Shown one piece after another: positions 1-64,000 of a stretch of 64,000 nucleotides of DNA (position 1 is the stretch's first letter; each line of letters begins with the position of its first letter). This DNA is from Candidatus Aenigmatarchaeota archaeon (GTDB lineage: Archaea; Aenigmatarchaeota; Aenigmatarchaeia; CG10238-14). The stretch is from assembly GCA_018920345.1 (NCBI GenBank), contig JAHLMN010000005.1, positions 12,255 to 76,254 of the forward strand, read 5' to 3'. A program made the translations under genes and the position numbers. The notes beneath the pieces were generated by a model. That model saw nothing but the letters and a program-made list of their open reading frames with translations. It had not been told where the DNA came from and did not search any database.

Positions 1-539
1 ACAAAAATGAAAAATTCTTTAAATTTTTACATATACCTGTTCAGTCTGGAAGCGACAAAATATTAAAAGACATGAGGAGAGGATACAAAGTAGAAGACTT
101 TTTATTTTATGTTAAAAGGTTTAGAGAAGAAATAGATTACATAACAATAAGTACTGATATAATAGTTGGTTATCCAACAGAAAAAGAAAAAGATTTTAGG
201 GATACAATTAAATTGATAAAAAAAGTAAAACCAGATGTTGTTAATTTATCTAGATTTACCCCAAGAAAAGGAACTTTGGCTGCTCAATTAAAACAATTAG
301 ACCCAAAGGTTGTTAATAAAAGAAGCCAGAAAATACATAAACTTGTTAGAAAAATACTTGAAAAGAAAAATAAAAAATGGGTTGGTTGGAAGGGAGAAGC
401 ACTAATAGATGAAAAAAATAAAAACATAACTACTGCTAGAAACATTTACTACAAACCTATAATTGTACAAGGAGATTTAGGTCAATTTAGACAAGTAGAA
501 ATAACTAAATCTTTTGCAAATTATTTTGTTGGAAAATAA
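1..539 (+). CDS. Radical-SAM methylthiotransferase (MiaB/MtaB/RimO family), C-terminal portion; 5' end lies outside the window
   Basis: Frame 3 is open from nt 3 and reads ...LHIPVQSGSDKILKDMRRGY..., a conserved motif of radical-SAM methylthiotransferases. It continues into tracked ORF 72-539, which has a TRAM-like C-terminus (IIVQGDLGQFRQVEITK). Confidence 0.7.
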   Translation, partial: KNEKFFKFLHIPVQSGSDKILKDMRRGYKVEDFLFYVKRFREEIDYITISTDIIVGYPTEKEKDFRDTIKLIKKVKPDVVNLSRFTPRKGTLAAQLKQLDPKVVNKRSQKIHKLVRKILEKKNKKWVGWKGEALIDEKNKNITTARNIYYKPIIVQGDLGQFRQVEITKSFANYFVGK

Positions 540-785
540 AAAATAAATAAAAAAGAATTCAACTCACTTACCAATCTTCGTCGTCAAAATCTTCGTCAAA
601 ATCTTCATCGTCACCGAAATCTTCATCGTCTTCCCAATCATCTTCCCTTCTTAAACCAAACAATGCTTTCACCTCTTGGTTTACTCATTTATTCTATTGG
701 ATAAAAGTATTTAAACCTTTATCATATTATTCATGAGTAATAAATTTGCTATTATTTTTTAAATCTTTTATCTAATAAAAATACA

Positions 786-1082
786 ATGAAGTTAACAAAA
801 ACTCAAGTTATGAAAAAATTAAAGGAATGTTATGATCCTGAAATACCTATAAATATTGTTGATTTAGGTTTAGTATATGATGTGAAAATTGAAGGAAAAA
901 ATGTTTATATAAAAATGACTTTGACTTCTATAGGATGTCCATTAGCAGGTTTTATATCAGAAGATATACAAAATAAAATAAAAGAGTTGGGAGCAGAAAA
1001 TGTAGAAGTTGAAATAGTTTGGGATCCTCCGTGGACTCCAGATAAAATGTCTAAGCAAGCGAAAGCAATTTTAGGAATTTAA
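786..1082 (+). CDS. DUF59/MIP18-family Fe-S cluster assembly protein (SufT-like)
   Basis: 98 aa with the characteristic DUF59 pattern: YDPEIPINIVDLGLVYDV...TLTSIGCPLAG... Confidence 0.7.
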   Translation: MKLTKTQVMKKLKECYDPEIPINIVDLGLVYDVKIEGKNVYIKMTLTSIGCPLAGFISEDIQNKIKELGAENVEVEIVWDPPWTPDKMSKQAKAILGI

Positions 1083-1223
1083 TTCCTTTTCCATTTCATT
1101 TACTTCTAATAAAAATCTATTGACAACTTTAGGTACATCTTTTTCTTCAACTCTAAAAATTTCTGCTATTTTTTTCAGAATTTCTTCCTTATTTTTTAAT
1201 TCTTGCCATTCTTTATAATTCAT
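1071..1223 (-). CDS. Small hypothetical protein (50 aa), possibly co-transcribed with the MBF1-like gene
   Basis: ATG-initiated minus-strand ORF MNYKEWQELKNKEEILKKIAEIFRVEEKDVPKVVNRFLLEVNEMEKELNS. It starts 26 nt downstream of the MBF1-like stop. It is too short for the ORF track and has no family signal. Confidence 0.25.
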   Translation of the reverse strand: MNYKEWQELKNKEEILKKIAEIFRVEEKDVPKVVNRFLLEVNEMEKELNS

Positions 1224-1249
1224 AAAAATAAAATTTGACAACAAATATT

Positions 1250-1681
1250 TTAATCTATCTTTGCGACATCACCTATGGTTAACTCAGCTTTTTTATAATC
1301 CTTTTTAGTGAAAGTTGAATCTATTTTTTGTAAAATTTTTATTCCAAGCTGTTTTTCTATCTTTTTTGCAATTTCAACTTCAGGTATCAATTCTTCTGAT
1401 TCAATTCTTCTTAAAATGTTTTCTTTAATTCTAATTTTTGAAGCAAAATCCTTTCTAGATAAATTGTTTTTTTCTCTAGCTTTTTTTATAATTTCACCAA
1501 AATTATCTATTAAATCATATTCTTCTTCCTTTATTTTTTCCTCTTTTACTTCTTCCTTCTTTTTTTCTAATACTATTTGCCCAAATGATGAACAATTTTT
1601 ACATACTTCTACAATTGCATCTTCAACCTTTATTTTTACAAGATCCTTTTCATCTTTTCCGCAAATAGTGCATTCTGGAAT
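1250..1681 (-). CDS. mbf1: MBF1-type transcription cofactor (N-terminal zinc ribbon plus C-terminal XRE-type HTH); start codon uncertain
   Basis: Minus-strand translation reads (L-I-K-G-V-F-I)PECTICGKDEKDLVKIKVEDAIVEVCKNCSSFGQIV...DLIDNFGEIIKKAREKNNLSRKDFASKIRIKENILRRIES...DYKKAELTIGDVAKID*. This is the archaeal MBF1 architecture (CxxC...CxxC then HTH). There is an in-frame TAA at 1700-1702 and no ATG/GTG/TTG before the first Cys, so the start may be ATT at 1679-1681. Confidence 0.65.
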   Translation of the reverse strand: MPECTICGKDEKDLVKIKVEDAIVEVCKNCSSFGQIVLEKKKEEVKEEKIKEEEYDLIDNFGEIIKKAREKNNLSRKDFASKIRIKENILRRIESEELIPEVEIAKKIEKQLGIKILQKIDSTFTKKDYKKAELTIGDVAKID

Positions 1682-1834
1682 AAAAACACCCTTTATTAAT
1701 TATATATATTTTTGAGAAAAAATTTAAACATAAACATATTTTAAATACTTTCTAAACAAAATTTATTAAATGAGGTTTTTTGGTGTTTATCGGATTGATT
1801 TTTTGTTTAATTAATAAAAAAAAGGTGATTTTCT

Positions 1835-4705
1835 ATGAATAATTTTAAAGAAATAGAGGAAAATATAAAAGATTTTTGGAAAAAAAATAATATACCTGAA
1901 AAAGTAAGAAAAGTAAATGAAGGCAAAAAAAAGTTTTATTTTCTTGATGGGCCACCTTACGCTACTGGTTATATTCATATAGGTACGGCATGGAACAAAA
2001 TTTTGAAGGATTCTTATATAAGATTTTGGAGAATGAAAGGTTATGATGTATGGGACAAACCAGGTTATGACACACATGGTCTGCCAATAGAAAATAAAGT
2101 TGAGCAAAAACTTGGATTAAAATCTAAAGGTGATATAGAAAGATTAGGAATAGAAAAGTTTAATCAAGAATGCAAAAATTATGCAACTCAATTTATTGAT
2201 ATAATGAATTCTCAATTTGAAAATCTAGGAGCATGGATGAACTGGAAAGAACCTTACTTAACATTGGACAATAATTATATAGAAGGTGGATGGTATACAT
2301 TTAAAATAGGTTTTGAAAAAGGCCTTCTATATAAAGATGTTTATCCTGTTCATGTATGCACACATTGTGAAACTGTAGTAGCTTATAACGAGATAGAATA
2401 TACTCAATTAACAGATCCTTCTATTTTTGTCAAGTTTCCTGTTTATGGAAAAGAAAATGAATTTTTAGTTGTATGGACAACAACACCTTGGACATTACCA
2501 TCAAATACCGGTATAATGGTAAAACCATCAGCTGATTATGTATATGTAAAAATTGGAAATGAAACATTAATAATGGCAGAATCAAGACTTCAATATGTCA
2601 TGGAAAAAGCGGGTTTAAGTGGATATAGAATAATAAAAAAAGTAAAAGGAAAAGATTTAGAAGGTTTAAAGTATGAACATCCATTAGTAGACGTATTTCC
2701 TTTTATCAAAAGACTCCAAAATGCACATAGAGTAGTTTTGTCTGAACAATATGTATCTTTAGAAGAAGGTACAGGTTTAGTTCACACAGCTCCTGGCCAT
2801 GGCCAAGAAGATTATAAGGTTGGTAAAGAAAATGGTTTGCCAATAGTATCTCCTTTAAGACTTAATGGAACTTATAACAATAATTGTGGTAGATTCTCAG
2901 GAAAATATGCCAAAAGTGCAGATGATGAAATAATAGAAGAATTTAATGTAAGAGGCTTGTTGTTGCATAAAGAAAAAATAACACATGAATATCCTAAATG
3001 TTGGAGATGCAGTACACCATTACTTTACATGGCTGTGCCACAATGGTTTTTCAAGGTAACTGCAATAAGACAAAAACTTTTAGAGGAGAATAAAAAAGTC
3101 AATTGGTACCCAGATTGGGCAGGAAAAAGATTTGAAAATTGGTTAGAAAATTTGGGTGATTGGCCTATATCTAGGCAAAGATATTGGGGTATACCGCTCC
3201 CTATATGGGAGTGCGAAAGATGTGGAAGAGTAAAAGTAATCGGTTCTGTTGAAGAACTTCCTGTTAAGCCAAAAGATTTACACAGACCTTATATAGACGA
3301 AATAGAAATAGAATGTGAATGCAAGGCAAAAATGAAAAGAGTTCCTGATGTTTTAGATGTTTGGTTTGATTCTGGTTTGGCAGGATGGGCAAGTTTGAAT
3401 TTTTCAAAAGATAAAAAATTATTTGAAAGATTATGGCCATGTGATTTGCAAATAGAGGGTCCTGATCAAATAAGAGGATGGTGGAATTCTCAGCTGATAA
3501 CAAGTGTTATAACATTTAATGAAAAACCATTTCAAAATATATTATTTCATGGTTTTGTTCTAGATGCTCATGGAAACAAAATGTCCAAAAGCAAAGGCAA
3601 TATAGTTCAACCAGAAGATGTCATAGAAAAATATGGAAGAGACGTTTTACGTTTTTATTTGTTATCAAGTCCAGCATGGGACGATTTCTATTTTAATTGG
3701 TCAGATACTGAAAATGTTGCAAGAACTTTGAATATTTTGAGAAATACTTTTGTCTTTATAAAAACTTATGTAACTAAAAAACCTGATAAAAAACCTGAAC
3801 TAAAAATAGAAGATAAATGGATATTGTCAAGAATAAATTCTATTTTAGAAGATTTTGATAAAAACATGCAGCAATATAGCCAATATAAATCCGTTCAAGC
3901 ATTACAGGATTTTATTTTGAATGATTTGTCAAGATGGTATATAAAACTAGTGAGAGATAGAGTATGGCCAACATATGAAGGAAAAGATAAAGAAGCAGCA
4001 TTTTACACTTTAATAAAAGTAAGTGAAATATTGCTAAAGATGCTTGCTCCTATTACTCCATTTTTAACTGAATATTATTATCAAGATTTGTTGAGAGATA
4101 AAAAATCACCAGAATCAATACATATGTTTTTGCTTCCAACACCTGACAAGAAAATAATAGATAAAGATCTTGAAAAATACATGATAATAGCTAAACAAAT
4201 ATTTGAGACTTCATCCGCTGTAAGACAAAAAGAAAAGTTAAAACTAAAATGGCCAATGAAAAGAATAATTATTATAACAGATGATAAAGAGGTAAAAGAA
4301 TCGGTAGAAAAATTAAAAGAAATTTTAGAATTTATATGTAACGTAAAACAAGTTCTAGTAGAGAAAAAATTACCTAAAGGAAAATTTTCAGAAGGTATTT
4401 TTGACAAAGGAAAATTATATCTTGATTTAGAAAGAGACGAAGAATTAGAAGCTGAAATGATTTTGAGAGAACTAATAAGATATATACAAGATATGAGAAA
4501 GAAAAACAAGTTTGTTATAAAAGATGAAATAATTTTGACAATAAAAACAGATCAAGACACTACAAAGATAATTGAAAAATATAAAGACAAGCTAAGAAAA
4601 GAAGTTGGTGCAGCTAGTATTGTTTTTAACAAATTGGAAGGAGCATTCAAAGGTAAGTTAGAGATAGAAGATGTTAAAATAGAACTAGCTTTTAACAAAA
4701 AATAA
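1835..4705 (+). CDS. ileS: Isoleucyl-tRNA synthetase (class I)
   Basis: PPYATGYIHIGTAWNKILKD (HIGH region), WDTHGLPIE, CWRCSTP zinc motif and KMSKS (GNKMSKSKGN). At 956 aa it is shorter than typical archaeal IleRS. Confidence 0.85.
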   Translation: MNNFKEIEENIKDFWKKNNIPEKVRKVNEGKKKFYFLDGPPYATGYIHIGTAWNKILKDSYIRFWRMKGYDVWDKPGYDTHGLPIENKVEQKLGLKSKGDIERLGIEKFNQECKNYATQFIDIMNSQFENLGAWMNWKEPYLTLDNNYIEGGWYTFKIGFEKGLLYKDVYPVHVCTHCETVVAYNEIEYTQLTDPSIFVKFPVYGKENEFLVVWTTTPWTLPSNTGIMVKPSADYVYVKIGNETLIMAESRLQYVMEKAGLSGYRIIKKVKGKDLEGLKYEHPLVDVFPFIKRLQNAHRVVLSEQYVSLEEGTGLVHTAPGHGQEDYKVGKENGLPIVSPLRLNGTYNNNCGRFSGKYAKSADDEIIEEFNVRGLLLHKEKITHEYPKCWRCSTPLLYMAVPQWFFKVTAIRQKLLEENKKVNWYPDWAGKRFENWLENLGDWPISRQRYWGIPLPIWECERCGRVKVIGSVEELPVKPKDLHRPYIDEIEIECECKAKMKRVPDVLDVWFDSGLAGWASLNFSKDKKLFERLWPCDLQIEGPDQIRGWWNSQLITSVITFNEKPFQNILFHGFVLDAHGNKMSKSKGNIVQPEDVIEKYGRDVLRFYLLSSPAWDDFYFNWSDTENVARTLNILRNTFVFIKTYVTKKPDKKPELKIEDKWILSRINSILEDFDKNMQQYSQYKSVQALQDFILNDLSRWYIKLVRDRVWPTYEGKDKEAAFYTLIKVSEILLKMLAPITPFLTEYYYQDLLRDKKSPESIHMFLLPTPDKKIIDKDLEKYMIIAKQIFETSSAVRQKEKLKLKWPMKRIIIITDDKEVKESVEKLKEILEFICNVKQVLVEKKLPKGKFSEGIFDKGKLYLDLERDEELEAEMILRELIRYIQDMRKKNKFVIKDEIILTIKTDQDTTKIIEKYKDKLRKEVGAASIVFNKLEGAFKGKLEIEDVKIELAFNKK

Positions 4706-4734
4706 TATAAACAAGCTTTCTAAATATTAATCAT

Positions 4735-5178
4735 ATGCCTAATACTACAGTAAAAGATGTAATGAATCCTAAGGTTGTTGTTGCTAAACCTCAGGCTACC
4801 ATAAAAGAAGCAGCTGAAATAATGTCTCAATTAAGAATAGGATGTTTATTGGTAATGGAAGATGAAAAAGTTATAGGTATAGTTACAGAAAGCGATATAA
4901 TAGGAAAAATTGTTGCAAAGAAAAGAGATCCAGAAAGAGTTACTGTTGATGAAATAATGACAAAAAATATAATTTCTACAACACCTGATGAAACTTTGGA
5001 TGAAGCTGCAGAAAAAATGGTAGAAAATAAAATAAAGAGATTGCCTGTCTTAGATGGAGGTAAGCTTGTTGGCATAATCACAGCTACAGATTTAATATCT
5101 TTTGAGCCAAAAATGATTGAGACTTTAAGTGAGCTTTTTTCAATGAAATCTCAAATAGGTAGAACTATTGCAGGTTAG
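4735..5178 (+). CDS. CBS-domain pair protein
   Basis: Two CBS-like repeats: VKDVMNPKVVVAKPQATIKEAAEIMSQLRIGCLLVMEDEKVIGIVTESDII and IMTKNIISTTPDETLDEAAEKMVENKIKRLPVLDGGKLVGIITATDLI. Confidence 0.8.
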   Translation: MPNTTVKDVMNPKVVVAKPQATIKEAAEIMSQLRIGCLLVMEDEKVIGIVTESDIIGKIVAKKRDPERVTVDEIMTKNIISTTPDETLDEAAEKMVENKIKRLPVLDGGKLVGIITATDLISFEPKMIETLSELFSMKSQIGRTIAG

Positions 5179-5761
5179 TTTTTATTGCAAACATTAAAGG
5201 ATTATCTAAAACATCTATAGAATTTTTTACTTCTTTTTTCAAAATACTTTCATCTATAGGGCAATCTATCTGTTTTAGTATATCAACCATCAATAAATTT
5301 ACAAATTCATATGGATTAATATTAGAAAAATCACCATCTTTATTTACAGAAACATCGTTTTTTACTTTTAATTCTCCATAAATTGAAAGACTTTCGCTTC
5401 TCAAAATTTCTCTATTCTTAACATTTATCATTTCAAAAGAGAAATTAAAAGGAATTTTATCTTCTAAATAAACTATTTTTGTTAATTTAAGCATACCTAC
5501 AATAACTGCAATCGTTCTAACTATATCCACTTCTTTTTTAAGAAAAATTAATTCTTTATATTCTATAATACCTTTTGAAGTTATAGTTGCAGTCGAGCCT
5601 GCTTTTTTATCATTGAAGTTAATATGATCTTCAAATAAAGTGTTTTTATTTAATATCAAAAACCAAGGTTTGTTTTTTATAATTTTTCTCTTAAAGTTAT
5701 CATCTATTTTTATATTAAATTCTTTTTTTGGTTTTACTGTTATTTTATAAAAAGATTTCAT
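5165..5761 (-). CDS. Hypothetical protein (198 aa)
   Basis: Long ORF with ordinary composition, overlapping the CBS gene end by 14 nt. No family recognised. Confidence 0.5.
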   Translation of the reverse strand: MKSFYKITVKPKKEFNIKIDDNFKRKIIKNKPWFLILNKNTLFEDHINFNDKKAGSTATITSKGIIEYKELIFLKKEVDIVRTIAVIVGMLKLTKIVYLEDKIPFNFSFEMINVKNREILRSESLSIYGELKVKNDVSVNKDGDFSNINPYEFVNLLMVDILKQIDCPIDESILKKEVKNSIDVLDNPLMFAIKTNLQ

Positions 5762-5802
5762 AGAAAATATTATTGTTATATTAATATTTAATAGGTTGTT
5801 GG

Positions 5803-5836
5803 AATTTATTTAAATATTTATACAATTAAATAAATT
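5803..5836. promoter_or_regulatory. Candidate ArsR operator: 11-bp inverted repeat (AATTTATTTAA / TTAAATAAATT) with a 12-bp spacer, ending at the arsR-like start codon
   Basis: Perfect 11-bp arms at 5803-5813 and 5826-5836, read directly from the sequence. ArsR/SmtB repressors typically bind imperfect dyads overlapping their own promoter. The AT-rich background weakens the call. Confidence 0.35.
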
Positions 5837-5837
5837 C

Positions 5838-6104
5838 ATGAAAAATGCAGCAAAGCTTTTTAAACTTTTGGGTGATGAGACAAGAATTAAAATCTTACAT
5901 TCTATTATGAAAAAAGAAAAATGTGTTTGTGAAATAATTGAAGATGTAAAAAAATCACAACCAACTATATCTATACATTTAAATAGAATGGAAAGAGAAG
6001 GTTTGTTAGAATCAGAAAGGAGAGGAAGAATGATAATTTATAGAATAAAAAAACCAAAAATAATAGATTTATTAAAAACAGCAGAGGTAATACTAAATGA
6101 ATGA
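5838..6104 (+). CDS. ArsR/SmtB-family winged-helix transcriptional regulator
   Basis: LFKLLGDETRIKILHSIMKKEKCVCEIIEDVKKSQPTISIHLNRMEREGLLESERRGRMIIYRI is the ArsR HTH pattern. Confidence 0.8.
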   Translation: MKNAAKLFKLLGDETRIKILHSIMKKEKCVCEIIEDVKKSQPTISIHLNRMEREGLLESERRGRMIIYRIKKPKIIDLLKTAEVILNE

Positions 6105-6471
6105 AGCACAAAAAGCTGTAATAATATTTTTTGTTTTAACATTTTTAATAATAGGAAGTCTTTATATAATTTACATAAACAAAAAACCAAAATATAATAA
6201 AAATGACATAATTTTCTTTTATGGAGTTACATGCCCTCATTGTAAGAATGTGGAAGAATTTATAAACCAAAATAATCTTGATTCTAAAATAAGTATAATA
6301 AAAAAAGAAGTATATTACAATCAAACAAATCTTTCTGAATTAATGAATTATGCTAAGAAATGTAACTTAAAAGAAGATCAAGTAGGAGTACCATTTATCT
6401 ATTATCAAGGTAAATGTTATATAGGAGATAAAGAATGTATAGAGTTGTTAAAGAGCTTAACAGGTGTTTAG
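6097..6471 (+). CDS. Membrane-anchored thioredoxin-fold protein with DsbA-type CPHC active site
   Basis: N-terminal TM helix (VIIFFVLTFLIIGSLYIIYI), then FFYGVTCPHCKNVEEFI...GVPFIYYQGKCYIGDKECIELLK. Cys-Pro-His-Cys is the DsbA catalytic motif. The start overlaps the arsR-like stop. Confidence 0.6.
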   Translation: MNEAQKAVIIFFVLTFLIIGSLYIIYINKKPKYNKNDIIFFYGVTCPHCKNVEEFINQNNLDSKISIIKKEVYYNQTNLSELMNYAKKCNLKEDQVGVPFIYYQGKCYIGDKECIELLKSLTGV

Positions 6472-6967
6472 AATGCTATGGTTAATAATAATACTCTTAA
6501 GTTTTAGACAAGTTGAGGCTGTTTGCCCTTTATGTACTGTTGCAGTAGGTGCTGGTGTTGGTTTGACAAGGTATTTTGGCATAGATGATTTAATAACAGG
6601 TACATGGATCGGCGCATTGATAATTTCAAGCTCTTTATGGATAATAGATTGGTTTGAAAAAAAGAAAATAAAGTTTTTTGCTATGAAACAAATAGTAATA
6701 GCATCTTTTTATTTAATAGTTCTATTACCATTATATTTTTCTGGTTTTATAGGACATCCAGGTAATACAATTCTAGGTGTAGATAAAATATTATTAGGAT
6801 GTTTATTAGGCACTATGACATTCATTAAAGCTATATTAGCTGATAAATATTTAAGAAAATTAAACAAAAACAAAGTTTTATTTCCATATCAAAAAGTTGT
6901 AATACCAATAGTTTTTCTGATTATTTCAAGTATTATAATTTATTTACTTTTAGGAATACTTTCATGA
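6464..6967 (+). CDS. Polytopic membrane protein with CPLC motif (possible redox partner of the CPHC protein)
   Basis: About 4 predicted TM helices, with CPLC after TM1 and an additional Cys in a later helix. Overlaps the upstream gene by 8 nt (operonic). Family not recognised. Confidence 0.5.
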   Translation: MFRMLWLIIILLSFRQVEAVCPLCTVAVGAGVGLTRYFGIDDLITGTWIGALIISSSLWIIDWFEKKKIKFFAMKQIVIASFYLIVLLPLYFSGFIGHPGNTILGVDKILLGCLLGTMTFIKAILADKYLRKLNKNKVLFPYQKVVIPIVFLIISSIIIYLLLGILS

Positions 6968-6974
6968 GGTGTTG

Positions 6975-7529
6975 AAAATGGATAAAGTAGATGAATTCAT
7001 AAAAAAAGTTGATAAGGTAATAAAAGAGAAAAAACTAGACTTGTCATCAGATGAAGACTTGAGCATAGGAATAATGAATCTAATAAGCATTGAAGAGCAT
7101 CTATTTTTTACAGCCAACAAGACAGGTAAAGACAAGTATTATGCTATGCTTAATGAAGTTAGAGAGATTAGAAAAAAGATGTTAAAGAAAATAATAAAAG
7201 ACTATGAAGGAGAAGTTTGGTGTATAAGCAAACACCTTTTAGCTGCTTCTATGAGATTAATGGAAGTGGGAACAAAACAGCTAAGTAAAGGTAACAAAAA
7301 AGAAGCAAAAGAATTATTTGAACACTCTTATCAGCTATATACAATGTTTTGGGGTTTAAATTTAGGTTTGATAGAAGCAAAAGATATAGATAAGAAAAAA
7401 ATTTTAGAAGAATCGAAAAAAGAAAATTATCTTTCAGAAGAATTAAAACCAGAAGACGAAGAAAAGAAAGGTTTTTTTACTAAGCTAAAAAAAGCATTTG
7501 AAAAGGCAATAGATTGTTGTAAAGAATAA
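6975..7529 (+). CDS. Hypothetical protein (start more likely ATG 6975 than tracked TTG 6969)
   Basis: 184-aa ORF MDKVDEFIKKVDKV..., charged and helical. No family recognised. Confidence 0.5.
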   Translation, partial: KMDKVDEFIKKVDKVIKEKKLDLSSDEDLSIGIMNLISIEEHLFFTANKTGKDKYYAMLNEVREIRKKMLKKIIKDYEGEVWCISKHLLAASMRLMEVGTKQLSKGNKKEAKELFEHSYQLYTMFWGLNLGLIEAKDIDKKKILEESKKENYLSEELKPEDEEKKGFFTKLKKAFEKAIDCCKE

Positions 7530-7566
7530 ACAACATTTTTAAAAAATTAAAGTATTATTATTTTTT

Positions 7567-9906
7567 ATGCCTATTGATAAGAAGACTTTGATGAAAAAGT
7601 TTCAAACACAACCTGAAAAATATTGGAAGGTTTCTTTATTTGATGAAAAAGGTTTTGTTAGAAAAAAATGCATCAGTTGTGGAAAATATTTTTGGACATT
7701 AGATGCTAGTAGAGAGAAATGCGATGACCAACCTTGTCGATTTTATGATTTTATTGGCAACCCACCAACTAATAAAAAATTAGATTATGTAGAAACATGG
7801 AAAGTTATAGAGAAATTTTTTGTCAAGAACGGTCATACATCTTTAAGAAGATATCCTGTTGTTTGCAGATGGTATCCTCTATATTTTAACATAGCTTCTA
7901 TAATAGATTTCTATAGAATAGATCAAGGTCAACTTACATTTGAATTTCCAGCAAATCCGGTAATAGTTCCACAGTTTTGTTTGCGATTTAATGATATACC
8001 GAATGTTGGGATAACAGGTAAGCATTTTACTTGCTTTAATATGATTGGGCAAGCAGGTTTTTATGATGGCAAACAAGGATATTGGAAGGATAGATGCATA
8101 GAACTTGATTTTAATTTTGTTACAAAAGAGCTAGGCATACCTGAAAAAGAAGTTATATTTATAGAAGATATGTGGGTAGGTCCAAGCGCTTTTGGTCCTT
8201 CTTTAGAATATTATTCTAGAGGTTTAGAGCTAGGTAATGCTGTATTTACTGAGTTTGTTGGAACTATTGATAATTACAAAGAGATGCAACCAAAAGTAAT
8301 TGATATGGGCGCAGGTTTAGAAAGGTTAGCTTGGATAACTAATGGTACACCTACTGCTTATGATGTTACCTTTGAGCCAGTAATAAGATATATGTTAAAA
8401 GAAACAGGGTTAACTGCTGATTGGGATTTCTTTCAAAAATACTCTCGCTTAGCCGGGTCCTTGAATATTGAAGAAGCTGGCGATTTAAAAAAAGCAAGAT
8501 CAAAAATAGCAAAAGAAATTGGTATAAGTGTAGATAAATTAATTGAAAAAGTAAGACCATTCGAAGCAATGTATGCTATAGCTGATCATACAAGAGCTTT
8601 GACTTTTGCGATATCAGATGGTGCTTTGCCTAGTAATGTAGGTGGTGGCTATAACTTAAGAATAATTTTAAGAAGAACATTTTCATTTTTGGATGAAGTA
8701 AAACTCAATTTAGATTTAATAAAAATTTGTGAATTACATGCCAAACAATTAGAGTATTTTTCACCAGAATTAAAAGAACATATAAACGACATAAATACAA
8801 TATTTGATGTTGAAAGGAAAAGATATAACTCAAGCAAGACAAGAGCTCAAAAAATTGTTGAAGAAATTGTTAACAAAAATGAAGAAATAAATGAAGATAA
8901 GCTAGTCACTCTTTATGATTCTGAAGGAATTACACCAGAATTAATTTTGCAGTATAAACCTGATTTAAAGATACCTGAAGATTTTTATTCCAGAGTTGCA
9001 GCTAAACACATGAAAGAAGAAGAAACAGTAAAAAGACAAGAAATAGATGTTTCAGGTTTACCTGCAACACAAGCTCTCTATTATGATGATGAAAAAAAGA
9101 TGGAGTTTAAAGCTAAAGTGCTTAAAGTAATAAACAATCAATGGGTTGTTTTAGATAAAACATACTTTTATCCTGAAAGTGGTGGGCAAAAAGCTGACAT
9201 GGGTTTCATAGATGGTCAACCTGTTATGGATGTTCAAAAAATTGGAAATGTAATTGTTCATAGAGTGGTTGGTAATATTCAAGAAGGTAAGGAAGTAGAA
9301 TGTAAAATAAATGCTTATAGAAGACAAATACACACAAGACACCATACAGCTACTCATGTTGTATTTACTGCCGCTAAACAAGTTTTAGGATCTTGGGTTT
9401 GGCAACATGGCGCAGAAAAATCAACTGAAAAGGCTAGAATAGATATAACTCATTTTGACAGCTTAACAGAGCAACAAATAAAAGAGATAGAGAGAATAGC
9501 TAATGAAATTGTTGAAAAGAATTTTACAGTGAAGAAAGAATGGTATGATAGAACAGAAGCAGAAAACAAATTTGGTTTCACTATTTATCAAGGTGGATAT
9601 GTGCCAAATAAAAAAGTTAGAATAGTATCTATAGGCAACCTAAATAGTCAAGCTTGTGGTGGTACGCATGTGGATAAAACAAAAGAAATTGGATATATAA
9701 CAATATTAAAGACAAAAAGAATTCAAGATGGTGTTGTAAGAATTGAATTTTGTTCAGGAGAAATAGCAGAAAAATATTTGAAAGAAAAAGCAGATTTATT
9801 AAAACAGACTTTGGATATTTTGAAAGTTGAAGAGGATAAAGCTATTGATGCTGCTACTCAATTATTTGAAAAATGGAAAGATTTGAGAAAAAAAGTGAAA
9901 AAATGA
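7567..9906 (+). CDS. alaS: Alanyl-tRNA synthetase (archaeal type)
   Basis: Archaeal AlaRS catalytic-core motifs (RRYPVVCRWYP...ASIIDFYR...CLRFNDIPNVGITGKHFTCFNMIGQAGF) and editing-domain motifs HHTATHVV and CGGTHV. At 779 aa it appears to lack the C-terminal C-Ala domain. Confidence 0.85.
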   Translation: MPIDKKTLMKKFQTQPEKYWKVSLFDEKGFVRKKCISCGKYFWTLDASREKCDDQPCRFYDFIGNPPTNKKLDYVETWKVIEKFFVKNGHTSLRRYPVVCRWYPLYFNIASIIDFYRIDQGQLTFEFPANPVIVPQFCLRFNDIPNVGITGKHFTCFNMIGQAGFYDGKQGYWKDRCIELDFNFVTKELGIPEKEVIFIEDMWVGPSAFGPSLEYYSRGLELGNAVFTEFVGTIDNYKEMQPKVIDMGAGLERLAWITNGTPTAYDVTFEPVIRYMLKETGLTADWDFFQKYSRLAGSLNIEEAGDLKKARSKIAKEIGISVDKLIEKVRPFEAMYAIADHTRALTFAISDGALPSNVGGGYNLRIILRRTFSFLDEVKLNLDLIKICELHAKQLEYFSPELKEHINDINTIFDVERKRYNSSKTRAQKIVEEIVNKNEEINEDKLVTLYDSEGITPELILQYKPDLKIPEDFYSRVAAKHMKEEETVKRQEIDVSGLPATQALYYDDEKKMEFKAKVLKVINNQWVVLDKTYFYPESGGQKADMGFIDGQPVMDVQKIGNVIVHRVVGNIQEGKEVECKINAYRRQIHTRHHTATHVVFTAAKQVLGSWVWQHGAEKSTEKARIDITHFDSLTEQQIKEIERIANEIVEKNFTVKKEWYDRTEAENKFGFTIYQGGYVPNKKVRIVSIGNLNSQACGGTHVDKTKEIGYITILKTKRIQDGVVRIEFCSGEIAEKYLKEKADLLKQTLDILKVEEDKAIDAATQLFEKWKDLRKKVKK

Positions 9907-10835
9907 ACATACCTAGAGGCGCTTATGTAGCTGTTAAACAATGTATGAAAATAAAAAAAGGAGAAAAGGTTTTGATAATTACTGATCAAAAAATGAACCA
10001 GTTTTTGTCAAAATCAATAGAATATGTTTGCAAACAACAAGGTGCTAAAACAAGTCTAGTTAATATAAAACCTTTAGAAAGAAATGGTCAGGAGCCAGAA
10101 AATGAAATAGCAAAATTAATGAGAGAATTTGATGCGGAGTTTTTAATTACATCAAAATCTCTTAGTCACACTAAAGCAAGAAAAAAAGCGTGTGAATCAG
10201 GAGCAAGAATAGCATCAATGCCTGGAATAACAGAATTTTCTTTTACTAAAGGAGGTTTGACAGCAAATTATAATAAAGTTAAAAAATTGTGTTTAAAGAT
10301 GTTTTTTGAAATTAAAAAGGCAAAAAAACTCGAGCTGAAAAGTTCTAATGGAACAGACATAATTTTTGAAATTGGAGATTATGCTTTAGACATAGATGAG
10401 GGTTTATATCATAAACCAGGTGATTTTGGAAACTTACCAGCAGGTGAAGTATCTACATCACCAAATGATTTTTCTGTTAATGGAAAATTAGTTATAGATA
10501 AAATGGGTAGATTTGGAGAAAACATTATTTTTGAAATAAAGGATAGTTTTGTAGAAAAAATAAAAGGTTCAAAAATTTTAGAAGAAGAAATTGAAATATT
10601 AGGAAATAAAGTAAGAATAATAGCAGAATTTGGTATAGGTACAAATCCAAAAGCAAAAATAATAGGAAACATTTTAGAAGACGAAAAGGTTTTAGGTACA
10701 GTTCATATGGCAATTGGAAATAATACATCTTATGGAGGAAAAAATGACGTTCAGTTTCATCAAGATGGAATTATATTTAAACCTCATTTGATTGTTGATC
10801 AAAAAGTTTTGATAAAAAATGGTGAATGGGTTTGA
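9903..10835 (+). CDS. M29-family aminopeptidase (aminopeptidase T / AmpS-like)
   Basis: GNLPAGEV...IAEFGIGTNPKA...GTVHMAIGNN pattern. ATG at 9903 forms an ATGA overlap with the alaS stop. The tracked alternative start 9873 is in the same frame. Confidence 0.7.
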   Translation: MNIPRGAYVAVKQCMKIKKGEKVLIITDQKMNQFLSKSIEYVCKQQGAKTSLVNIKPLERNGQEPENEIAKLMREFDAEFLITSKSLSHTKARKKACESGARIASMPGITEFSFTKGGLTANYNKVKKLCLKMFFEIKKAKKLELKSSNGTDIIFEIGDYALDIDEGLYHKPGDFGNLPAGEVSTSPNDFSVNGKLVIDKMGRFGENIIFEIKDSFVEKIKGSKILEEEIEILGNKVRIIAEFGIGTNPKAKIIGNILEDEKVLGTVHMAIGNNTSYGGKNDVQFHQDGIIFKPHLIVDQKVLIKNGEWV

Positions 10836-11305
10836 ATGATAAATTATTGAAAGCCATAGAAAAATTAAAGAAAATTGGCATAAACTATAAAATATTAGAA
10901 TTTAACGAGGCAGCAAGGACTTCTAGTGATGTTGCAAGATTATATGGTATAAACCCGAGAGAAATAATAAAAACATTGATTGTAAAGACAGATGACAATA
11001 GATTTTTTGCTGTAATGTTGCCAGGAATTTTAAAGATAGATAATAAAAAATTATTGAAAGAATTAAATGCAAAAAAAGATAGATTTTTGAATGAAGATGA
11101 ATTGAAAAATAATACAGAATTCGAGCCTGGTGAAGTTTGTCCAATACTAATAGAAAAAATACCAATTTTAGTTGATAAGACGGTTTTTGAAACAGAAAAT
11201 ATAAATTTTGGATCAGGGGATTTGTATTTTGGTATAGAAATAAAATCAAAAGATCTGCATAAAGCAATTAAAATAGAAAAAATTGTAGATATTGTTAAAT
11301 TTTAA
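10826..11305 (+). CDS. YbaK/ProX-type aminoacyl-tRNA deacylase
   Basis: TSSDVARLYGINPREIIKTLIVKTDDNRFFAVMLPGILKIDNKKLLKEL...GEVCPI matches the YbaK/ProX/EbsC deacylase fold pattern. It follows a cluster of synthetases. Confidence 0.65.
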   Translation: MGLNDKLLKAIEKLKKIGINYKILEFNEAARTSSDVARLYGINPREIIKTLIVKTDDNRFFAVMLPGILKIDNKKLLKELNAKKDRFLNEDELKNNTEFEPGEVCPILIEKIPILVDKTVFETENINFGSGDLYFGIEIKSKDLHKAIKIEKIVDIVKF

Positions 11306-11330
11306 TTTAAAATAAATTCATATAAAAAAT

Positions 11331-11843
11331 ATGAAACCAAACATGGGTTCTGGTGATGATGGAAAAACAAATTTAATAGGAAAAAGAGTTTGGAAAGACC
11401 ATTTAAGAGTAGAAATAAATGGAAATATAGATGAACTAAATAGTTTTTTAGGTTTAGCAAATTCAAAAATAAACTATGATGATATCAAGCAAGTAATATT
11501 AGATGTTCAAAATAAACTTTTTTTGATCGGCTCTATAGTAGCTTATTATAGTGATAAAAAAATAAAAAAAGAAGATGTAGATCATATAGAAAAGATGATA
11601 TTTGAATTTGAAAAAGAATTAGATCCATTGAAAAAATTTATTATTCCTTTTGGCGAGGAAGCTTGCTTGCTTCATATATGTAGATCAAAATGTAGAAATG
11701 TCGAGAGATTAATTGTTAAATTATCAAAAAAAGAAAAAATAGATAAAGAAATTTTATCTTACTTGAATAGGCTTTCTGATCTACTTTTTATATTATCAAG
11801 ATTAGTTAATAAGAGAAAAGGAATAAAAGAAATTGAATGGTAA
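11331..11843 (+). CDS. PduO-type ATP:cob(I)alamin adenosyltransferase
   Basis: GDDGKTNLIGKRVWKDHLRVEINGNIDELNSFLGLA matches the GDxGxTxL...R...KDD.RVEAYG.VDELNS.IG signature. Confidence 0.75.
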   Translation: MKPNMGSGDDGKTNLIGKRVWKDHLRVEINGNIDELNSFLGLANSKINYDDIKQVILDVQNKLFLIGSIVAYYSDKKIKKEDVDHIEKMIFEFEKELDPLKKFIIPFGEEACLLHICRSKCRNVERLIVKLSKKEKIDKEILSYLNRLSDLLFILSRLVNKRKGIKEIEW

Positions 11844-11850
11844 TAAATAA

Positions 11851-12285
11851 TTATTTTTTGCAGAAAACTTTTCCATCACCATTTGTGTCAGGAACATTAA
11901 CCTTAACCCCACTTTTTACTAAACCATCATTAAATTTTTTTATTGTATATTCTGGATTAATATCATCCCATAACCTTTTAAATCCATCCCAATCTCCATA
12001 TCCTCCAGGTCCAAGAAAATCCTCGCCCCTATAATAAGCAAAAGGCCAACAGCCTTCTGGCAATGTTTGTTCAAGAATTGACAAACCCTTTTTCGATTCA
12101 GGTAAAGCTGTTTGATAACTTGGTTCAGGCATAAACGATTCAGGTACAACTTGATAAATAGGAGTTGGAACAGTTGTTGGCGAAACAGGAGTTTTATTAT
12201 ATTTAGTTACATATCCAGCTATAAATATTCCACAAAAAGCCACTAATGATATAATTCCATATAAAAATCTTCTATTATTTTTCAT
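11851..12285 (-). CDS. Secreted or membrane-anchored hypothetical protein
   Basis: N-terminal signal anchor (LYGIISLVAFCGIFIAGYV) followed by a Pro/Thr-rich stretch. Confidence 0.55.
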   Translation of the reverse strand: MKNNRRFLYGIISLVAFCGIFIAGYVTKYNKTPVSPTTVPTPIYQVVPESFMPEPSYQTALPESKKGLSILEQTLPEGCWPFAYYRGEDFLGPGGYGDWDGFKRLWDDINPEYTIKKFNDGLVKSGVKVNVPDTNGDGKVFCKK

Positions 12286-12382
12286 ATTTTTAATTTAATA
12301 GTAATAAATTTAAATTTTACAATTTTTAAATGTCAAATTTTAACAATTTAAAACTTTAAAATCAAAATAAAAATAGATCAAA

Positions 12383-12553
12383 ATGATAAAAATTGATAGA
12401 GATTTATGTATAGGTTGTGGTGCTTGTGTTGCTATATGTAGTGAAGTTTTTGAAATAGATAAAAATGGAAAATCAAGAATAAAACAACAAAAAAATACAA
12501 GTTGTGTCGATAAGGCAATAAAATCATGTCCTGTTGGTGCAATAACAAAGTGA
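12383..12553 (+). CDS. Small 4Fe-4S ferredoxin (56 aa)
   Basis: MIKIDRDLCIGCGACVAICSEVFEIDKNGKSRIKQQKNTSCVDKAIKSCPVGAITK has a CxxCxxC...C cluster motif and a second half-motif. Too short for the ORF track. Confidence 0.6.
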   Translation: MIKIDRDLCIGCGACVAICSEVFEIDKNGKSRIKQQKNTSCVDKAIKSCPVGAITK

Positions 12554-12557
12554 TTTT

Positions 12558-13637
12558 ATGGATATAGAAAGAAGAATAGAATTGATAAAAGCACCGCCTA
12601 CAGAAGAAGTGATAACAGAGCAAGATTTAAAAGAGCTACTAGAAACAAAACAAAAACCTATTGCTTATGATGGTTTTGAAACATCGGGTTTACTTCATTT
12701 AGGTTCAGGTGTTTTAAGAGCTATAAAAATTCAAGATATGTTAGAAGCTAAATGTGATTTTATACTTTGGATAGCTGATTGGTTTGCTTATATAAATAAT
12801 AAAATGGGTGGAGATTTGGAGTTAATAAAGAAAACAGGAGAATATTATATAGAGGGTTGGAAAGCATGTGGTGTTGATATAAAAAAAGTAAAAATATTGT
12901 GGACAAGTGATGCTGTCAAAGATCCTGATTATTGGAAAGGTGTTATAGATGTTGCCAAAAACACAACCGTTAAAAGAACTATAAGAGCTAGTCCTATAAT
13001 GGGAAGAAATGAAGCAGAAATAAAATATACAGCACAACTGCTTTATCCTATGATGCAGGCATGGGATCCTTTTTATTTTGGTGCAGATATTCTTCAACTT
13101 GGTATGGATCAAAGACACGCTACTATGCTTTCTAGAGAGTTAGCAGAAAAACTTGGATTTTCTAAAAGAATATGCGTTCACCATCATCTTTTAGCTGGTT
13201 TGCAAGCAGGAAAGGGAAGAATGGGTAAAGATGATTTAGATACGCAGATAGAAAATAAAATGAGCAAGTCTAAGCCAGAGACAGCAATATTTATTCATGA
13301 TACCAAGGAAGAAATAAAAAGGAAGATAATGAATGCTTATTGTCCAGAAAAGATAGTGGAAGGAAATCCTATAATAGAAATATGGAAATATATAATACTA
13401 AGAAAGTTTTCTGTGAGAACAATAAAAAGACCTCAAAAATTTGGTGGAGATTTACAAATAGAAAGTTATCAACAACTAGAAGATTTATTTAAAAAAGGTG
13501 ATTTACATCCTTTAGATTTAAAGAATGAAACTATAGAAGCCTTAGATGAAATATTAGAACCTATAAGAAAACATTTTGAAAAAGATAAACCTAGAGAATT
13601 GTATGAAATAGTTAAAAATGCAAAGATAACCAGATAA
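12558..13637 (+). CDS. tyrS: Tyrosyl-tRNA synthetase (archaeal type)
   Basis: GFETSGLLHLGSG, IADWFAYINNK (LADLHAYLN-like), LYPMMQAWDPFYFGADILQLGMDQRHATMLSREL (matches IYPIMQVND..GGMEQRKIHMLAREL of archaeal TyrRS), and KMSKS. TrpRS is less likely. Confidence 0.75.
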   Translation: MDIERRIELIKAPPTEEVITEQDLKELLETKQKPIAYDGFETSGLLHLGSGVLRAIKIQDMLEAKCDFILWIADWFAYINNKMGGDLELIKKTGEYYIEGWKACGVDIKKVKILWTSDAVKDPDYWKGVIDVAKNTTVKRTIRASPIMGRNEAEIKYTAQLLYPMMQAWDPFYFGADILQLGMDQRHATMLSRELAEKLGFSKRICVHHHLLAGLQAGKGRMGKDDLDTQIENKMSKSKPETAIFIHDTKEEIKRKIMNAYCPEKIVEGNPIIEIWKYIILRKFSVRTIKRPQKFGGDLQIESYQQLEDLFKKGDLHPLDLKNETIEALDEILEPIRKHFEKDKPRELYEIVKNAKITR

Positions 13638-13638
13638 T

Positions 13639-13893
13639 TTAACTAGGGTAATCTTGTAGCCAATTCTTTATTGCTTTTTTTATATCAACAACTTCTTTTG
13701 TTCCATCTGGTAAAGGTCTTTTAATTGTCATAGGTATTTTCATTTGCCTAAACTCTTGCTCAGCTATTTCCATTGGGTCAGATGCATCTGTTTTAATAAG
13801 TAAAGGTGCACCTAGAAAAATTTGTAAAGCTCTAGCACCTATAATCCTTGCAACTTCAAATCTAGTTAATCTATCTTTTGGCCATTCTGGCAT
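13639..13893 (-). CDS. rpoK: DNA-directed RNA polymerase subunit K (Rpb6 homologue)
   Basis: LTRFEVARIIGARALQIFLGAPLLI is the RpoK/Rpb6 signature. Start chosen at MPEWPK (13893), which avoids overlap with rpoN. The tracked alternative is 13923. Confidence 0.75.
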   Translation of the reverse strand: MPEWPKDRLTRFEVARIIGARALQIFLGAPLLIKTDASDPMEIAEQEFRQMKIPMTIKRPLPDGTKEVVDIKKAIKNWLQDYPS

Positions 13894-13903
13894 TAAAACA
13901 CCT

Positions 13904-14098
13904 TTAAGGTTTAAACTTTGCAACTTTTTGTATTAGATCAACATGACTGATGAATAAAGACCTACAACAATATCTTTCTAAGCCTAGATCATTTAATACT
14001 TTTTCGCTATTCTCACCATTTTTAATTCTTTTTTGATATTCTTCCCACAAGTGACCAACTACTTTCCCACAAGAAAAACATCTTACAGGTATAATCAT
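13904..14098 (-). CDS. rpoN: DNA-directed RNA polymerase subunit N (Rpb10 homologue)
   Basis: MIIPVRCFSCGKVVGHLWEEY...LGLERYCCRSLFISHVDL shows the Rpb10 CxxC...CC zinc-bundle signature. Confidence 0.85.
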   Translation of the reverse strand: MIIPVRCFSCGKVVGHLWEEYQKRIKNGENSEKVLNDLGLERYCCRSLFISHVDLIQKVAKFKP

Positions 14099-14215
14099 TC
14101 AATCTCCTACCAATATTTAAATTTTGCAAATATAATTCTTATCCTCAAAATTTTTAAAGATATCTTTCTTAGAAACTCCTATCATTTTATATCTATTAAA
14201 AACAATTATAATCTA

Positions 14216-14497
14216 ATGAGTATAGATATTGATTTTGAAAAAAAACCCATAAAATCTAAAAAGCTCAAAATAATCTCTAATATAGGCTCACTTTATGCTA
14301 CTTTTGATGGATCTAGAGTATGGGAAATTGATCAAGCAGTAAATTATGTTCTAAGTTTATGTGATGGAAATAGAAGAATAGAAGACATAGCACAAGAAAT
14401 AGCTAAAACAATAGAAAGTGATATAGAAGTAGTAAGACAAACTTTAGCTAGTATGATGTTAGAGCTTGAGAAAAATGGTTTTATAGAATATTTATGA
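14216..14497 (+). CDS. PqqD-family / RiPP-recognition-element-like small protein
   Basis: MSIDIDFEKK...GSLYATFDGSRVWEIDQAVNYVLSLCDGNRRIEDIAQEIAKTIESDIEVVRQTLASMMLELEKNGFIEYL. The tracked ORF start at 14033 is an antisense extension over rpoN. The internal ATG at 14216 gives a 93-aa PqqD-sized protein. Confidence 0.55.
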   Translation: MSIDIDFEKKPIKSKKLKIISNIGSLYATFDGSRVWEIDQAVNYVLSLCDGNRRIEDIAQEIAKTIESDIEVVRQTLASMMLELEKNGFIEYL

Positions 14498-14740
14498 AAC
14501 CTTCTTTAACTTTTCTAATACTTCTTCTTCTTTTATTAATTTAACATATCTTTCTTTCAAATAACATAATTTTGCCACACCAACTTTTCTTTGATAAATT
14601 ATACCAGCTCCTATTAACTCGTGAACATATTTTGTAGCTGTTAATCTATTCATATTAGTTAGTTGGGCTATTTTTTGTAGTGTTAATCCTTCTGGGTGTT
14701 TTTTCAAAAGCTCTATTATTGATTGTTTAGGATCGCTCAT
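14492..14740 (-). CDS. Winged-helix DNA-binding protein (paralogue of the N-terminus of gene 18212-19069)
   Basis: IIELLKKHPEGLTLQKIAQLTNMNRLTATKYVHELIGAGIIYQRKVGVAKLCYL aligns with ILQLLSKHPEGLTITSIAEKLGIHRHTATKYVKDLILSGEINERNVGMAKLCFL. Confidence 0.7.
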   Translation of the reverse strand: MSDPKQSIIELLKKHPEGLTLQKIAQLTNMNRLTATKYVHELIGAGIIYQRKVGVAKLCYLKERYVKLIKEEEVLEKLKKVS

Positions 14741-14829
14741 AGTAATCGATAATAATTAATGTTAAACAATAATATTTAAAATTAATTATAAACCGAAATG
14801 TTTATAAGCTGGGTTAACAATATCTATTT

Positions 14830-15723
14830 ATGGACAAAATGAAAATAGAAAATATTTTAATAATTTCATTTATATTGGCTCTATCTATTTTATCACTTGT
14901 AAATTTTCCTTCTATTCAGGCAGCTACAAACGATACTGTTGTAATTCATGTTAATGTATCTTTATTATCAGAAATAACTGTTACTCCAGAAATGTTAGAA
15001 TGGTTGAATATAGTTCCAGGAACACCAGCAGCAGAATATAGTGTAGATATAAAAAACACAGGATCTACCAATTTCACAAAATTATGGGCAACTGTTAACT
15101 CTTTTGCTACTGAAACTACAAATCCTCTAGGAAAAGGTAATCCTTTATTATATGCAGCAGGATCTTTCTTACTTTTGAAAAATGAAACAGGTGAAGATGC
15201 ATTTAGATTCGTCAACAGAATGGAATGGAATGAAACAGAAATGCCTACATATATGGTTCCTAACCCATCTGACGCTGTGTCATGGGGTTATTTCAGGAAT
15301 TTCACTGATATCTATTTGTGGAATTTTAATGACAGTGCGACTGCAGGCGAATGCCTGAATGGGACAGAAATGCAATTTAGAATAAAGACAACACCTGAAT
15401 CTATAGTATTGCCAAACAGAGATATGACAGTCGGCACAGTAGCAGCTACATTTGAAGCAAATACAACAGAATGGAGTGCATGGAGTTTTTCATCAGGACC
15501 ATTAGCTGGATATTGTGTTTACATATACAAAGATTGTCAAAAGATAATGGTTGCACAATGGGACTATAATCAAACTTTACCAGCATGTAGCTCAAGAAAA
15601 TATATAACTCAAGAATTCTTTATGCCAAACATGATTCATACTGTTAATTTAACAGTCTATATACCAAGAGGAGTTCCATACGGTAATACTACATCGAATA
15701 TTTTAACAATAGTAGCTGAATAG
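14830..15723 (+). CDS. Secreted protein with multiple N-glycosylation sequons
   Basis: Signal peptide (ILIISFILALSILSLVNFPSIQAA) and many NxS/T sites. Confidence 0.6.
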   Translation: MDKMKIENILIISFILALSILSLVNFPSIQAATNDTVVIHVNVSLLSEITVTPEMLEWLNIVPGTPAAEYSVDIKNTGSTNFTKLWATVNSFATETTNPLGKGNPLLYAAGSFLLLKNETGEDAFRFVNRMEWNETEMPTYMVPNPSDAVSWGYFRNFTDIYLWNFNDSATAGECLNGTEMQFRIKTTPESIVLPNRDMTVGTVAATFEANTTEWSAWSFSSGPLAGYCVYIYKDCQKIMVAQWDYNQTLPACSSRKYITQEFFMPNMIHTVNLTVYIPRGVPYGNTTSNILTIVAE

Positions 15724-15733
15724 GCTGTTTTTT

Positions 15734-15925
15734 ATGGGTCTATTTGGTGGATATTCTTATAAAAATAAAAAAGGTGAGAAATATTATTTACATTATTCTG
15801 AAAAAAAGAAAGTTTATTATTTTTCTAAAGAACCTACCGATTCAATAGATTTACCTATAGGCTACGAAGTGGTAGAAAGTCCTAGGACCGGGCTACCTGT
15901 TTTAAGAAAAATAGGGAAAAAATAA
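15734..15925 (+). CDS. Small hypothetical protein (63 aa)
   Basis: ORF 11 nt downstream of the preceding gene. Basic and Tyr-rich. No family recognised. Confidence 0.4.
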   Translation: MGLFGGYSYKNKKGEKYYLHYSEKKKVYYFSKEPTDSIDLPIGYEVVESPRTGLPVLRKIGKK

Positions 15926-15990
15926 TTGTTTCACTATAGTTTCATCTAGTAAAAAAATGTTATAGGTAACTAAATTTTAAAAATTTCAAA

Positions 15991-16032
15991 TGTTATAGTT
16001 AACTATAACAAATTTTGCCAAAATTGGCAAAA
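15991..16032. promoter_or_regulatory. Two adjacent palindromes in a promoter region: perfect 20-bp TGTTATAGTTAACTATAACA, then TTTTGCCAA-aa-TTGGCAAAA (9-bp arms)
   Basis: Read directly from the sequence. A third partial copy (TGTTATAGgTAACT) lies at 15958-15971. They sit immediately upstream of the ATG at 16066. Confidence 0.45.
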
Positions 16033-16065
16033 CATACAGTTCAGACCGTCTGGCCGGGGGGTGTC

Positions 16066-16776
16066 ATGGAGCAGCAATTATGGGCATTTGACAAGTTCTG
16101 GATAATATGGTCTTCTTGTTTAGACAAGCCTAGAACGCTTAATGAAATACAAGACTTTTGGGAGTATGATGGTAATGCTTTATACCAAAAAGGTTTGAAT
16201 AAACCAATTTGGAAAGAAATGCTTGAGCAAGGTTTTATAGAAAGCAAAGGCAAAGTTAAAGTAAGAGGAGTTTCTGGCGATTTAATATATGGTAAGCTTG
16301 AATGGATACCCAATTATTTAGAAGAATTATCAAAAGAGTTGAGAGTAAAATATGAAAACGAGCAACTTTTCCATCTTTTAAAATGTATAGAGAACAAGAA
16401 AAAACTTTTGTATTATATTGATACAAACAGAACAGTATTCTTTTTGTTACCTAGACTTAAAATATTGTTTGGTAAAAAAGATGTGCTGAAAGCAAACTAT
16501 GATCTATGTATAACAGCACCTTTAACAATAATATTTAACTACTATATAATAACTACACTAAAGAAAAAATTGAAGCTAGAGCTAGATAGTATATTTCTGC
16601 TTTCCCATTCACTAATATTTACACCTTTTAGTAGAATAAATTTTCTAGGATATTACAAGGCTGTGATGAAAGAATTATCATTAAAAGAGTTGCCTTTGGG
16701 AATTTTTAATGAAGCAGCGACTTTTAAATTATGGAAAGATTATGCAAAGGATATTTTGAAAGAGATAAATCTCTAA
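16066..16776 (+). CDS. Hypothetical protein (ATG start; tracked TTG start 16015 lies inside the palindrome)
   Basis: 236-aa ORF MEQQLWAFDKFW... No family recognised. Confidence 0.5.
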   Translation: MEQQLWAFDKFWIIWSSCLDKPRTLNEIQDFWEYDGNALYQKGLNKPIWKEMLEQGFIESKGKVKVRGVSGDLIYGKLEWIPNYLEELSKELRVKYENEQLFHLLKCIENKKKLLYYIDTNRTVFFLLPRLKILFGKKDVLKANYDLCITAPLTIIFNYYIITTLKKKLKLELDSIFLLSHSLIFTPFSRINFLGYYKAVMKELSLKELPLGIFNEAATFKLWKDYAKDILKEINL

Positions 16777-16802
16777 ATTAAAAAAATATTATTGTTGAGA
16801 AA

Positions 16803-17397
16803 ATGGAAATGATTTATGAAAAAAACAGAATATTTTTGAAAAATAAAAAAATCAATAATCTAGACAAATTTGTAATAAAATTTGTAAAAATCTTGGAAAA
16901 ATATACAAGATATGTTATAGTTAGCGGATATGTATCAATACTCTTTGGTCGTTCAAGAGCAACAGAAGATATAGATATTATTGTCGAAAAAAAAAGATCT
17001 TTCTGAATTTTTTTCTCATTTAGAAAAAAAGAATTATTGGTTGATAAATGCAAGTTTTAATGAAGCTAATGAAAACATAAAATATAATGCTATTAGAATT
17101 GCAAAAAAAGGTAAATTTATTCCAAATATAGAATTAAAGATAGCTAAGACAGATATAGAAAAAATAGCACTTTCGGAAAGAATAAGAGTTTTTCTTAATT
17201 CAAGTTCAATTTACATATCCCCCATAGAATTGAAAATAGCTTATAAGTTGTTTTTATCTTCTGAAAAAGATATAGAAGATGCAAGACATTTATTTAATAT
17301 TTTTTCAGATAAGATAAAAATAGAAGAGTTGAAAAAGATGGTTGAGGAATTAAAAGTGGAAAAAAAATTAAAATATTTGGGGATAAAATATGATTGA
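16803..17397 (+). pseudogene. Nucleotidyltransferase-fold protein interrupted by a frameshift in an A9 homopolymer (16987-16995)
   Basis: ORF 16803-17006 carries a minimal NTase motif (SGYVSILFGRSRATEDIDIIV). It stops just after the A9 run. ORF 16981-17397 continues in another frame from the same run (..IIVEKK | DLSEFFSHLEKK..). Confidence 0.5.
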
Positions 17398-17545
17398 TAT
17401 CAAAGAGTTGAAAGAGCAGAAAATAAAGAATTTTGAAGAAAGATTAAAGTTTATAGATCTTTGGTGTGATTATATAAAAAAAACCCCAAATAAAGTTTGG
17501 AGTTCTCAACAAGCAGAAATAATAAACAGCCAAATAACAAAAGAT
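17390..17545 (+). CDS. Small hypothetical protein (51 aa)
   Basis: ATG overlaps the upstream stop (ATGATTGA). MIDIKELKEQKIKNFEERLKFIDLWCDYIKKTPNKVWSSQQAEIINSQITKDMI. Weak support only. Confidence 0.3.
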
Positions 17546-17550
17546 ATGAT

Positions 17551-17940
17551 TTAAGCAAGTTTGTAATATTTCTTTCTGTTAATAACTTCTGCTCTAGCTT
17601 CTTTATTTCTTTCCATTTCTTTTAGATATTCATTACATCTAGTTCTTGATAATCCCACAATCTCAGCCAATTCTTCTGAAGTCATTTTTCCTTTTTTTCT
17701 TAATATCATTTTTATTGCTTCCTTTATCTTGTCTTTCTTTGTTATTGTTGTTGTTTCACTATCTAATGGTGTTTTTTCCAATAGTTGTTTTATTTCTTCT
17801 AGTTGTAAAGAGATTCTGTCGATTTTTTGGTTTAATTCTCTAACATCTTCCATTAACTTAAATATATGAGCATATTGCAAGTTTAGTTGTTTATGGATTT
17901 CATCATTAGAATCCTTTTCTTGTGTTAGCAATTTTATCAT
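17551..17940 (-). CDS. Coiled-coil protein with C-terminal winged-helix HTH (putative transcription regulator)
   Basis: N-terminal heptad-rich segment (LNQKIDRISLQLEEIKQLLEK), then KMTSEELAEIVGLSRTRCNEYLKEMERNKEARAEVINRKKYYKL. Confidence 0.6.
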   Translation of the reverse strand: MIKLLTQEKDSNDEIHKQLNLQYAHIFKLMEDVRELNQKIDRISLQLEEIKQLLEKTPLDSETTTITKKDKIKEAIKMILRKKGKMTSEELAEIVGLSRTRCNEYLKEMERNKEARAEVINRKKYYKLA

Positions 17941-17949
17941 ATTCTATTT

Positions 17950-18170
17950 ATTTGTTTTGTCGAAATAAAATGCTTTTCTATTCGACACTTTTCTATTCGA
18001 CTTTTTGAAAAAACTTAGAATCGACAAAATAGACAATGCATTTTAAAAAGGCTTTTTTCTCCTTGTTTTTTTGCCTATCAAACATAGTTTTTGTTTCGAT
18101 TAAAAAGAAAATGTGTCGATTCGACTTTTCTTTTCTATATATTAGAAGGAGTTATATCAATCGACAATAT
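17950..18170. promoter_or_regulatory. Divergent intergenic region with at least 8 TCGAC-containing motifs, including a 15-bp tandem direct repeat CTTTTCTATTCGAC(A/T)
   Basis: gtcgaa (17960), cttttctattcgaca (17973-17987), cttttctattcgact (17988-18002), aatcgacaaaatagacaat (18019-18037), tttcgatt (18094), tgtcgattcgac (18113-18124), aatcgacaatattgtt (18159-18174). The pentamer is GC-rich in an AT-rich genome, so the enrichment is strong. Confidence 0.5.
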
Positions 18171-18211
18171 TGTTATACAATATTGGCCAATCTAAGAAGG
18201 AGGATATCCTC

Positions 18212-19069
18212 GTGAAAGAAGAAATATTGCAACTTTTGTCTAAACATCCAGAAGGTTTGACAATAACTTCTATAGCCGAAAAACTAGGGATACATAGACA
18301 TACTGCCACAAAATATGTTAAAGATCTTATCTTATCTGGGGAGATAAATGAGAGAAATGTCGGTATGGCAAAACTTTGTTTTTTGAATAAATACAAGTCT
18401 AGGCATATAATAGGTGAAAAAGCTGAAACAGGGCAGGCACAAATATTTGCTTTAGCAATTCTCTTATTCTTTATACCTGTTTTAATAATAGCTCAGAATT
18501 TTGGCACAAATATTACAGGTAGTTTTAGTGAAGTAATCGACACAACATTTATCACTTCTTCTAGCGATATCATAACAACAACGACAATTTCTGAATTTGT
18601 CGAAAATTCGACAGAATTAGTAGTCCAACAAGAGCCTTTATTAGTTGAAAATTACTCTGAGAATTCGACAGATTTTAATGAAGATATAGCTACTTCAGAG
18701 CATCAAAATATATCATCTTTTATCAATGAAACTAATGAAACAACCTCTAATAATTCATTAACAGAAATACAAGATGAAATTTTACAGCCAACTGAAACAA
18801 TAGAAAAAATAGAACTCGATTTAAACATTCCTAAAAAGATAAATAGAGGTGAAGAATTTCAAGCAACAGCTTCAGTATTAAACAAGTTTTCTTCGCAAAA
18901 AAATGTAAAAATAAAATGGATGCTTCCTCCTGGTTTTTCCATAATAAGAGGTAGTGAAGAAACTTTTTGTGAGCTAGAATCAGAGCAAGGATGCATTTCT
19001 GAAATAATGATAAAAGCTGAAACAGAGTTGGGGTTGCACGAGATAAAGGTGAAAGCAACTTATGAGTAA
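18212..19069 (+). CDS. Membrane-anchored winged-helix regulator (cytoplasmic wHTH, single TM, extracellular glycosylated domain); probable GTG start
   Basis: GTG at 18212 is preceded by AGGAGG 7 nt upstream and gives VKEEILQLLSKHPEGL..., parallel to the paralogue start. The tracked TTG/ATG start is 18170. TM is FALAILLFFIPVLIIA, followed by NxT-rich and CARDB-like sequence. The stop overlaps the giant gene ATG by 8 nt. Confidence 0.7.
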   Translation: MKEEILQLLSKHPEGLTITSIAEKLGIHRHTATKYVKDLILSGEINERNVGMAKLCFLNKYKSRHIIGEKAETGQAQIFALAILLFFIPVLIIAQNFGTNITGSFSEVIDTTFITSSSDIITTTTISEFVENSTELVVQQEPLLVENYSENSTDFNEDIATSEHQNISSFINETNETTSNNSLTEIQDEILQPTETIEKIELDLNIPKKINRGEEFQATASVLNKFSSQKNVKIKWMLPPGFSIIRGSEETFCELESEQGCISEIMIKAETELGLHEIKVKATYE

Positions 19070-22000
19070 TCAAAAATTCAACAAAAGCCAAGTTTCTCTT
19101 GCCTTAGCTATGCCTATATTCTTCTTACCTATTCTAGTAATTCTTCCTCTATATCTTGCTTTATCTTTACTTGTGCTATATATAGCCTTCATAAACTTAA
19201 GTAAAAAATCTGAAACAGGTCAAAGCCAGTTGTTAGCTTCTTTGATTGTCTTGTTAATAACCTCTACTTTAGTAATAGCAACCAATTCCACAATTACAAA
19301 TAATACTATCACAGGAATGTTCACAGAAGTCATGCCAGAAGAGATTGAAAAAACAGCTCAAATAGAAGTGTGGGCAAATACATTTATTGAAACTTCTGAA
19401 GAAAACAATCTTATAAAAGCTAGATTATTAATGGATAATGGTTCTTTTGTTAGCGGACAAGAAATTTTATCATATTTTAATGATCAAGTTCAAAATATTC
19501 AAATCACAGATAATGATGGTTATGCATACTTTGATAAAAACATAACTAAATTAGAATATAAAGGAAACCAAAGTTTATATTTGAACCCCAGTTTTATTGA
19601 AATAAATTATACTCAGACTTTAACTAGACAAGATTTCTTAACAGTTTTTACTGACAAACAGTTTTATGAAAGTAATGAGACAGTAAATGTTTTCGGTTAT
19701 GTTTCAATAAATGGCTCAGTAGAAGTTGAGATAATAGTTGAAAAAGACAGTCAAGTATACAAAACACAAACAATATCTGCTGAAAACGGTTCATATAATT
19801 ATAATTTTATTGTTGATTTTACCGAGCAAGGTGTTTATACAATAAAAGTAAGATCAATAGGTTTGATAAATACAACAGCATTTGAATATAGGTTGCCAAA
19901 GAAACTAAGAATAGAGGCTACTGCTTTTGCAGAAAATATAGGAAAGACAAAATTAAAGTCAATAATTGTTAACGGAAGCGTTTTTTCAGGAGATACAAAA
20001 ATACCAGCCTTAATAAAAGTAAAAATTTACAATGTTAATGGAGAATTGGTATTGCAGAGTCAAAAGCAAATTGTAAATAATTTCTTTTTCAATTTTACTC
20101 ACTTGCCGAAAACATATGGCAAATATTATGCTGAGATAAATGCTGAAACTGAGTTAGGCAATGTAAGCGAAACAATTTATTTTGATGTTTTAAAGCATTT
20201 AGTACTAAAGCCTTTAATAAAACAAGAAAAATTCAATTATGAGCTAGGAGAAAAAATAAGATTCCAAGTAGATGCTGTTGATGAAGATGGAAATATCTAT
20301 TCAGATGTAAATGTTTCTGCTTTTGTCGTTGATCCTGATGGCAATGTAACAGAAGCAAATGTTATAGCAGATGAAACTTTACCAGGAAGATTTTATGTTG
20401 AGTTAGATACTGAAAGAGAGTTTAGGCCAGGCGTGCACAAGCTAAAAGTTCGACTAAACTATATTAGTCCAAACCCAGGTGAGGTTGTTGTTGAGGAGGA
20501 AGTGGAATTTGCTGTTGGTTTGATTAATGTTAATACAGATAAAAGTATTTATTTACCAGGAGATAAAGCAAAGATAACAATTGGAGTTTTAAATAATGAA
20601 GGAAAAAGGGCTTATGATGCAACTGTTATTATGAATATAATAACCCCATCAGGGGAAATTTTTACATACAATAGTTATAATGGAGATTTTTCAACAGACG
20701 AAATTGACGGTAGTTTAGCTTTGCTTTATGATGTAAATGAAACTGGCAATTATTCGATAGATGTTTTGGCATATGGTTCAAATTTTTCAGTTAATTACCA
20801 GACATTTTTTGAAACAAGAAATTATGTAGATTTTGATATACAGAGAAAGGTAAAAACACTTATAGACATAGGACATCCAAATACAGCTGAAATAAAAATC
20901 AAATCCAATGTTAATGCAAACAATGTTACATTGATAGAAAAATTACCTAATAGTTTTTTAGAAATAACAGCATATGGAGCTAGAATAGAAAGAAAGGAAA
21001 ACGAAACTTGGATTATATGGAGTTTTAATAAATTAAATGAAAATGATGAAAAAACATTAAAATATAGCTTCACAACCCCTGATGTTAACCCAGCAATTTA
21101 TTTAGCAGGCCCATTAACAGTTTATTATAATGATTCATTTGTTTTTGAAGAATCAAAACCTTGGACATTTATTGTAGTTGATGTTGTCTATTATTTCTTT
21201 AAATTCATGCCTTATTACTATAGAACTAACAATGTAACTGATTCTGTTCAGCATATAGTTTTTAACAGCTTTGATGAATATAGAGATCCCGTTATTATGT
21301 GTAGAAACCACGAAAATTATTCTTTGAATGTTCTATTAACAGATGAAGCAGATGATGATAATGGAATAATTCAACAATGGGAACTACAAATTTATGATGG
21401 TTCATGGAAAGCAATAACAACAAATGGTGTAGCAGGATTTTATATAATGTCGGGAGAAACTAATCCTGTTTCAGGTAGTGGTGTCGGTACAACAGATACA
21501 TGTACATCAAACTTTGGTGTAGCAGGTGGTGATAAATGTGAATGGGGTGAACATTTCAGATGGAACATAACAATTAATAAAACAGCACCTTTAGGTTTAA
21601 CGAAAATAAGAGTTTTGCCAAAAACAAGAACGCAAGGTCCGATGTTCAATACAAATGAATTTTATGCTTATATAATAGATTGTCAAGATATTAATCTTGT
21701 AAGACCAATAAAAATATTTGGTCCATCAGGTGAGCCAATAGACAAAATATCGAGAGGCCATATAGCAAAAATTGTAATTCCATTAGCAAATTATAACTCA
21801 TCTTTAAAAAAGGCTAACATAAGTATAGATATAAAAGATTCTACTGGAAACTCTGTTGATTGGTTTATTGAGGAAGGAAAAGTACAAACAGTATCTATAC
21901 CAGGAACTTTAACAAGACCAAATTGGAGTGAGAAAATAGTTGTATACACAGTATATGTACCTGATGAAGTACAAGCAACAACATACAGTATTTATGTAAA

Positions 22001-25000
22001 TATAACCTCAGATCAAGTAGTTGTTCAACATGCAAAAACTTTTACTGTGTATACAGATGAAGGTGGAACATCAAACGATATTGTTTTGTTTACAAGTACA
22101 CCAAGAAAATTAGGTGCAAATTGTGAGGATACAGGAGGTCAAACAACAGGTTGTGGTACAGGTCACGCATCTGTTTGTGCAGACGGAGATGGTCAACCTT
22201 GTTATAAAAATTTCAGAGAAATTTATGTATGCAATTATGGTGATTATAATCTTACAGTAAATATAACAGATTTTACCGCCGGCTCAAATGTATATTTTAC
22301 AACAGAGACAGATGGGCCTATGGCTGTTCCCCAACCTGATTATAATTCAACAGGTGAAGTTAGATGGTATAATGTTAAAATAAATACATCTTCTTGCTTC
22401 ATGGCAGAAATTCCATATAGACCGACAGACGATACTGGTGAAGAAACTTTTATTTTACAAGCCGAATGGATAGATCCTGTTACAGGAGAGTCACAAATGG
22501 TAACAAATAAACATATTTCATTAATATCTGCAACTACTGGAACACAATCTCCAACTATAACTACAATTCTTAACAGAACAACAGTGTATCCAAATGAGCA
22601 ATTACCTTTAAGAGTTATTGCAAAACTTGGAGGAAGTGAAGGTTTTGCAGCAATCGATGGTGCAGCAACACACACTGTTGTTCATTATGTTGAATTATAT
22701 ATACCTCCAGGATTTGAAAGGCCAACAAACTTTAGAGTTGTGGATAATAATGGTGCAACTATTAGAGCAACATCACCAGATCCAGGATATCCAATAGGTT
22801 CTCCGGAAGAAGGTTGGGTCGTTAAATTTTCTCCATATTCAATTGGCGGTACAGTGATAAGATTTGCAGCTGCAGCAACACAGTCTGTTGGAAATATAAA
22901 CCATTATGTGGATTTCGTAACAACTGTTTTACCTGAAAATAATATAACTCCAGGTGGAAAAGTTTTTTATACAACCTATGTAGGTTGGATGAGACAAAAC
23001 AAAGATTACCTTTTCAAAACTGATAGAAACGTGTTAAGTGTTTTATCACCATTTATAAAAACTGTTAGATATTACAATACAACAATCAATAATGAAGAAA
23101 AAGGATTTCCTTCTTCAAATATGTGTCAGCCATTTTCTGTAAAGCTTCAAGTTTTTAACAAAGGAAATTTGCCAGCAACAAATTTCAATGTAACAGAAAA
23201 CAAATATAATCATAGTGTTACACACTGGAATGATTTGCAATTTTCAAATTTCAACCCCTCTGCAAATGTTTACAGCAGTAACGGCATAATTTGGGGAAAC
23301 AATAACATCAATTTTATACCAACTGGAAAGGATAATTCATTGAATTATACTTATATAATAACAGTACCTTATCAAACAAATGGAACATTTGTTTTCAAAG
23401 CTTTGACAAGAAATATGACATATATCTTCTATGACAAAAATTATACATCATTAATTTCATGTGGAGCATCATTAATTGTAAGTGAACCAATAATTAAAAA
23501 AGGTGAAATAACAAACCCACCAATTTATGCTGGTGACATTTTCAATATTTCTTCGACAATTTATAATGATGGCCCCGGAAATGCAAGCAATGTTATAGCT
23601 ATAATCAATTATACAGCTAATTTTGATGTTAGAAACTTTACTAATCACAATAGCAATATCACATATTTAGGAAATATTCAAAGCAAAGAATCAAAAGTTG
23701 CTCACATAGATTATACTTATACTGTTAATACTACAGGTGTATTACCAGGTACATATACATTTTGCATAATAGCGAATGCAACAGAAAATGCAACAAAGGT
23801 TGCTGCTTGTAAAGATGTAACAATACAAGCTCCACCAGCAACAATAGAATTAGAAAATCCACTAATTATAAGTAAAGAAACAGGCAGCTCAAGCGGTTCA
23901 TGGGGTTACAATTTTACTTTCAATATAAGCGTAAGAGTAAGCAATTCAGACACAGATGTTTCTATTTGCTCTTATTTCAGCAAAACAGGAAACGAGCCAT
24001 GGATACAAGTTGGCGAATGCCAAAACTATCCAGCTCCAGGCCAATCTATAGGTCAATGGCAAAACTTTACATATGAATTTGATCCTAGTTGCAATGACAT
24101 AGGTCAAATAGTTTTTGTAAAATTCAACGCAACCAATAATGCAGGCACAAGCAATTCAACGCAAACAACATTTTCAATAACAAAAGATAAAATTGCATTT
24201 GAAAACTTAATTGGTAATAATACAGAAACAAGAAGAGGTAAAACAGCAACTCTGCTTGCGATTAGAACTAGAGATGCAAACGGCACACTTGTGACAAACT
24301 TACCATTAACATTTTTCGTCACATTAGATGGCACCATTTATGATTCTGGTTATTCAACAACAACAAATGCTTCTGCTTATGCCAATTATTATTTCCAAGC
24401 ATCATGCTCGCCAAAATACCAAGTTGGTTTGCAAAAAGTGAAAATTGTTTTAGCTAATAACGAATGCTATCAAGACAACAACACAGAAAGTTATTATAAT
24501 ATTTATACTAATGTTACAGGTGATATAATTTTATCTTTTGTAAGGCCTGACGGCTCTGTGAACTATACACAAGAGCAAGAAATTCCATTTTTAGGAGCAG
24601 TCACAGATGATTGTAACGATCCTATAACAGCTACAATAAAATATTTCATCAATCAATCTTCATCCAGCATAGAATGTGAAGACATTAGTCAAGTTGGTTC
24701 CAATGCATTTACTTGTGATTTACCAACAACAATAAACACACCAATGGGTTGGTATAACACGAGCATGTATGCCAATAAATTGCAACATTACAATAATTAT
24801 ACAAATAATTTAGGTAACCCAGGATTGTTCTATTTATTCCCAATCAAAAAATTATTACAACCGTCTGCTTATCCAACAACAGAAGGTTGGGGTTATCCAA
24901 ATTGGAATTTCTCAATAAATGTGAGCAGCGGAGATTCTGAAAATGTTTTGTTAGCTAGTCTTTATATGGCTCAATATTGGCCTCCAACCTATCCTTGCCC

Positions 25001-28000
25001 ATCTAATATTTGCTTGAACCAAACACCTTTAGAATGTGCAAATTGTATAGGTTCTGTAAAATATTGGTATCGCAACTTTACAGCTTATGAACAAGGAATA
25101 TGGTATTATCAATTCAAGCTAGATGGTACACAAACAGATCAAGTCATTTCAGTAACAGTTGAAAAAGATGATACAAATATAACTTATGGTGGTGAAGGAA
25201 ATTTAACAACAGTTATAAAAGATGTTCAACCTCAATATTTGTCAGCAAGAGTTTATGATTTGGATAGACAAACTTATAATGTTACTTCACCATCAGCTAC
25301 AGTTACCTTTAAGCTTTATAACAGCAATTATCCAGATGGTTATATAATTTTAGGTTCGGCCTTAACAAATGAAACAGGTTATGCAAGATTTTTGTTTAAC
25401 ATCACCAATTGCTATGGTTTTTATGAAGGAACTCAATTATGGACAGCTGAAATAAATTCCTCTGAGCCATATTACAAACCAAGCCAAATGGGTAACGGTA
25501 CTATAACTATTCAGTTGCCTGGATGCCAACCACAAATAGATGTAGAGCAAATATTGACGCCAAAAGAAGTATTTTCTGGAAGAAACTTTACAGTAAATGC
25601 AACTATAACATCTTGGGTCGCTTCAGCTGAAAATGTTTACGCAACTATTTATTTGCCTGCAGGTTGGCAAGTTGACCAAGCTATAAAGAGTTTAGGCACA
25701 GTTAATGTAGGCGAGCACGTAAGAATATCTTGGAATGTAAATGCAACAACTGATGGTGTTGAAAACATCACAGTTTATGTAAATTCGACAAATGCTAACA
25801 ACGACGTCATTTATTCAAACAAGATCATTTCATATAAGCCAATCACATCATCAATAATTGAAACATTACCAAAAATTATTCAGCCAAGCCAGAGTCAAAT
25901 ATTCAGCTTTTTATGCGAAGCAGGTGATTATAGAATAGCAAATATAACTACTAACTGGAATGGTACAAATACAAAGGCAAAACTATATTCCTATAACGGC
26001 ACGACCTGGATAGATATAGGAGAAAGATATTTGAATGAAACAAAAATAGAATTTATTCCTATCTTGCAACATCAAATAAATTCAAATGAAACAGGATATT
26101 GTTTGATAAAAATCCAAAACATAGGAGACAATTATATCAATATTAGCAATATACAATTTTCAGCATACTACAATGAAACAATAAAAATACAAGACATTAA
26201 TACAACTGTTTTTGGCAATCAAATAACTGGAATAGAGCCAAATCAAAAATTAAATGTAACTGTTAAAGTTGCAAATTCAGGGCAAGGTCAAACAGGTATT
26301 TTGTGGCTAAACATCACAGGGCCAACTGGTTTGGTAAATTATTCTTCACAGAACATTAACATACCAAATGGCATAAGCTTTTTCAATATTAATGACATAG
26401 ATACTTCAACTTGGCAAGAAGGAACATATTCTATTAAAGCATTTGTAGATTATGGCAATAAAACAGAAAGAATTGAGCTATTAGAGTTGAGACAAATACA
26501 AGCAAGGATACATGCATATAATTGGATGTGCAATTCTTCAACCGAAGATCTATCTGTAGATATTTATCATCCATTTAATGATGATATACAATACAACATT
26601 TCCTTGCAAGTCCCATCTGGTTGGCAATATTCACCTGTTTATCAACTAATAAATGCATCTACTAAAGGCAATTACACAGCCAACTTCACCATAACTTCAG
26701 GCAATACTGCTGAAGTAGCATTAATAAATGCTTCTATTGTCTACAACTATCCTCAAGAAAAATCTTTGCAAGTAACTAAACAAATTATAAGCAATTCAAT
26801 TGCAATTTTAGAAGTTATAAGAGAAATGCCGAAATATGTTGGTAATGACAAAGTTTTTGATGCTCAATTAGTAATACACAATAAAGGTTGTGCACCAACA
26901 ACAGGAACAACAACTGTTTCAGAGCAAATATCAGCAGGATGGATACCAGCAAACCCATTCATAAAGAAAAATGAGTATGGTGACAATATAGAGCTAATAT
27001 CAACACAAGTTGATTTAATTAAAAATAAGGTAACATGGAATTTAGGCCAAATAGGCGTGAATGAATATGCTGTTTTGACATATCAAATAAAAGCACCAGT
27101 CGATACTGCAAGAGAAGGTCAATTCACTTGGAATGTTTCTTGGGATGGAAAGAGTTTGAGAGAAAGAGACCCATATAATGTGCAGACAGCTAATTATTCA
27201 AATGAAGCTCATTTAGAGTTTGATTTAGAGGCCTTGCAACAAGAAGCCTATCCGTGGGTCGAGCCAAGATCTGCTCAGCTAAATAGAAATTATGAATATG
27301 CATTAAAAGTCACAAATGTTGGAGATAAAAATGCAACCGATTGGACAATAACACTATATGTTCCCGAAGCTTGTGATGTCAAGGCAATAAAGAACAGTGG
27401 CAGTTGGAACTCAACCTCAAGAAAAATCTCTTGGTCTTTACCTGAAATAGAGACTTATGAAAGCACTTATTTGAACTTTACATTGAATTGTACAATTGAA
27501 GGAAAGAAAATATTAATAGCAGAGGCATTAAAAGACGAAAGACAACAAATAGCTTTCACAAACGACACAAGCATCTCTTGTTATGGTCAAGAATGTTTAA
27601 TTGAGCAGCCATTCACATTTACAAAACCAGTTAATGCGAGATATGAAACCCTATCTGCTTTAAACATGCTGGTAAATTATGATTGGAGCGGGTTTAGAAA
27701 CACAATAGGAGAAGGAAAGATAACTTTCACAGACGATTTAGGAAACTATTACACTTTATGGCAAAATTACAGTCATGATAGCACATCATCATCTTTATGG
27801 CAAAATTACACAATTCTGGAAAATGAAAAGTATGTTTCTCCAACAAGAAAAATAAAAATAGAAGGTTATGCAGATGCAACTGATGATGCTTTAACAAATG
27901 TTACTATTAACAAAATAAATTATGTCTGGAATGTTGGAAAATACTTCCAAGAGCCACAAGAATTGTTTATAAAGACAAAGATATACACATATAAACCTTT

Positions 28001-31000
28001 ATTAGAAAATGCAACTCTCTACATTAATGGTAATAGCAGCAGAATTATAGGTGGATGGGGAGAAACATTTAATTTTTCTGTAATGTTGAGAGATCGTTTT
28101 GGTAGAGACGTCACTGTCTATGCATGGCACAAAAAAGGTGCTGGGGAATATAGTTTAATAGGAAGCTGGACTTGTTATTCATGCTTGGAATGGAATCAAG
28201 CGAACTTTAGTTATGACTATATAGGCAGTGATATAAGCAGCTGGGAGTTCAAATTTAATGCAACTAATGCTGACGGCACTTCAACATTAAACGGTTATCC
28301 ATATACAGTTGAAGCAGATGACATAAATGTTGATTTTGCTTATCCAACCTATAACATGACTGTTAATAGAAGTGGAACAAGCAATTTTGTAATTTTGGTT
28401 TATGATAGAGACAATCAAACCTCTCCAGCTTATTTAATGCCTGGAGAAACAGATGAAGGTAAAGGAAGAATTTATATTTCAAAATTCGGTAGTAATACAA
28501 CATTTGATCTATCCCCTTCGCTTTCAGCAAACTCTACCGGTCATGTAGTAAGACAAATGAGCAATATAATACCGCAATGGTGTTTGGTAAGCGATTATTA
28601 TTTAGGACAAAATTATTGGAAGGGCGGGATAGAAGGTGCAGTGACTTACAAGAATAATGCAACAGGTATTTATCCATTTATGTTAGTAGGTGATCTATCA
28701 AATTCTTACTTAACACAACCAAACAACAAAAACTTTACAAGAGGCTCAACAATCAATTTAGACGGAGTCATAAAAGACGATTGCAATGATGTAAAAACAG
28801 ATTCTGCAAGATTTGGTGCAGAATATATATTGACGCATGAATCAACTGAATACAGAATTACAGCTTCTTTAACTTCAGCTTCCTTTGAAATTCCGTTAGA
28901 CGCACCGCTAGGCTGGTATAATATTACAATGATATCATTCTCAGAAGGTATTGATAATGACAAATATTGGAATGGCACATATTTCAAGCAAAATGCATTT
29001 TTCTTAGCATCCATACCTCAACTAAACAATGTTCAAGTTCAGCCATATCCAAAAGGAAGTTGGGAAACAAAACCATTCAACTTTTCTGTTTACATAACAA
29101 ACATAGATAATGAAACAGTTTTTGCTAGACTCTGGTTCAAAAACCAAACAGATGATTGGTTCTTGCAAAACACAACTACTTGCAGTAATTGCGACAATTA
29201 TTATTTCTTGACACAACACAACTTCACTTGCTATAATATTGGTGAATGGAAAGCACAATTTAATGCAACTTCAGCTACTTCATTTAGCAATTTGACAACA
29301 ACAATAACATTTAACATTACAAAGTCTGATATCTCTATATTACATTCTTCAGGAAATAACACAATTGTTAATAGAAGTGATGACGAACCAGCTAATACAA
29401 GAGAACTATCTGTTCAAATATTCAATCTAGTTACAAACAAAAATGAGACAGCAATATCAACATCAGACGTCTACACATGGGTATATGATGGCTCTACATA
29501 TATAGAACAGCTTGAGACAGCAAATACTTCACATTACTATTTCAATTTCAATCCATCTTGCAGTTATCAAGTAGGTAAACAAAAATGGAAAGTTAATACA
29601 ACTTCTAGCTGCTATTCAACAAACACATCAGAAGAATTTTACATAGATATTTATGGAAGTTTGAATAACACTTTGATTTTACCTGATGGATCTACAAATT
29701 ACACGCAAAATGATCAAATATTGCTTTTAGGCCAAATAACAGATGATTGCTCGCAACCAGTGTTAAATGCTAATGTAAGATTCAAACTTCAGTCTGGCTC
29801 AAACATCTATTACTGCCCATCTTCAGGTTATATAACAAATACAACAGGCAATTATTATTCATGTGTTTGGGATTCTTCCGGTAAACCAGGTGGTTTTTAC
29901 AATATTACAATGGAGTCAAACAAAGCATATCACAATAATGGAACAGACTATTTGCAAAACGCTTTCTTCCTCATAACACCTGTTCAGCTTATCTCACCGC
30001 AAGTTAGCTATCCTGGCGATGGTAGTTGGGGAGAGTTGCATAACTTTACTGTTTTTGTCACCCACTATGCTCCTGCAAATGTATGCTTGCTAGAAAGAAC
30101 ACCAACAACTCAATGGCAAGTAACAGAATGTAAATATGTTGAAAATCCACAAAATACATTTGTAAACTTTACAAGATACTATACTTGCGATGAATATCAA
30201 GCTTCAGCTTTGAGATATTTTGTATTTAATGCAAGTGAGCCAGGTGTTGCTGCAACATATTCAAACACAACCGAACAATCTCACGTCCTTGTTAAAAATG
30301 ACATAACAATAACTTATGTTTATGGCAACGAGTCTTTTGTCAATAGAAATGGCGCAAACACAACCAAATTTATATTGTTCGTGAATGATACAGACAGAAA
30401 CCAACCAGCATATTATTTATTAGGTGCTTCGGTAAAGCCACAAGTTTGGTTTAGAGTACACAATGCAACTAGCTATTTAGTTGATGGATATAATTCGACA
30501 AACACATCTGGATATGTCGAATATAATTTCAACCCATCTTGTAGTTATGAAGCAGGTAAATTTAAATGGCAAGGCTATACTTCTTCTGATTCTTGCTACA
30601 AAGATTATTCTGCAGAAGAGTATAATGTTACAATAATAGGTGATCTAGTTGCAAATGTCACATATCCAGATGGAATAACATACTTTAGAAATTTAGAGCT
30701 ATACATACCAATCAACGGCACAGTTATTGATGAGTGTAACTTACATTACAATGAAAATGCTACAGTAAACTTTACAGCAATTAGTGTTGGTTTTGGCACA
30801 GAATATCAATGCCTACCTGTTGATAATGCTGGTACAGGAAAGTATAATTGCACGCTAAATGCAACAACAATAGAAGAAGGTTGGTATAACGTAAGAATGA
30901 ATGCAACCAATGTGCAATATTATAATAACGCAACTATTTTAGCATCAAATAAATTTAGAGTCATTCAACAATGGGTTCCACCTATTTTAGAAAACGCAAC

Positions 31001-34000
31001 TGTTTTACCAGAGCAAGACTGGGGCTGGGGTGAAAATTTCACTTTCATAGTTAATGTAAGCGATCTAAATGCACAAGACATAAATGTCTCTTTATGGCTT
31101 TCCCCAGATAATCAAACCTGGCAATACATATCTTCACAAATATGCTACAATTGTGGAAGCAAGAAACAATTAACATTCTATTATAAAGGTTTTAATTGTG
31201 ATGCAATACCAAAATATTATTTCAAATTTAATGCAAGCGATCAATACAATAAAACAGAAATAGCTGGAATAGAGTTTCCAATAACCAAAAATGATGTTGA
31301 AGTTAGATATGTTGATTTTGCTGTAGGCAACAATTCAGTTGTCAATAGAAACGAATACACAATGTTAAGGTTAAGACTATATGACACAGATAATAAAAGC
31401 TATTTGCCAGCAAATGTAAATGGAAGAATTTTTGTAACAACAAATTATGTTGATTTTGATTTAGGTAATGCAAACATAACAGATGAACAAGGCTATTTAA
31501 GTTATTATTTCCAACCAAACTGTAATTATTTAGCTGGTGTGCAAAAATGGAAAGGAGGCACATATGAAGATGCATGCTATAAAGATAGCAATATAACAGA
31601 TTATTTGCAAACAACAATAATAGGTTGGTTAAATAATACAATTATAGAGCCAAATGGAGATGTTTATTATTCAAATCAAAACGTAACAATAGTAACAAAT
31701 GTTTCTGACGAATGCTTCCTGCCAATAACAGATGCATCTGTTGTCTTTATGCTTAATCATTCATCAAACTATTATCAATGTCTTGATGTTTCATCAAATA
31801 ATGGTTGGTATAATTGTACTTGGAACATTTCTAACAACCCATCTGGTTGGTATAGCATAAGAATGAATTCAACAAGGCAATATTATAACAATGCAACAAC
31901 TTATAGTGAGCAATCATTCTTCCATCAAGTCGATCCACAATTAAAAGCAGCTTTTGTAACACCAAATTCAACATGGTGGGGCTCAACATTTGCTTTCAAA
32001 GTAAATGTAACAGATGATGATGATTATGTAAATGTCAGTTTATGGATAAGATGTGTAGGCGGCAATATAACTCCAAACGGCTGCTCACCTGATTCAGAAT
32101 TTTCTTTAGCAAACACCACAAATGTTTACGATTATATTAATAATCAAGTCATGCTAACAAAGAAGTTTGCTGATGGTGTCAATATAGGTAATTATGAATG
32201 GTTCATAAATGCATCAGATAATTATGGCGGATTTGCAAACACAGGCATTTATACATTTAATGTCACAAAAAGACCTGTTTATCTAGTTTATGTATCTGGA
32301 AATGAAACTAATGTAAGCAGGATAGGCGCAAACACAACATTAGTTAGAGTTAGATTATTCAGAGTTGGTGCTGACGGCGGCAACGACGAGCCTTTGAATG
32401 GTTTATCAGTCAACTTCTGGTTTACTCAAGATGGATCTACTTGGTCAAACACGCCTAGATCAAACACAACAGGTCAAAGTGGCCCAGGTTATGCTGAATT
32501 TGCTTTCAATCCATCTTGTCCAGCTACTGACGGAGGTATAGATTTCTTCAAGACAGGTAGACAATGGTGGAATGCAACATTCTCAAGCAACACAGAGCCA
32601 GGAATTTATTATTATGCAAACACATCAACTAATTTCACTTTATATATTAATTCAACTTTAAATGTTAAAATAATAAAACCAGACGGTGAATACTATCCAG
32701 TTGGCACCAATATTTACACCTTAGCAAATGTTTCTGATGAATGTGAATATGTTTCTCAAGCTTCTGTTCAATTATCAGTTTCTGGCGAAAGTATAAGTTG
32801 CAGCAATAACACAGGTGATGCGAATGGTCAATATAGCTGCATTTTGCTAACATCAGTTCTTGGTACAGGTGATTATAATGAGGAAGCAACAGCTACTAAG
32901 AATTATTATGATTCTGCTTACACATTTAAACCAAATGCATTCAAGATTAGATATTCTCCACAGTTAAGCAATCAACAAGTAACGCCAACAACAGAAGGTT
33001 GGGGTTATAACTTTACATTCAATGTTTCAGCTCAAGATTCTGATCCAGGAGATTATCTAAACATAAGTCTATGGAAAAGTTACGGAGGTGAATGGATAAA
33101 AGTTGAGCAAAAGAATTGTGATTCATGTTTGAGCCAGCAAACTCTATTCTTCCATCCAATTTTCAGTTGTGAAGATTACATAAATGGTCCAGTAGTAAGA
33201 TTCAAGTTTAATGCAACAGACTCTTATGGTTTAAAAGCAGAAACACCAAACATTACATTAACATTTGAAAAAGACGATGTTTTATTTACAATTTTACAAG
33301 GTAGTGGAGCAACAATAAATAGAAGTGATGAGAATGATAATAATGCATACAATTTTGTTGTGATTGTTAATGATACAGATAGAAGAAATGTAACTGTTAA
33401 TAGCAGTGAAGAGCCAGACCAAACAATAACAGGTTATTTTGTCTTTAGTAAAGAGCCAATATCACCAACATTTGATTCTGGACATAGCAATACAACTGTT
33501 AATGGCTATCTTAGCTACTATTTCAATCCAGACTGCAATTATAAAACAGGTTTGCAATACTGGAAAGTTAATATAAGCGGAAATACTTGCTATAAAGATA
33601 CAGAATTAACAGAATACCAAACTTTCAACATAATAGGTCAATTAAAGACAAATCTATACTTACCACAAAAATACTCTGAATTTAATGTTACTGACAATAT
33701 AACATTCAAGTTCAACACATATTCAGATTGTTATTTGCAAGGAGCAGAAGATAATGGCAACATAAGTGTTGACACAAGTTCTTTAAGATTAAATGAAACA
33801 TTTTATTGTACACCCATACAACAAGAGTTAGCAGGTAACTATAATTGTACTTGGGACAGCACAGGCAAGCCGCAAGGCAATTATACAGTAAACATAACAG
33901 TTGAAAAATTGAATTACAATTTCAACACAAGCTATTATATTGATTGGTTTTATTTGAAAAATAGAATGCCAAATGTCACAGAAATGAATGTTACTCCATA

Positions 34001-37000
34001 TTCATCTGGCTGGGGTGATACATACACATATAGAGCTGAAATATTTGATGAAGAAAATGACACTGTTACTTGCTCTCTTTATACAAACACAACAGGTCAG
34101 TGGGTTTACAAAGGCAGCAATACAATCAACACACCAGGTAATTGCTCAATAACAGTTAATGATTTTTCATGCGACGAGCAAGGACAAGCATCATTTATGT
34201 TTGAAATTAATGATACCTTTACACGTTTCAATACTTCGGTTGTTTTAGGACCTATAATAGCAAAAGATAATGTCTCAGTTACACACATTTTAGGTAATAA
34301 TTCTTATGTTAATAGAAGCGGTGATCAATATACCACATTTATTTTAAATATAACAGATACAACAAAAAAAGTAAAGGCACAAAATGCAAATACAACAATA
34401 TGGATAACAACTGATGGTAGCAACTATCAATCATGGTTTGATCTAAAGTCAAACGAAACAGGACATGTGATATTCAAATTTAATCCAAATTGTTCTTCGC
34501 CAACTTATAGCTTAGGAAAACAATACTGGTTAGGTGGAGTAAGAAATGATGTGTGCTATAATGAAGCAAACACCACAGAAAACTTTACAGTAAACATATT
34601 AGGTGATCTTCAACTCTTCATAAATCAACCAAAAGGAGAAAAATATTTGAGAACAAATTATCCAGATGGATCTTATGTTATAATAAAGGCAAATATCTCT
34701 GACGATTGTTTATTGCCTATAACAAATGCTCAAGTAAACTTCACTTCTGAAAAAGGTTTAACAAAGAAATATTGTAATCCAATTTACAATGAAGGTGATA
34801 GCAACTATAATTGCACAATAGATACAACAACATATCAAGCAGGTGCATGGAATTTAACAATGAATGCATCTTTGATCAACTACAATTATAATACAACTAC
34901 TTATGTATATCAACCAAACCAAAAAGGTTATTGGGTTGAGACAAAACCTGTAATAGAACCTTATTTGCCAATAACACCAATACCTGCAGGAGATGGTGGC
35001 TGGGGAGAATATTGGCTTTTCAGAACAAATGTTACAGACGAAGATTTGGATACATTAACGCTAAGACTATGGATAAATAGCACTAGTGAACCAGAAACAT
35101 GGACATTTAAAGCATCAAACAACAGTGTCTCAGGCATAAATCAAACTGTTTTCTTTAATGTTACATTCACATCAACTTTTGCAAACAAACACTTTAAATT
35201 CAAATATAACGTTTCAGAAAATGTAATAGACTTTATACAAAACATAAATGAAACAGGTAATGGCACTTTCTATTTAGACAAAGACGATACATTTGTACAA
35301 TATATTGAAGGCAACAACACTGTTGTTAATCGATCAGCTCCAATATCAGTATCAAACTTTACTATGACAGTAAGATTGTGGGATGCAGATAAATATGATA
35401 CAACTATAGGAAATAGAAGAATTAGATTTTGGATGACAACTGATAATGCTGAAAATTGGGTTGTAGTCTCACCAGCAGCTCTAAGAACAAATGGTACAGG
35501 AGAGCAGCCTTCATCAGCAGGTTGGGGTTATGCATCTAACATTTCTCATCCAGGATGCAATTTTGCTGTAGGTCCGCAAAAATGGAAGGCAGAGATTTAT
35601 AATGAAGATCCATACAAGTCAAGCAATTCAAGCATATCATTCTTTACAATAATTGCATCTCAACTTCAATCAAAAGTAATTTCACCAAAAAATAAAACAA
35701 TATTAAAAGGAATAGAAGATCTTGTTATCAAAGGTAATGTTTCTGATGATTGTGGTTTAGTTGCTAATGCATCTGTAACAATAACAGTTATTGATTCAAG
35801 TGGTACTGTTAGAGGTGTTTGCAAACCGAACGATCCATTCAATCCAACATTAGATGAAAGTAACGGCATATATAATTGTACATTTCCAGCTTCACAAATA
35901 TATTCAGAAGATTGGCCAACAGGTTGGTATAATGTTACGATAAATGCAACAAAACAATACTATAACGATTCTGTAACTTATGTTGAGCAGAGTTCATTTA
36001 GAATAAGTACAGCACCTGAATTATCAAATGCAATAGTAACATCAGAAGAAGGCTCCAATGTTGGTGGTTGGGGTGAACTTTGGCAATTTTCTGTTGATAT
36101 AATAGATCCTGATAATGATAATTCAACAGTTTATTTATGGTTAAATTTAACAGGAGATTGGGTATTATATAATCAAACTTATTGGAGAAATGGCATAGAT
36201 CCATCGACGATTACATTTTACAATACATTTAACTGTACAGGTTTAGCTGATTTAGGCACAAAATTCTTCAAGTTTAATGCATCTGACAATTATGGCTATA
36301 AAGATGAAATAACAAACTCATTTACTTTACAACCAGATGATACAGAAGTATATGTCACTGCCACAAACGGTCAATCAATAAATAGAGAAGGTCCAAACGA
36401 GCTAGAGTTATCAGCATGGATATTAGACATAGATAGAGATTATATACCAGTAGGAGAAGGTGTTAATACAAGGATAAGAATAACAACAAACGCAAGTGAT
36501 CCAAATAGTTGGAGTGATTATGAAACTCAAACAAATTCATCTGGCTATACAAAAAGAATTATCGACCCAGATTGTACTTATTCAGTTGGTATTCAAACAT
36601 GGAGAGCAGAGGTTTATAATGATGTTTGCTACAAAACCGCTTATGATCAAGATACAATAACTGTTTTAGGCAGCATTTACAATAGCTTGTTAGCACCAGA
36701 TCAATATTCTTCCTATCCAACCGGAACACCTGTGGCCATTAATTATAGCACTACAAGTGATTGTACAAATGTAAGAAGTGATGAAACACCCTACATAAAT
36801 GTAACTCCAACCATAGAATTAAGCTTAACAGGCGCAAATTGGGAGCAATGTTCACCTATAACAAATAATTATGGCATATACAATTGCACTTGGAATTCAT
36901 CCTACAAACAGCCAGGCTATTGGGATATAAAATTGACAAGCAACAAGCAATACTATAATACTAAGCAAACAGTTTATCAAGACTGGTTCGAAATATATAA

Positions 37001-40000
37001 TGCTAATCCAACTAATACAAGTACACCTACTGTTACACCAACAATAGGTGGATGGGGAACAGTTTACAATTATTCTGTCCAACTTTTAGATACAGACGGC
37101 GATCCAATTACTTGTGTACTATACACATCAACTGATGATGGTAATACTTGGGTGAAACAAGGACAACAATTAATAGGTAGTGTAGGTACATGCAGTTTCC
37201 TTGTCAAAAACTTTAATTGTAATGCAACTTATACAGATGTTGGTAGTGATAACTGGTTCAAATTTGAAATCACAGATGGTTATCACACACCATTTAATAT
37301 CTCAAGTGAACCTGGACCAATAATAGAGAAAAACAATATAACAATAACTTTATTTGCAGGCAATAATTCAGTTGTTAATAGAACAGGAAATGATTTCACA
37401 ATATTAAGAGTTTTTGTAAACGATACAACAAAAGGTTGGCCTGTTGGCAATGCAACTTCAGGCAATGCAACTATCAAGTTCAACATAACTTATAATGGTA
37501 TAAGCTATTTGTTAGAAGGATCAAACACAACTTATAGAGGCAACGTCACATATCGCTTTAACCCATCTTGCTCTTATTATGTAGGTGATCAAAAATGGAT
37601 AGCATATAAACAAGGTGAGATAGGTGGAGATCAATGTTACAATGATGCTTCCTCAGAAGTCTTCAACTTAACAATCACAGGTAATTTAATTAATGTTATA
37701 CAAAAACCAAGTGGAGAAAAATACAACAGAGGCGAAGTAAATGTAACAATAAGAGGTAATGTAACAACAGATTGTCCATCTTTAGATGGATTAATTTCTA
37801 CTGCTCTAGTTAACTATACAATAATTCATGTAGGCACACAAAACACTTATAGCTGTACAGAAGGTACATTCACAAATGAGGGTAATGGTTATTATAATTG
37901 CAGTTTTGATACAACATCAAAACCAACACAATGGTACAATATTAGGATGAATTCTTCTGGATTTCAATATTATACACCCAATACCACAACAAAAACTAAT
38001 GCTTTCTTTATATCTACAATTCCAAATTTAACAAATCCAACAACAACACCTTTATCTGGTGGATGGGGTGCACCACATACATTTAGTGTTTACATAAAAG
38101 ATGATGACAATGATGTCAATAATGTCAGTTTATGGATAAGATGTGTTGGCGGCGGCTGCAATCCAACAAACTTTTGGTTAGCAAAGACAACTTTGATAAC
38201 AGCATCATCGTCTCCTCAACAAGTACAATTCACAAAAACAGACTTTACACCAGCTGATATTGGCAATTGGGAATATTTCTTTAATGCAAGCGATGGTTTA
38301 AATTCAGCTAACACAAGTATAAACACATTTACAATAACAAAGGATACAATTAATTTAACTCTAGTAGCAGGAAACGAGGCTGTAATAAATAGAAGTACGA
38401 CAGAAACAGCAACATTAAGAGTAAAAGTTTTTGATGTTGATAGAAATGTCGCCTTATCACCAGGTGAGCCAGGTACAGGCTATTTCTATGTAACAACAGA
38501 TCCAAATAATCCTAATAGCTATGTAATTGATAAAACTCTAACATCAATAGAAGGAGGAAGTTATTTAACAGATATATTTCCAACATTAGCTAGATGCACA
38601 TATGGTGTTGGTCCACAAAAATGGAAAGTAGAATTTGGCTCAGACGCTTATCAAGCAACAAATAGCTCAGAATTTTTAATCAATATTACAACACATGAAA
38701 TTATTTTGCAAATAATTGGCCCTAATAATCAAACATTTAGAAGAGCAAGAGACCCAATACCTCTGGTGGCTCAAGCCAATGATGATTGTGGCGGTTTAAT
38801 AGGAGCAACAACATTCTTTAAAGCTTATCCAGAATATTCATGGACAACTTGCAATTCGCCTACTGATAATTTGAATGGAACTTATAACTGCACATTGTAT
38901 TCTCCAGAAACTGCAGGTTTAACTTATTATAATTTAGAATTTAATGCAACAAAACAATATTACAATTCAAGTAGCAATGCCTACAAACAAGATGCCTTTG
39001 TACTTGTAACAAATCCAGAAATAATAGCTTATACACCTGTAACTTCTGATACAGTTTATCCAAATGGTTGGTCTGAAGTTTGGAATTTCACAGCAAGCGT
39101 AAGAGACATTGATCAAAATGTCTATAATTTTGAAAAATTGAACATAAGTTTATGGATTGATTTTGGCTCAGGTTATCAACTTGTTAACAGCACTATATGC
39201 TCAGCAACAGATAATCCAAATTGTGCAAGCTGGAAGACAATAACATTCTTGTTTAGAAACTTTACTTGTGGTGATATAGGAATAAAATCATATAAATGGA
39301 ATGTTACTGATGTTTGGAATTATACCAATGAGACAACAGCAACATTAACTGTAGATAAAAGTGATGTAATAATAGAGTTTGTAGATCAACCTTCATATAT
39401 TTATAGAGCTGATACTAGCACTGGTAAATTTGTTTATAGGGTTTATGATACTGATAAAGGTCAATATGTTACAAATACGTCCACAAACACAATGATGTGG
39501 ATAACAACTGATGGTAGCACTTATGACAATGGAAGATTTGTGCAAATAAATTCATCTGGTTATGCTGTTTATGAATTTGATCCAGATTGTAATTACAGAT
39601 ATGGAATGCAAAAATGGATAGCAGGCGTTTATGAGGATGCTTGCTATAAAAACAAGAATTTATCATTCACTCCTCAATTTGAAGTAAGAGTCCAATTACA
39701 AAATAATTTGCTTGTACCTGTATACAATAGCATTTATAATGTAACTGATATGATATTAGTAAGATTTAATACAACCACAGAATGTTCTGCTGAAGGTTTA
39801 ATTGGAAATGCAACAACAACGATTTCTTTACAATCGCCATTAGGTGTTTGGGAGACATGCACACCAATTAATAATGAATACAATGGTTGGTATAACTGCA
39901 CATGGAATTCCACTCATAAAAAGGAAGGCTATTGGTCAATAATGCTTAACAGCACAAAAACACCATATTTTGCTCAGAATTCAACTGTCTATTCTAACTG

Positions 40001-43000
40001 GTTCTGGTTAGAAAATTTAAACTCAAGCTATGACAACATAACATTAACACCAACAATAGGTGGATGGAGTAGGCTATACAACTATACAATAGATATTGAT
40101 GATCCAGAAAGAGAGGACATAAATTGCAGCTTATTTATAAGCAAGGACAACCAATTGACATGGGAATATAAAGGTAGTTATTTATTGCAAAACGGTTTAG
40201 GTACTTGTTTTGTAACAGTTCATGACTTTACATGCGAAGATATTGGAAAAGAAATATTTTACAAATGGCAAGTTGTTAATGGAGAACCTGCTAACGCATA
40301 TAATACATCTGCATATAAAGGCCCAAACATAACAGAATCATTAGTGCAAGTACAGCTTTCTCAAGGCAATAACACATTTATCAACAGAACATTCCAAACA
40401 AAACCTTTAATTGTCAGAATTTTTGATATAGAAAACCAAAGCTATGTATACAATGCTAACACAAGCTTTTGGATAACATATGATTATTCAAATTATTTAC
40501 TTGTAAACAAAACACAAACAGATTATAATGGTTATGCTCTTTACAGCTTTACACCTAGCTGCATATATCAAGTAGGCACACAAAATTGGAAGGCAGGAAT
40601 TGAAGACGACAAATGCTATTCTGATGTTAACTCAACTGATTATCTAGTTCATGTAAACGGTACATTGTTTAATACAATATTACAACCATCAGGACAAGAA
40701 TTTTTAAGAGGAGATAATATAACAATAAAAGCAAACGTCTCAAGTGATTGCCAAAACGAAGTAATGAATGAATCTGTTTACTTGGAATTAACAACTGTTA
40801 AAGATTTACAAAGTTTGCAATGCACACCTGTATTGAATGAAAACACTGGTGTCTACAATTGCACATTTAATACATCAAGCTATGCAGCGAGATGGTGGAA
40901 TATAACAGCTTACAGCAACAAAATAGGCTATAATAGCAACTATACAACAAAAATAAATGCATTTTGGGTTGAAACAAAACCAGAGTTGAACAACCCAACT
41001 GTTATGCCTTTAGGAGATGGAGGTTGGGGTGAAACATGGATATTTACAGTTAATTTTACAGATGAAGATTTAGATCCAAATACAGTAAGATTATGGGTAA
41101 ATAAATCAAGTGGTTGGTCAAATGCAAATACAACTATTGTTTCAGGTATAAATCAAACAATAACATTTGTTCAAGTTAATCTATTTACATCAAGTGATTA
41201 TATAAACTCATTAAACAATTTAACAAAATTCTATTTCAGAACACAAGATGAAATAATACCAACAGAAAACGATACAGCTGAAACACCACAAATTAACATA
41301 ACATTGCAAAAAGATGATGTTTACATAAATCATACCTATGGCAACAATACAGTTGTTAACAGAAGTGGAGGAAGTTTGTTCTTTAGAGTAAGAATGTGGG
41401 ATACAGATAGAGTTCCTTGGGATGATTTACCTTCTGGCAGCAAAGGAAGATTTTGGTTTACAAAAGATGGTAATACATTTGTAAACACAATAGATAAATT
41501 TGCTAATAGCTCTGGAGAAATAGCACATTTGCAAGCTTTAGATTGCTCATTCCAAGTTGGTCCACAAAAATGGTTTGCTGAATTATATGGCAACACGCCA
41601 TATAAAGATACTAACTCAAGCATCTTTAATTGGACAATTGTTACTGTTGGCTTAACAGCTAACATAACTGATCCTGATGGCATACCGAGATTGAGAGGAA
41701 TAGATGATATTGTTTTGCGTGCAAGAGTAACAGATGATTGTGGTGGTGTGCCTAATGCTACTGTTATATTCCATGTTCCAGATGAAAATTATGATTGTAC
41801 AAACGTGTATTATGAAGGTAACGGATATTACAATTGTACAATACCTGCAGCTACAACAGCAAGCTGGAATACAGGTTGGCACGATGTTACTGTTGATGTT
41901 TCAAAACAATACTATAATGGTACATTTGTAGAAAAGACAAATGCATTTTATTTAGCAACAAAACCTGAAATATTGCTTACACCACCTCCTGCTGCTATAC
42001 CAGAGCAAGATGGTGGTTGGGGTGAGGATTGGTTATTTACAGCTATAACACAAGATACTGATGGTGATAGCTATAATGTATCTTTATGGTTCAATTTAAC
42101 AGGTAATTGGCAATTAGTAGATTCAGTAATAGTTAGTGGTCCACAACAAGTTGATTTTCCAGGTAAAACATTCTCTTGTGATGATATTGGTGAAAGGCAA
42201 TTTATGTTTAAAGTAACAGATGTTTGGGGTTATGAAAATAATTATACATCGCCTTTCACAATTTACAAAGATGATACAATAATCGATTATGTTGCTGGTG
42301 CTGGTACACAGGTTAATAGAGAATATGATGACATAGAGCCAATTATAGTGCAAATATCTGACTTTGATAGAGATGGTATTTATGTAGGAAGTAATGTTAA
42401 TGGATCATTCTTTATAACAACAGATGGATCAAACTATATACAAGCAGCAGCTAACAAAACAGATACCTCTAGTCTATTAAGCTATTACTTTAATCCTAAC
42501 TGTACATTCAATGTAGGCATACAAAAATGGAAAGCAGGTACATATAATGATAGATGTTATAAAGATAATATACCGGATTATGGATTTACAATAGAAATCA
42601 CAGGGCAACTGAAAAACAATTTGATAAAACCAAACTATGGTGAAATAATAGCAGTAGGTAATTTGGTTAATACAACATTCCAAGTTTTAGATGAATGTGG
42701 TTTTGCTGTAAATGATTCTAATGGTAAAATAGAATTTGGCTCGCCTACAAATTCATTTGAGCAGTGTTTACCAATAACAGATCAAGGCAATAGCATCTAC
42801 AATTGTACTTGGAATACAAGCTTCCATATGGGTGGTTATTGGGATATAAGACTAAACAGCAGTAAACAGTACTATTATTCCAATTCAACTTTACTAAATG
42901 ATTGGATTTATTTATTGAATACGCCACCTGCTTATGAAAACCTGTCTGTTACACCTACATCAGAAGGTTGGGGAAGAAACTTCAGCTTTAGTGTTGATGT

Positions 43001-46000
43001 CGATGATTTGCAGTATGATAATGTTACATGCACATTATTTGTTTCAACAGATAATGGGTTAACATGGAAAAACAAAGGCAATTATACTGTTTATGGCGGT
43101 CGTGGCAAATGCATAGTCAATGTTTCTGATTTTGATTGTGGTGATATAGGAAATGACAATAGATATTTGTTCCAATTATATGACGGTACAAATTTAATAA
43201 ACACAACAAACAATACAAATCTAATAATAGAGCCAAACGATGTTGAAATAATATACATTTCTGGCAATAATACATTTGTCAACAGAAGTGGCAATCAATA
43301 TACAACATTTGTTGTACAAGTTCATGATCTAGATGCTAATACTTATCCAAAAGATGTAAACATGTCAGTATTTGTTACAGTCGACAAAACAAACTATTTA
43401 ATAAACTCAACACCTAGATCTGACATCAATGGTATGCTTTACTATAACTTTAATCCATCTTGTACTTTTAATGAATTAGGTATGCAATATTGGCTCATAG
43501 GTGCAGATAACAATGTTTGCTATAAGAGTGTTAACACAACTCAAAATTATACAGTCAATATAATAGGAGACATTTTAAACAGACTAACAACACCAAGTGG
43601 TCAAGACTTTTTAAGAGGAGAAGATAATATTACTTTCACTATAGAAACATCAGATGATTGTGCTGCACCTGTGGATAATGCAAATATTAATTTGACATTA
43701 ATAAGCGAATATGGAAATACATACAGTTGCGAACCAATAGATGAGTTTGGCGGAGGAATTTATTATTGCACTAAAAATACAAGTGGCATGAGAGCAAGAT
43801 GGTATAATGTAAGTGTAAACACGAGCAAAGAATTCTTTAACACAAATGTTTCTTTACATGTAAGACCATTTTTCATTAAAACCATGCCAATAGTGCAGAA
43901 TTTAACTATAACACCAGCACAAGATTGGGGTTGGGGTGAAAAATATATATTTACAGCAAATGTCACTGATGAAGATTTAGACACAGTTTACGTCAATCTA
44001 TATTATACACCAGTCGGTTTTGATGATTGGGTTCAAATAAATTCAACAACAATAACTTCACCATTCAATACAACTGTTACATTAACATATCAAGGATTTA
44101 CATGCTCTGATATAGATTACGAGCAAGAATTTGAATTTACTGTTTTAGACAATAGATCTTACTTGGTTAATAGTACAGTACGGGAGCCATGGAAGAAGAA
44201 ATTCAATTTAACAAAAGATGATGTTCAAATAATTTATGAAGCAGGAAATGGCGAAGAGGTATGGAGAAACGGTACTGACTCAAGAAGATTAAGCATAAGA
44301 GTATATGATACTGATAAAGGCAGTTATCCTGGCTCAGGCTACAACGGCATGTTCTGGGTAACGACAAATTATGCTCAATTTGATATAGGCAAAGCGACAA
44401 CAACAAACTCTTCAAGCTTTTTGAATTATTATTTCACTTCCGAAGCACCTCAGCCTGAGTGCGATTATTTAACAGGTGTGCAAAAATGGAAAGCTGGCAT
44501 ATATGATGATGCATGCTATAAAGATACTAACTCAACCAATTATACAATTACAATTAAATCAGAGTTAAGGCCACAAATAGATTATCCATATGGACAAGGT
44601 TTCATAAGACCAAATCCAGTTCCATTCATTGCAAGAATATATGATGATTGTGGTTTGGTTTCAGGGGCGACAACAACTTGGACAGCATATAATGGACCAA
44701 ACGAATATGGTTGCACCAATAAAACAGAAGCTAATGGCTGGTATAATTGTACATGGCCATCTGCTAACAGACCTTATGGATATTACAATCTTCAATTTGC
44801 TGCTACCAAAAACTATTATGCACCTAATAACACTTATAGAGCAAACGCATACTTCTTAGGCACTCTACCACAACTTTCTGATCCAAAGATACTCAACAAT
44901 CATTATTTAGGTGGATGGGGAGAAACTTATGAATTTTCTGTTAAGCTAACAGATTTTGACTTGAACACAAACAATGTAAGTGTTTGGAAGAGTTTTGACG
45001 CTCAAAATTGGACTCTAGTTGCTTCGCAAAATGTTTCTAATGCTGTTAATCAGCAAATAATCTTCCCAGTAAAATTCAACTGCAGTGACATGGGCTTTAA
45101 CTATTTCTACTTTACTTCTGTTGACCAGTTTGGCTATTCAACAAACACAACAATATTGAATTTCACTTTAGAAGCTGATAATGTCACTTTATCTATTGGT
45201 CTAATAAATACAACTGTTAGAAGAATAGGAGAACAACAAGCTTTGTTGAACTTTACAATTTATGATGATGATTATGGAAGATATGCACCAAATGCTTTAG
45301 GCAACATAAACATTACTTTAGATTATTCTAACTATTCTTATGTCTTCAATTGTACTACTAATGAAAGAGGTCAATGTTATATATATTATAATCCAAACTG
45401 CTCTTCTTTAGCTGGTGTACAAAGTTGGATAGGTAAAACAGTTGATAGCTGTTATCAAATAAAAGAAACTTCACCAACTAGCTTGGCTGTCATAGGCCAA
45501 TTAAACACATCTATTTTGAATCCTTACAATGGACAAATATTGAACAGAAATCAAAATGCTTCACTAAACACAATAATATTAGATGAATGCTTTAATGAAG
45601 TAAGTGGGGCAACAGCTTTATGGTATAATGAAACTTGGAGCAACATAGCTTCTGGTTACAATACTAATTGGATAATACCAACTTATTATGAGCTTGGTCC
45701 AGAAACAATTTATCTAAATGTAAGCAAAACATATTATGATCCAAACAGCAACAAAACAAATGTCTACATATATGGTTGGAGCGGCATTAGCATCTTAAAC
45801 CCACTTGATTCATCATTCTATTTAGCTGGAACATCAGTAAATGTTAAATGCAAAGTTATAGATCTAAACACAACAATGCCTTTACAATCATATATGGTCA
45901 AATTCTATAAGAATGGAACTTTAATGGACACACAACCAACTAATTCAGATGGCGAGGCATTTTGGTTATGGCAAACCATGACAGAAAATTATGGATGGTA

Positions 46001-49000
46001 TAACATTACATGCTCAATAGATGATAATACAGTTATGTATTACAATGCAAGTATTCCAAGAGCAACTTCTCTTGTTGAAATAAAGAGGCCTTTGATAATT
46101 CAATCAATAGATAAAAGTTCTCCATTTGTTTATAGAAATGATAGTTTTGTTCCAAATAATGTTAACATAACAGTAAGAATTAAAGATGCATTAATTGGAG
46201 ATGCAGAAAATGCAAATGTTACTTTCTATAATTCTACTGGTTTAATAGATTGGTGTTTGACAAATTCAACAGGTCAATGCTTTATAACATTTAATCCAGC
46301 TGATACAATAACACCAAACATTTATACAATTTATGTTAATGCAACTAAAGTAGGCTTACAAGACTCTGTTACAAATACAACAACAATAGAAGTGAAAGGA
46401 AAGCTTTTTGTCAACATATCTTCACCTTTAAACAATAGTTTCTGGGCAAGAACAGACAATATAGCTTTAATAGCTTCTGTTTATGATGAAGCTGGTCAGG
46501 AAACAACAGCAACAGTAAGATGGTTTAATGAAACAGCTCAAGTTGCCTCTGGCGAAAACAGCAATTGGTATTTAATAGAGCAAACAACAGGTAATCATAC
46601 ATTAACAGTAAATGCCACAAGAGATTATTATGATAAAGGTGAACAAACAATAATAATAACAATAAGCAGCTTGTCAGATGTTCAATGGATTTATCCAAAT
46701 GATGGCAGCATAATGCCATACCCAGATGCATTCAACACTTTATGTAGAGTAATAGATAGCAGCACAGGCACTCCAATACCAAATTACATGGTGCAATTCT
46801 GGTATAACTATACACCTGGTTATATTTTCAATGGTACATTGTATACAAATGCTTCTGGTATAGCAACAAATACATGGCAACCTCCACAAAAAGGTCAAGT
46901 TATGTTTAGATGCAATATAACAAATGATTATGAAAAATTATATACAGCAAACATAAAAGAGGCATTTGCACTAATTACAATAAGAGATATAAGACCACCA
47001 CAAATAAACAATATTTCTATTCAACCTTATGCAGGTTTAGAAGCCAATTTAAATTACACAAACATCTCAGCTGTTATAACAGATGATATAGCTGTATATG
47101 AAGCCTGGGCACAAATAACAATGCCTAACAGTACTATATTGAACTTAACAATGCCTAATAGTGGTAATACTTATAGTGTTTTGTATCTACCTCCAATAGG
47201 AGGAAATTATAGTGTAAGAATATATGCAAGAGATTATCCACCAGAAAGCAACTCCAACAACACATTTGCAGGAACATTTTATGTAAATGGCAAAACTAAT
47301 GGTATTATAACTCAACCTGATAATATACAAATAAATGGCATAACATGGACAAGCTCTGAATCAGCAGAATTAACAATCAATTTCACTAATATAGGCCCAG
47401 CAACTGCTTATGCTGTCAATATTTCATTCATTTCTGATCCATTAAATTCACTTATATTAAATGAAACCATTCATGAATGTGGCACAGTCTATAATCAAAG
47501 CTCTTGTATATTTGGTTTACTAGTCACAGTGCCAGCTGCTACACCACCTTCAGCTATCAAACTTATATCAAATGCAACTTGGCGCAATCCTGACTTGACA
47601 AAAAGTTTCACAACAGAAGATACTAATTTTGTTGTTATTTCAAACAAGATAATTGATATATTACAAGACAACATAACAGCTATTGCTCCTCATGACAAGC
47701 TTACTGATTTACCTGATATAACTGTTCAATCTTTAGGAAATGACATGATAACTGATATAAGCATAACAACAACAGGCGGCAACATATCAACATTATGTCC
47801 AGACTGCGAACTAATAATTGTTCCAAATGAATGGGGTCTACTTGAAGCAGGAGCAAGCTTTGTTTCTGATTTACGTATAAATGTGCCAAGAGCACAACCA
47901 CCAGGAACATACTGGACTTATATCAAGGCAGCATCAGTTGAAACATCGCCAGACTTGATGCCTTTGTATATTACAGTGCCGCTAAATACATCATGGTCAC
48001 GCTCTCCTGAAAACTTTGGCTTAATATTAGCTCCACCAAACACATCTGGTTATATAGGTGAAATAACAACAACAAGCTTTGCAAATATAAGATTAATATT
48101 AAATGCTTACAAACTACAGAACGGCTCACAACTTTTCAACATTTATCCATCTGCTTTCAGTCTTGACAATGGCGCTGTGAGAAACATCACTGTCACATAC
48201 AATATACCCTCATCTTTCATTTCTTCTCAAGGATTATATTATGCTCAAATAATTATAACAAATGAAACAGCAATGCCAAATGAATACAGAACAGAATTCT
48301 GGTTAAATGTTACAGATATACCTCCAATAATATCAAATGTATCTTTTGTGCCAACTGAGTTTGAAATGATTTATGAATCAACAAATATATCAGCAATTAT
48401 TAGAGATAATTTTGCAGTAAGCTCAGCTTTCCTAAATATAACTTTACCTAATAGCACTAGCTTTACTCAACCTATGAATAATACAGGCTCTTATTATTCA
48501 ACTATTTACACAAGCAACATACATGGCTATCATAATATAAGTATTTGTGCAATTGATACCCAAGGCTTACAGGGTTGTACAGAACCAACACCAATATTAG
48601 TTTCAGGTGAAACAACAATAAGAAATGTCTTTAACATAAGCAAAGCAGTCGTGCCTAACATCACTTTGTCAAATGGAAATGAATTTGCAATAACATTTAC
48701 AACAAATAACACAGGTTTATCAAGAGCATTTAATATTTCAGTAAATATAACAACACCTTCAAACATATCATCAAACATAAATTCAACTTTCTATTCATTG
48801 CTTTTAAAGAATCAATCATCTAGTCAAGTAGTTGAATTTAATGTTTCAGCTGCGACAAGACCAGGCATTTACAAAATTAATTTCACAAACAATTGGACAA
48901 ATTTAGATCAAACCATTTCCTCTTCCCTCGATCAGCTAGAAGTAGAAGTATTATCAAATCCAAGATTGAATACAACTGAAAACATTACAGTTTATGTACC

Positions 49001-52000
49001 AGATGGAACTACAAACAACGCTACTATGATATTGCAAGCATCAGGTAATGATGATGTCTACAACATAACATTCTCCTGTCTTGATGGTGTAGCTTGTCAA
49101 GACTTTAATGTTTCATTCTATCCAACATTCATAAACAGAATTAATCTAACTGATACAGATTTAGTAAACATTTCAGTTTCAGTGCCAAAACAATATATGA
49201 CAGGAAGATATAATGGAACAATACTAGTAAATGCAACAAACTTTTCCATGGTCGTGCCTCTATATGTAATAGTCCCAATGAACATTTCTTGGTCTCAAAC
49301 ACCTTTAGAGATTAGCAAGACAGTTTTAGGCGATACAAAAGGTGTATTTGGTGAAATAGAATTGCAAAACACAGGCAATGCACCTGTAATTCTAGAAATT
49401 CTCAAATCAGGAAATATTAGCAACTATATATCTTTATCTGAGAGCAGCATAACAATACCAATAGGTCAAACATATTTAATAAAAATAAACTATACAGTTC
49501 CTGTCATAAATCAAGAAAGCAACTTTACAGGTGAAATAATTATAAGAAATACAACAGCTGACCAACAAAAACAAACATCTGTTTCTCTATATGTATTGCC
49601 ATACTATGTAAACATAACAAAACCAACCGAAGTTGAACCTATTGTAAACATAGCATTTGGAGATGTAGTAACATCTTATGTCAATGTAACATATAGTCAA
49701 ACAATAACAGAAAATGTAACATTCTATTTAAGAATTGGAAACGAATCATTCTCACAAGCAATAGTGGTTGATTCATCTCAATTCTTACCTGACATGCAAT
49801 TATGGCAAATAAACTTCACTGCACCTTTATTACCTGAAAACAGAGCTTATGATTTAAATGTAACAGCTTACTATTCAACAAAGAATGTTACAAGAAGTGA
49901 TATAGAATATAAAGCAATAAACTATAGAGATTCTATACCACCAAATATAACATTAATAACGCCACTCAAAGTTCCAGCTGGTTATATAGCTATAATAGAT
50001 GCACTAATATATGAAGAAGGCAATCTAAAGAATGTTTCTGGTATAATAACATATCCAGATAATAGAACAGAGTATGTTAATTTTGCAAGATTAAAGAGAA
50101 CAAACAACACATATTATTATCAACACAATATAACTAATACAACTTTGCTTGGCGTTTACACAATAAATGCAACAACTTGTGACTTTTCAGGTAATTGTGC
50201 TAATGCCTCAGCAGAATTTAGCATATATCCAGCTGCATTATTCCATGGTTATTCAAAAGATTATGAAGCAGCTTCTGAGCCAGTACAATTTGTTAACTTT
50301 AGCTTATATCAACCTGGAGTAGAATTGCTTTTATTCAACATTACACCTAACATGCAAACAGGTTATTATTCTGCTTTAATAGATGCAAGATCATATGACT
50401 TGCAAGCTTCCATATTCAATTCTACTGTTTTAGCCAGAGATGTTGAAATTATACAAGATGTCTTCAATCCAATAATATTTGGTGATATACCATCAGAAAA
50501 AATAAGTCTTGGTGCATTAACAGGTTTGTATGTAGAATCTATATTGAATACAACTAACACAAGCATTAAGATAGATTATTCACCTTATATTAGCAAGGAA
50601 ATATGTAAGATGAATAATGATTGTAGACCAGCATTATTCTTTGAAGAACATCTTTCATTATTTAGATGCAACGCTTGGACAAGAAAGATTGGTTGCTCAG
50701 GTGGTTGGACAAGGCTAGATACAAAAATAAATACTACATTACACTTTGCTGAAGTTGAAGTTATAGGCAATATTTCAGGTGCTTATGCATTAGCTCCATA
50801 TATTTGTGGCGATGGCATATGTGATCATGGTTATGGAGAGTCACCGTTCACATGTCCAAGAGATTGTGAATTACCAAGGCCAGTACCTGTTCCACCAGCA
50901 GCAGGAGGTGGGGGTGCAGGTGGAGGCGGTGGTGGAGGTGCTGCAGGAGGAAGAGAAGTAAGCATATCTGTACCAGGATTGCCTTATTCAATAAAATCAA
51001 CTTTGTTATTCATCACAATAAAGCCAGGTGAGCAAGAAATACACTCTATTGAAATATCAAATAATGAAGACAAAGAGATAGAAGGCCAACTAAAAGTAGA
51101 AGGATTTGCTTGGGAAATGATAATGCTTGAAGAGCCAGTGTTTAAAGTGGCACCAAAAACTACCAAAGTAATAAAAGTTAAAGTCTTTGCCCTACCAACA
51201 ACTCAGCCTGGTATATATACAGCTGATCTAGTCACAACAATTAATGGCGAACAGCATAGAACACCAATAACAATAAAAGTTGAATATGGTCCAGAGCCAC
51301 TATTAGACGTAAAGATAGAAGCATTATCCAAATCAGTGAGACCAGGAGAAGAGGCAAAATTCCAAGTTACAGTGCTAAATATGGGTCAGACCGCGACAGT
51401 AGAAGATATAGTATTGAATTATACATTAAGGAATTTAAGAACAAACGAGATGATTTCTGTTGGGCAAGAAACAATAGCTGTAGAAGATGTTAATACATTC
51501 ATCAAATCCTTCCATATACCAGAAGATACACCAACTGATAGATATGTCATAGAAGTTACAGCAAGCTATTGGTATGGCAAAAAACAAGCTAGAGCAGCTG
51601 CAGCATTTGATGTTGTTTACTTGCCAGCACCATTGATAATATTGAAAGCTCTTGCTACAAGCTGGATCACATATTTAGTAGTCCTTATAATTGCGCCAGC
51701 TGCTGCAGTTGGCTATAGAGCTTACAGATATTATACAACTATGAAGAAGATTAAAGCCAAATACATATTCCCTGTTGATATAAAGAAGTTACCACAACCA
51801 GGACCAAACACAATATTAGTTGGTAAAGTTGCTGAAACAGATATAAATGCTTATACAGATGTCAACAAGCTTGTCATGCATAGCTTAGCAGCAGGAGGTA
51901 CTGGATCTGGTAAAACAGTATCGGCTATGGTTACAGCAGAAGAATTGCTAAAGAGAGATATACCAATAATTGTCTTTGACCCAACAGCTCAATGGACAGG

Positions 52001-52841
52001 CTTCATAAGGCCTTGTAAAGATGAAGAAATGTTTAAGCTATATCCACAATTTGGCCTGAAGAGAGAGGATGCAAGAGGATTCAAGACAAACATAATAATA
52101 GTTAAAGATCCTAACATGAAGCTAAACTTGAAAGAATATATGAAACCGGGTGAAATAACAGTATTTGTTATGAACAAACTTTCCATGGCTGAAATAGATA
52201 CACTAATAAGAGCATCTATACAAGAGATATTCGACATGAACTTGCCAGAATCAAAACAATTAAAGCTTTTAATGGTTTACGATGAAGTTCACAGATTATT
52301 GCCTAAATATGGAGGTAAAGGTGGTTTCGTAGCTCTAGAAAGAGGTGCAAGAGAATTCAGAAAGTGGGGTGTTGGCTTATATATGATATCACAAGTACTT
52401 ATGGACTTTAGAGGAGCAATTAGAGCTAACATTGGTACAGAAATACAAATGAGAACAAAGTACGAAGGTGATATCAATAGAGTAAAGACAAAGTACGGCG
52501 CTGATTATGCTGCTAGGATAACAAAACTTACTACTGGTACTGGATTGGTGCAAAATCCAGAATACAATGAAGGTAAACCATGGTTCGTTGCATTTAGACC
52601 ACTATTGCATGATACACACAGACTAACAGATGAAGAATTAGCTGAATATGATGCAACACAACAAAAGATTAAAGAAGCTGATGATAGAATTGCAAAACTA
52701 AAGGCAAGAAAGATAGATACTTATGATGTTGAGCTAGAGCTTAACATAGCTAAAGATAAGATGAAACAAGGAATGTTTAAGATGGCTCAAACATATCTAG
52801 AATCTGTTGATAGTAGACTAAAGGCATTAGAGAAGAGATAA
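19062..52841 (+). CDS. Giant (11,259 aa) membrane-anchored, heavily N-glycosylatable surface protein with C-terminal cytoplasmic FtsK/HerA-superfamily ATPase domain
   Basis: Single uninterrupted ORF. N-terminal TM segments. Extracellular tandem modules carry conserved GGWGE, QKWK, CYKD and WYN[IV]T motifs. CARDB-like domains near the C-terminus. TM at ATSWITYLVVLIIAPAAAVGY, followed by positively charged residues. Walker A GGTGSGKT, DEVH box, and a RGAREFRKWGVGLYMISQ motif typical of COG0433/DUF87 ATPases. Confidence 0.85.
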   Translation: MSNQKFNKSQVSLALAMPIFFLPILVILPLYLALSLLVLYIAFINLSKKSETGQSQLLASLIVLLITSTLVIATNSTITNNTITGMFTEVMPEEIEKTAQIEVWANTFIETSEENNLIKARLLMDNGSFVSGQEILSYFNDQVQNIQITDNDGYAYFDKNITKLEYKGNQSLYLNPSFIEINYTQTLTRQDFLTVFTDKQFYESNETVNVFGYVSINGSVEVEIIVEKDSQVYKTQTISAENGSYNYNFIVDFTEQGVYTIKVRSIGLINTTAFEYRLPKKLRIEATAFAENIGKTKLKSIIVNGSVFSGDTKIPALIKVKIYNVNGELVLQSQKQIVNNFFFNFTHLPKTYGKYYAEINAETELGNVSETIYFDVLKHLVLKPLIKQEKFNYELGEKIRFQVDAVDEDGNIYSDVNVSAFVVDPDGNVTEANVIADETLPGRFYVELDTEREFRPGVHKLKVRLNYISPNPGEVVVEEEVEFAVGLINVNTDKSIYLPGDKAKITIGVLNNEGKRAYDATVIMNIITPSGEIFTYNSYNGDFSTDEIDGSLALLYDVNETGNYSIDVLAYGSNFSVNYQTFFETRNYVDFDIQRKVKTLIDIGHPNTAEIKIKSNVNANNVTLIEKLPNSFLEITAYGARIERKENETWIIWSFNKLNENDEKTLKYSFTTPDVNPAIYLAGPLTVYYNDSFVFEESKPWTFIVVDVVYYFFKFMPYYYRTNNVTDSVQHIVFNSFDEYRDPVIMCRNHENYSLNVLLTDEADDDNGIIQQWELQIYDGSWKAITTNGVAGFYIMSGETNPVSGSGVGTTDTCTSNFGVAGGDKCEWGEHFRWNITINKTAPLGLTKIRVLPKTRTQGPMFNTNEFYAYIIDCQDINLVRPIKIFGPSGEPIDKISRGHIAKIVIPLANYNSSLKKANISIDIKDSTGNSVDWFIEEGKVQTVSIPGTLTRPNWSEKIVVYTVYVPDEVQATTYSIYVNITSDQVVVQHAKTFTVYTDEGGTSNDIVLFTSTPRKLGANCEDTGGQTTGCGTGHASVCADGDGQPCYKNFREIYVCNYGDYNLTVNITDFTAGSNVYFTTETDGPMAVPQPDYNSTGEVRWYNVKINTSSCFMAEIPYRPTDDTGEETFILQAEWIDPVTGESQMVTNKHISLISATTGTQSPTITTILNRTTVYPNEQLPLRVIAKLGGSEGFAAIDGAATHTVVHYVELYIPPGFERPTNFRVVDNNGATIRATSPDPGYPIGSPEEGWVVKFSPYSIGGTVIRFAAAATQSVGNINHYVDFVTTVLPENNITPGGKVFYTTYVGWMRQNKDYLFKTDRNVLSVLSPFIKTVRYYNTTINNEEKGFPSSNMCQPFSVKLQVFNKGNLPATNFNVTENKYNHSVTHWNDLQFSNFNPSANVYSSNGIIWGNNNINFIPTGKDNSLNYTYIITVPYQTNGTFVFKALTRNMTYIFYDKNYTSLISCGASLIVSEPIIKKGEITNPPIYAGDIFNISSTIYNDGPGNASNVIAIINYTANFDVRNFTNHNSNITYLGNIQSKESKVAHIDYTYTVNTTGVLPGTYTFCIIANATENATKVAACKDVTIQAPPATIELENPLIISKETGSSSGSWGYNFTFNISVRVSNSDTDVSICSYFSKTGNEPWIQVGECQNYPAPGQSIGQWQNFTYEFDPSCNDIGQIVFVKFNATNNAGTSNSTQTTFSITKDKIAFENLIGNNTETRRGKTATLLAIRTRDANGTLVTNLPLTFFVTLDGTIYDSGYSTTTNASAYANYYFQASCSPKYQVGLQKVKIVLANNECYQDNNTESYYNIYTNVTGDIILSFVRPDGSVNYTQEQEIPFLGAVTDDCNDPITATIKYFINQSSSSIECEDISQVGSNAFTCDLPTTINTPMGWYNTSMYANKLQHYNNYTNNLGNPGLFYLFPIKKLLQPSAYPTTEGWGYPNWNFSINVSSGDSENVLLASLYMAQYWPPTYPCPSNICLNQTPLECANCIGSVKYWYRNFTAYEQGIWYYQFKLDGTQTDQVISVTVEKDDTNITYGGEGNLTTVIKDVQPQYLSARVYDLDRQTYNVTSPSATVTFKLYNSNYPDGYIILGSALTNETGYARFLFNITNCYGFYEGTQLWTAEINSSEPYYKPSQMGNGTITIQLPGCQPQIDVEQILTPKEVFSGRNFTVNATITSWVASAENVYATIYLPAGWQVDQAIKSLGTVNVGEHVRISWNVNATTDGVENITVYVNSTNANNDVIYSNKIISYKPITSSIIETLPKIIQPSQSQIFSFLCEAGDYRIANITTNWNGTNTKAKLYSYNGTTWIDIGERYLNETKIEFIPILQHQINSNETGYCLIKIQNIGDNYINISNIQFSAYYNETIKIQDINTTVFGNQITGIEPNQKLNVTVKVANSGQGQTGILWLNITGPTGLVNYSSQNINIPNGISFFNINDIDTSTWQEGTYSIKAFVDYGNKTERIELLELRQIQARIHAYNWMCNSSTEDLSVDIYHPFNDDIQYNISLQVPSGWQYSPVYQLINASTKGNYTANFTITSGNTAEVALINASIVYNYPQEKSLQVTKQIISNSIAILEVIREMPKYVGNDKVFDAQLVIHNKGCAPTTGTTTVSEQISAGWIPANPFIKKNEYGDNIELISTQVDLIKNKVTWNLGQIGVNEYAVLTYQIKAPVDTAREGQFTWNVSWDGKSLRERDPYNVQTANYSNEAHLEFDLEALQQEAYPWVEPRSAQLNRNYEYALKVTNVGDKNATDWTITLYVPEACDVKAIKNSGSWNSTSRKISWSLPEIETYESTYLNFTLNCTIEGKKILIAEALKDERQQIAFTNDTSISCYGQECLIEQPFTFTKPVNARYETLSALNMLVNYDWSGFRNTIGEGKITFTDDLGNYYTLWQNYSHDSTSSSLWQNYTILENEKYVSPTRKIKIEGYADATDDALTNVTINKINYVWNVGKYFQEPQELFIKTKIYTYKPLLENATLYINGNSSRIIGGWGETFNFSVMLRDRFGRDVTVYAWHKKGAGEYSLIGSWTCYSCLEWNQANFSYDYIGSDISSWEFKFNATNADGTSTLNGYPYTVEADDINVDFAYPTYNMTVNRSGTSNFVILVYDRDNQTSPAYLMPGETDEGKGRIYISKFGSNTTFDLSPSLSANSTGHVVRQMSNIIPQWCLVSDYYLGQNYWKGGIEGAVTYKNNATGIYPFMLVGDLSNSYLTQPNNKNFTRGSTINLDGVIKDDCNDVKTDSARFGAEYILTHESTEYRITASLTSASFEIPLDAPLGWYNITMISFSEGIDNDKYWNGTYFKQNAFFLASIPQLNNVQVQPYPKGSWETKPFNFSVYITNIDNETVFARLWFKNQTDDWFLQNTTTCSNCDNYYFLTQHNFTCYNIGEWKAQFNATSATSFSNLTTTITFNITKSDISILHSSGNNTIVNRSDDEPANTRELSVQIFNLVTNKNETAISTSDVYTWVYDGSTYIEQLETANTSHYYFNFNPSCSYQVGKQKWKVNTTSSCYSTNTSEEFYIDIYGSLNNTLILPDGSTNYTQNDQILLLGQITDDCSQPVLNANVRFKLQSGSNIYYCPSSGYITNTTGNYYSCVWDSSGKPGGFYNITMESNKAYHNNGTDYLQNAFFLITPVQLISPQVSYPGDGSWGELHNFTVFVTHYAPANVCLLERTPTTQWQVTECKYVENPQNTFVNFTRYYTCDEYQASALRYFVFNASEPGVAATYSNTTEQSHVLVKNDITITYVYGNESFVNRNGANTTKFILFVNDTDRNQPAYYLLGASVKPQVWFRVHNATSYLVDGYNSTNTSGYVEYNFNPSCSYEAGKFKWQGYTSSDSCYKDYSAEEYNVTIIGDLVANVTYPDGITYFRNLELYIPINGTVIDECNLHYNENATVNFTAISVGFGTEYQCLPVDNAGTGKYNCTLNATTIEEGWYNVRMNATNVQYYNNATILASNKFRVIQQWVPPILENATVLPEQDWGWGENFTFIVNVSDLNAQDINVSLWLSPDNQTWQYISSQICYNCGSKKQLTFYYKGFNCDAIPKYYFKFNASDQYNKTEIAGIEFPITKNDVEVRYVDFAVGNNSVVNRNEYTMLRLRLYDTDNKSYLPANVNGRIFVTTNYVDFDLGNANITDEQGYLSYYFQPNCNYLAGVQKWKGGTYEDACYKDSNITDYLQTTIIGWLNNTIIEPNGDVYYSNQNVTIVTNVSDECFLPITDASVVFMLNHSSNYYQCLDVSSNNGWYNCTWNISNNPSGWYSIRMNSTRQYYNNATTYSEQSFFHQVDPQLKAAFVTPNSTWWGSTFAFKVNVTDDDDYVNVSLWIRCVGGNITPNGCSPDSEFSLANTTNVYDYINNQVMLTKKFADGVNIGNYEWFINASDNYGGFANTGIYTFNVTKRPVYLVYVSGNETNVSRIGANTTLVRVRLFRVGADGGNDEPLNGLSVNFWFTQDGSTWSNTPRSNTTGQSGPGYAEFAFNPSCPATDGGIDFFKTGRQWWNATFSSNTEPGIYYYANTSTNFTLYINSTLNVKIIKPDGEYYPVGTNIYTLANVSDECEYVSQASVQLSVSGESISCSNNTGDANGQYSCILLTSVLGTGDYNEEATATKNYYDSAYTFKPNAFKIRYSPQLSNQQVTPTTEGWGYNFTFNVSAQDSDPGDYLNISLWKSYGGEWIKVEQKNCDSCLSQQTLFFHPIFSCEDYINGPVVRFKFNATDSYGLKAETPNITLTFEKDDVLFTILQGSGATINRSDENDNNAYNFVVIVNDTDRRNVTVNSSEEPDQTITGYFVFSKEPISPTFDSGHSNTTVNGYLSYYFNPDCNYKTGLQYWKVNISGNTCYKDTELTEYQTFNIIGQLKTNLYLPQKYSEFNVTDNITFKFNTYSDCYLQGAEDNGNISVDTSSLRLNETFYCTPIQQELAGNYNCTWDSTGKPQGNYTVNITVEKLNYNFNTSYYIDWFYLKNRMPNVTEMNVTPYSSGWGDTYTYRAEIFDEENDTVTCSLYTNTTGQWVYKGSNTINTPGNCSITVNDFSCDEQGQASFMFEINDTFTRFNTSVVLGPIIAKDNVSVTHILGNNSYVNRSGDQYTTFILNITDTTKKVKAQNANTTIWITTDGSNYQSWFDLKSNETGHVIFKFNPNCSSPTYSLGKQYWLGGVRNDVCYNEANTTENFTVNILGDLQLFINQPKGEKYLRTNYPDGSYVIIKANISDDCLLPITNAQVNFTSEKGLTKKYCNPIYNEGDSNYNCTIDTTTYQAGAWNLTMNASLINYNYNTTTYVYQPNQKGYWVETKPVIEPYLPITPIPAGDGGWGEYWLFRTNVTDEDLDTLTLRLWINSTSEPETWTFKASNNSVSGINQTVFFNVTFTSTFANKHFKFKYNVSENVIDFIQNINETGNGTFYLDKDDTFVQYIEGNNTVVNRSAPISVSNFTMTVRLWDADKYDTTIGNRRIRFWMTTDNAENWVVVSPAALRTNGTGEQPSSAGWGYASNISHPGCNFAVGPQKWKAEIYNEDPYKSSNSSISFFTIIASQLQSKVISPKNKTILKGIEDLVIKGNVSDDCGLVANASVTITVIDSSGTVRGVCKPNDPFNPTLDESNGIYNCTFPASQIYSEDWPTGWYNVTINATKQYYNDSVTYVEQSSFRISTAPELSNAIVTSEEGSNVGGWGELWQFSVDIIDPDNDNSTVYLWLNLTGDWVLYNQTYWRNGIDPSTITFYNTFNCTGLADLGTKFFKFNASDNYGYKDEITNSFTLQPDDTEVYVTATNGQSINREGPNELELSAWILDIDRDYIPVGEGVNTRIRITTNASDPNSWSDYETQTNSSGYTKRIIDPDCTYSVGIQTWRAEVYNDVCYKTAYDQDTITVLGSIYNSLLAPDQYSSYPTGTPVAINYSTTSDCTNVRSDETPYINVTPTIELSLTGANWEQCSPITNNYGIYNCTWNSSYKQPGYWDIKLTSNKQYYNTKQTVYQDWFEIYNANPTNTSTPTVTPTIGGWGTVYNYSVQLLDTDGDPITCVLYTSTDDGNTWVKQGQQLIGSVGTCSFLVKNFNCNATYTDVGSDNWFKFEITDGYHTPFNISSEPGPIIEKNNITITLFAGNNSVVNRTGNDFTILRVFVNDTTKGWPVGNATSGNATIKFNITYNGISYLLEGSNTTYRGNVTYRFNPSCSYYVGDQKWIAYKQGEIGGDQCYNDASSEVFNLTITGNLINVIQKPSGEKYNRGEVNVTIRGNVTTDCPSLDGLISTALVNYTIIHVGTQNTYSCTEGTFTNEGNGYYNCSFDTTSKPTQWYNIRMNSSGFQYYTPNTTTKTNAFFISTIPNLTNPTTTPLSGGWGAPHTFSVYIKDDDNDVNNVSLWIRCVGGGCNPTNFWLAKTTLITASSSPQQVQFTKTDFTPADIGNWEYFFNASDGLNSANTSINTFTITKDTINLTLVAGNEAVINRSTTETATLRVKVFDVDRNVALSPGEPGTGYFYVTTDPNNPNSYVIDKTLTSIEGGSYLTDIFPTLARCTYGVGPQKWKVEFGSDAYQATNSSEFLINITTHEIILQIIGPNNQTFRRARDPIPLVAQANDDCGGLIGATTFFKAYPEYSWTTCNSPTDNLNGTYNCTLYSPETAGLTYYNLEFNATKQYYNSSSNAYKQDAFVLVTNPEIIAYTPVTSDTVYPNGWSEVWNFTASVRDIDQNVYNFEKLNISLWIDFGSGYQLVNSTICSATDNPNCASWKTITFLFRNFTCGDIGIKSYKWNVTDVWNYTNETTATLTVDKSDVIIEFVDQPSYIYRADTSTGKFVYRVYDTDKGQYVTNTSTNTMMWITTDGSTYDNGRFVQINSSGYAVYEFDPDCNYRYGMQKWIAGVYEDACYKNKNLSFTPQFEVRVQLQNNLLVPVYNSIYNVTDMILVRFNTTTECSAEGLIGNATTTISLQSPLGVWETCTPINNEYNGWYNCTWNSTHKKEGYWSIMLNSTKTPYFAQNSTVYSNWFWLENLNSSYDNITLTPTIGGWSRLYNYTIDIDDPEREDINCSLFISKDNQLTWEYKGSYLLQNGLGTCFVTVHDFTCEDIGKEIFYKWQVVNGEPANAYNTSAYKGPNITESLVQVQLSQGNNTFINRTFQTKPLIVRIFDIENQSYVYNANTSFWITYDYSNYLLVNKTQTDYNGYALYSFTPSCIYQVGTQNWKAGIEDDKCYSDVNSTDYLVHVNGTLFNTILQPSGQEFLRGDNITIKANVSSDCQNEVMNESVYLELTTVKDLQSLQCTPVLNENTGVYNCTFNTSSYAARWWNITAYSNKIGYNSNYTTKINAFWVETKPELNNPTVMPLGDGGWGETWIFTVNFTDEDLDPNTVRLWVNKSSGWSNANTTIVSGINQTITFVQVNLFTSSDYINSLNNLTKFYFRTQDEIIPTENDTAETPQINITLQKDDVYINHTYGNNTVVNRSGGSLFFRVRMWDTDRVPWDDLPSGSKGRFWFTKDGNTFVNTIDKFANSSGEIAHLQALDCSFQVGPQKWFAELYGNTPYKDTNSSIFNWTIVTVGLTANITDPDGIPRLRGIDDIVLRARVTDDCGGVPNATVIFHVPDENYDCTNVYYEGNGYYNCTIPAATTASWNTGWHDVTVDVSKQYYNGTFVEKTNAFYLATKPEILLTPPPAAIPEQDGGWGEDWLFTAITQDTDGDSYNVSLWFNLTGNWQLVDSVIVSGPQQVDFPGKTFSCDDIGERQFMFKVTDVWGYENNYTSPFTIYKDDTIIDYVAGAGTQVNREYDDIEPIIVQISDFDRDGIYVGSNVNGSFFITTDGSNYIQAAANKTDTSSLLSYYFNPNCTFNVGIQKWKAGTYNDRCYKDNIPDYGFTIEITGQLKNNLIKPNYGEIIAVGNLVNTTFQVLDECGFAVNDSNGKIEFGSPTNSFEQCLPITDQGNSIYNCTWNTSFHMGGYWDIRLNSSKQYYYSNSTLLNDWIYLLNTPPAYENLSVTPTSEGWGRNFSFSVDVDDLQYDNVTCTLFVSTDNGLTWKNKGNYTVYGGRGKCIVNVSDFDCGDIGNDNRYLFQLYDGTNLINTTNNTNLIIEPNDVEIIYISGNNTFVNRSGNQYTTFVVQVHDLDANTYPKDVNMSVFVTVDKTNYLINSTPRSDINGMLYYNFNPSCTFNELGMQYWLIGADNNVCYKSVNTTQNYTVNIIGDILNRLTTPSGQDFLRGEDNITFTIETSDDCAAPVDNANINLTLISEYGNTYSCEPIDEFGGGIYYCTKNTSGMRARWYNVSVNTSKEFFNTNVSLHVRPFFIKTMPIVQNLTITPAQDWGWGEKYIFTANVTDEDLDTVYVNLYYTPVGFDDWVQINSTTITSPFNTTVTLTYQGFTCSDIDYEQEFEFTVLDNRSYLVNSTVREPWKKKFNLTKDDVQIIYEAGNGEEVWRNGTDSRRLSIRVYDTDKGSYPGSGYNGMFWVTTNYAQFDIGKATTTNSSSFLNYYFTSEAPQPECDYLTGVQKWKAGIYDDACYKDTNSTNYTITIKSELRPQIDYPYGQGFIRPNPVPFIARIYDDCGLVSGATTTWTAYNGPNEYGCTNKTEANGWYNCTWPSANRPYGYYNLQFAATKNYYAPNNTYRANAYFLGTLPQLSDPKILNNHYLGGWGETYEFSVKLTDFDLNTNNVSVWKSFDAQNWTLVASQNVSNAVNQQIIFPVKFNCSDMGFNYFYFTSVDQFGYSTNTTILNFTLEADNVTLSIGLINTTVRRIGEQQALLNFTIYDDDYGRYAPNALGNINITLDYSNYSYVFNCTTNERGQCYIYYNPNCSSLAGVQSWIGKTVDSCYQIKETSPTSLAVIGQLNTSILNPYNGQILNRNQNASLNTIILDECFNEVSGATALWYNETWSNIASGYNTNWIIPTYYELGPETIYLNVSKTYYDPNSNKTNVYIYGWSGISILNPLDSSFYLAGTSVNVKCKVIDLNTTMPLQSYMVKFYKNGTLMDTQPTNSDGEAFWLWQTMTENYGWYNITCSIDDNTVMYYNASIPRATSLVEIKRPLIIQSIDKSSPFVYRNDSFVPNNVNITVRIKDALIGDAENANVTFYNSTGLIDWCLTNSTGQCFITFNPADTITPNIYTIYVNATKVGLQDSVTNTTTIEVKGKLFVNISSPLNNSFWARTDNIALIASVYDEAGQETTATVRWFNETAQVASGENSNWYLIEQTTGNHTLTVNATRDYYDKGEQTIIITISSLSDVQWIYPNDGSIMPYPDAFNTLCRVIDSSTGTPIPNYMVQFWYNYTPGYIFNGTLYTNASGIATNTWQPPQKGQVMFRCNITNDYEKLYTANIKEAFALITIRDIRPPQINNISIQPYAGLEANLNYTNISAVITDDIAVYEAWAQITMPNSTILNLTMPNSGNTYSVLYLPPIGGNYSVRIYARDYPPESNSNNTFAGTFYVNGKTNGIITQPDNIQINGITWTSSESAELTINFTNIGPATAYAVNISFISDPLNSLILNETIHECGTVYNQSSCIFGLLVTVPAATPPSAIKLISNATWRNPDLTKSFTTEDTNFVVISNKIIDILQDNITAIAPHDKLTDLPDITVQSLGNDMITDISITTTGGNISTLCPDCELIIVPNEWGLLEAGASFVSDLRINVPRAQPPGTYWTYIKAASVETSPDLMPLYITVPLNTSWSRSPENFGLILAPPNTSGYIGEITTTSFANIRLILNAYKLQNGSQLFNIYPSAFSLDNGAVRNITVTYNIPSSFISSQGLYYAQIIITNETAMPNEYRTEFWLNVTDIPPIISNVSFVPTEFEMIYESTNISAIIRDNFAVSSAFLNITLPNSTSFTQPMNNTGSYYSTIYTSNIHGYHNISICAIDTQGLQGCTEPTPILVSGETTIRNVFNISKAVVPNITLSNGNEFAITFTTNNTGLSRAFNISVNITTPSNISSNINSTFYSLLLKNQSSSQVVEFNVSAATRPGIYKINFTNNWTNLDQTISSSLDQLEVEVLSNPRLNTTENITVYVPDGTTNNATMILQASGNDDVYNITFSCLDGVACQDFNVSFYPTFINRINLTDTDLVNISVSVPKQYMTGRYNGTILVNATNFSMVVPLYVIVPMNISWSQTPLEISKTVLGDTKGVFGEIELQNTGNAPVILEILKSGNISNYISLSESSITIPIGQTYLIKINYTVPVINQESNFTGEIIIRNTTADQQKQTSVSLYVLPYYVNITKPTEVEPIVNIAFGDVVTSYVNVTYSQTITENVTFYLRIGNESFSQAIVVDSSQFLPDMQLWQINFTAPLLPENRAYDLNVTAYYSTKNVTRSDIEYKAINYRDSIPPNITLITPLKVPAGYIAIIDALIYEEGNLKNVSGIITYPDNRTEYVNFARLKRTNNTYYYQHNITNTTLLGVYTINATTCDFSGNCANASAEFSIYPAALFHGYSKDYEAASEPVQFVNFSLYQPGVELLLFNITPNMQTGYYSALIDARSYDLQASIFNSTVLARDVEIIQDVFNPIIFGDIPSEKISLGALTGLYVESILNTTNTSIKIDYSPYISKEICKMNNDCRPALFFEEHLSLFRCNAWTRKIGCSGGWTRLDTKINTTLHFAEVEVIGNISGAYALAPYICGDGICDHGYGESPFTCPRDCELPRPVPVPPAAGGGGAGGGGGGGAAGGREVSISVPGLPYSIKSTLLFITIKPGEQEIHSIEISNNEDKEIEGQLKVEGFAWEMIMLEEPVFKVAPKTTKVIKVKVFALPTTQPGIYTADLVTTINGEQHRTPITIKVEYGPEPLLDVKIEALSKSVRPGEEAKFQVTVLNMGQTATVEDIVLNYTLRNLRTNEMISVGQETIAVEDVNTFIKSFHIPEDTPTDRYVIEVTASYWYGKKQARAAAAFDVVYLPAPLIILKALATSWITYLVVLIIAPAAAVGYRAYRYYTTMKKIKAKYIFPVDIKKLPQPGPNTILVGKVAETDINAYTDVNKLVMHSLAAGGTGSGKTVSAMVTAEELLKRDIPIIVFDPTAQWTGFIRPCKDEEMFKLYPQFGLKREDARGFKTNIIIVKDPNMKLNLKEYMKPGEITVFVMNKLSMAEIDTLIRASIQEIFDMNLPESKQLKLLMVYDEVHRLLPKYGGKGGFVALERGAREFRKWGVGLYMISQVLMDFRGAIRANIGTEIQMRTKYEGDINRVKTKYGADYAARITKLTTGTGLVQNPEYNEGKPWFVAFRPLLHDTHRLTDEELAEYDATQQKIKEADDRIAKLKARKIDTYDVELELNIAKDKMKQGMFKMAQTYLESVDSRLKALEKR
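24400..45450 (+). repeat. Intragenic array of about 20 diverged tandem ~1-kb (~330-aa) coding modules
   Basis: The conserved QKWK-type motif recurs at about nt 29580, 30565, 31545, 32562, 33558, 34527, 35580, 36597, 37590, 38617, 39612, 40580, 41562, 42522, 43488, 44478 and 45422 (period 944-1053 nt). The GGWGE-type motif recurs with the same period. Repeats are protein-level, not identical DNA. Confidence 0.7.
51760..52838 (+). other. Cytoplasmic P-loop ATPase domain (FtsK/HerA superfamily, COG0433/DUF87-like) of the giant protein
   Basis: Walker A gca gga ggt act gga tct ggt aaa aca at 51891-51917. Walker B / DEAH-like VYDEVH at 52275-52292. ALERGAREFRKWGVGLYMISQVLMDFRGAIRANIGTEIQMR resembles the HerA/DUF87 arginine-finger region. 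Confidence 0.65.
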
Positions 52842-52887
52842 AACTAAAATTTAATTTTCAAAAACATAAATCATTTAAGGCGTTAAA

Positions 52888-54291
52888 ATGGCTGACATTA
52901 ACGATTTAATTTCACAAAAAAAAGAGATAGAAACTCTTCTAAAATCATTAGAAGATGAATATGGAAGAGCTCAAATAAGTGATGCTACTTATAATGAGAT
53001 AAAAAGCAAAAACATGGAAAAATTAAAAAAAATTCAAGAAGAAATAGACAAGCTAGGAGGAAGCGAGCAAGAATCTGTTGAGAAACAAACACCTGTTTCT
53101 GAAGTACAACCACCTCAAGCTGTATCTCAACCCATATCTTCTACAAATTTGGCTATACAGCCTAAAACGACTGCTGATTCAACAAAAATAAAATCTGAAA
53201 TAATGCTGGAAATAAATAAAAAAATAGATACAGAAATAAACAAGCTAAATATTGAGTTAGAAAAGATAAAGGCATTTTTAGATGCTCAAAAAGATTTAAG
53301 AACAGCTACAGATGAAAAATTGCAAAGATTAACAGAAAGTATAGGAGAGCTAAGATCAATGCTTTTCCAAAAAGAGAGTGAAATAGACAAGATGAATGTA
53401 AAGGTTCAAAGGATAGAAGAAGTTTTTAATGATGTAAAGCCAGAGCAATATACAAGAGAGTTGCAGAAGAGAGATAAAGAATTAGCAAATCAAAATTTGC
53501 GTTTAGAGAAGTTAGAAAAAATGAGCTATGATATGGTTAAAGATGTTAATGATATGAGAAATGTTTTTAAGGAAATAGGGAGTGTAGAAAATCTTGTTAA
53601 TGTAAGTAAAAGAATAAACGAAAAGTTCATAAAAATGGAAAATATGCTGAAAGATGTTGAAAAGATATCTGAAAAATTAGAAAAGCATTTTGTTGAGATA
53701 AACAAAAAATTAGAAGAGTTTGAAGAGTACAAAAACAAGCAATTACAAATAGATGGGTTGTCAAAAGATTTGTTAAAGGCAGTAGATGATATAAATATAA
53801 AAATTGGAAAGTTGGCAAGCGAAGAAGAAGTATTTAAACTTAAAGAAATGTTGAACGATTTTACCAAAGATTTAGAAGATGTTAAAAAATCTGTAAAATC
53901 TGGAATACCTTTTGTCGGACCTTTGCCAGAGGAAATACAAAAGTTACAAGAAGAAAAAGACAAAATAAAAACATTTTTAGATTCTATTGACGAGCAATAC
54001 AAATCAAGAGCTATAAAAGAGGAAGAATACAAGAGAATAAGAGAAGCAAACTTGCAAAAGTTAGCTGATATAGATGCTAAAATAAGGGAAAGTATAGAAA
54101 AGATAAAAGGAATACCTAATGTTCAGCCACAACCTATACCACAACCAGTTCAGCAGACACCTCAAATACAAGAGCAACCTCAGCAAGAAGATAAAGCTTC
54201 AAAATTGCTATCAGAATTAAAAGATTTGTACAAAAAAGGTTTGATAAGTGAAAAGGCATATCAAAAGACATCTAGATTACTTATCAAATAG
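52888..54291 (+). CDS. Long coiled-coil protein with three SHOCT-like motifs
   Basis: 467 aa, predominantly heptad-like charged repeats. SHOCT-like motifs: N-terminal LLKSLEDEYGRAQISDATYNEIKSKNMEKL, internal FLDSIDEQYKSRAIKEEEYKRIREANLQKL, C-terminal LLSELKDLYKKGLISEKAYQKTSRLL. Starts 46 nt after the giant gene on the same strand. Confidence 0.65.
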   Translation: MADINDLISQKKEIETLLKSLEDEYGRAQISDATYNEIKSKNMEKLKKIQEEIDKLGGSEQESVEKQTPVSEVQPPQAVSQPISSTNLAIQPKTTADSTKIKSEIMLEINKKIDTEINKLNIELEKIKAFLDAQKDLRTATDEKLQRLTESIGELRSMLFQKESEIDKMNVKVQRIEEVFNDVKPEQYTRELQKRDKELANQNLRLEKLEKMSYDMVKDVNDMRNVFKEIGSVENLVNVSKRINEKFIKMENMLKDVEKISEKLEKHFVEINKKLEEFEEYKNKQLQIDGLSKDLLKAVDDINIKIGKLASEEEVFKLKEMLNDFTKDLEDVKKSVKSGIPFVGPLPEEIQKLQEEKDKIKTFLDSIDEQYKSRAIKEEEYKRIREANLQKLADIDAKIRESIEKIKGIPNVQPQPIPQPVQQTPQIQEQPQQEDKASKLLSELKDLYKKGLISEKAYQKTSRLLIK

Positions 54292-54589
54292 ATTTTTTAC
54301 CAAAAATATAATTTCCCCCCTCTATTCTTAAAGCCTTACCATTAATAATTGCATCGGCAATTTTTTTTCTAGCAGATGAAACAATTCTGTGAAATGTTGG
54401 TTGTGAAACATTCATTTTTTTGGCAGCTTCTTCTTGCTCTAAATCCAAAAAATCCTTTAACCTTAAAGCTTCAATTTCATCGACTGTTAATACAACTTCT
54501 TCCAAATCCACAATTCTTAAACCAGCAGGCTTAAAGTAAGTAATATTAGGCTTAAAAAAAATTCTTCTACATCTTCTAGGTCTTGGCAT
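54284..54589 (-). CDS. DUF134-family putative DNA-binding protein
   Basis: MPRPRRCRRI...KPAGL...LTVDEIEALRLKDFLDLEQEEAAKKMNVSQPTFHRIVSSARKKIADAIINGKAL is the canonical DUF134 pattern. Confidence 0.8.
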   Translation of the reverse strand: MPRPRRCRRIFFKPNITYFKPAGLRIVDLEEVVLTVDEIEALRLKDFLDLEQEEAAKKMNVSQPTFHRIVSSARKKIADAIINGKALRIEGGNYIFGKKSI

Positions 54590-54631
54590 AATTAAATAAA
54601 ATATTTTTTAGCTTAAATAATTAAAAAAGTC

Positions 54632-54904
54632 TTAACCCAAAACCTTCAATTTATTTTCAATTTCCTCCTTTTCTTTTTCTAGGATTTTTATTTCCTCCTT
54701 TATTTCCTCCAATTCTTCTTGTAAAAATTTTTTTTGCTCGTCCATCGACAATTCGGGCATTCTGCTGTAATACCAAGGTTGCAATCTCCAAAACCTTCTG
54801 TTTTTGAAGCCTCTTCTCCATGCTAAACCCTTTCCACATGGACCTAAACCCCTTCCAGTTAAAGGTCCTTCTCCAAACGGACCAGTCCCATCTCTTCCAG
54901 GCAT
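54632..54904 (-). CDS. DUF5320-family protein (frequent partner of DUF134)
   Basis: MPGRDGTGPFGEGPLTGRGLGPCGKG... plus a C-terminal coiled coil. Start chosen at the second Met (54904). The tracked start 54919 would include the upstream repeat. Confidence 0.75.
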   Translation of the reverse strand: MPGRDGTGPFGEGPLTGRGLGPCGKGLAWRRGFKNRRFWRLQPWYYSRMPELSMDEQKKFLQEELEEIKEEIKILEKEKEEIENKLKVLG

Positions 54905-54917
54905 GTTTTTCACCTCC

Positions 54918-54963
54918 ATATTGAATATATATTCATAATTTATATTGAATATATATTCATAAT
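54918..54963. promoter_or_regulatory. Perfect 22-bp tandem direct repeat ATATTGAATATATATTCATAAT x2 (period 24) immediately upstream of the DUF5320/DUF134 operon
   Basis: Copies at 54918-54939 and 54942-54963, read directly from the sequence. Each contains a TATA-like ATATATAT core. Confidence 0.55.
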
Positions 54964-55005
54964 AGTATTTAAACTTATCGTTTTATTGATTCAAAATGTA
55001 TAAAA

Positions 55006-55275
55006 CTAAAAGAAATATTTCATTATTCTATTTGCGATTTCTTTAGCTTTTTCCTCTTCTTTAATACCTCTTATCATGATTTTATTGTTCTTAGAGATAG
55101 ATATTTTTGCTTGACCAATATCTATTAAAGTTAAAAAATCGGTATCAGTTAGAATATTTCCATCAAATTCTTTTAAAATAACTTTTATTAATAATTTTCT
55201 ATCAATTTTTCCTTGAGGTATTATTTCAAATGAGGCATCAGTTTTACATGGTTTAAACATAAAGTAAACTTTCAT
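55006..55275 (-). CDS. Hypothetical small protein (89 aa)
   Basis: ORF with ordinary composition, divergent from the THUMP gene. No confident family. Confidence 0.45.
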   Translation of the reverse strand: MKVYFMFKPCKTDASFEIIPQGKIDRKLLIKVILKEFDGNILTDTDFLTLIDIGQAKISISKNNKIMIRGIKEEEKAKEIANRIMKYFF

Positions 55276-55315
55276 ATCAAAATATTATTTAAATTAAACT
55301 AAAAAACATATTGAT

Positions 55316-56119
55316 ATGAAATACAATTTATTAATTGCAAGATTTTCTGAAATAGCAATAAAATCACATCCTGTTAGAAAAAGACTTTTGAAAATATTGA
55401 TAAAAAACATAAAAAAAGCGATGTTAAAAAACAAAATAGAGGCAGTCGTATATGCTAAATGGGAAAGAATATTTGTTGAAACAAAAAACATAAAAAAAGC
55501 AACAAACATCTTAAAACATATTTTTGGAATAGTTTCGATATCACCAGTAATAAAATTAAAATTATCTAATCTGGAAAAAACTATAAAAAATTATGCTCAT
55601 ATGGCTAAAAATAAAAACTTTGCTGTAAGAGTTAAAAGAGTAGGAAATCACGATTTTACAAGCAGAGATATGGAAAAAAAACTAGGTTCTATAATTTTAA
55701 GTAAAATTAATGCTAAAGTTAACTTAGAAAAACCTGATATTACATTTTATGTAGAAATAAGAAATGATGACGCATATTTATATTTTGATGTGATTCCTGG
55801 TCCAGGTGGAATGCCTTTAGGAAGTGAGCAAAAGGTTTTTTGTGAAATTAAAAATAAAAGAGATCTAGTAGCTTGTTGGTTAATGATGAAGAGAGGTTGC
55901 AAAGTTGTCATATTTCCAAAAATATCTATAAAACCATTAAAAAAATGGCTATATGGTGAGCATAAGATAATAAAGAAATTAGATGAATTTTGCTTGAAAT
56001 TACCAAAGGTATCAGGAGATTCTTTGAAGAAAATCAAAATAAATGGTATAAAATTTTATCCAATCTGCTGCTTGACACAGGAAGAGATAGATAAAATATT
56101 TAAAAAAATAAATAATTAA
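55316..56119 (+). CDS. ThiI-like THUMP-domain protein with degenerate PP-loop
   Basis: The N-terminal ferredoxin-like and THUMP region resembles ThiI (MKYNLLIARFSEIAIKS..., FAVRVKRVGNHDFTS..., EKPDITFYVEIRNDDAYLY). VACWLMMKRGCKVV matches the ThiI segment after the PP-loop. The SGGxDS motif position reads EIKNKRDL instead. At 267 aa the protein is also shorter than ThiI. Confidence 0.6.
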   Translation: MKYNLLIARFSEIAIKSHPVRKRLLKILIKNIKKAMLKNKIEAVVYAKWERIFVETKNIKKATNILKHIFGIVSISPVIKLKLSNLEKTIKNYAHMAKNKNFAVRVKRVGNHDFTSRDMEKKLGSIILSKINAKVNLEKPDITFYVEIRNDDAYLYFDVIPGPGGMPLGSEQKVFCEIKNKRDLVACWLMMKRGCKVVIFPKISIKPLKKWLYGEHKIIKKLDEFCLKLPKVSGDSLKKIKINGIKFYPICCLTQEEIDKIFKKINN

Positions 56120-56121
56120 TT

Positions 56122-56493
56122 GTGAAAAGAGCAACAAAAAAACAAATAGATGAGGCAATAGATAAAGTATTCCAAGAAAGAAATTATATAAAAACTTTAA
56201 AGCAAGTTCACGAATATGTTAATGAAAAAATAAAACCTGTTAGAATTTCTTTACCAAGACTTAAAAAAATTCTTTTAAAAAGAAAAGATATAGTTGTAAA
56301 AGTAAAAAAGAGAGAGTTAAAAAACAAAAAAATAGAAAATTGTCCTGTTTGTGGTTGTGAATTTGAAAAAATTTTTGGTTTAGATGCTTTTGGACAAAAA
56401 AGACACATAGGCTATAAATGTAAATGTTGTAATTTTAAAATAGGGCTATTTTATTCTGTGCCTTACGAGTATTTATTTAAGAGAAAAGAATAA
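56122..56493 (+). CDS. Zinc-ribbon hypothetical protein (GTG start)
   Basis: CPVCGCEF...CKCCNF double CxxC, and a basic N-terminal half. Confidence 0.5.
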   Translation: MKRATKKQIDEAIDKVFQERNYIKTLKQVHEYVNEKIKPVRISLPRLKKILLKRKDIVVKVKKRELKNKKIENCPVCGCEFEKIFGLDAFGQKRHIGYKCKCCNFKIGLFYSVPYEYLFKRKE

Positions 56494-56513
56494 ATAATTT
56501 TATCTTAATATTA

Positions 56514-56786
56514 TTGGTGCCAATATCGGTGATAATAATGGTTTATAGAGGAAATAATGGTAAAATTTATACGGTTGATCAAAAAGGTCAATTAACAGAT
56601 GAGGAAGGAAGAAAAATTTTTTTTACAGGTACAAGGAGAGCATTATTGACTTGTCCAGATGGTAGTGAGAGAGAAACACAAATATCTTATTTTCAAGGTG
56701 TTATAGGTGAATGTGTGGATGAAAAAGGAAAGATACTAGATGTATTATATTCAGGAACTAAAATAAAAATAGACCCTAAATTTTAA
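56514..56786 (+). CDS. Hypothetical small protein
   Basis: 90-aa ORF. No family recognised. Confidence 0.4.
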   Translation: MVPISVIIMVYRGNNGKIYTVDQKGQLTDEEGRKIFFTGTRRALLTCPDGSERETQISYFQGVIGECVDEKGKILDVLYSGTKIKIDPKF

Positions 56787-57309
56787 TAAAATTCAACACT
56801 TTTTCTAAAACTTCTTTTTCACTCATATTGCTTGTATCAATAACTAAATCAGCCATTTCTTTTTGTTTTCTATAATCTATTCCATAATCCTTCTTCCATT
56901 CCTCCACTTCTAATTTTTCTCTTTCTTTTAAGGCCTTCAAAGCCTCTTTATAACTTATACCATCTCTTTGAGCAGTTCTTTTAGCTCTTTCTTTTATAGC
57001 ACAGTCCAGCCAAATTTTATAATCAGCAATATCTTTAAGCATCAAAATAGATAATTTGCCACAAATCACTATATTACCTTTTTTTGCAAGTCTTTTCTGC
57101 ATTTCATCTATACTTTCATGAAAATTTTTTTCTTTACCTTTACCTGATTTGAAAACATCCAAGGCCTTTGAAGTTTGATTGTTTTTATTAGAATGGTCTT
57201 TAAAATATTCTCCTGGAGAAAAATACTTCAAATTTAATTTTTCAGCCAAAAGTTTTGATAGTGTTGATGAACCAGAACCTGGTAAACCAGAAACAGCTAT
57301 TACAACCAC
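56776..57309 (-). CDS. cmk: Archaeal-type cytidylate kinase
   Basis: VIAVSGLPGSGSSTLSKLLAEKLNLKYFSPGEYF P-loop and overall length match archaeal Cmk. A related adenylate kinase-like family cannot be excluded. Confidence 0.7.
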   Translation of the reverse strand: MVVIAVSGLPGSGSSTLSKLLAEKLNLKYFSPGEYFKDHSNKNNQTSKALDVFKSGKGKEKNFHESIDEMQKRLAKKGNIVICGKLSILMLKDIADYKIWLDCAIKERAKRTAQRDGISYKEALKALKEREKLEVEEWKKDYGIDYRKQKEMADLVIDTSNMSEKEVLEKVLNFIKI

Positions 57310-57510
57310 TCAACCACCACTTATTACTTTTAAGAACTCTATTTTATCCTTTTCATTAATTTTTTCATCTTCCGGAACTATAACATCATTGACTTTAACT
57401 ATATAATTTGAAAGTATAATACCATTTTTTCTTGCTAATTCTGCTATACTCATACCTTTTTCAGCTTTTAATTGTTTAACTTTTCCTTCGAAAATAACCT
57501 TAATTTTCAT
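57310..57510 (-). CDS. ThiS/MoaD-family ubiquitin-like small protein ending in Gly-Gly (SAMP-like)
   Basis: 66 aa, a beta-grasp-sized protein, ending ...FLKVISGG* directly upstream of cmk. Confidence 0.7.
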   Translation of the reverse strand: MKIKVIFEGKVKQLKAEKGMSIAELARKNGIILSNYIVKVNDVIVPEDEKINEKDKIEFLKVISGG

Positions 57511-57539
57511 AGAAATTAATAATGTTAATATAGATAAAA

Positions 57540-57917
57540 ATGTTTAAATTCGACTTACTTCGTCAAGTAATAGGCCTTTCTTTAATCTTATTTTCCTGGT
57601 TAGATCCATTTTATTGGGGTGAAGAATTTCAAATAGTTTCTTTTATTTTAGGTTTTGATATGATGACTTTATTTCCAAAAATAATAATTTTCGGTATAGA
57701 TTATTTCTGGGATATTTCAGGTTATGGTTTATTCTTGCTTTTACAAGTGATAGAAGATTTGATATTTGACTTTTTCACTTTAGGTAGAATAATTGAACTT
57801 ATAGTAAAGCCAGGAATAGTTTTTTTAATAATATTCTTAAATGGCTTTGGCTTTTGGCTAGCATCTATTGCAGCAGTAATAGATTTTATTTTTAATTTTC
57901 AAAAGAAAAAAATATAA
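57540..57917 (+). CDS. Hypothetical integral membrane protein
   Basis: Several hydrophobic helices. No family recognised. Confidence 0.5.
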   Translation: MFKFDLLRQVIGLSLILFSWLDPFYWGEEFQIVSFILGFDMMTLFPKIIIFGIDYFWDISGYGLFLLLQVIEDLIFDFFTLGRIIELIVKPGIVFLIIFLNGFGFWLASIAAVIDFIFNFQKKKI

Positions 57918-57971
57918 CTTGAAAATCATTAAAGCATTTAAACTCTTTAAAAATCAATATTTATTGAAAAT

Positions 57972-58055
57972 GCTGGAGTCGCCTAACCTGGTATGGCACA
58001 GGCCTGGAGAGCCTGCGGGCGAAAGCCCTTGCGTGTTCAAATCACGCCTCCAGCG
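57972..58055 (+). tRNA. tRNA-Ser (anticodon GGA), class II with long variable arm; no encoded CCA
   Basis: Hand-folded. Acceptor GCUGGAG/CUCCAGC (7 bp). D-stem GCC/GGC with a GG-containing loop. Anticodon stem CAGGC/GCCUG with loop CUGGAGA. Variable arm GGGC-GAAA-GCCC. T-arm GCGUG-UUCAAAU-CACGC. Discriminator G. A T-rich tract follows. Confidence 0.85.
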
Positions 58056-58098
58056 CTTTTTCTTTTATATTTTCAGTTTAATTATTAAATTTTTGAAA

Positions 58099-58173
58099 GG
58101 GGCAGTAGTATAGCTTGGTCTAGTATTCCAGCTTGGGGTGCTGGCGACCCGAGTTCAAATCTCGGCTGCCCCA
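58099..58173 (+). tRNA. tRNA-Pro (anticodon GGG); no encoded CCA
   Basis: Hand-folded. Acceptor GGGGCAG/CUGCCCC. Anticodon stem CCAGC/GCUGG with loop UUGGGGU. T-arm CCGAG-UUCAAAU-CUCGG. Discriminator A. The D-stem has two G-U pairs. Confidence 0.8.
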
Positions 58174-58507
58174 CTTATTAATATTAAAAATATTTAGAAG
58201 CAAAAGCAATCTGATATAGATTGATTATAAATAAAAACCTAAGGCCATGCTCTATAATTAGATGAGTTTGGTTTTTTAAAAAAGAATTTTATTAAAAATA
58301 ATTAACAAAATTAGATTTAACAAGTTAAAACTATTTTTAATTTTATAAATAACATTCTATACAAAGATAAAAATTATTATTTTTATTAATCAAGAAATAA
58401 ATTATATATTAAAAATCTATAACAAAATTTTTATTAATAATAATTTTAGCGATAATAATTTTATTTTCAGTAAAAAAATTAAAAATTTTTCTATTTAAAA
58501 AACAATT

Positions 58508-59779
58508 ATGAATATCACTAAAAGAATATTATTAGGAATTACAGCTTTAGGTATTGCTTTAAACTCTGGATGTTTGCCATACAATGGACAAAATGAATTA
58601 AGACAAACTAATCCTCGTGTTGTTCAAACACAACAAACACCAACCTATTTACAAACTCCACCATATCCAACACCTTTTACACCAACAGTAACCCCTGAAA
58701 ATTTTGCTAGAGATTATTTAAGAACAGCTACAACAACAGCCACTCAAACACCAACAGCCACTCAAACAAGTCAGATAAAACCATATGATATTGATAAAGT
58801 TTGTGTTATTAAAGGAACTTATATATTAGAGTCTGATTCATTTTCACCGCATTTATTTTTTTCAGAAAAATACACAACGCCTTATACTGAAGGACCTTCT
58901 ACTAAAATTACAGATTTAAATTACGCATTAGGTATATCGACTGATATTACAAAAATTATTGTAGGCAAAAATCAAGAGGTTTTTATTACTTCTCCTTATT
59001 TTGAAGTTGAAAAAACAGCATGGGGAGTATACACAAAACCATCAATTGGCGCAATTGAAAAATATGATCCAAACAATAAAGATCATCAACAATTTATTAA
59101 AGCTTTACAACTATATATGAGAGGTTCTTCTTTAAAAGAAATAGCTACAGTGGAAGGTGCAATAGAAAAAATAGATAATTATGATATCTTATCGCTAAAA
59201 AAAGGTGAAGAAGGATATATAAAATTAATATATGAATTCTTTTTAGCTTTGAATAATATAAACTATTTTGATTTAAGTTTACAAGAACAAGAAATTGAAA
59301 ATTTAGGTTGGATGATTGAAGATCTAAAATTTTTAGGTGTAATTTCAGATAAAGATTTGGCAAATTTATCAAAGGATCAAATAAGAAATTATTTAGAACA
59401 AAATTTAGATAAAAAAGTGAGTATAAAATTAAAAAAAGGAGATGAAAAAATTACTATAGGTGATTTAACAGATAATCCGAGTTATCATTCACCCATAACA
59501 TTAGGTCAAGTAGTAACAGCTTTAAATGTTTTTCATAGAGATAAAAGAGGCATATTATTAATGCTAGATGAATCTAATAAAACATTAAAAGTTACTGGTG
59601 ATCAGAAAGAAGATAATAATATTTATTGTTTAAAAGTAGATGAAGATAGAATTTATTCATCAGGCAAACCAATAGATCAAAAACCAGATTATCTTAAAAT
59701 TACAAATTTTCAAGTTATGGGAAAAAATTATGAAAAACAAAAACAAATTTTATCTGAACTTTTAGGAATAAACAATTAA
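58508..59779 (+). CDS. Putative lipoprotein / surface protein with Thr-Pro-rich linker
   Basis: Signal peptide with lipobox-like LNSGC, and a TPTATQT-rich linker. Paralogue of the partial gene at 63535. Confidence 0.6.
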   Translation: MNITKRILLGITALGIALNSGCLPYNGQNELRQTNPRVVQTQQTPTYLQTPPYPTPFTPTVTPENFARDYLRTATTTATQTPTATQTSQIKPYDIDKVCVIKGTYILESDSFSPHLFFSEKYTTPYTEGPSTKITDLNYALGISTDITKIIVGKNQEVFITSPYFEVEKTAWGVYTKPSIGAIEKYDPNNKDHQQFIKALQLYMRGSSLKEIATVEGAIEKIDNYDILSLKKGEEGYIKLIYEFFLALNNINYFDLSLQEQEIENLGWMIEDLKFLGVISDKDLANLSKDQIRNYLEQNLDKKVSIKLKKGDEKITIGDLTDNPSYHSPITLGQVVTALNVFHRDKRGILLMLDESNKTLKVTGDQKEDNNIYCLKVDEDRIYSSGKPIDQKPDYLKITNFQVMGKNYEKQKQILSELLGINN

Positions 59780-59954
59780 TTTATTTCTTATAATGTAACA
59801 CCTAGAGCAAGTAAACCATCTGTAATCAAATTTACAATCAAAATATGCATAGCCAAAAGCAAAATAATCCTAAAAAGAATTAGGCAGTCAATATTAAAAC
59901 CTCACAAAGCCTTCAAGACATCCACTATTTTAGAATTGTGATTTTTAGCTGATT

Positions 59955-60569
59955 TTACTTTAGATTAGATTCTATAGTTTCTTTTATTTCATCAAATTTA
60001 ATAACACCTTCTCTAATAAGTCTTGGAGGATAAGATGATACATCTACTATTGTTGAAGGCATTTTAACTTCACATTCACCTTTGTCAATTATCAAATCAA
60101 CTTTATTTTTTATTTCATCACTTATATCATCAATTTTGACAGGTGGTTTTTCTCCAGAAATATTAGCTGATGTAGAAGTTATAGGCTTGTTAAAATTAGA
60201 AATTAATTTTAAAGCAAAATCATTTTTAGGTATTCTTATACCAACTTTTATACCACCTTGATAGACATTTTCATCTATACTATCATCCTTTATGCTTAGA
60301 ACTAGAGACAAAGGTCCAGGTAAATATTTTTTTGCTAAAATATCAGCATATTTATTCCACCAAACATACTTTTTTGCCATTTCAATACTAGAGAAAGCTA
60401 TTAGCAAAGGTTTAAATTTATCCCTTCTCTTTATTTCAAATATCTTATTTATAGCCGAATGATTAGTAGCATCTGCACCTAAACCGTAAACTGTTTCCGT
60501 AGGATAAATTATTACTCCACCTGATCTAAGGGTTCTTATAGCTTTGTTTAACAAAATTTCATCATTCAT
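59955..60569 (-). CDS. tsaC: L-threonylcarbamoyladenylate synthase (Sua5/YrdC/TsaC family)
   Basis: GGVIIYPTETVYGLGADA...KPLLIAFSS... is the classic YrdC/Sua5 signature. Confidence 0.85.
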   Translation of the reverse strand: MNDEILLNKAIRTLRSGGVIIYPTETVYGLGADATNHSAINKIFEIKRRDKFKPLLIAFSSIEMAKKYVWWNKYADILAKKYLPGPLSLVLSIKDDSIDENVYQGGIKVGIRIPKNDFALKLISNFNKPITSTSANISGEKPPVKIDDISDEIKNKVDLIIDKGECEVKMPSTIVDVSSYPPRLIREGVIKFDEIKETIESNLK

Positions 60570-60581
60570 AAACCCTCAGAA

Positions 60582-61271
60582 TTACCTCTTTTTTTTAACT
60601 TTTTTAGCTTTTTGCTCTGTTTGTGGTTTTATTTTAGCTAGTTGATCAACAAGCTTTTCTGCAGGCGTATGAAGTATTTCATCTATTTTACCAGGTGTAA
60701 ATCCTGATTGTTTTACTAATTCCTCTATTTCTATCATCTCCTTTCTTATCCTAGCTAAGCTTTTACATGCCTTGAATTTATAGAAAGCTGCTGTCTCTTC
60801 ATCTACACCCCAACCAACACTGTCAAACCTATCTATTTCTTGAACAAACTCCTTTAATTTTGTTTTAGCTTTTGAATATAGGTCAAGCAAGTCAAATATT
60901 TCACTACTATTCATACTTACTTTTGAAACTACCGTCTTGAATTCTCTTATTCTTCTTTCAATATCCTCTGCTTCTAAATCTATTTTTATACACAAGTTTT
61001 CTAGGGTCATGTTTTTTGATGGTGTCGTTTCTTTTGGCATCAAATTTTCCAAATCACTCAATTCTGTTTCTATTTTTGAAAAATCTGTTTCAGGTATTTC
61101 TATTTCTTTTTGAGATATTTCTAATGCTTCTGTTGATTCTTGAGGTTTATTTTCTTGAGGCATTTCTTCCTTAATTTGCTCATCTTGTGGTACATTTAAT
61201 TCTTTTGTATCCAAAGGAGGTAGTGACAAATCATCTAGATTTTCTTTTTTCTTTTTGAACAAACCAAACAT
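60582..61271 (-). CDS. Hypothetical protein with acidic N-terminal half and basic C-terminal tail
   Basis: 229-aa ORF. No family recognised. Confidence 0.5.
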   Translation of the reverse strand: MFGLFKKKKENLDDLSLPPLDTKELNVPQDEQIKEEMPQENKPQESTEALEISQKEIEIPETDFSKIETELSDLENLMPKETTPSKNMTLENLCIKIDLEAEDIERRIREFKTVVSKVSMNSSEIFDLLDLYSKAKTKLKEFVQEIDRFDSVGWGVDEETAAFYKFKACKSLARIRKEMIEIEELVKQSGFTPGKIDEILHTPAEKLVDQLAKIKPQTEQKAKKVKKKR

Positions 61272-61332
61272 AATAATTTTATTCTTTTTCTAGTTTAAAT
61301 AAATTTTTTATTTCAGAAAAAAATATAAAATT

Positions 61333-63081
61333 ATGATAATGAGAAAATTGTCATTTCTATTAATATTTTTTTCATTTTTTATTCCTTTATCTTCTGCTCT
61401 TTGTGATAATGATAATCCTTGTCCTCCCGGATATTTGTGTATTAGTAACTCTTGTGTTAGAGCTACAACAACTACAGTTGAAACAACAACACAACCCTCA
61501 TCAGGTTCAACGCCAAGACCTCAACCCGGTGGCGGCACAGTAACAACCACAACTTACTGTGTGTGTGGTTATGTTTCTTCAGCAACATGTCCAGGTTCAG
61601 ACCCTGGAAGCAGATATTTTTATGGAAATATTTGCGGTAGTTTGCAATGTACAAAATGTGAAGTATGTCAATGTAGCGATTGGGTAAAAATAGGATGTGG
61701 AAAAGAAGGATGCGAACCAAATAAAATGGCATATAAAAGGTCTTGTTATTCCGGAAGATGCGCAACTATTGATTGTAGAAATGATATACAATGCACTAGT
61801 AATGTAATTTGTAGTTGGATAGGTAATGGGTGTTGTATTGATGGTAAAACAAAATTTAGTCTTATGTGTAATTTTGGTGAAGGACCAAAAGAAGATGATA
61901 GAGATTGTATTGGTATATGTGGCAGTTGCTCATGTACACCTTGGCAAGGTACAGGTGAAAGAGGCAATTGTCCCATAGGTTTTGAAAAACAAATTAGAAC
62001 ATGTGAACCTAAAAATATTTGTAAAGAAGATACAGAAAGATGTGTAGTTGCTGTTCAAACTCCTGTTTCACAAACATATAATCCAACAGTTCAACCACCT
62101 CCATCAACAACTTTACCATCAAACAACAATAACCCTAAAGGTTTTCATGATTCATTGGATTGTCAAATAACAACAGGATGGTCATGTGATCCTGACAATT
62201 ACAATTTACCTCTAAAAATAGAATTTTATTTGGATGGTGAAATAGGTACAGGAACTTTAATAGGAACAACAACCGCAGAAGAAACTAGAGTAGATGTAAT
62301 AACTCAATGTGGAGGAAATACAAACCATGGATTTTCTTGGCAAATACCAACTAATATTAAAGATGGCAATACACATAACATATATGTATATGCAGTTGGA
62401 GATAAAGGAGAAAAAATCAAACTAACAAATTCACCAAAAACAATACAATGTTCAAAATCCTTAACAATATCAGCAGATGTTATAAAAGATGGTTGTAGCC
62501 AAATAACAGATGCTAATAAAGACAAATGCAAAAAATATAAAGATTTGATAAGAGTAATGAGGGGAGAAAAAATCATAGTGAATGGCTATGTATATTCGGG
62601 TAATGATTTAATTTCTGGGGCAAACGTTCAAATTATTATAAAAAATTCTACTAGACAAGAGAAATTTAAATCCAACACACAAACAGGATCAAATGGTGCA
62701 TTTAGTTTTACTTATACTATAAATTCAGACTATGGTAGCTGGCTAATAGAATTAACTGCATCAAAACCAGGTTATCAAGATGGACAAACAACCTTATTGT
62801 TTGATGTTGTTGATTGCTTCAAAGATGATGACTGTCCAATTTATGCTTATTGCTCAGAAAATTTAAAATGTATCGATCTTAGAGAATTTGCAGCATCATG
62901 TAATTATTTTGATTATTGTGATAATGGAAAAATACCAGGAACTCAACAAAATTGTGTTTATGGAATACATTGTTATTCAAAAAATATACCAGAAAACGAA
63001 ATGTGGCCTTTATGTAATGATAATAATTATGCTGCACATAGCTTAATAATAAATTGCAAGTCTATAGGTAGATTAGGATGA
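61333..63081 (+). CDS. Secreted cysteine-rich protein with Thr-rich linker and CarbopepD_reg-like/Ig-like segment
   Basis: Signal peptide, more than 50 Cys in the first ~250 aa (CDNDNPCPPGYLCISNSC...), a TTTTVETTTQ linker, and VNGYVYSGNDLISGANVQIIIKN... beta-sandwich-like motifs. Confidence 0.6.
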   Translation: MIMRKLSFLLIFFSFFIPLSSALCDNDNPCPPGYLCISNSCVRATTTTVETTTQPSSGSTPRPQPGGGTVTTTTYCVCGYVSSATCPGSDPGSRYFYGNICGSLQCTKCEVCQCSDWVKIGCGKEGCEPNKMAYKRSCYSGRCATIDCRNDIQCTSNVICSWIGNGCCIDGKTKFSLMCNFGEGPKEDDRDCIGICGSCSCTPWQGTGERGNCPIGFEKQIRTCEPKNICKEDTERCVVAVQTPVSQTYNPTVQPPPSTTLPSNNNNPKGFHDSLDCQITTGWSCDPDNYNLPLKIEFYLDGEIGTGTLIGTTTAEETRVDVITQCGGNTNHGFSWQIPTNIKDGNTHNIYVYAVGDKGEKIKLTNSPKTIQCSKSLTISADVIKDGCSQITDANKDKCKKYKDLIRVMRGEKIIVNGYVYSGNDLISGANVQIIIKNSTRQEKFKSNTQTGSNGAFSFTYTINSDYGSWLIELTASKPGYQDGQTTLLFDVVDCFKDDDCPIYAYCSENLKCIDLREFAASCNYFDYCDNGKIPGTQQNCVYGIHCYSKNIPENEMWPLCNDNNYAAHSLIINCKSIGRLG

Positions 63082-63524
63082 AATTAATAAATTTACTATT
63101 AATTTTATTTATATTTAAAATTGTTTCAGCTAACGATTTTTTAATATATAACGTAGGTTATAATAAAAACAATGATATAATTATTTCTATAACAAACACA
63201 GGAAATTCTACTCTAAAAGATTTTGATGTCTATATAGATGATGTTTTAGAGAAAAAAATTAATGCACAATTAGAACCTGAATCGGCGTTTCAATTTTACA
63301 TAAAAAATGATGGTGTTAAACATAAATTAAAAATATGCTCTGAAACTATTTGTAAAGAAACAGAAATAATAGGTTTTTATGAAAAGACATATGTAAAAGG
63401 ACAAAATGAAAATAAAAAAATTGATTACATGAAAATAGCTTTAGTTTTGATAATATTAATAATTTTAGGAATAATAATTTTGCTTTTAGTAAATAAAAAA
63501 ACATTTAAAAACTTTTCTATTTAA
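63078..63524 (+). CDS. Hypothetical protein with signal peptide and C-terminal TM anchor
   Basis: N-terminal LLILFIFKIVSA and C-terminal IALVLIILIILGIIILLLV. ATGA overlap with the upstream gene. Confidence 0.5.
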   Translation: MKLINLLLILFIFKIVSANDFLIYNVGYNKNNDIIISITNTGNSTLKDFDVYIDDVLEKKINAQLEPESAFQFYIKNDGVKHKLKICSETICKETEIIGFYEKTYVKGQNENKKIDYMKIALVLIILIILGIIILLLVNKKTFKNFSI

Positions 63525-63534
63525 AAAAATAATT

Positions 63535-64000
63535 ATGAACGTAATTCAGAAATCAATATTAGGCATTATAGCTCTAGCTAATGCTTTATATGGTTCAGGT
63601 TGCTCTTTAGAGTCTAATATACAAAGAAAATTTACGGAAGCAACAAATAGTCCTGTTCAATTAATTCAAACGCAAACGCCTTATAGTCAAATTGAGCAAA
63701 CTTATCCATCACCTTTTGCTAGTACTGTAACTCCTGAAGATTTTGCTAGGAATTATTTAAAAACCAAAACACCAACAGCGACTCAAACAGTAACAGTTAC
63801 ACCAACAGCGACTCAAACACCAACAACTCCTATACCAACCATAAATATTAGTTCATTTTGTTTTTCTAGTTATAATTTAAATGGTGAGCGAACAGCAGAT
63901 TATAAATTATTTTTTGGATCATTTAATCCATATTTATCTATTTCAGATAAAATGTCTCTACCTGTTGTTAGTGAAAGCCAAGGCATTGAAATTCTAGAAT
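63535..64000 (+). CDS. Putative lipoprotein, paralogue of 58508-59779; 3' end outside the window
   Basis: Signal peptide with YGSGC lipobox-like motif. SPFASTVTPEDFARNYLKTKTPTATQT aligns with TPFTPTVTPENFARDYLRTATTTATQT of the paralogue. Confidence 0.55.
   Translation, partial: MNVIQKSILGIIALANALYGSGCSLESNIQRKFTEATNSPVQLIQTQTPYSQIEQTYPSPFASTVTPEDFARNYLKTKTPTATQTVTVTPTATQTPTTPIPTINISSFCFSSYNLNGERTADYKLFFGSFNPYLSISDKMSLPVVSESQGIEILE

What the first reader, a model, noticed from the sequence alone, without database searches (positions are those of the whole stretch)
19300..50800. Very high density of N-glycosylation sequons and conserved cysteine pairs in the ectodomain
NxS/T sequons occur every few residues throughout (for example NSTITNNTITG, NETGNYS, NVSAF, NITIN). 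Each module carries about 6-8 positionally conserved Cys (NPSCSY, DSCYKD, DDCSQP, YYCPSS, YNCTW). This implies a heavily glycosylated, disulfide-stabilised extracellular fibre. The locus also encodes a DsbA-like CPHC protein (6097-6471) that could service such disulfides.
Basis: seen in the sequence. Interest (0 to 1): 0.5.

Follow-up and report, generated by a model that had tools for sequence, protein, structure and literature searches.

The report
Glycan-coated, disulfide-stapled giant archaeal surface protein
The region is the outer part of an 11,259-residue surface protein of a tiny DPANN archaeon. Its glycosylation sites and paired cysteines are real, strongly conserved and shared by giant relatives in many DPANN lineages, so it is a well-documented new member of a known kind, not a new kind.

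Summary
Observation confirmed. ORF 19062-52841 (+) encodes 11,259 aa.

**Sequons.** The ectodomain (aa 76-10850) has 513 N-x(not P)-S/T sequons against 190±12 expected from composition (z≈28). About 48% of all Asn carry S/T at +2, and reversed or other-residue controls are flat. The cytoplasmic tail has none.

**Cysteines.** Nineteen ~325-aa modules, each three β-sandwich domains, carry 4, 6 or 8 Cys in fixed columns.

**Relatives.** In 159 modules from related genomes, 98% have an even Cys count. Five Cys column pairs are gained and lost together. Two of these pairs are inferred to staple neighbouring domains.

**Selection.** Against a 72%-identical orthologue, sequon Asn is 92% conserved versus 71% for other Asn, and Cys is kept 50/50.

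**Identity.** It has the architecture of the SPEARE-type giant proteins of DPANN archaea: Ig-like arrays, a C-terminal transmembrane helix, a cytoplasmic HerA/FtsK-like ATPase and a coiled coil. Most of the 80 best related loci encode giant versions with the same 4-7 sequons per 100 aa and 1.2-1.6% Cys.

**"DsbA-like" protein.** It is not a DsbA. It is a small glutaredoxin-like CPHC protein in an uncharacterised three-gene cassette shared with CPR bacteria.

**Not shown.** Glycosylation, disulfide chemistry and the presence of AglB in this genome all remain inferred.

The parts
19062..52841 (+). Giant ORF, 11,259 aa (1.26 MDa, ectodomain pI 4.6)
19095..19286 (+). N-terminal hydrophobic segments (aa 21-39 and 57-75): signal anchor or uncleaved signal. 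The topology is not resolved.
   Evidence: hydropathy scan
19287..50921 (+). Sequon-rich, Cys-bearing ectodomain (aa 76-10620): 512 sequons. Only β-sandwich Pfam matches are found: MG2, NPCBM_assoc and DUF11 above the gathering cut-off; Filamin, CARDB, Big_7 and Big_1 below it. No enzymatic domain is detected.
23856..24839 (+). Module M1 (aa 1599-1926), an isolated copy of the three-domain module
28011..45836 (+). Eighteen consecutive three-domain modules M2-M19 (aa 2984-8925). They are 20-42% identical to each other, with a super-repeat of three modules. Together with M1 they hold 128 of the 180 ectodomain Cys.
42924..43886 (+). Module M17 (aa 7955-8275), the one modelled. It forms three β-sandwich domains. 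Cys are at module positions 36, 63, 72, 180, 199, 246, 269 and 282.
50604..50951 (+). Cys-rich segment (8 Cys) followed by a Pro/Gly-rich linker (aa 10515-10630)
   Evidence: conserved Cys in the consensus
50952..51611 (+). Membrane-proximal, sequon-poor β-sandwich region (aa 10631-10850; 1 sequon). It is conserved in the ~725-aa short forms of the family.
51636..51710 (+). C-terminal transmembrane helix (aa 10859-10883)
51729..52838 (+). Cytoplasmic HerA/FtsK-superfamily P-loop ATPase plus terminal coiled coil. Walker A GTGSGKT starts at aa 10946 and Walker B VYDEVH at aa 11072. There are 0 sequons.
52888..54291 (+). 467-aa cytoplasmic coiled-coil protein. A homologue lies immediately downstream of the giant gene in 77 of 80 related loci.
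18170..19069 (+). Upstream gene that overlaps the giant start by 8 nt. It has a winged-HTH N-terminus, a hydrophobic segment read by eye as transmembrane, and a sequon-rich C-terminal part (8 sequons vs 3.4 expected).
14830..15723 (+). Exported 297-aa protein with 12 sequons vs 4.2 expected. Homologues lie about 10 kb downstream of the giant gene in 6 other loci.
6097..6471 (+). It is the first gene of a conserved three-gene cassette.
6464..6967 (+). Membrane protein with a signal peptide and then CPLC at the outer N-terminus. It has no Pfam or NCBIfam match. There are 171 homologues, in Aenigmatarchaeota and CPR bacteria.
6969..7529 (+). Third cassette gene: a soluble 186-aa protein with the motifs GEVWCISKH and C-terminal IDCCKE. 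It is highly similar to its CPR counterparts.

Best explanation
The flagged region is the ectodomain of a SPEARE-type giant surface protein of an Aenigmatarchaeota (DPANN) archaeon.

Proposed mechanism
1. The polypeptide is exported and stays anchored by a C-terminal transmembrane helix (shown by sequence).
2. It folds into roughly 100 β-sandwich domains. These include 19 copies of a three-domain module (modelled).
3. About 500 Asn-x-Ser/Thr sites are N-glycosylated by the archaeal oligosaccharyltransferase AglB (inferred from selection on the sites).
4. The cysteines form disulfides in fixed pairs (inferred from parity and co-evolution). In module HMM positions these are 35-62, 165/166-173 and 268-281 within domains. 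Pairs 71-199 and 181-245 link domain A to B and B to C (inferred from loop topology).
5. The result would be a stiff, glycan-shielded stalk, hard for proteases to cut. At about 4 nm per domain it would reach a few hundred nanometres.
6. The stalk is coupled through the membrane to a HerA/FtsK-type ATPase, probably hexameric, and a conserved coiled-coil partner.
7. The most likely role is contact with a host cell, as proposed for the nanohaloarchaeal proteins.
For: Sequon excess and its specificity. Positional conservation of sequons within the protein. The same across genomes: r=0.76 between the window and other genomes, with 22 columns at 25% or more.

Selection, tested against orthologue L001 (71.6% identical ectodomain): sequon Asn 146/158 kept vs 110/155 for other Asn. 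S/T at +2 is kept in 149/158 vs 266/390 for other S/T. Cys is kept 50/50.

Family level: most of the 80 best related loci have an ORF that stays open through the whole 10-kb upstream flank. These carry 4-7 sequons per 100 aa (about 3x expectation) and 1.2-1.6% Cys, at GC contents of 26-60%. Their cytoplasmic domains are depleted in sequons, 38 vs 81 expected.

Cysteines: 156 of 159 modules have an even count. Co-occurrence tables (both / one only / neither) are 44/0/115, 132/3/24, 147/0/12, 98/1/60 and 33/1/125. Paired columns change on the same tree branch in 11 of 12, 5 of 7, 4 of 5, 2 of 2 and 1 of 1 cases. Non-partner columns almost never do.

Fold: pLDDT 94.4, pTM 0.77, three β-sandwich domains. 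Matches are strings of complement and α2-macroglobulin MG domains, titin, Hoc and the H. volcanii S-layer protein.

Anchor: Pfam DUF87 at 38.4 bits against a cut-off of 23.2. HerA is the best solved relative by sequence and by fold.

Architecture matches published giant nanohaloarchaeal proteins (PMC10266531, section 11; PMC6642349). AglB is reported in DPANN generally (PMC8993221).
Against: There is no direct evidence of glycans or disulfides. No AglB signature (WWDYG) occurs in the window or in 86 fetched loci, though these cover only small parts of the genomes.

Many DPANN live without oxygen and have no known DsbB/VKOR-type oxidase, so the source of oxidising power is unknown.

The inter-domain assignment of two Cys pairs rests on secondary-structure topology, not on measured distances. 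Pair 35-62 is supported by only one evolutionary event, and pair 181-245 by two.

A host-contact role is extrapolated from other lineages. No lectin, LamG or enzyme domain was found.
Confidence: 0.72

Rival explanations
1. The N-x-S/T excess is a by-product of composition or of β-strand sequence patterns (alternating polar residues in an Asn/Thr/Ser-rich protein), not of glycosylation.
For: The ectodomain is 10% Asn and 18% Ser+Thr. About 69% of mapped sequon Asn fall in predicted strands, while strands make up 59% of residues.
Against: Composition shuffles give 190, not 513. The reversed motif and N-x-x-[ST] are at background. No other residue in place of Asn is enriched, and Pro at +1 is depleted. 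Sequon Asn and its +2 S/T are conserved far above other Asn, Ser and Thr. Cytoplasmic domains are depleted.
Confidence: 0.04
2. The conserved cysteines are not disulfides. They are metal ligands or free or otherwise modified thiols, as might be expected for an anaerobe without a Dsb system.
For: Some modules have CxxC in the first domain. No DsbA/DsbB/VKOR family member was recognised in the window. Many related genomes come from habitats that are probably anoxic, judging by the record titles.
Against: An even Cys count in 98% of modules, and strictly pairwise gain and loss, are the signature of disulfides rather than of 3- or 4-ligand metal sites. Partners sit in loops that face each other in the model topology. 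An exported CPHC oxidoreductase cassette is present.
Confidence: 0.1
3. The protein is a cell-envelope coat, with an S-layer-like or matrix role, rather than a projecting fibre or host-contact device. Both ends would be held in the membrane.
For: There are two N-terminal hydrophobic segments as well as the C-terminal helix. The fold matches include the Haloferax S-layer glycoprotein. High sequon density is typical of S-layer glycoproteins (PMC6098224).
Against: S-layer proteins are not fused to cytoplasmic ATPases. The ATPase and the downstream coiled-coil partner are the most conserved parts of the system. The related nanohaloarchaeal giant proteins are proposed, not shown, to act in host interaction (PMC10266531, PMC6642349).
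Confidence: 0.1
4. The CPHC protein at 6097-6471 is a DsbA that specifically oxidises the giant protein's cysteines.
For: It has the same CPHC motif as E. coli DsbA (own knowledge) and an N-terminal membrane anchor. A CPR homologue has a lipoprotein signal, so the domain is probably outside the cell. It has weak matches to DsbA around the motif (E about 0.05) and to TrbB thiol-disulfide isomerase.
Against: It is below threshold for every family. The best matches are glutaredoxin-like. It is too short for DsbA's helical domain. It is separated from the giant gene by 12.6 kb of housekeeping genes. The same cassette occurs in CPR bacteria. Flanking charges in the window protein do not clearly favour an outside orientation (own reading of the sequence).
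Confidence: 0.15

Closest known systems
SPEARE / giant membrane-anchored surface proteins of Nanohaloarchaeota (Hamm et al. 2019, PMC6642349; La Cono et al. 2023, PMC10266531)
   Same: Very long, mostly extracellular chain of Ig-like domains. A single transmembrane helix near the C-terminus. A cytoplasmic P-loop ATPase, described there as VirB4/TraG-like, followed by a coiled coil. Hamm et al. already reported relatives of the cytoplasmic part in Aenigmarchaeota, Woesearchaeota, Micrarchaeota and Altiarchaeales. One of the loci found here is labelled Nanohalarchaeota (L014, 66% identity).
   Different: At 11,259 aa it is longer than the 9,409 aa cited as the largest. No LamG, β-propeller or toxin-like region was found. 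The ectodomain is built from an unannotated three-domain Cys-bearing module. The downstream gene is a coiled-coil protein, not a second ATPase. Sequon density and disulfide pattern were not found discussed for the giant proteins in those two papers. Direct alignment to a named SPEARE sequence could not be done.
Archaeal N-glycosylated S-layer glycoproteins (e.g. Sulfolobus acidocaldarius SlaA, Haloferax volcanii csg)
   Same: Exported β-sandwich-rich proteins with many N-x-S/T sites. The H. volcanii S-layer protein 7ptp is among the fold matches.
   Different: The S. acidocaldarius protein has 31 sequons (PMC6098224). The giant protein has 513, at 4.8 per 100 aa, and its relatives reach 7.3. 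It is a membrane-anchored ATPase fusion rather than a lattice protein.
HerA/FtsK superfamily hexameric ATPases (HerA 4d2i, SIR2-HerA, TcpA, FtsK)
   Same: Walker A and B motifs. Pfam DUF87 above its cut-off. HerA is the best relative by sequence profile (E=3e-8) and by fold (E=1.4e-9, TM 0.49).
   Different: It is fused behind a transmembrane helix to a 10,800-aa ectodomain. There is no HAS barrel and no NurA partner. The substrate is unknown. All NCBIfam equivalog scores are far below their cut-offs.
Macroglobulin (MG) domain strings of complement C3/C4/C5 and α2-macroglobulins
   Same: They are the best Foldseek matches to the three-domain module (E=2e-11 and weaker). Pfam MG2 matches aa 490-575.
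   Different: TM-scores are only 0.25-0.43 at about 10% identity, so this is general β-sandwich-string similarity. No thioester, bait or CUB region is present.
DsbA/DsbB disulfide-forming systems (for the CPHC cassette)
   Same: An exported CxxC thioredoxin-fold protein encoded next to a CxxC membrane protein.
   Different: There is no DsbA helical insert and no DsbB or VKOR homology. A third, cytoplasmic Cys-containing protein is part of the cassette, which looks more like a trans-membrane relay.

Membership tests
SPEARE-type giant surface proteins of DPANN archaea | Very long polypeptide (thousands of residues), mostly outside the cell | tested here: met
   11,259 aa, with aa 76-10850 between hydrophobic segments
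SPEARE-type giant surface proteins of DPANN archaea | Arrays of Ig-like or adhesion-type β-sandwich domains | tested here: met
   AF2 model of a module with Foldseek matches. Pfam MG2, NPCBM_assoc and DUF11 above cut-off; Filamin, CARDB and Big domains below it.
SPEARE-type giant surface proteins of DPANN archaea | Transmembrane helix near the C-terminus, then a conserved cytoplasmic ATPase and a terminal coiled coil | tested here: met
   Transmembrane helix at aa 10859-10883. DUF87/HerA domain. Long C-terminal helices in the model at residues 311-379 of 380.
SPEARE-type giant surface proteins of DPANN archaea | Sequence homology of the cytoplasmic part to a named SPEARE protein | not testable with these tools
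   No SPEARE sequence could be retrieved. Indirect support: Hamm et al. report Aenigmarchaeota relatives (PMC6642349), and locus L014 is labelled Nanohalarchaeota.
SPEARE-type giant surface proteins of DPANN archaea | At least one laminin-G domain in the ectodomain (stated for all SPEARE proteins by Hamm et al.) | tested here: not met
   No LamG match in Pfam scans of the whole protein. This is a descriptive rather than an architectural feature, but it marks the ectodomain as different.
AglB-dependent archaeal N-glycoproteins | N-x-S/T (x not Pro) sites located in exported segments | tested here: met
   513 sites in the ectodomain, 0 in the cytoplasmic tail, and Pro at +1 depleted
AglB-dependent archaeal N-glycoproteins | The genome encodes the oligosaccharyltransferase AglB | not testable with these tools
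   No WWDYG-containing ORF in the window or in 86 loci. The rest of the genome could not be read. AglB is reported for DPANN in general (PMC8993221).
AglB-dependent archaeal N-glycoproteins | Glycans actually attached to the Asn | not testable with these tools
   Needs glycoproteomics. Selection on the sites is indirect support only.
DsbA family (for ORF 6097-6471) | Thioredoxin fold with a CxxC active site | tested here: inconclusive
   CPHC is present. Only sub-threshold glutaredoxin-like matches: Pfam E=0.002, and TIGR02180 at 24.8 bits against a cut-off of 87.
DsbA family (for ORF 6097-6471) | Inserted α-helical domain, with an overall length of about 190 aa | tested here: not met
   124 aa in total, about 85-90 after the anchor. 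DsbA chains match only around the motif, at E of about 0.05 or weaker.
DsbA family (for ORF 6097-6471) | DsbB or VKOR partner | tested here: not met
   The neighbouring membrane protein has no Pfam or NCBIfam match.
HerA/FtsK superfamily ATPases (C-terminal domain) | Walker A and Walker B motifs and a family profile match above threshold | tested here: met
   GTGSGKT at aa 10946 and VYDEVH at aa 11072. PF01935 at 38.4 bits against a cut-off of 23.2.
HerA/FtsK superfamily ATPases (C-terminal domain) | RecA-like core fold resembling HerA or FtsK | tested here: met
   Foldseek: HerA 4d2i at E=1.4e-9, TM 0.49; then TcpA and FtsK. The model has pLDDT 78.6 with one disordered stretch.
HerA/FtsK superfamily ATPases (C-terminal domain) | Hexameric ring that moves a polymer through its pore | not testable with these tools
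   Oligomer state and substrate are unknown.

The most novel reading that the evidence does not exclude
The giant protein, its HerA-type motor and the conserved coiled-coil partner form one apparatus shared across DPANN lineages. Six glycan-shielded stalks, each stiffened by disulfide staples between neighbouring domains, would be bundled by a hexameric ATPase into a sub-micron device. That device would mechanically engage a host cell or move material to or from it. Its roughly 180 exported cysteines would be handled by a previously unrecognised three-protein thiol relay that DPANN archaea share with CPR bacteria: an exported CPHC protein, a CP[LV]C membrane protein, and a cytoplasmic protein ending in a Cys-Cys pair.
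Probability: 0.15. Interest if true: 0.75.

Novelty: new member of a known kind. Interest (0 to 1): 0.45.

Why it matters
DPANN archaea are tiny and mostly uncultured, and most known ones depend on host cells. How they attach to hosts is an open question, and giant surface proteins are the leading candidates.

This work adds the following:
- The Aenigmatarchaeota version is longer than the 9,409-aa protein cited as the largest in cultivated archaea (11,259 aa).
- The same three-domain module occurs in giant genes of many DPANN lineages. A full search found 881 representative proteins, and no Pfam model covers it.
- Two features appear to be under strong selection across the family: an N-glycosylation site density two to three times that of the Sulfolobus S-layer protein, and strictly paired cysteines. 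Two of the pairs appear to lock neighbouring domains together.

These are concrete predictions for glycoproteomics, disulfide mapping and cryo-tomography in the few cultivated DPANN systems.

It also raises a question: how do organisms without known Dsb or VKOR systems oxidise hundreds of exported cysteines? The cassette shared with CPR bacteria is a candidate answer that can be tested.

Tried and rejected
- **Cys-Cys distances.** I wanted to measure them in the AlphaFold model, but the tool returns no coordinates. I used parity, co-occurrence, tree-based co-change and loop topology instead.
- **Word-indexed search with the module profile.** It found only 7 proteins, which wrongly suggested a rare module. 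Scanning the related loci and a full HMMER search corrected this.
- **Pfam and NCBIfam on the modules and on the non-module ectodomain.** Only generic β-sandwich families matched, with no enzyme, lectin or LamG domain.
- **Tandem repeat search on the DNA.** Only an 18-bp repeat in the Gly-rich linker was found. The modules are old duplications, not recent ones.
- **Search for AglB through its WWDYG motif** in the window and 86 loci. Nothing was found, but this is uninformative because genome coverage is small.
- **DsbA membership of the CPHC protein.** Rejected.
- **Apparent short 'closed' relatives** (L019, L023, L035, L052, L059). They start inside domains without a signal peptide, so they are probably broken by frameshifts or assembly errors. 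L078 (727 aa, with a signal peptide) looks like a true short form.
- **Possible link between the sequon at module position 280 and Cys 281.** No coupling.
- **Literature.** Searches found no description of this module, of the sequon density or of the disulfide pattern.

Full report
**1. What is at the coordinates**

The window has about 30% G+C. It holds one uninterrupted ORF, 19062-52841 on the + strand, of 11,259 aa and 1.26 MDa. The flagged range 19300-50800 is its ectodomain.

A hydropathy scan finds two N-terminal hydrophobic segments (aa 21-39 and 57-75) and one C-terminal transmembrane helix (aa 10859-10883).

The neighbouring genes include tRNA synthetases and RNA polymerase subunits Rpb6 and N. 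The closest database relatives are Candidatus Aenigmatarchaeota. A neighbouring gene is 99% identical to one in GCA_038997225.1. The C-terminal domain is 95% identical to isolate SKW179.

**2. Sequons**

- The ectodomain (aa 76-10850) has 513 N-x(not P)-S/T sites. Composition shuffles give 189.8±11.7 (z=27.7).
- 47.7% of ectodomain Asn have Ser/Thr at +2, against an 18% background. The same test with D, Q, S, T, G, K, E or Y in place of Asn gives 11-18.5%.
- The reversed motif (200) and N-x-x-[ST] (167) are near the shuffle expectation for a motif of this composition (~190). Pro at +1 is depleted to 0.57x.
- The cytoplasmic tail has no sequon. The roughly 220 aa next to the membrane have one.
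- Cytoplasmic proteins encoded in the window sit at expectation.
- The excess is therefore real. It is specific to the OST recognition motif and confined to the exported part.
- Density is 4.8 per 100 aa with a median spacing of 15 residues, so 'every few residues' is an overstatement.
- Two other exported proteins in the window are enriched to a similar degree, and two are not.

**3. Modules and cysteines**

- An iterated profile search of the protein against itself finds 19 complete modules of about 325 aa: aa 1599-1926, and aa 2984-8925 as 18 in a row.
- Modules are only 20-42% identical. Identity is higher at lags of three and six modules (33-35% vs 27-28%), which shows a nine-domain super-repeat.
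- There is no DNA-level tandem repeat, so the duplications are old.
- Conserved Cys columns are NPxC and DDC (19/19), xQC and YNC (17/19), and CYKD and F..C.D (14/19), plus a variable pair in the first sub-domain. Every module has 4, 6 or 8 Cys.
- The modules have no Pfam match apart from a weak, sub-threshold Big_7 hit.
- An AlphaFold model of module M17, using the 19 modules as the alignment, is confident (pLDDT 94.4, pTM 0.77). It shows three β-sandwich domains.
- The best structural matches are strings of macroglobulin domains from complement proteins and α2-macroglobulins, titin Ig triplets, phage Hoc and the Haloferax S-layer protein. That is generic bead-on-a-string similarity.

**4. 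Relatives**

- The last 630 aa have hundreds of relatives, annotated only as 'DUF87 domain-containing protein'. Named sources include Aenigmatarchaeota, Nanoarchaeota, Pacearchaeota, Altiarchaeota and Heimdallarchaeia.
- A scan of one genome per species found at least 585 loci.
- In most of the best 80 loci the reading frame stays open through the entire 10-kb upstream flank, so these are also giant genes. All of them have 4-7 sequons per 100 aa (about three times expectation) and 1.2-1.6% Cys, at G+C contents from 26% to 60%.
- The module profile matches 48 of the 80 loci, in the same position relative to the anchor. This yields 140 more full modules.
- A full HMMER search of 1.84 billion representative proteins finds 881 proteins with the module.
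- The cytoplasmic domains of the family are depleted in sequons, 38 vs 81 expected.

**5. Tests of function**

*(a) Selection.* The orthologue in L001 has an ectodomain 71.6% identical.

| Residue class | Conserved | Comparison class | Conserved | Fisher p |
|---|---|---|---|---|
| Sequon Asn | 146/158 (92%) | Other Asn | 110/155 (71%) | 8e-7 |
| S/T at +2 of a sequon | 149/158 (94%) | Other S/T | 266/390 (68%) | 3e-12 |
| Cys | 50/50 (100%) | All other residues | 1496/2110 (71%) | 7e-8 |

*(b) Position.* Twenty alignment columns carry a sequon in at least 5 of the 19 modules, against 0.7 expected for random placement. Column frequencies in the window correlate with those in other genomes (r=0.76). 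Six columns are occupied in at least half of the foreign modules.

*(c) Cysteine parity.* 156 of 159 modules have an even count.

*(d) Pairing.* The 'same-branch' column gives changes that fall on the same branch of a neighbour-joining tree, out of all changes in the first column of each pair.

| Cys column pair | Both | One only | Neither | Same-branch changes |
|---|---|---|---|---|
| 35 and 62 | 44 | 0 | 115 | 1 of 1 |
| 71 and 199 | 132 | 3 | 24 | 5 of 7 |
| 181 and 245 | 147 | 0 | 12 | 2 of 2 |
| 268 and 281 | 98 | 1 | 60 | 11 of 12 |
| 165/166 and 173 | 33 | 1 | 125 | 4 of 5 |

Non-partner columns almost never change on the same branch.

*(e) Topology.* This step is my inference from the strand order.
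- Cys 72 lies in the E-F loop at the C-terminal end of domain A, and Cys 199 lies in the F-G loop at the N-terminal end of domain B.
- Cys 180 lies in the E-F loop of B, and Cys 246 lies in the B-C loop of C.
- The pairs 71-199 and 181-245 would therefore be staples between neighbouring domains.

**6. The rest of the machine**

- After the last module come more β-sandwich domains, then a segment with 8 Cys, then a Pro/Gly-rich linker. A sequon-poor region shared with the ~725-aa short forms of the family follows. Last come the transmembrane helix and a P-loop ATPase.
- The ATPase has Walker A at aa 10946 and Walker B at aa 11072.
- It passes the Pfam DUF87 (HerA central domain) cut-off.
- Its best solved relatives are HerA hexameric translocases, by sequence profile and by fold. 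The conjugation coupling protein TcpA and FtsK follow.
- The chain ends in long helices.
- The next gene (52888-54291) encodes a 467-aa coiled-coil protein. A homologue is found directly downstream of the giant gene in 77 of 80 loci.
- The gene just upstream (18170-19069) overlaps the giant start codon region. It encodes a winged-helix domain followed by a hydrophobic segment and a sequon-rich C-terminal part.

**7. Comparison with what is known**

- The architecture is that of the giant membrane-anchored proteins of Nanohaloarchaeota. Those have a signal peptide, about 75 Ig-like domains, a transmembrane segment, a cytoplasmic VirB4/TraG-like ATPase and a terminal coiled coil. They are proposed to bind hosts and possibly to transfer effectors (PMC10266531, section 11).
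- Hamm et al. named them SPEARE proteins. They noted relatives of the cytoplasmic part in Aenigmarchaeota, Woesearchaeota, Micrarchaeota and Altiarchaeales (PMC6642349).
- I therefore file this as a new member of that kind, with four differences:
  - It is longer than the 9,409-aa protein called the largest.
  - It has no LamG, β-propeller or toxin-like region.
  - Its ectodomain uses an unannotated Cys-bearing module.
  - It has a different downstream partner.
- Direct alignment with a named SPEARE protein was not possible.
- High sequon density is known for archaeal S-layer glycoproteins. The S. acidocaldarius protein has 31 sites (PMC6098224); assuming a length of about 1,400 aa (own knowledge), the density here is roughly twice that.
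- I found no discussion of sequon density or cysteine pairing for these giant proteins in the two SPEARE papers or in the searches made.

**8. The 'DsbA-like' protein**

- ORF 6097-6471 (124 aa) has an N-terminal hydrophobic anchor and CPHC.
- It matches only glutaredoxin-like families, below threshold. It matches DsbA chains only around the motif.
- It is too short for DsbA's helical insert.
- It is the first gene of a three-gene cassette:
  1. The CPHC protein.
  2. A membrane protein with a signal peptide followed directly by CPLC (6464-6967).
  3. A soluble protein with the motifs GEVWCISKH and a C-terminal IDCCKE (6969-7529).
- None of the three has a significant Pfam or NCBIfam match.
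- The same three genes, in the same order, occur in two CPR bacterial loci (L086, L087). In a third (L084) the first two are clear and the third position is partly masked.
- One CPR CPHC homologue has a lipoprotein signal, so the domain is probably outside the cell.
- This is a reasonable candidate for handling exported cysteines in general. It is not a DsbA, and nothing links it specifically to the giant gene, which lies 12.6 kb away.

**9. Verdict**

The DsbA remark is only loosely right.

The finding is a solid characterisation of a member of a known class, with some new structural predictions. It is not a new kind of system.

Noticed in passing
window 5838-7529: An ArsR-type regulator gene precedes a three-gene cassette with no family annotation. 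The three genes encode an anchored CPHC glutaredoxin-like protein, a membrane protein with CPLC at its outer N-terminus, and a soluble protein with GEVWCISKH and a C-terminal IDCCKE. The same three genes, in the same order, occur in two CPR bacterial loci (L086, L087). In L084 the first two are clear and the third position is partly masked. The cassette could be a thiol-disulfide relay of ultra-small prokaryotes.
   Followed up: partly
window 52888-54291: A 467-aa coiled-coil protein with weak SMC/Rad50-like and SHOCT-like matches. A homologue lies directly downstream of the giant gene in 77 of 80 related loci, so it is probably a fixed partner of the ATPase anchor.
   Followed up: partly
window 61333-63081: An exported 582-aa protein with 46 Cys (7.9%) but only 1 sequon where 6.9 are expected. 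This is the opposite pattern to the giant protein. It has no NCBIfam match.
   Followed up: no
window 18170-19069 and 14492-14740 (-): The gene overlapping the giant start codon encodes a winged-HTH domain, a hydrophobic segment and a sequon-rich C-terminal part, so it could be a membrane-bound regulator. A small paralogue of its HTH domain lies at 14492-14740 on the other strand.
   Followed up: no
window 14830-15723 and 16015-16776: An exported sequon-rich 297-aa protein and a 253-aa protein without family matches. Both have homologues about 6-10 kb downstream of the giant gene's ATPase region in 6 and 8 other loci. This suggests loose linkage to the system.
   Followed up: partly
window 28011-45836: The 18 consecutive modules show a higher-order repeat of three modules (about 985 aa). 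Identity is 33-35% at lags of 3 and 6, against 27-28% at other lags, and each of the three types has its own Cys pattern in the first domain.
   Followed up: yes
window 50952-51611: The roughly 220 aa next to the membrane are almost free of sequons (1 here; 1.06 per 100 aa across the family, against 4-7 further out). They are conserved in the short forms of the family. They may be buried in an oligomer or under the cell envelope.
   Followed up: partly
window 57972-58174: Two adjacent tRNA genes, tRNA-Ser(GGA) and tRNA-Pro(GGG).
   Followed up: no
L019, L023, L035, L052, L059 (related loci): Apparently shorter relatives start in the middle of a domain and have no signal peptide, so they are probably giant genes broken by frameshifts or assembly errors. 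L078 (727 aa, with a signal peptide) looks like a true short form.
   Followed up: partly

Follow-up and report, generated by a model that had tools for sequence, protein, structure and literature searches.

A giant SPEARE-like protein encoded in an Aenigmatarchaeota genome carries twenty copies of a module predicted to fold as three beta-sandwiches

SPEARE proteins are giant surface proteins of the salt-loving Nanohaloarchaeota, exemplified by NAR1_1133 of Nha. antarcticus, SVXNc_0300 of Ca. Nanohalococcus, and BNXNv_0298, and are thought to mediate contact with the host cell (PMC6642349, PMC10266531), a role that is itself hypothetical. At 9,409 aa, SVXNc_0300 has been called the largest protein in cultivated archaea (PMC10266531). 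Laminin-G, serine-protease-like, and toxin-like regions belong to the definition of SPEARE given by Hamm et al. (PMC6642349) and disputed by Reva et al. (PMC10266531). Hamm et al. also reported that the cytoplasmic part has relatives in Aenigmarchaeota (PMC6642349), and in SVXNc and BNXNv a second VirB4/TraG-like ATPase gene lies directly downstream of the giant gene (PMC10266531). DPANN archaea rely on physical contact with their hosts, and the molecules that make this contact are largely unknown outside the Nanohaloarchaeota.

The window analyzed here, 64,000 nucleotides of an Aenigmatarchaeota (DPANN) MAG, contains a giant gene whose predicted product, matched to SPEARE by described architecture, has the layout of those proteins (Table 1). 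Like SPEARE, it is a very long single polypeptide with a signal-peptide-like N-terminus; it would be mostly extracellular and built of tandem Ig-like domains of ~100 aa, followed by one transmembrane helix near the C-terminus, a conserved, putatively cytoplasmic P-loop ATPase (annotated in SPEARE as ResIII-like or VirB4/TraG-like), and a terminal coiled coil. Unlike SPEARE, its ectodomain consists of an A-B-C module present 20 times with a three-module super-period, the gene downstream encodes a helical protein instead of a second VirB4-like ATPase (no ATPase match at E <= 1 when ORF 52888-54291 was searched with Pfam), the protein is not acidic, and its 11,259 residues, which rank it with the longest proteins recorded in archaea, exceed 9,409. 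Pfam matched no laminin-G, WD40-propeller, protease-like, or toxin-like regions in aa 1-3000, 7313-7978, and 8895-11259 or in the 20 units. The protein type is already known; what is new is an ectodomain made of a defined family of three-domain modules. We assign a probability of about 0.6 to the reading that this array, more than half of the ectodomain in a giant surface protein with a membrane anchor, is a SPEARE-like stalk for contact with a host or neighbouring cell. The locus extends the combination of giant ectodomain, transmembrane helix, and HerA-like ATPase to thermophilic Aenigmatarchaeota and their relatives.

Table 1. Features of the giant gene and its neighbours (nucleotide positions in the window; U, unit)
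Feature	Position	Strand	Basis
Upstream ORF: N-terminal HTH, TM helix, sequon-rich tail, weak macroglobulin-like match	18170..19069	+	
Giant ORF, 11,259 aa, holding the array	19062..52841	+	ORF call; sister-MAG counterpart of 11,190 aa
Signal-peptide-like segment SKKSETGQSQLLASLIVLLITSTLVIA/TNST, aa 47-75	19200..19286	+	Hydropathy; homologue N-termini
U1 (A-B-C), early diverged copy, aa 1610-1919	23889..24818	+	HMM, E = 7e-82
U2 (A-B-C), most diverged copy, aa 1937-2258	24870..25835	+	HMM, E = 2e-58
Spacer of ~740 aa, not module-built; DUF11/CARDB-type beta-sandwich domains	25836..28046	+	No match to unit HMM; Pfam
Core array U3-U20, 18 contiguous A-B-C units, aa 2996-8903, 54 predicted beta-sandwich domains	28047..45770	+	Unit HMM
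Alignment starts of U3-U11	28047, 29037, 30009, 31002, 31956, 32979, 33990, 34980, 36063	+	
Alignment starts of U12-U20	37032, 38046, 39060, 40047, 41001, 41997, 42948, 43908, 44910	+	
Post-array tail of partial copies (C, B-C, weak C-like), aa 8904-9307	45771..46982	+	Sub-domain profiles
Membrane-proximal extracellular region	46983..51623	+	Duplicated ~430-aa module; Cys-rich CGDGICD motif; Gly run
C-terminal transmembrane helix, aa ~10855-10885	51624..51716	+	Hydropathy
Cytoplasmic HerA/FtsK-superfamily P-loop ATPase, Walker A GTGSGKT	51759..52631	+	Pfam, PDB profiles, AlphaFold, Foldseek
C-terminal helical, coiled-coil-like tail	52632..52838	+	DSSP helices, model residues 301-369 = aa 11190-11258
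Downstream partner, 467-aa helical charged protein, weak SHOCT-like C-terminus	52888..54291	+	Pfam; conserved neighbour

A single frame remains open for 33.8 kb in DNA of ~33% G+C, and neither the other frames nor the opposite strand hold an ORF of at least 150 aa inside 19062-52841. Hydropathy places hydrophobic segments only at aa ~10-75 and at the C-terminal helix. Homologues begin MKSSTKSGQSQLL...VFA/TN at residue 8, and here a start at the first ATG puts a hydrophobic extension of 46 aa ahead of the signal-peptide-like segment. This first-ATG start may be an over-long call, and a GTG at 19173 offers an alternative. The N-terminal topology is uncertain: the extension, if real, would anchor the chain at both ends and produce a loop, not a free stalk. 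Within the spacer, Pfam DUF11 matches aa 2735-2835, and two related proteins (P0127 and P0275) have a gap of equal size at this position. The duplicated membrane-proximal module occupies aa 9305-9735 and 9748-10164 (z = 36), and Tandem Repeats Finder detected an 18-nt repeat at 50904-50940 in the same region.

A profile iterated from one unit and searched over the giant protein recovered 20 full-length copies, two early and 18 contiguous, with E values between 1e-72 and 1e-119 for each core unit; partial copies follow. The ~1-kb periodicity noticed in an earlier sequence-only reading is thus real, but where that reading counted 17 consecutive units at 28.6-45.4 kb, there are 18 at 28.05-45.77 kb, and core units of ~328 aa start 317-361 aa apart (951-1083 nt, in place of 944-1053 nt). 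It had also placed diverged units at 24.4-28.6 kb: two are present (23.9-25.8 kb), but 25.8-28.05 kb is not built from this module. U1 and U2 are 63% and 61% identical, respectively, to units 1 and 2 of P0275. No Pfam family reached threshold on the 20 units, and the module family lies outside the coverage of any Pfam model; the C domain of U2 is the source of a Pfam NPCBM_assoc match. Past the array, where four or five Ig-like repeats of ~280 nt had been suspected, sub-domain profiles delineated four pieces of ~100 aa (~300 nt) each: C at aa 8903-8989, B at 9032-9084, C at 9111-9196, and a weak C-like piece at 9197-9307. The same array end occurs in loci L007-L013 and in protein P0128. The consensus of 434 units reproduces the motif order originally listed, with GGWGE..F, V.D.D.D, GNN..VNRSG, DTD, FNP.C.Y.VG.Q.WK, CYK, DDC, Y.C.P, YNCTW, and GWYN..MN..K.YYN in succession.

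Giant repetitive genes are often misassembled, and most database relatives of this protein are fragments, which might suggest that the periodicity arose in assembly or annotation, through repeats that were collapsed or duplicated or through a chimeric ORF. We consider the chance of this negligible. Codon-aligned units share a mean of 46% of their nucleotides (40-56%) and 28% of their amino acids (20-41%), long repeats are absent (the longest DNA repeat patches are 25-106 nt at 60-85% identity), and Tandem Repeats Finder saw no tandem repeat in the array. The argument against assembly duplication previously drawn from low DNA identity is further strengthened by the length of the open frame, by the independently assembled 11,190-aa version in the sister MAG, and by the collinear order of units in other lineages.

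The modules are individually distinct, and their positions are conserved across lineages. In a 'Ca. Haiyanarchaeum thermophilum' protein, units 1-8 are the counterparts of U1-U8 (35-63% identity); another Aenigmatarchaeota protein is collinear over U6-U12; and U17-U20 match the final four units in eight loci. Such positional orthologues exceed any within-protein paralogue (33-37%) in similarity. Purifying selection acts on the units (dN/dS about 0.12): comparison with two close relatives gave 0.11-0.13 for the array and 0.02-0.03 for the ATPase, values that are rough because dS is saturated (~1.4-1.7). The suggestion that the array is old, modular, and selectively maintained is upheld by this orthology and selection. 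It expanded by duplication of three-module blocks (~1,000 aa, ~3 kb), as units at lag-3 and lag-6 are 32.5% identical versus 27-28% at other lags (permutation p < 1e-4), and lag-3 identity reaches 75% in locus L005. Unit-by-unit orthology makes array length comparable between lineages.

Each unit is predicted to comprise three different beta-sandwich (Ig/macroglobulin-like) domains, A-B-C, based on an AlphaFold model of U6 (pLDDT 92, pTM 0.77) that shows three consecutive beta-sandwiches. Of the two folds initially proposed, the model thus retains the beta-sandwich and rejects a beta-helix or solenoid in the first two-thirds of the unit. Between unit domains, hhalign gave a probability of 70% for A-B and no match for A-C or B-C. 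Foldseek matched the unit model to macroglobulin arrays, to RTX and Lap adhesin extender repeats, and to titin. The best matches, also by E-value, were the macroglobulin-domain arrays of C5, C3, A2ML1, and A2M, with low TM-scores (0.23-0.45) that reflect the similarity of single beta-sandwiches only. Shared strings of MG-type beta-sandwiches, together with a Pfam MG2 match at aa 490-575 (E = 4e-13), could indicate a protease trap resembling alpha-2-macroglobulin or complement C3/C5. Such a trap is very improbable: the thioester motif C[GLA]EQ is absent throughout the giant protein, and Pfam found no thioester (TED, A2M_comp), CUB, or bait-region domains in the scanned pieces.

The giant RTX/Lap adhesins of bacteria (MpIBP region II, LapA-type) likewise use tandem Ig-like beta-sandwiches to project a distal binding region, and the unit model matches extender structures directly (PDB 4p99, 5irb, 6xi3). 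Bacterial extenders have one domain type, are often near-identical in DNA, and are rigidified by Ca2+, whereas the unit here appears to combine three different domains in copies that are 28% identical, and its stiffening would come from disulfides and glycans. Furthermore, the protein is without RTX or a type-1 secretion signal, and its anchor would be a transmembrane helix joined to an ATPase.

The extracellular part contains 512 N-x-S/T sequons, or 4.75 per 100 aa versus 1.76 expected from composition; density falls to 0.6 per 100 aa past aa 10500, and the cytoplasmic tail has zero. Among the 21 other ORFs in the window, 18 have 0-1.3 sequons per 100 aa (three at 1.1-1.3), the exceptions being 61333-63081, 18170-19069, and 14830-15723. 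In the module itself, 12 profile columns are sequon positions in 35% or more of the 434 units. From this distribution we infer that the chain is exported and heavily N-glycosylated. Cysteine columns of the module co-vary as four pairs (phi 0.68, 0.78, 0.45, and 0.91, values inflated by the common ancestry of the units), two of which would link neighbouring domains, and cysteine counts are even in 95% of the 434 units and in all 20 units of the window. The conserved pairs probably form disulfides: C182-C247 would join domain B to C in ~85% of units, and C64-C200 would join A to B save in every third unit (U7, U10, U13, U16), where the periodic loss of C64/C200 along the array suggests a putative 'hinge'.

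Very high sequon density and conserved cysteines may also be expected of an envelope coat, an S-layer-like or glycocalyx glycoprotein that protects the cell in heat and has no part in host contact. We regard this as quite unlikely, since the ectodomain is fused to, and conserved with, a translocase-type ATPase that would be needless in a passive coat, and the module family occurs only in DPANN-labelled MAGs among its named members. The giant protein is also ~10 times longer than typical S-layer proteins.

The giant protein is most likely, by analogy with the systems above, a glycosylated, disulfide-stapled stalk for cell-cell contact, and the ~1-kb periodicity corresponds to the repeated coding sequence of its three-domain module. 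Because the chain appears to be exported and N-glycosylated, with putative disulfides between its domains, the array may form a long, stiff, thermostable, and jointed stalk; the word fibre, used in the sequence-only reading, would fit such a structure. If extended, 60 domains of ~4 nm would span on the order of 200 nm, keeping the distal N-terminal domains off the cell, where they could touch a host cell or a neighbour. Tandem domains are known to avoid misfolding with the domains next to them, and the low identity of successive units would be consistent with this. On the cell side, the single transmembrane helix would couple the stalk to the cytoplasmic HerA-type ATPase, and several chains may bundle at one motor (a hexamer by analogy), since solved relatives of the ATPase act as hexameric rings.

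The C-terminal domain belongs to the HerA/FtsK superfamily, with a P-loop fold closest to HerA. Pfam DUF87 (39 bits) and HerA_C (33 bits) both pass the cut-off, with further matches to T4SS-DNA_transf and, weakly, ResIII; the PDB profile of HerA 4d2i matches at E = 1.6e-10; and Foldseek with the AlphaFold model (pLDDT 90; E = 3e-13) ranks HerA hexameric translocases first, then TcpA and FtsK. Fold and Walker motifs are shared with HerA (Sulfolobus HerA 4d2i, HerA-NurA, and HerA of Sir2/DUF4297 defence) and with FtsK/TcpA motors, but those proteins are soluble or act with separate partners, and none is joined to a 10,000-residue extracellular chain. No NurA or Sir2 partner gene adjoins the giant gene. 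No other part of the giant protein is as conserved as the ATPase (94-98% identity).

Alternatively, the array may wall or support a conduit for transport, in which six chains on a hexameric HerA-like ring form a tube or bundle that passes DNA, effectors, or metabolites between symbiont and host. A 'straw' of this kind has already been proposed for nanohaloarchaeal giant proteins (PMC10266531), and the idea draws on the likeness of the cytoplasmic domain to hexameric DNA translocases, including the TcpA coupling protein, on its conservation and low dN/dS, and on the position-specific conservation of units, which would suit specific lateral contacts in a multi-chain assembly. Tandem beta-sandwich strings, however, are typical of adhesin stalks and not of known channels, each chain has one transmembrane helix, and Pfam found no pore-forming or secretin-like domain in the scanned pieces, so that we consider a conduit rather unlikely. 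Distinctly improbable is the fuller version in which one gene supplies a complete intercellular apparatus of a HerA-like ring and six 10,000-residue chains; the same low odds apply to its stapled modules packing laterally into a jointed tube or cable of a few hundred nanometres. If true, a DPANN cell could pull in host DNA or material with an organelle that has no bacterial counterpart.

The contact-stalk reading offers testable features: a confident module model, four cysteine pairs, the third-unit hinge, glycosylation columns, and a conserved downstream gene. The module profile, which would let fragmented giant genes be spotted in metagenomes, matches 977 representative proteins with a threshold of E <= 1e-3, and 357 with one of E <= 1e-30. 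Named members come from Micrarchaeia, Aenigmatarchaeota, Haiyanarchaeum, and Anstonellales; the ten proteins with source names that were looked up carry no functional annotation. Eight GTDB genomes have the same array end with the ATPase after it, and the giant-gene proteins of two loci labelled Nanohaloarchaea (L009 and L010) are not acidic. The downstream partner directly follows the giant gene in seven other loci (L006, L007, and L009-L013) at 31-87% identity. On the other side, the stop of the upstream ORF overlaps the giant gene start by 8 nt, an arrangement repeated in the sister MAG with a 285-aa call and an 8-nt overlap.

The ~1-kb repeat inside the giant gene is shown by modeling to be a module of three beta-sandwiches. 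A profile seeded by one unit and iterated twice bore out the repeated modules and placed 18 contiguous full-length units (U3–U20) at aa 2996–8903 (nt 28047–45770), each with an E-value of 1e-72 to 1e-119 and with a start-to-start period of 317–361 aa (951–1083 nt); the sequence-only reading, with 17 units at 28.6–45.4 kb, had found the array and fell slightly short in count and limits. The same profile located partial copies 3' of the array and two extra full units (U1–U2) before it, at aa 1610–1919 and 1937–2258 (nt 23889–25835). These two account for part of an earlier claim of diverged units across 24.4–28.6 kb, but 25.8–28.05 kb is a ~740-aa region of other make-up, with DUF11/CARDB-type domains. 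Profiles of the three sub-domains of a unit (A, B, and C) give the order (A-B-C)x2, spacer, (A-B-C)x18, and finally a tail of C, B, C plus one weaker piece; this tail matches the short Ig-like-only repeats described after the array. A consensus built from 434 units, of which 20 belong to the window and 414 come from 149 database proteins, shows the motifs listed earlier in their listed order.

AlphaFold2, applied to unit U6 with the 20 window units as alignment, produced an all-beta model (pLDDT 92, pTM 0.77) of three sandwiches, A (~1–103), B (104–204), and C (205–318), and on this model the beta-helix proposed for the fibre is rejected. Foldseek searches of the PDB matched the model to the macroglobulin-domain arrays of C5, C3, A2M, and A2ML1, and also to the Ig-like extender repeats of giant bacterial adhesins (5irb, 4p99, 6xi3) and to titin. 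Readings of the protein as a macroglobulin-type trap, an S-layer-like coat, or an artefact are less likely or excluded, and a thioester-protein reading was rejected. The three domains are mutually different in profile-profile comparison, where A and B matched marginally (probability 70%) and neither matched C. Across the 20 units, Pfam did not recognize A or B and gave only sub-threshold Big_7 matches to C, in 4 units.

Assembly duplication is ruled out by the low inter-unit DNA identity, which the sequence-only reading had judged correctly, and by the pattern of DNA repeats. Codon-aligned units share on average 46% of their DNA (range 40–56%) and 28% of their protein sequence (20–41%), and DNA repeat searches found no tandem array, only patches of 25–106 nt with 60–85% identity at spacings that are multiples of ~1 kb. 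Inside the giant ORF, none of the remaining reading frames on either strand contains an ORF of 150 aa or more. Furthermore, the near-identical strain L014 (GCA_038997225.1, JAWADT010000002.1) carries the giant gene, called at 11,190 aa versus 11,259 aa (a 69-aa difference), with the same 8-nt overlap between its ATG and the stop of the upstream gene; the gene was therefore assembled independently. The window has a G+C content of about 30% and contains housekeeping genes, among them three aminoacyl-tRNA synthetases and two tRNAs; its AlaRS and Tyr/TrpRS proteins have identical copies in several NCBI MAGs. Exact-match look-ups of the ORF downstream of the giant gene and of a THUMP ORF retrieved no entry, probably owing to differing start calls. 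When the C-terminal domain was used as query for related loci, the last 410 aa of the giant protein matched, at 94–98% identity, loci from MAGs that bear the title Candidatus Aenigmatarchaeota archaeon, a phylum within the kingdom Nanobdellati (DPANN).

Features of the giant-gene locus and its surroundings (window positions in nt unless marked aa)
Feature	Position	Strand	Description
297-aa ORF	14830-15723	+	Signal-peptide-like N-terminus; 4.0 sequons per 100 aa; no Pfam match
299-aa upstream ORF	18170-19069	+	Cytoplasmic-looking HTH (HTH_11), TM helix, sequon-rich tail, weak macroglobulin-like match
Giant ORF	19062-52841	+	11,259 aa, counted from first ATG; start-codon call uncertain
Duplicated ~430-aa module	aa 9305-9735 and 9748-10164; nt 46974-48266 and 48303-49553	+	Smith-Waterman z = 36 versus shuffles; membrane-proximal, differs from array unit
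Cys-rich motif CGDGICDHGYGESPFTCPRDC (including CGDGICD), then Pro/Ala/Gly run PVPVPPAAGGGGAGGGGGGGAAGG	50800-50950; aa ~10580-10630	+	From sequence
Single transmembrane helix	aa ~10855-10885	+	After array, before cytoplasmic P-loop domain
Partner gene, 467-aa highly charged helical protein	52888-54291	+	Weak SHOCT-like C-terminus
tRNA-Ser(GGA) and tRNA-Pro(GGG), adjacent	57972-58056 and 58099-58174	+	Downstream of giant-gene locus
582-aa ORF	61333-63081	+	46 cysteines; 0.2 sequons per 100 aa; weak CarboxypepD_reg and MG2-like matches

Comparisons among relatives show the module to be ancient and constrained. Unit identity is highest at lags 3 and 6 (32.5% versus 27–28% at other lags; permutation p < 1e-4), and the array has therefore expanded by duplication of three-unit blocks of ~1,000 aa. 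Average-linkage clustering (k = 3–6) did not separate unit types, whereas the lag-identity test did reveal the period of three. In L005, a relative on a 1.1-Mb contig with 54% G+C, lag-3 identity reaches 75%, marking recent triple-unit duplications. Each of the eight GTDB loci with a shared C-terminal domain contains positional orthologues of units U17–U20, with 68–78% identity in close relatives (L007, L011) and 39–45% in distant ones (L009, L010, L013), while the best paralogues inside the window protein reach only 33–37%. A 'Ca. Haiyanarchaeum thermophilum' protein, P0275, has the same layout of two units, ~740-aa gap, and array; it aligns in order to U1–U8 (63, 61, 44, 54, 58, 54, 35, and 41% identity) and next matches U15–U17, therefore differing by two three-unit blocks. 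U6–U12 have collinear counterparts in P0126, a further Aenigmatarchaeota protein, and in one Micrarchaeia genome U17–U20 come after a tandem run of five or six triplets. Relative to L007 and L011, dN/dS is 0.11–0.13 in the array and 0.02–0.03 in the ATPase, with dS saturated. Positional orthology and dN/dS thus mark the units as old, non-interchangeable, and under purifying selection, with copy number shifting by block duplication or loss; of the earlier interpretation, age, selective maintenance, and modularity stand, and the beta-helix does not. Relatives on one 1.3-Mb Micrarchaeia contig (P0125 and P0279) and in L005 are broken into two or three ORFs of 3,200–6,900 aa and, if these are single frameshift-broken genes, would exceed 12,000 aa with at least 26 units.

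The array region is exported-looking, sequon-rich, and cysteine-paired, and a single helix links it to a HerA-type ATPase. Between its hydrophobic ends the giant protein has 512 N-x-S/T sequons (4.75 per 100 aa versus 1.76 predicted by composition), while its cytoplasmic tail has none. Eighteen of the 21 other window ORFs have 0–1.3 per 100 aa (three of these 1.1–1.3); of the three exceptions, the 299-aa upstream ORF (2.7) and the 297-aa ORF (4.0) have higher densities, the latter being probably another glycosylated surface protein. The third, the 582-aa ORF (0.2), stands apart through its 46 cysteines and may encode another secreted or surface protein. Within the module, 12 profile columns show a sequon in 35% or more of the 434 units, including the NRS, NCT, and N.T motifs noticed earlier. 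Four cysteine pairs co-vary, with phi values inflated by the units' shared ancestry: C47/C50 (0.68), C64/C200 (0.78), C182/C247 (0.45, each cysteine 90% conserved), and C266/C279 (0.91). Cysteine counts are even in 95% of the 434 units and in 20/20 window units. Since C64/C200 spans domains A and B and C182/C247 spans B and C, we infer that these pairs form inter-domain disulfide staples. The A-B pair is absent from U7, U10, U13, and U16, that is, from every third unit, and relatives show similar periodic loss; the pattern would fit a joint that recurs regularly and is less constrained.

Homologues start with MKSSTKSGQSQLL and a hydrophobic stretch of ~17 residues up to VFA↓TN, an N-terminus that resembles a Sec signal peptide. 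Prepilin-like signal peptides carry a charged residue at position -2; a class III (type IV prepilin-like) assignment for the GQSQLL motif was not adopted in view of its uncharged -2 residue and the V-x-A↓T signal-peptidase-I-type site behind the helix. In the window protein, whose start-codon call is uncertain (19062–19286), the same segment lies at aa 47–78; translation from the first ATG places a hydrophobic extension of 46 aa ahead of it, and a GTG at 19173 offers an alternative start. The N-terminal topology is therefore uncertain. The upstream ORF, whose KAETGQAQ before the TM helix resembles the ETGQSQ motif of the giant protein, may encode a membrane-tethered regulator or partner of the giant gene.

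Beyond the array, Smith-Waterman comparison with shuffles detected a duplicated membrane-proximal module, after BLASTP of the non-array regions against themselves had given no match. The Pro/Ala/Gly run, possibly a flexible tether beside the membrane-proximal domains, contains the only tandem DNA repeat of the giant gene (18-nt units, 50904–50940). The cytoplasmic P-loop domain matches Pfam DUF87 and HerA_C and has HerA proteins as its sole solved relatives by profile. The structures nearest to its AlphaFold model (pLDDT 90, pTM 0.89) are those of hexameric HerA translocases, followed by TcpA and FtsK. Behind this domain the protein finishes in a helical tail. The 467-aa helical protein is, by gene order and similarity, a conserved partner, as its gene lies directly 3' of the giant gene at each of seven related loci (L006, L007, L009–L013; 31–87% identity). 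In L009 (13283–19198) and L013 (13292–19210) it is followed by a second large Asn-rich ORF (~1,970 aa), the equivalent of which was not seen at the corresponding position in the window.

The array probably forms a long glycosylated, disulfide-stiffened stalk with periodic joints. An Ig-like domain is roughly 4 nm long, and the 60 domains, if extended, would reach on the order of 200 nm. The stalk would present the distal domains to a host cell, a role also proposed for SPEARE, the giant surface proteins of Nanohaloarchaeota. In tandem-domain proteins generally, low identity between neighbors avoids inter-domain misfolding, which the low identity of neighboring units would fit. The solved structures related to the ATPase are hexameric, so one HerA-type motor may gather a bundle of several chains; the main alternative to a stalk alone is that the array structure is also a conduit.

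Published SPEARE proteins combine a signal peptide, ~75 Ig-like domains, a transmembrane helix, a cytoplasmic ATPase, read initially as ResIII-like and afterwards as VirB4/TraG-like, and a terminal coiled coil (PMC6642349, PMC10266531). According to Hamm et al., the cytoplasmic part has relatives in Aenigmarchaeota, Woesearchaeota, and Micrarchaeota. Compared by description, the giant protein shares the overall SPEARE architecture and represents a lineage-specific form of this known type of giant DPANN surface protein. Unlike SPEARE, however, its gene has no second ATPase gene downstream, its scanned pieces show no laminin-G, propeller, or toxin-like regions, and its composition is non-acidic. 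The protein offers concrete handles for structural and cell-biological tests.

Database searches with the unit profile show that the module belongs to a sizeable sequence family. An exhaustive HMMER search returned 977 representatives at E <= 1e-3, with 357 of them at E <= 1e-30; most are fragments, the largest having 6,938 aa and 17 units; a word-indexed search had found just 4 proteins, which reflects a sensitivity limit rather than rarity. Ten representatives looked up are named 'hypothetical protein' or bear an uninformative domain or membrane label, and come from MAGs labeled Micrarchaeia, Aenigmatarchaeota, Haiyanarchaeum (Parvarchaeales-related), and Anstonellales. In the literature searched (giant proteins in Aenigmatarchaeota, Haiyanarchaeum, and Micrarchaeota; CedB with DPANN), the module is not described, nor are the 3 x 3 hierarchy, unit-level orthology, cysteine pairing, and conserved helical partner gene. 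A different giant protein, P0266 (6,856 aa, on a 210-kb NCBI contig), contains ~35–42 tandem copies of the C-type domain only; domain C thus exists as a stand-alone repeat family too.

Follow-up and report, generated by a model that had tools for sequence, protein, structure and literature searches.

The 64,000-nucleotide stretch of DNA analysed here (hereafter the window) encodes a giant protein that is well supported as the Aenigmatarchaeota version of SPEARE, the giant surface protein of DPANN archaea. We consider this reading as a whole very likely; in its mechanistic part the protein, through a base module at its C-terminal end and a partner protein encoded beside it, would contribute to an apparatus in which a probable ring of ATPase domains would drive the transport of a polymer; the ring, its channel, its substrate and the direction of transport we infer. 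BLASTP aligns window positions 50901-52838 to the C-terminus of the Nha. antarcticus SPEARE protein with an E-value of 2e-122 and 36% identity over 626 columns, colinearly from the beta-sandwich domains to the last residues. The Nha. antarcticus sequence was machine-read from the PDF of SI Fig. S18 of Hamm 2019, and a few of its residues may be wrong. The published SPEARE architecture comprises a giant ectodomain, a C-terminal transmembrane (TM) helix, a conserved cytoplasmic P-loop domain and a coiled-coil tip (Hamm et al. 2019, PMC6642349; La Cono et al. 2023, PMC10266531). The original prediction, according to which no known system has this architecture, is contradicted by that alignment: because the design was published between 2019 and 2023, the window protein adds one more member to a family already known, though still unexplained, and reveals no new kind of system.

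The giant gene (19062..52841, + strand, including the stop codon at 52839-52841) is a single ORF of 11,259 amino acids. As had been predicted, a long surface ORF runs through a TM helix and a positive cluster into an ATPase with Walker A and Walker B motifs; the motifs were located and the frame is unbroken over 19062-52841. We could confirm the overall layout as an N-terminal hydrophobic region, a sequon-rich ectodomain, one TM helix, a Lys/Arg cluster, a P-loop ATPase and a helical tail. The source is a DPANN archaeon, in line with the episymbiotic small-genome archaeon of the original prediction, the best match being an Aenigmatarchaeota MAG at 94% identity.

A Kyte-Doolittle scan of the whole protein finds only three hydrophobic segments (residues 9-48, 54-79 and 10857-10884), so that ~10,780 amino acids lie between membrane anchors. 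The first two belong to an N-terminal anchor or signal region (residues 1-79; 19062..19298, + strand) with Lys/Arg residues at the N-terminus and in the loop of residues 47-56, and acidic residues after its last hydrophobic segment. The ectodomain that follows (residues 80-10,860; 19299..51641, + strand) consists of beta-sandwich adhesin-type domains and is strongly enriched in N-x-S/T sequons, with 513 against 189 ± 11 in shuffled sequences. Its Pfam matches are limited to MG2, Filamin, NPCBM_assoc, DUF11 and Big_7, most of the ectodomain being without a match, and Pfam finds no protease or toxin-like region in it. At least one laminin-G domain was reported in every SPEARE protein by structure-based methods (Hamm 2019, PMC6642349); our Pfam scan of the ectodomain in 1,000-aa chunks gave no Laminin_G match at E ≤ 0.001. 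Self-BLASTP of 300-aa fragments, with offsets clustering at 320-340, 650-670 and 970-1000 aa, reveals a tandem array of ~18 divergent repeats of ~330 aa at residues ~2,900-8,900 (27759..45761, + strand; approximate boundaries), and a related stretch also occurs at residues ~1,500-2,000.

The conserved base module of ~630 aa starts with a poly-Gly/Ala linker, AAGGGGAGGGGGGGAAGG (residues 10,613-10,630; 50898..50951, + strand), which may act as a hinge or be a site of processing; at the equivalent position the SPEARE protein of Nha. antarcticus carries a poly-Gly run. Next comes a juxtamembrane ectodomain of about two beta-sandwich domains (residues 10,631-10,860; 50952..51641, + strand), which aligns to the SPEARE C-terminus and has a weak MG2 match. 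This region is also present in a stand-alone Woesearchaeota protein of 699 aa (P0093) with a signal peptide of its own, whose gene overlaps the end of a gene for 15,808 aa by 4 bp. In fact, the base-module family includes short members of ~650-730 aa that keep the ATPase and have no fused giant ectodomain. As far as we have found, a base module delimited by poly-Gly that also exists as a separate protein is new.

A single C-terminal TM helix (residues 10,861-10,885; 51642..51716, + strand), which includes ATSWITYLVVLIIAPAAAVGY at 51654-51716 (residues 10865-10885), appears in the predicted model as one long helix (H10-40). It is followed by a positive-inside cluster, RAYRYYTTMKKIKAKY (51717..51764, + strand), with six Lys/Arg residues in the 20 aa past the helix versus two ahead of it. 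The cytoplasmic domain has no sequon and one Cys, compared with 513 and 180 in the ectodomain. These figures agree with the predicted placement of the ATPase in the cytoplasm, behind a single TM helix, an assignment based on composition (hydrophobicity scan, Lys/Arg bias, sequon and Cys counts). By the same measures, the protein has the SPEARE traits of a mostly extracytoplasmic chain, a single TM helix near the C-terminus and a cytoplasmic C-terminal region. Among the homologues none has a TM helix after the ATPase, and a median of 54 aa separates the end of the TM helix from Walker A.

The known SPEARE proteins include those of Ca. Nanohaloarchaeum antarcticus (NAR1_1133, 5,998 aa), Ca. Nanohalococcus occultus (SVXNc_0300, 9,409 aa) and an EX4484-52 MAG (12,127 aa). 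They share with the window protein a giant adhesin-type ectodomain, a poly-Gly run, two juxtamembrane beta-sandwich domains, a single C-terminal TM helix, and a cytoplasmic P-loop ATPase with a coiled-coil tip, the cytoplasmic part being the best conserved in both. However, the window protein comes from another phylum than the nanohaloarchaeal ones, is longer than any cultivated example, and has an ectodomain built of the ~18 x 330 aa array together with MG2, filamin and NPCBM_assoc-type domains. SPEARE relatives have been described in Aenigmarchaeota, Woesearchaeota, Micrarchaeota and Altiarchaeales (Hamm 2019, PMC6642349), and the named MAGs among our best 80 loci bear the same phylum labels. 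A 95%-identical match (P0001), considered as a candidate for RLG14629.1, the SPEARE match of Hamm, is instead MCX8179663.1. Literature searches on DUF87 in DPANN, on giant proteins with FtsK and on the 2014 archaeal "dark matter" paper brought up no earlier description.

The cytoplasmic domain is a RecA-like ATPase core of the HerA clade (51765..52622, + strand) with Walker A (GGTGSGKT, 51894-51917, + strand), Walker B (LLMVYDEVH, 52266-52292, + strand) and, in ALERGAREFRKWGVGLYMISQ (52332-52394, + strand), the ERGAREFRKWG and SQ motifs. It thus carries the hallmarks of the FtsK/HerA superfamily: the RecA-like core, Walker A, a Walker B with DE, and a conserved Arg and Gln past the Walker B strand. 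Pfam DUF87 and HerA_C both score above their cut-offs, and in a fold search HerA and DptH lie structurally nearer than VirB4. The predicted assignment to the FtsK/HerA superfamily (DUF87/HerA-like) is upheld. Across 269 homologues the catalytic residues are nearly invariant (K93 of Walker A in 262 of 262, D216 and E217 of Walker B in 268 and 267 of 269, and R239, R242 and Q253 each in all 269). A tail of ~72 aa closes the protein (52623..52838, + strand), modelled as helices H332-357, H363-377 and H381-400; the alignment shows that this helical tail is common to SPEARE and the window protein, and it has been described as a coiled-coil tip (La Cono 2023, PMC10266531).

The SPEARE cytoplasmic domain was originally annotated as a type III restriction endonuclease, which would degrade incoming DNA (Hamm et al. 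2019, PMC6642349), and later re-annotated as a VirB4/TraG-like ATPase (La Cono et al. 2023, PMC10266531). The basis of the first annotation can be reproduced, Pfam ResIII giving a weak match to the window protein (E 0.0031, 17.9 bits). Because this match lies below the 22.5-bit cut-off and covers the generic P-loop region only, whereas DUF87 and HerA_C exceed theirs, we reject the restriction-enzyme reading as extremely improbable. Restriction helicases also rank far below HerA, DptH and VirB4 in the fold search, and no sign of a nuclease domain emerged; La Cono 2023 (PMC10266531) reached the same conclusion against it.

Although the ATPase is nearest to HerA, the archaeal and bacterial dsDNA translocase-helicase (PDB: 4d2i, 7f6d, 8wiv), it does so without the HAS-barrel N-domain, a combination that is new as far as we have found. 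The ~55 residues between the TM helix and Walker A are modelled with two short strands (E59-65 and E71-75). With the NCBIfam models of HerA the domain reaches 22-27 bits, where the cut-offs stand at 800-970. The NurA nuclease adjoins herA, often along with Mre11/Rad50. The window protein differs from HerA in being anchored in the membrane and in lacking a NurA partner: none was found among the scanned window ORFs, and its gene is flanked upstream by one for an HTH membrane protein and downstream by one for a coiled-coil protein. Compared with the VirB4, VirD4-TrwB and TcpA ATPases of type IV secretion and conjugation, the window protein has neither the N-terminal CagE/TrbE/VirB domain of VirB4 (PF03135; no Pfam match) nor the all-alpha domain of coupling proteins; its ATPase is fused to an ectodomain of ~1.2 MDa, with no T4SS component among the scanned window ORFs. 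In type VII secretion (EccC/EssC), EccC carries three ATPase domains in tandem and has dedicated partner proteins, whereas the window protein has a single ATPase domain.

Membrane-anchored ATPases of this superfamily that move a polymer at the membrane, namely FtsK/SpoIIIE, Streptomyces TraB and crenarchaeal CedB/CedD, invite the reading of a DNA-uptake motor, in which a ring would pump host DNA into the symbiont and supply it with nucleotides and genes. We regard this as possible and no better than doubtful, since the models of the DNA translocases lie far below their cut-offs: CedB reaches 17 bits against 700 and CedD 29.8 against 600 (both partial, in the P-loop region), and FtsK_SpoIIIE 18.5 against 24, over 42 residues around the P-loop only. 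TraB reaches 19.9 bits against 800. Membership of the CedB, CedD, TraB, FtsK and VirB4 families was rejected, their models being far below cut-off, and the likeness to CedB is no greater than that to other superfamily members. Also weighing against DNA uptake, the neighbourhood holds no gamma-type DNA-recognition domain, CedA-like channel or nuclease. Unlike FtsK, the ATPase lacks the gamma (KOPS/SRS-reading) domain, its C-terminus being modelled as a helical tail and not a winged helix, and unlike in the Ced system no CedA lies beside it.

The fusion of ATPase and ectodomain is conserved among relatives. In 72 of the 80 best related loci no stop interrupts the ATPase frame upstream as far as the locus extends, which means at least 3,333 aa where the full flank is present. 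A collection of species-representative genomes holds at least 583 stretches encoding a relative, and representatives with a C-terminal ATPase reach 7,665 aa. The lengths in the word-indexed protein search, all ≤700 aa, are misleading because those entries are fragments; true sizes were taken from genome loci and an exhaustive library. Retention of the ATPase with its motifs in homologous giant genes, raised as a check in the original prediction, is thus confirmed. Split versions do occur, as separate genes (L001) or with an in-frame stop (L035, L028), and would fit an erroneous merger, in assembly or sequencing, of a separate ATPase gene with the giant ORF. Because 72 of 80 independent assemblies show the same in-frame fusion, we reject such an artefact, to which we give practically no credence; the fusion is also found in the representatives of up to 7,665 aa and in the published closed genomes of cultivated nanohaloarchaea. 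Compared with one Aenigmatarchaeota locus (L003), the last 3,734 aa of the giant protein are 74.6% identical, and the ectodomain diverges faster (64-76%) than the ATPase (95%).

Immediately downstream of the giant gene lies the partner gene (52888..54291, + strand), which encodes a cytoplasmic coiled-coil protein of 467 aa with SHOCT-like end motifs. This linkage is conserved and, as far as we have found, new: by tblastn, 80 of 82 related loci have a partner homologue directly 3' of the ATPase, and ORF clustering recovers it in 75 of 83, on the same strand and at a median offset of +35 nt. The partner's Pfam and NCBIfam matches are weak and of coiled-coil type only, including Rad50/SMC matches of 25 bits against cut-offs of at least 700 that cover only the coiled coil. 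Looked up by its exact sequence, the partner protein has no existing record. A Rosetta-stone search for a partner fused after the ATPase gave one weak match (E 2e-7) among 146 representatives and no support. Upstream, a gene for a winged HTH, a TM helix and a small ectodomain (18170..19069, + strand) overlaps the start of the giant gene by 8 nt. Its product has Pfam HTH_11 at residues 17-57 and a weak A2M match, shares an ETGQxQ-TM-...ITGxFxEV motif with the N-terminus of the giant protein, and is possibly a membrane-tethered regulator.

The neighbourhood bears on a further proposal, that of a T4SS-like "straw" whose Ig-like domains bind the host while a VirB4/TraG-like ATPase secretes effectors from symbiont to host (La Cono et al. 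2023, PMC10266531). For the window protein this appears unlikely. Nanohaloarchaea are reported to have a second VirB4-like ATPase beside the giant gene, whereas here the downstream gene encodes the coiled-coil protein, and tblastn and Pfam find no second paralogue in the window. The PF03135 domain is missing, no VirB3, VirB6, VirB8, VirD4 or pilin-type neighbour occurs among the scanned ORFs, and VirB4 is structurally more distant than HerA and DptH. What recurs as a neighbour in related loci is the coiled-coil protein, together with a ~1,950-aa surface protein and a MinD/ParA ATPase. More generally, because no nuclease, relaxase, pilin or polytopic channel protein is found among the scanned window neighbours, neither DNA nor protein transport gains support from the gene context.

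We therefore return to the transport apparatus proposed at the outset, in which a glycosylated, repeat-rich adhesin ectodomain of ~10,780 aa would lead through the poly-Gly linker into the ~630-aa base module. The solved relatives HerA, VirB4, TrwB/VirD4, FtsK and EccC are hexamers, and by analogy the ATPase probably assembles into a ring. Positioned at the inner surface of the symbiont membrane, the ring would bring several giant ectodomains, with their TM helices, together in a single apparatus at the site of host contact. Driven by ATP hydrolysis, a polymer, either DNA or protein, would then pass through this apparatus or along it, and we lean towards uptake from the host. Two features speak against such an apparatus: (I) one TM helix per subunit makes a narrow bundle unless N-terminal segments or other proteins add to the pore, and (II) the HAS barrel, part of the channel in HerA, is absent.

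Alternatively, the ATPase might export, fold, anchor, retract or quality-control its own ectodomain and have no other cargo. The fusion gives motor and ectodomain in a 1:1 ratio, the small ectodomain of the module could dock the giant chain where the two are separately encoded, and VirB4-type ATPases act on subunits of their own apparatus, as in T4SS pilus biogenesis. However, the ATPase is translated last and therefore cannot drive export of its own chain, and it is kept in the members of ~650-730 aa that have no fused giant ectodomain. We judge this role improbable. At the level of the protein, the main reading draws on a relative: the Nha. antarcticus SPEARE protein is made, and peptides of its ectodomain and of its TM-plus-cytoplasmic part were found in different gel size fractions (Hamm 2019, PMC6642349).

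A broader form of the transport apparatus can be put forward tentatively. The base module and its always-adjacent coiled-coil partner might form the core of a DPANN-wide trans-envelope organelle, distinct from T4SS, T7SS, Ced and FtsK, that carries DNA or protein of the host through the symbiont membrane where the two cells meet. In many lineages it might also include the ~1,950-aa surface protein and the MinD/ParA ATPase, and the giant ectodomains would be interchangeable, host-specific adaptors.

Giant surface proteins make up 3-4% of some DPANN genomes and are the foremost candidates for the means by which these ultra-small archaea adhere to their hosts and exploit them. Our analysis indicates that in Aenigmatarchaeota and the phyla next to them the SPEARE design, complete with an apparently active motor of the HerA clade, is the norm and not a nanohaloarchaeal oddity, that constraint acts much more strongly on the ATPase than on the ectodomain, and that the ATPase travels with the coiled-coil partner gene. 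Study of the compact soluble domain and the two-gene core defined here would bear on what passes between DPANN cells and their hosts.

The giant gene occupies positions 19062-52841 on the plus strand as one frame of 11,259 codons and, since the window is A+T-rich (30.7% G+C), an open 33.8-kb frame cannot be due to chance. The C-terminal elements quoted in the original prediction are all present in its translation. These are, again on the plus strand, the C-terminal transmembrane (TM) helix (residues 10,865-10,885; 51654-51716), the RAYRYYTTMKKIKAKY segment (51717-51764), the Walker A motif GGTGSGKT (51894-51917), the Walker B motif LLMVYDEVH (52266-52292) and the ALERGAREFRKWGVGLYMISQ motif (52332-52394). 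A hydropathy scan of the whole protein reveals only three hydrophobic segments, at residues 9-48, 54-79 and 10,857-10,884.

Pattern scanning across GTDB species, with one genome for each, recovered at least 583 stretches encoding a relative, the best 80 of which were analyzed more closely. Phylum-named MAGs among these best 80 of at least 583 are mostly Aenigmatarchaeota; other labels include Micrarchaeota, Nanoarchaeia/Woesearchaeota, Nanohalarchaeota and Altiarchaeota, and many are given just as “uncultured archaeon”. In 72 of the best 80 loci the ATPase frame runs on upstream without a stop as far as the fetched DNA extends, which corresponds to at least 3,333 codons where the full 10-kb upstream flank exists, and most exceptions show very large ORFs just upstream or one in-frame stop. 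Searched exhaustively with phmmer, 1.84 billion cluster representatives gave 369 clusters at E ≤ 1e-30; lengths go up to 7,665 aa, and the ATPase usually lies at the very C-terminus. In those representatives that match the Walker A pattern, a median of 54 residues separates the TM end from Walker A, and no TM follows the ATPase. Catalytic residues are near-invariant in 269 fetched homologues: K93 in 262/262, D216 in 268/269, E217 in 267/269, and R239, R242 and Q253 each in 269/269. Judged by these open frames and essentially invariant residues, homologous giant genes keep the ATPase. The fusion to a giant ectodomain is real and widespread, and it is scarcely credible that it is an artefact. 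The top match among those listed is an Aenigmatarchaeota MAG (94% identity). Identity to the closest relative among the matches listed reaches 95% in the ATPase and just 64-76% in the ectodomain, which evolves faster.

The ATPase was correctly placed in the FtsK/HerA superfamily from its motifs. Within the C-terminal domain, Pfam DUF87 (“Helicase HerA, central domain”; 39.5 bits vs a cut-off of 23.2) and HerA_C (32.7 bits vs 22) score over cut-off, FtsK_SpoIIIE, ResIII, DEAD, AAA_10 and TrwB_AAD_bind each fall under it, and the T4SS-DNA_transf match spans the P-loop alone. The NCBIfam equivalogs CedD, CedB, HerA, TraB, TraD and TraC gave short partial matches of 12-30 bits vs cut-offs of 366-970. 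The top PDB sequence matches are HerA chains, with the ERGAREFRKWGVG...SQ block aligning over the KEGRKYGIG...SQ block of HerA. The AlphaFold2 model of residues 10,859-11,259, built from a 41-sequence alignment, is confident (pLDDT 90.7, pTM 0.86) and shows a RecA-like α/β core preceded by a long TM helix and followed by a tail of three helices. Within the superfamily the ATPase is nearest HerA, but it is not a bona fide HerA: it has no adjacent NurA gene and lacks the HAS barrel characteristic of HerA, since just ~55 residues lie between the TM and Walker A.

The predicted cytoplasmic location of the ATPase is likewise supported, on compositional grounds. The 20 residues past the C-terminal TM helix contain six K/R vs two in the 20 preceding it. 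The ectodomain carries 513 N-x-S/T sequons vs 189 ± 11 in composition-preserving shuffles, together with 180 cysteines; the C-terminal domain (375 aa) contains no sequon and a single cysteine. ATPases, moreover, need cytoplasmic ATP. Taken together, these features place the ATPase inside and residues 80-10,860 outside the cell. The N-terminus, a candidate cleaved signal or permanent anchor, comprises two or three hydrophobic helices; K/R residues lie at its very start and in the loop of residues 47-56. If this region stays uncleaved, the ectodomain would form a giant loop anchored at both ends. TM helices at both ends have been reported for an EX4484-52 protein of 12,127 aa.

Pfam matches in the ectodomain are limited to scattered beta-sandwich domains (MG2, Filamin, NPCBM_assoc, DUF11 and Big_7). 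Roughly half of it (residues ~2,900-8,900; 27759-45761, plus strand) is a tandem array of ~18 divergent repeats of ~330 aa, and a related stretch is found at residues ~1,500-2,000. Copies share 27-29% identity; the repeats are therefore old and not an assembly artefact. The C-terminal end runs from a poly-Gly/Ala stretch (residues 10,613-10,630) through two juxtamembrane beta-sandwich domains, the TM and the ATPase to the tail. This ~630-aa base module has the same content as a stand-alone Woesearchaeota protein. In locus L001 of that lineage (GCA_021734865.1, 1-14187) the module stands alone as a 699-aa protein that has a signal peptide of its own, and the 15,808-aa gene preceding it ends with a 4-bp overlap. 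Past this 699-aa ATPase lie a 696-aa protein and then the first part of a further gene (>4,143 aa), a split system larger than that of the window.

The original prediction had regarded this architecture as without precedent, which does not hold, as the SPEARE design has been published. The SPEARE proteins that Hamm et al. 2019 (PMC6642349) reported from Nanohaloarchaeota are up to 8,553 aa long and mostly extracytoplasmic, with a TM close to the C-terminus and a conserved intracellular part, which the authors read as a type III restriction enzyme; the paper also noted sequences resembling them in Woesearchaeota, Aenigmarchaeota, Micrarchaeota and Altiarchaeales. Their mass spectrometry showed that a SPEARE protein is made, with ectodomain and TM-plus-cytoplasmic peptides in different gel size fractions. 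For proteins of 9,409 and 8,880 aa from cultivated nanohaloarchaea, La Cono et al. 2023 (PMC10266531) described a signal peptide, ~75 Ig-like domains and a TM, along with a coiled-coil tip and a cytosolic “VirB4/TraG-like ATPase”. Instead of an endonuclease, a reading they rejected, these authors proposed an effector “straw” resembling a T4SS. The weak ResIII match of the window ATPase is the same one that lay behind the original SPEARE mis-annotation, and a restriction enzyme is a most improbable reading here too.

The C-terminal sequence of the Nha. antarcticus SPEARE (PMC6642349, SI Fig. S18, machine-read from the PDF) is colinear with the last 611 residues of the window protein (E 2e-122) across both beta-sandwich domains, TM, ATPase and tail, and in both proteins a poly-Gly run lies just upstream of the aligned region. 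On sequence grounds, this alignment and the matching architecture identify the window protein as a SPEARE-family member, in a phylum where relatives were already noted. In the SPEARE literature we found no account of the proximity to HerA combined with HAS-barrel loss, of the poly-Gly-delimited base module that also occurs as a separate protein, of the near-universal coiled-coil partner gene described below, or of the scale of the family (at least 583 stretches in species-representative genomes).

Immediately downstream of the giant gene, a plus-strand gene (52888-54291) encodes a cytoplasmic coiled-coil protein of 467 aa. A homologue occupies the same position at 80 of 82 related loci by tblastn, and at 75 of 83 by ORF clustering (same strand, median offset +35 nt), linking the ATPase to this partner. 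The 3.5-kb contig of locus L005 (JAEOTG010000200.1), assigned to a “Candidatus Heimdallarchaeota” bin, has a 68%-identical ATPase as well as the partner gene; it probably comes from a DPANN genome and was mis-binned, and so would not represent an Asgard occurrence. Farther out, ~1.5-9 kb downstream of the ATPase in related loci L010-L081, we find a type-I membrane surface protein of ~1,950 aa with NPCBM_assoc/MG2 domains and a C-terminal TM, following the coiled-coil gene (39/83 loci), a MinD/ParA-type ATPase of ~255 aa (29/83) and a small membrane protein of ~155 aa with a HEIGH motif (19/83); none of the three lies within the window. Each end of the partner protein bears a SHOCT-like motif (“ISDATYNEIKSKNMEKLKKI” and “KKGLISEKAYQKTSRLLIK”; Pfam SHOCT_2, E 0.004), and a similar motif, “KEGIISENAYNELRKKNVEKLKHLGG”, ends the cytoplasmic tail of the ~1,950-2,100-aa surface protein in related loci, a resemblance that suggests a shared docking motif.

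Upstream, a 299-aa protein (18170-19069, plus strand) overlaps the giant gene start by 8 nt. Its N-terminal winged-HTH (Pfam HTH_11, residues 17-57), single TM helix, S/T/N-rich extracellular stretch and weak A2M/MG-like beta-sandwich look like those of a transcription regulator that is tethered to the membrane and carries a sensor domain at the surface; it possibly controls the giant gene. Residues 51-90 of the giant protein (19212-19331) read “ETGQSQ-LLASLIVLLITSTLVIA-...ITGMFTEV”, residues ~86-122 of the upstream protein (18425-18535) “ETGQAQ-IFALAILLFFIPVLIIA-...ITGSFSEV”, and the ~2,100-aa downstream surface protein of related locus L070 (~10090-10210) “...TYTGMFSSV” past its N-terminal helix; this N-terminal motif, common to surface proteins of this lineage, may serve as a signal, an anchor or a processing motif specific to that lineage. 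A 297-aa protein (14830-15723, plus strand) without a Pfam match lies upstream of the giant gene in the window. In eight related loci, homologues with 26-36% identity are encoded on the other strand, ~9-10 kb downstream of the ATPase, which makes the 297-aa protein a loosely linked neighbour. The other window neighbours are housekeeping genes: a plus-strand run at 1835-13637 (class I Ile/Leu/Val-type tRNA synthetase, AlaRS, M29 peptidase, tRNA-editing domain protein, cobalamin adenosyltransferase and Trp/Tyr-type tRNA synthetase), a THUMP protein, and tRNAs, among them tRNA-Ser(GGA) and tRNA-Pro(GGG) side by side at 57972-58174 (plus strand). The giant gene therefore sits in an ordinary chromosomal context rather than in an obvious mobile element.

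The scanned window neighbours include no T4SS, Ced, NurA or nuclease genes, and the window holds no second paralogue of the ATPase. DNA uptake by the ATPase is a tentative possibility: its nearest structural relatives, HerA and DptH, point to DNA as the substrate, but the window offers no supporting context. The same lack of context applies to effector secretion, for which the published T4SS analogy speaks and which we regard as rather doubtful. A self-service motor appears improbable. By analogy, the ATPase is likely a generic ring translocase at the base of an adhesin. It would form a ring, as all solved relatives do. Lying on the inner membrane face, the ring would gather several giant chains, with their TM helices, into a single apparatus where the host is contacted, and would spend ATP to move a polymer. 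The locus itself is unsurprising to a specialist; the biology is important.
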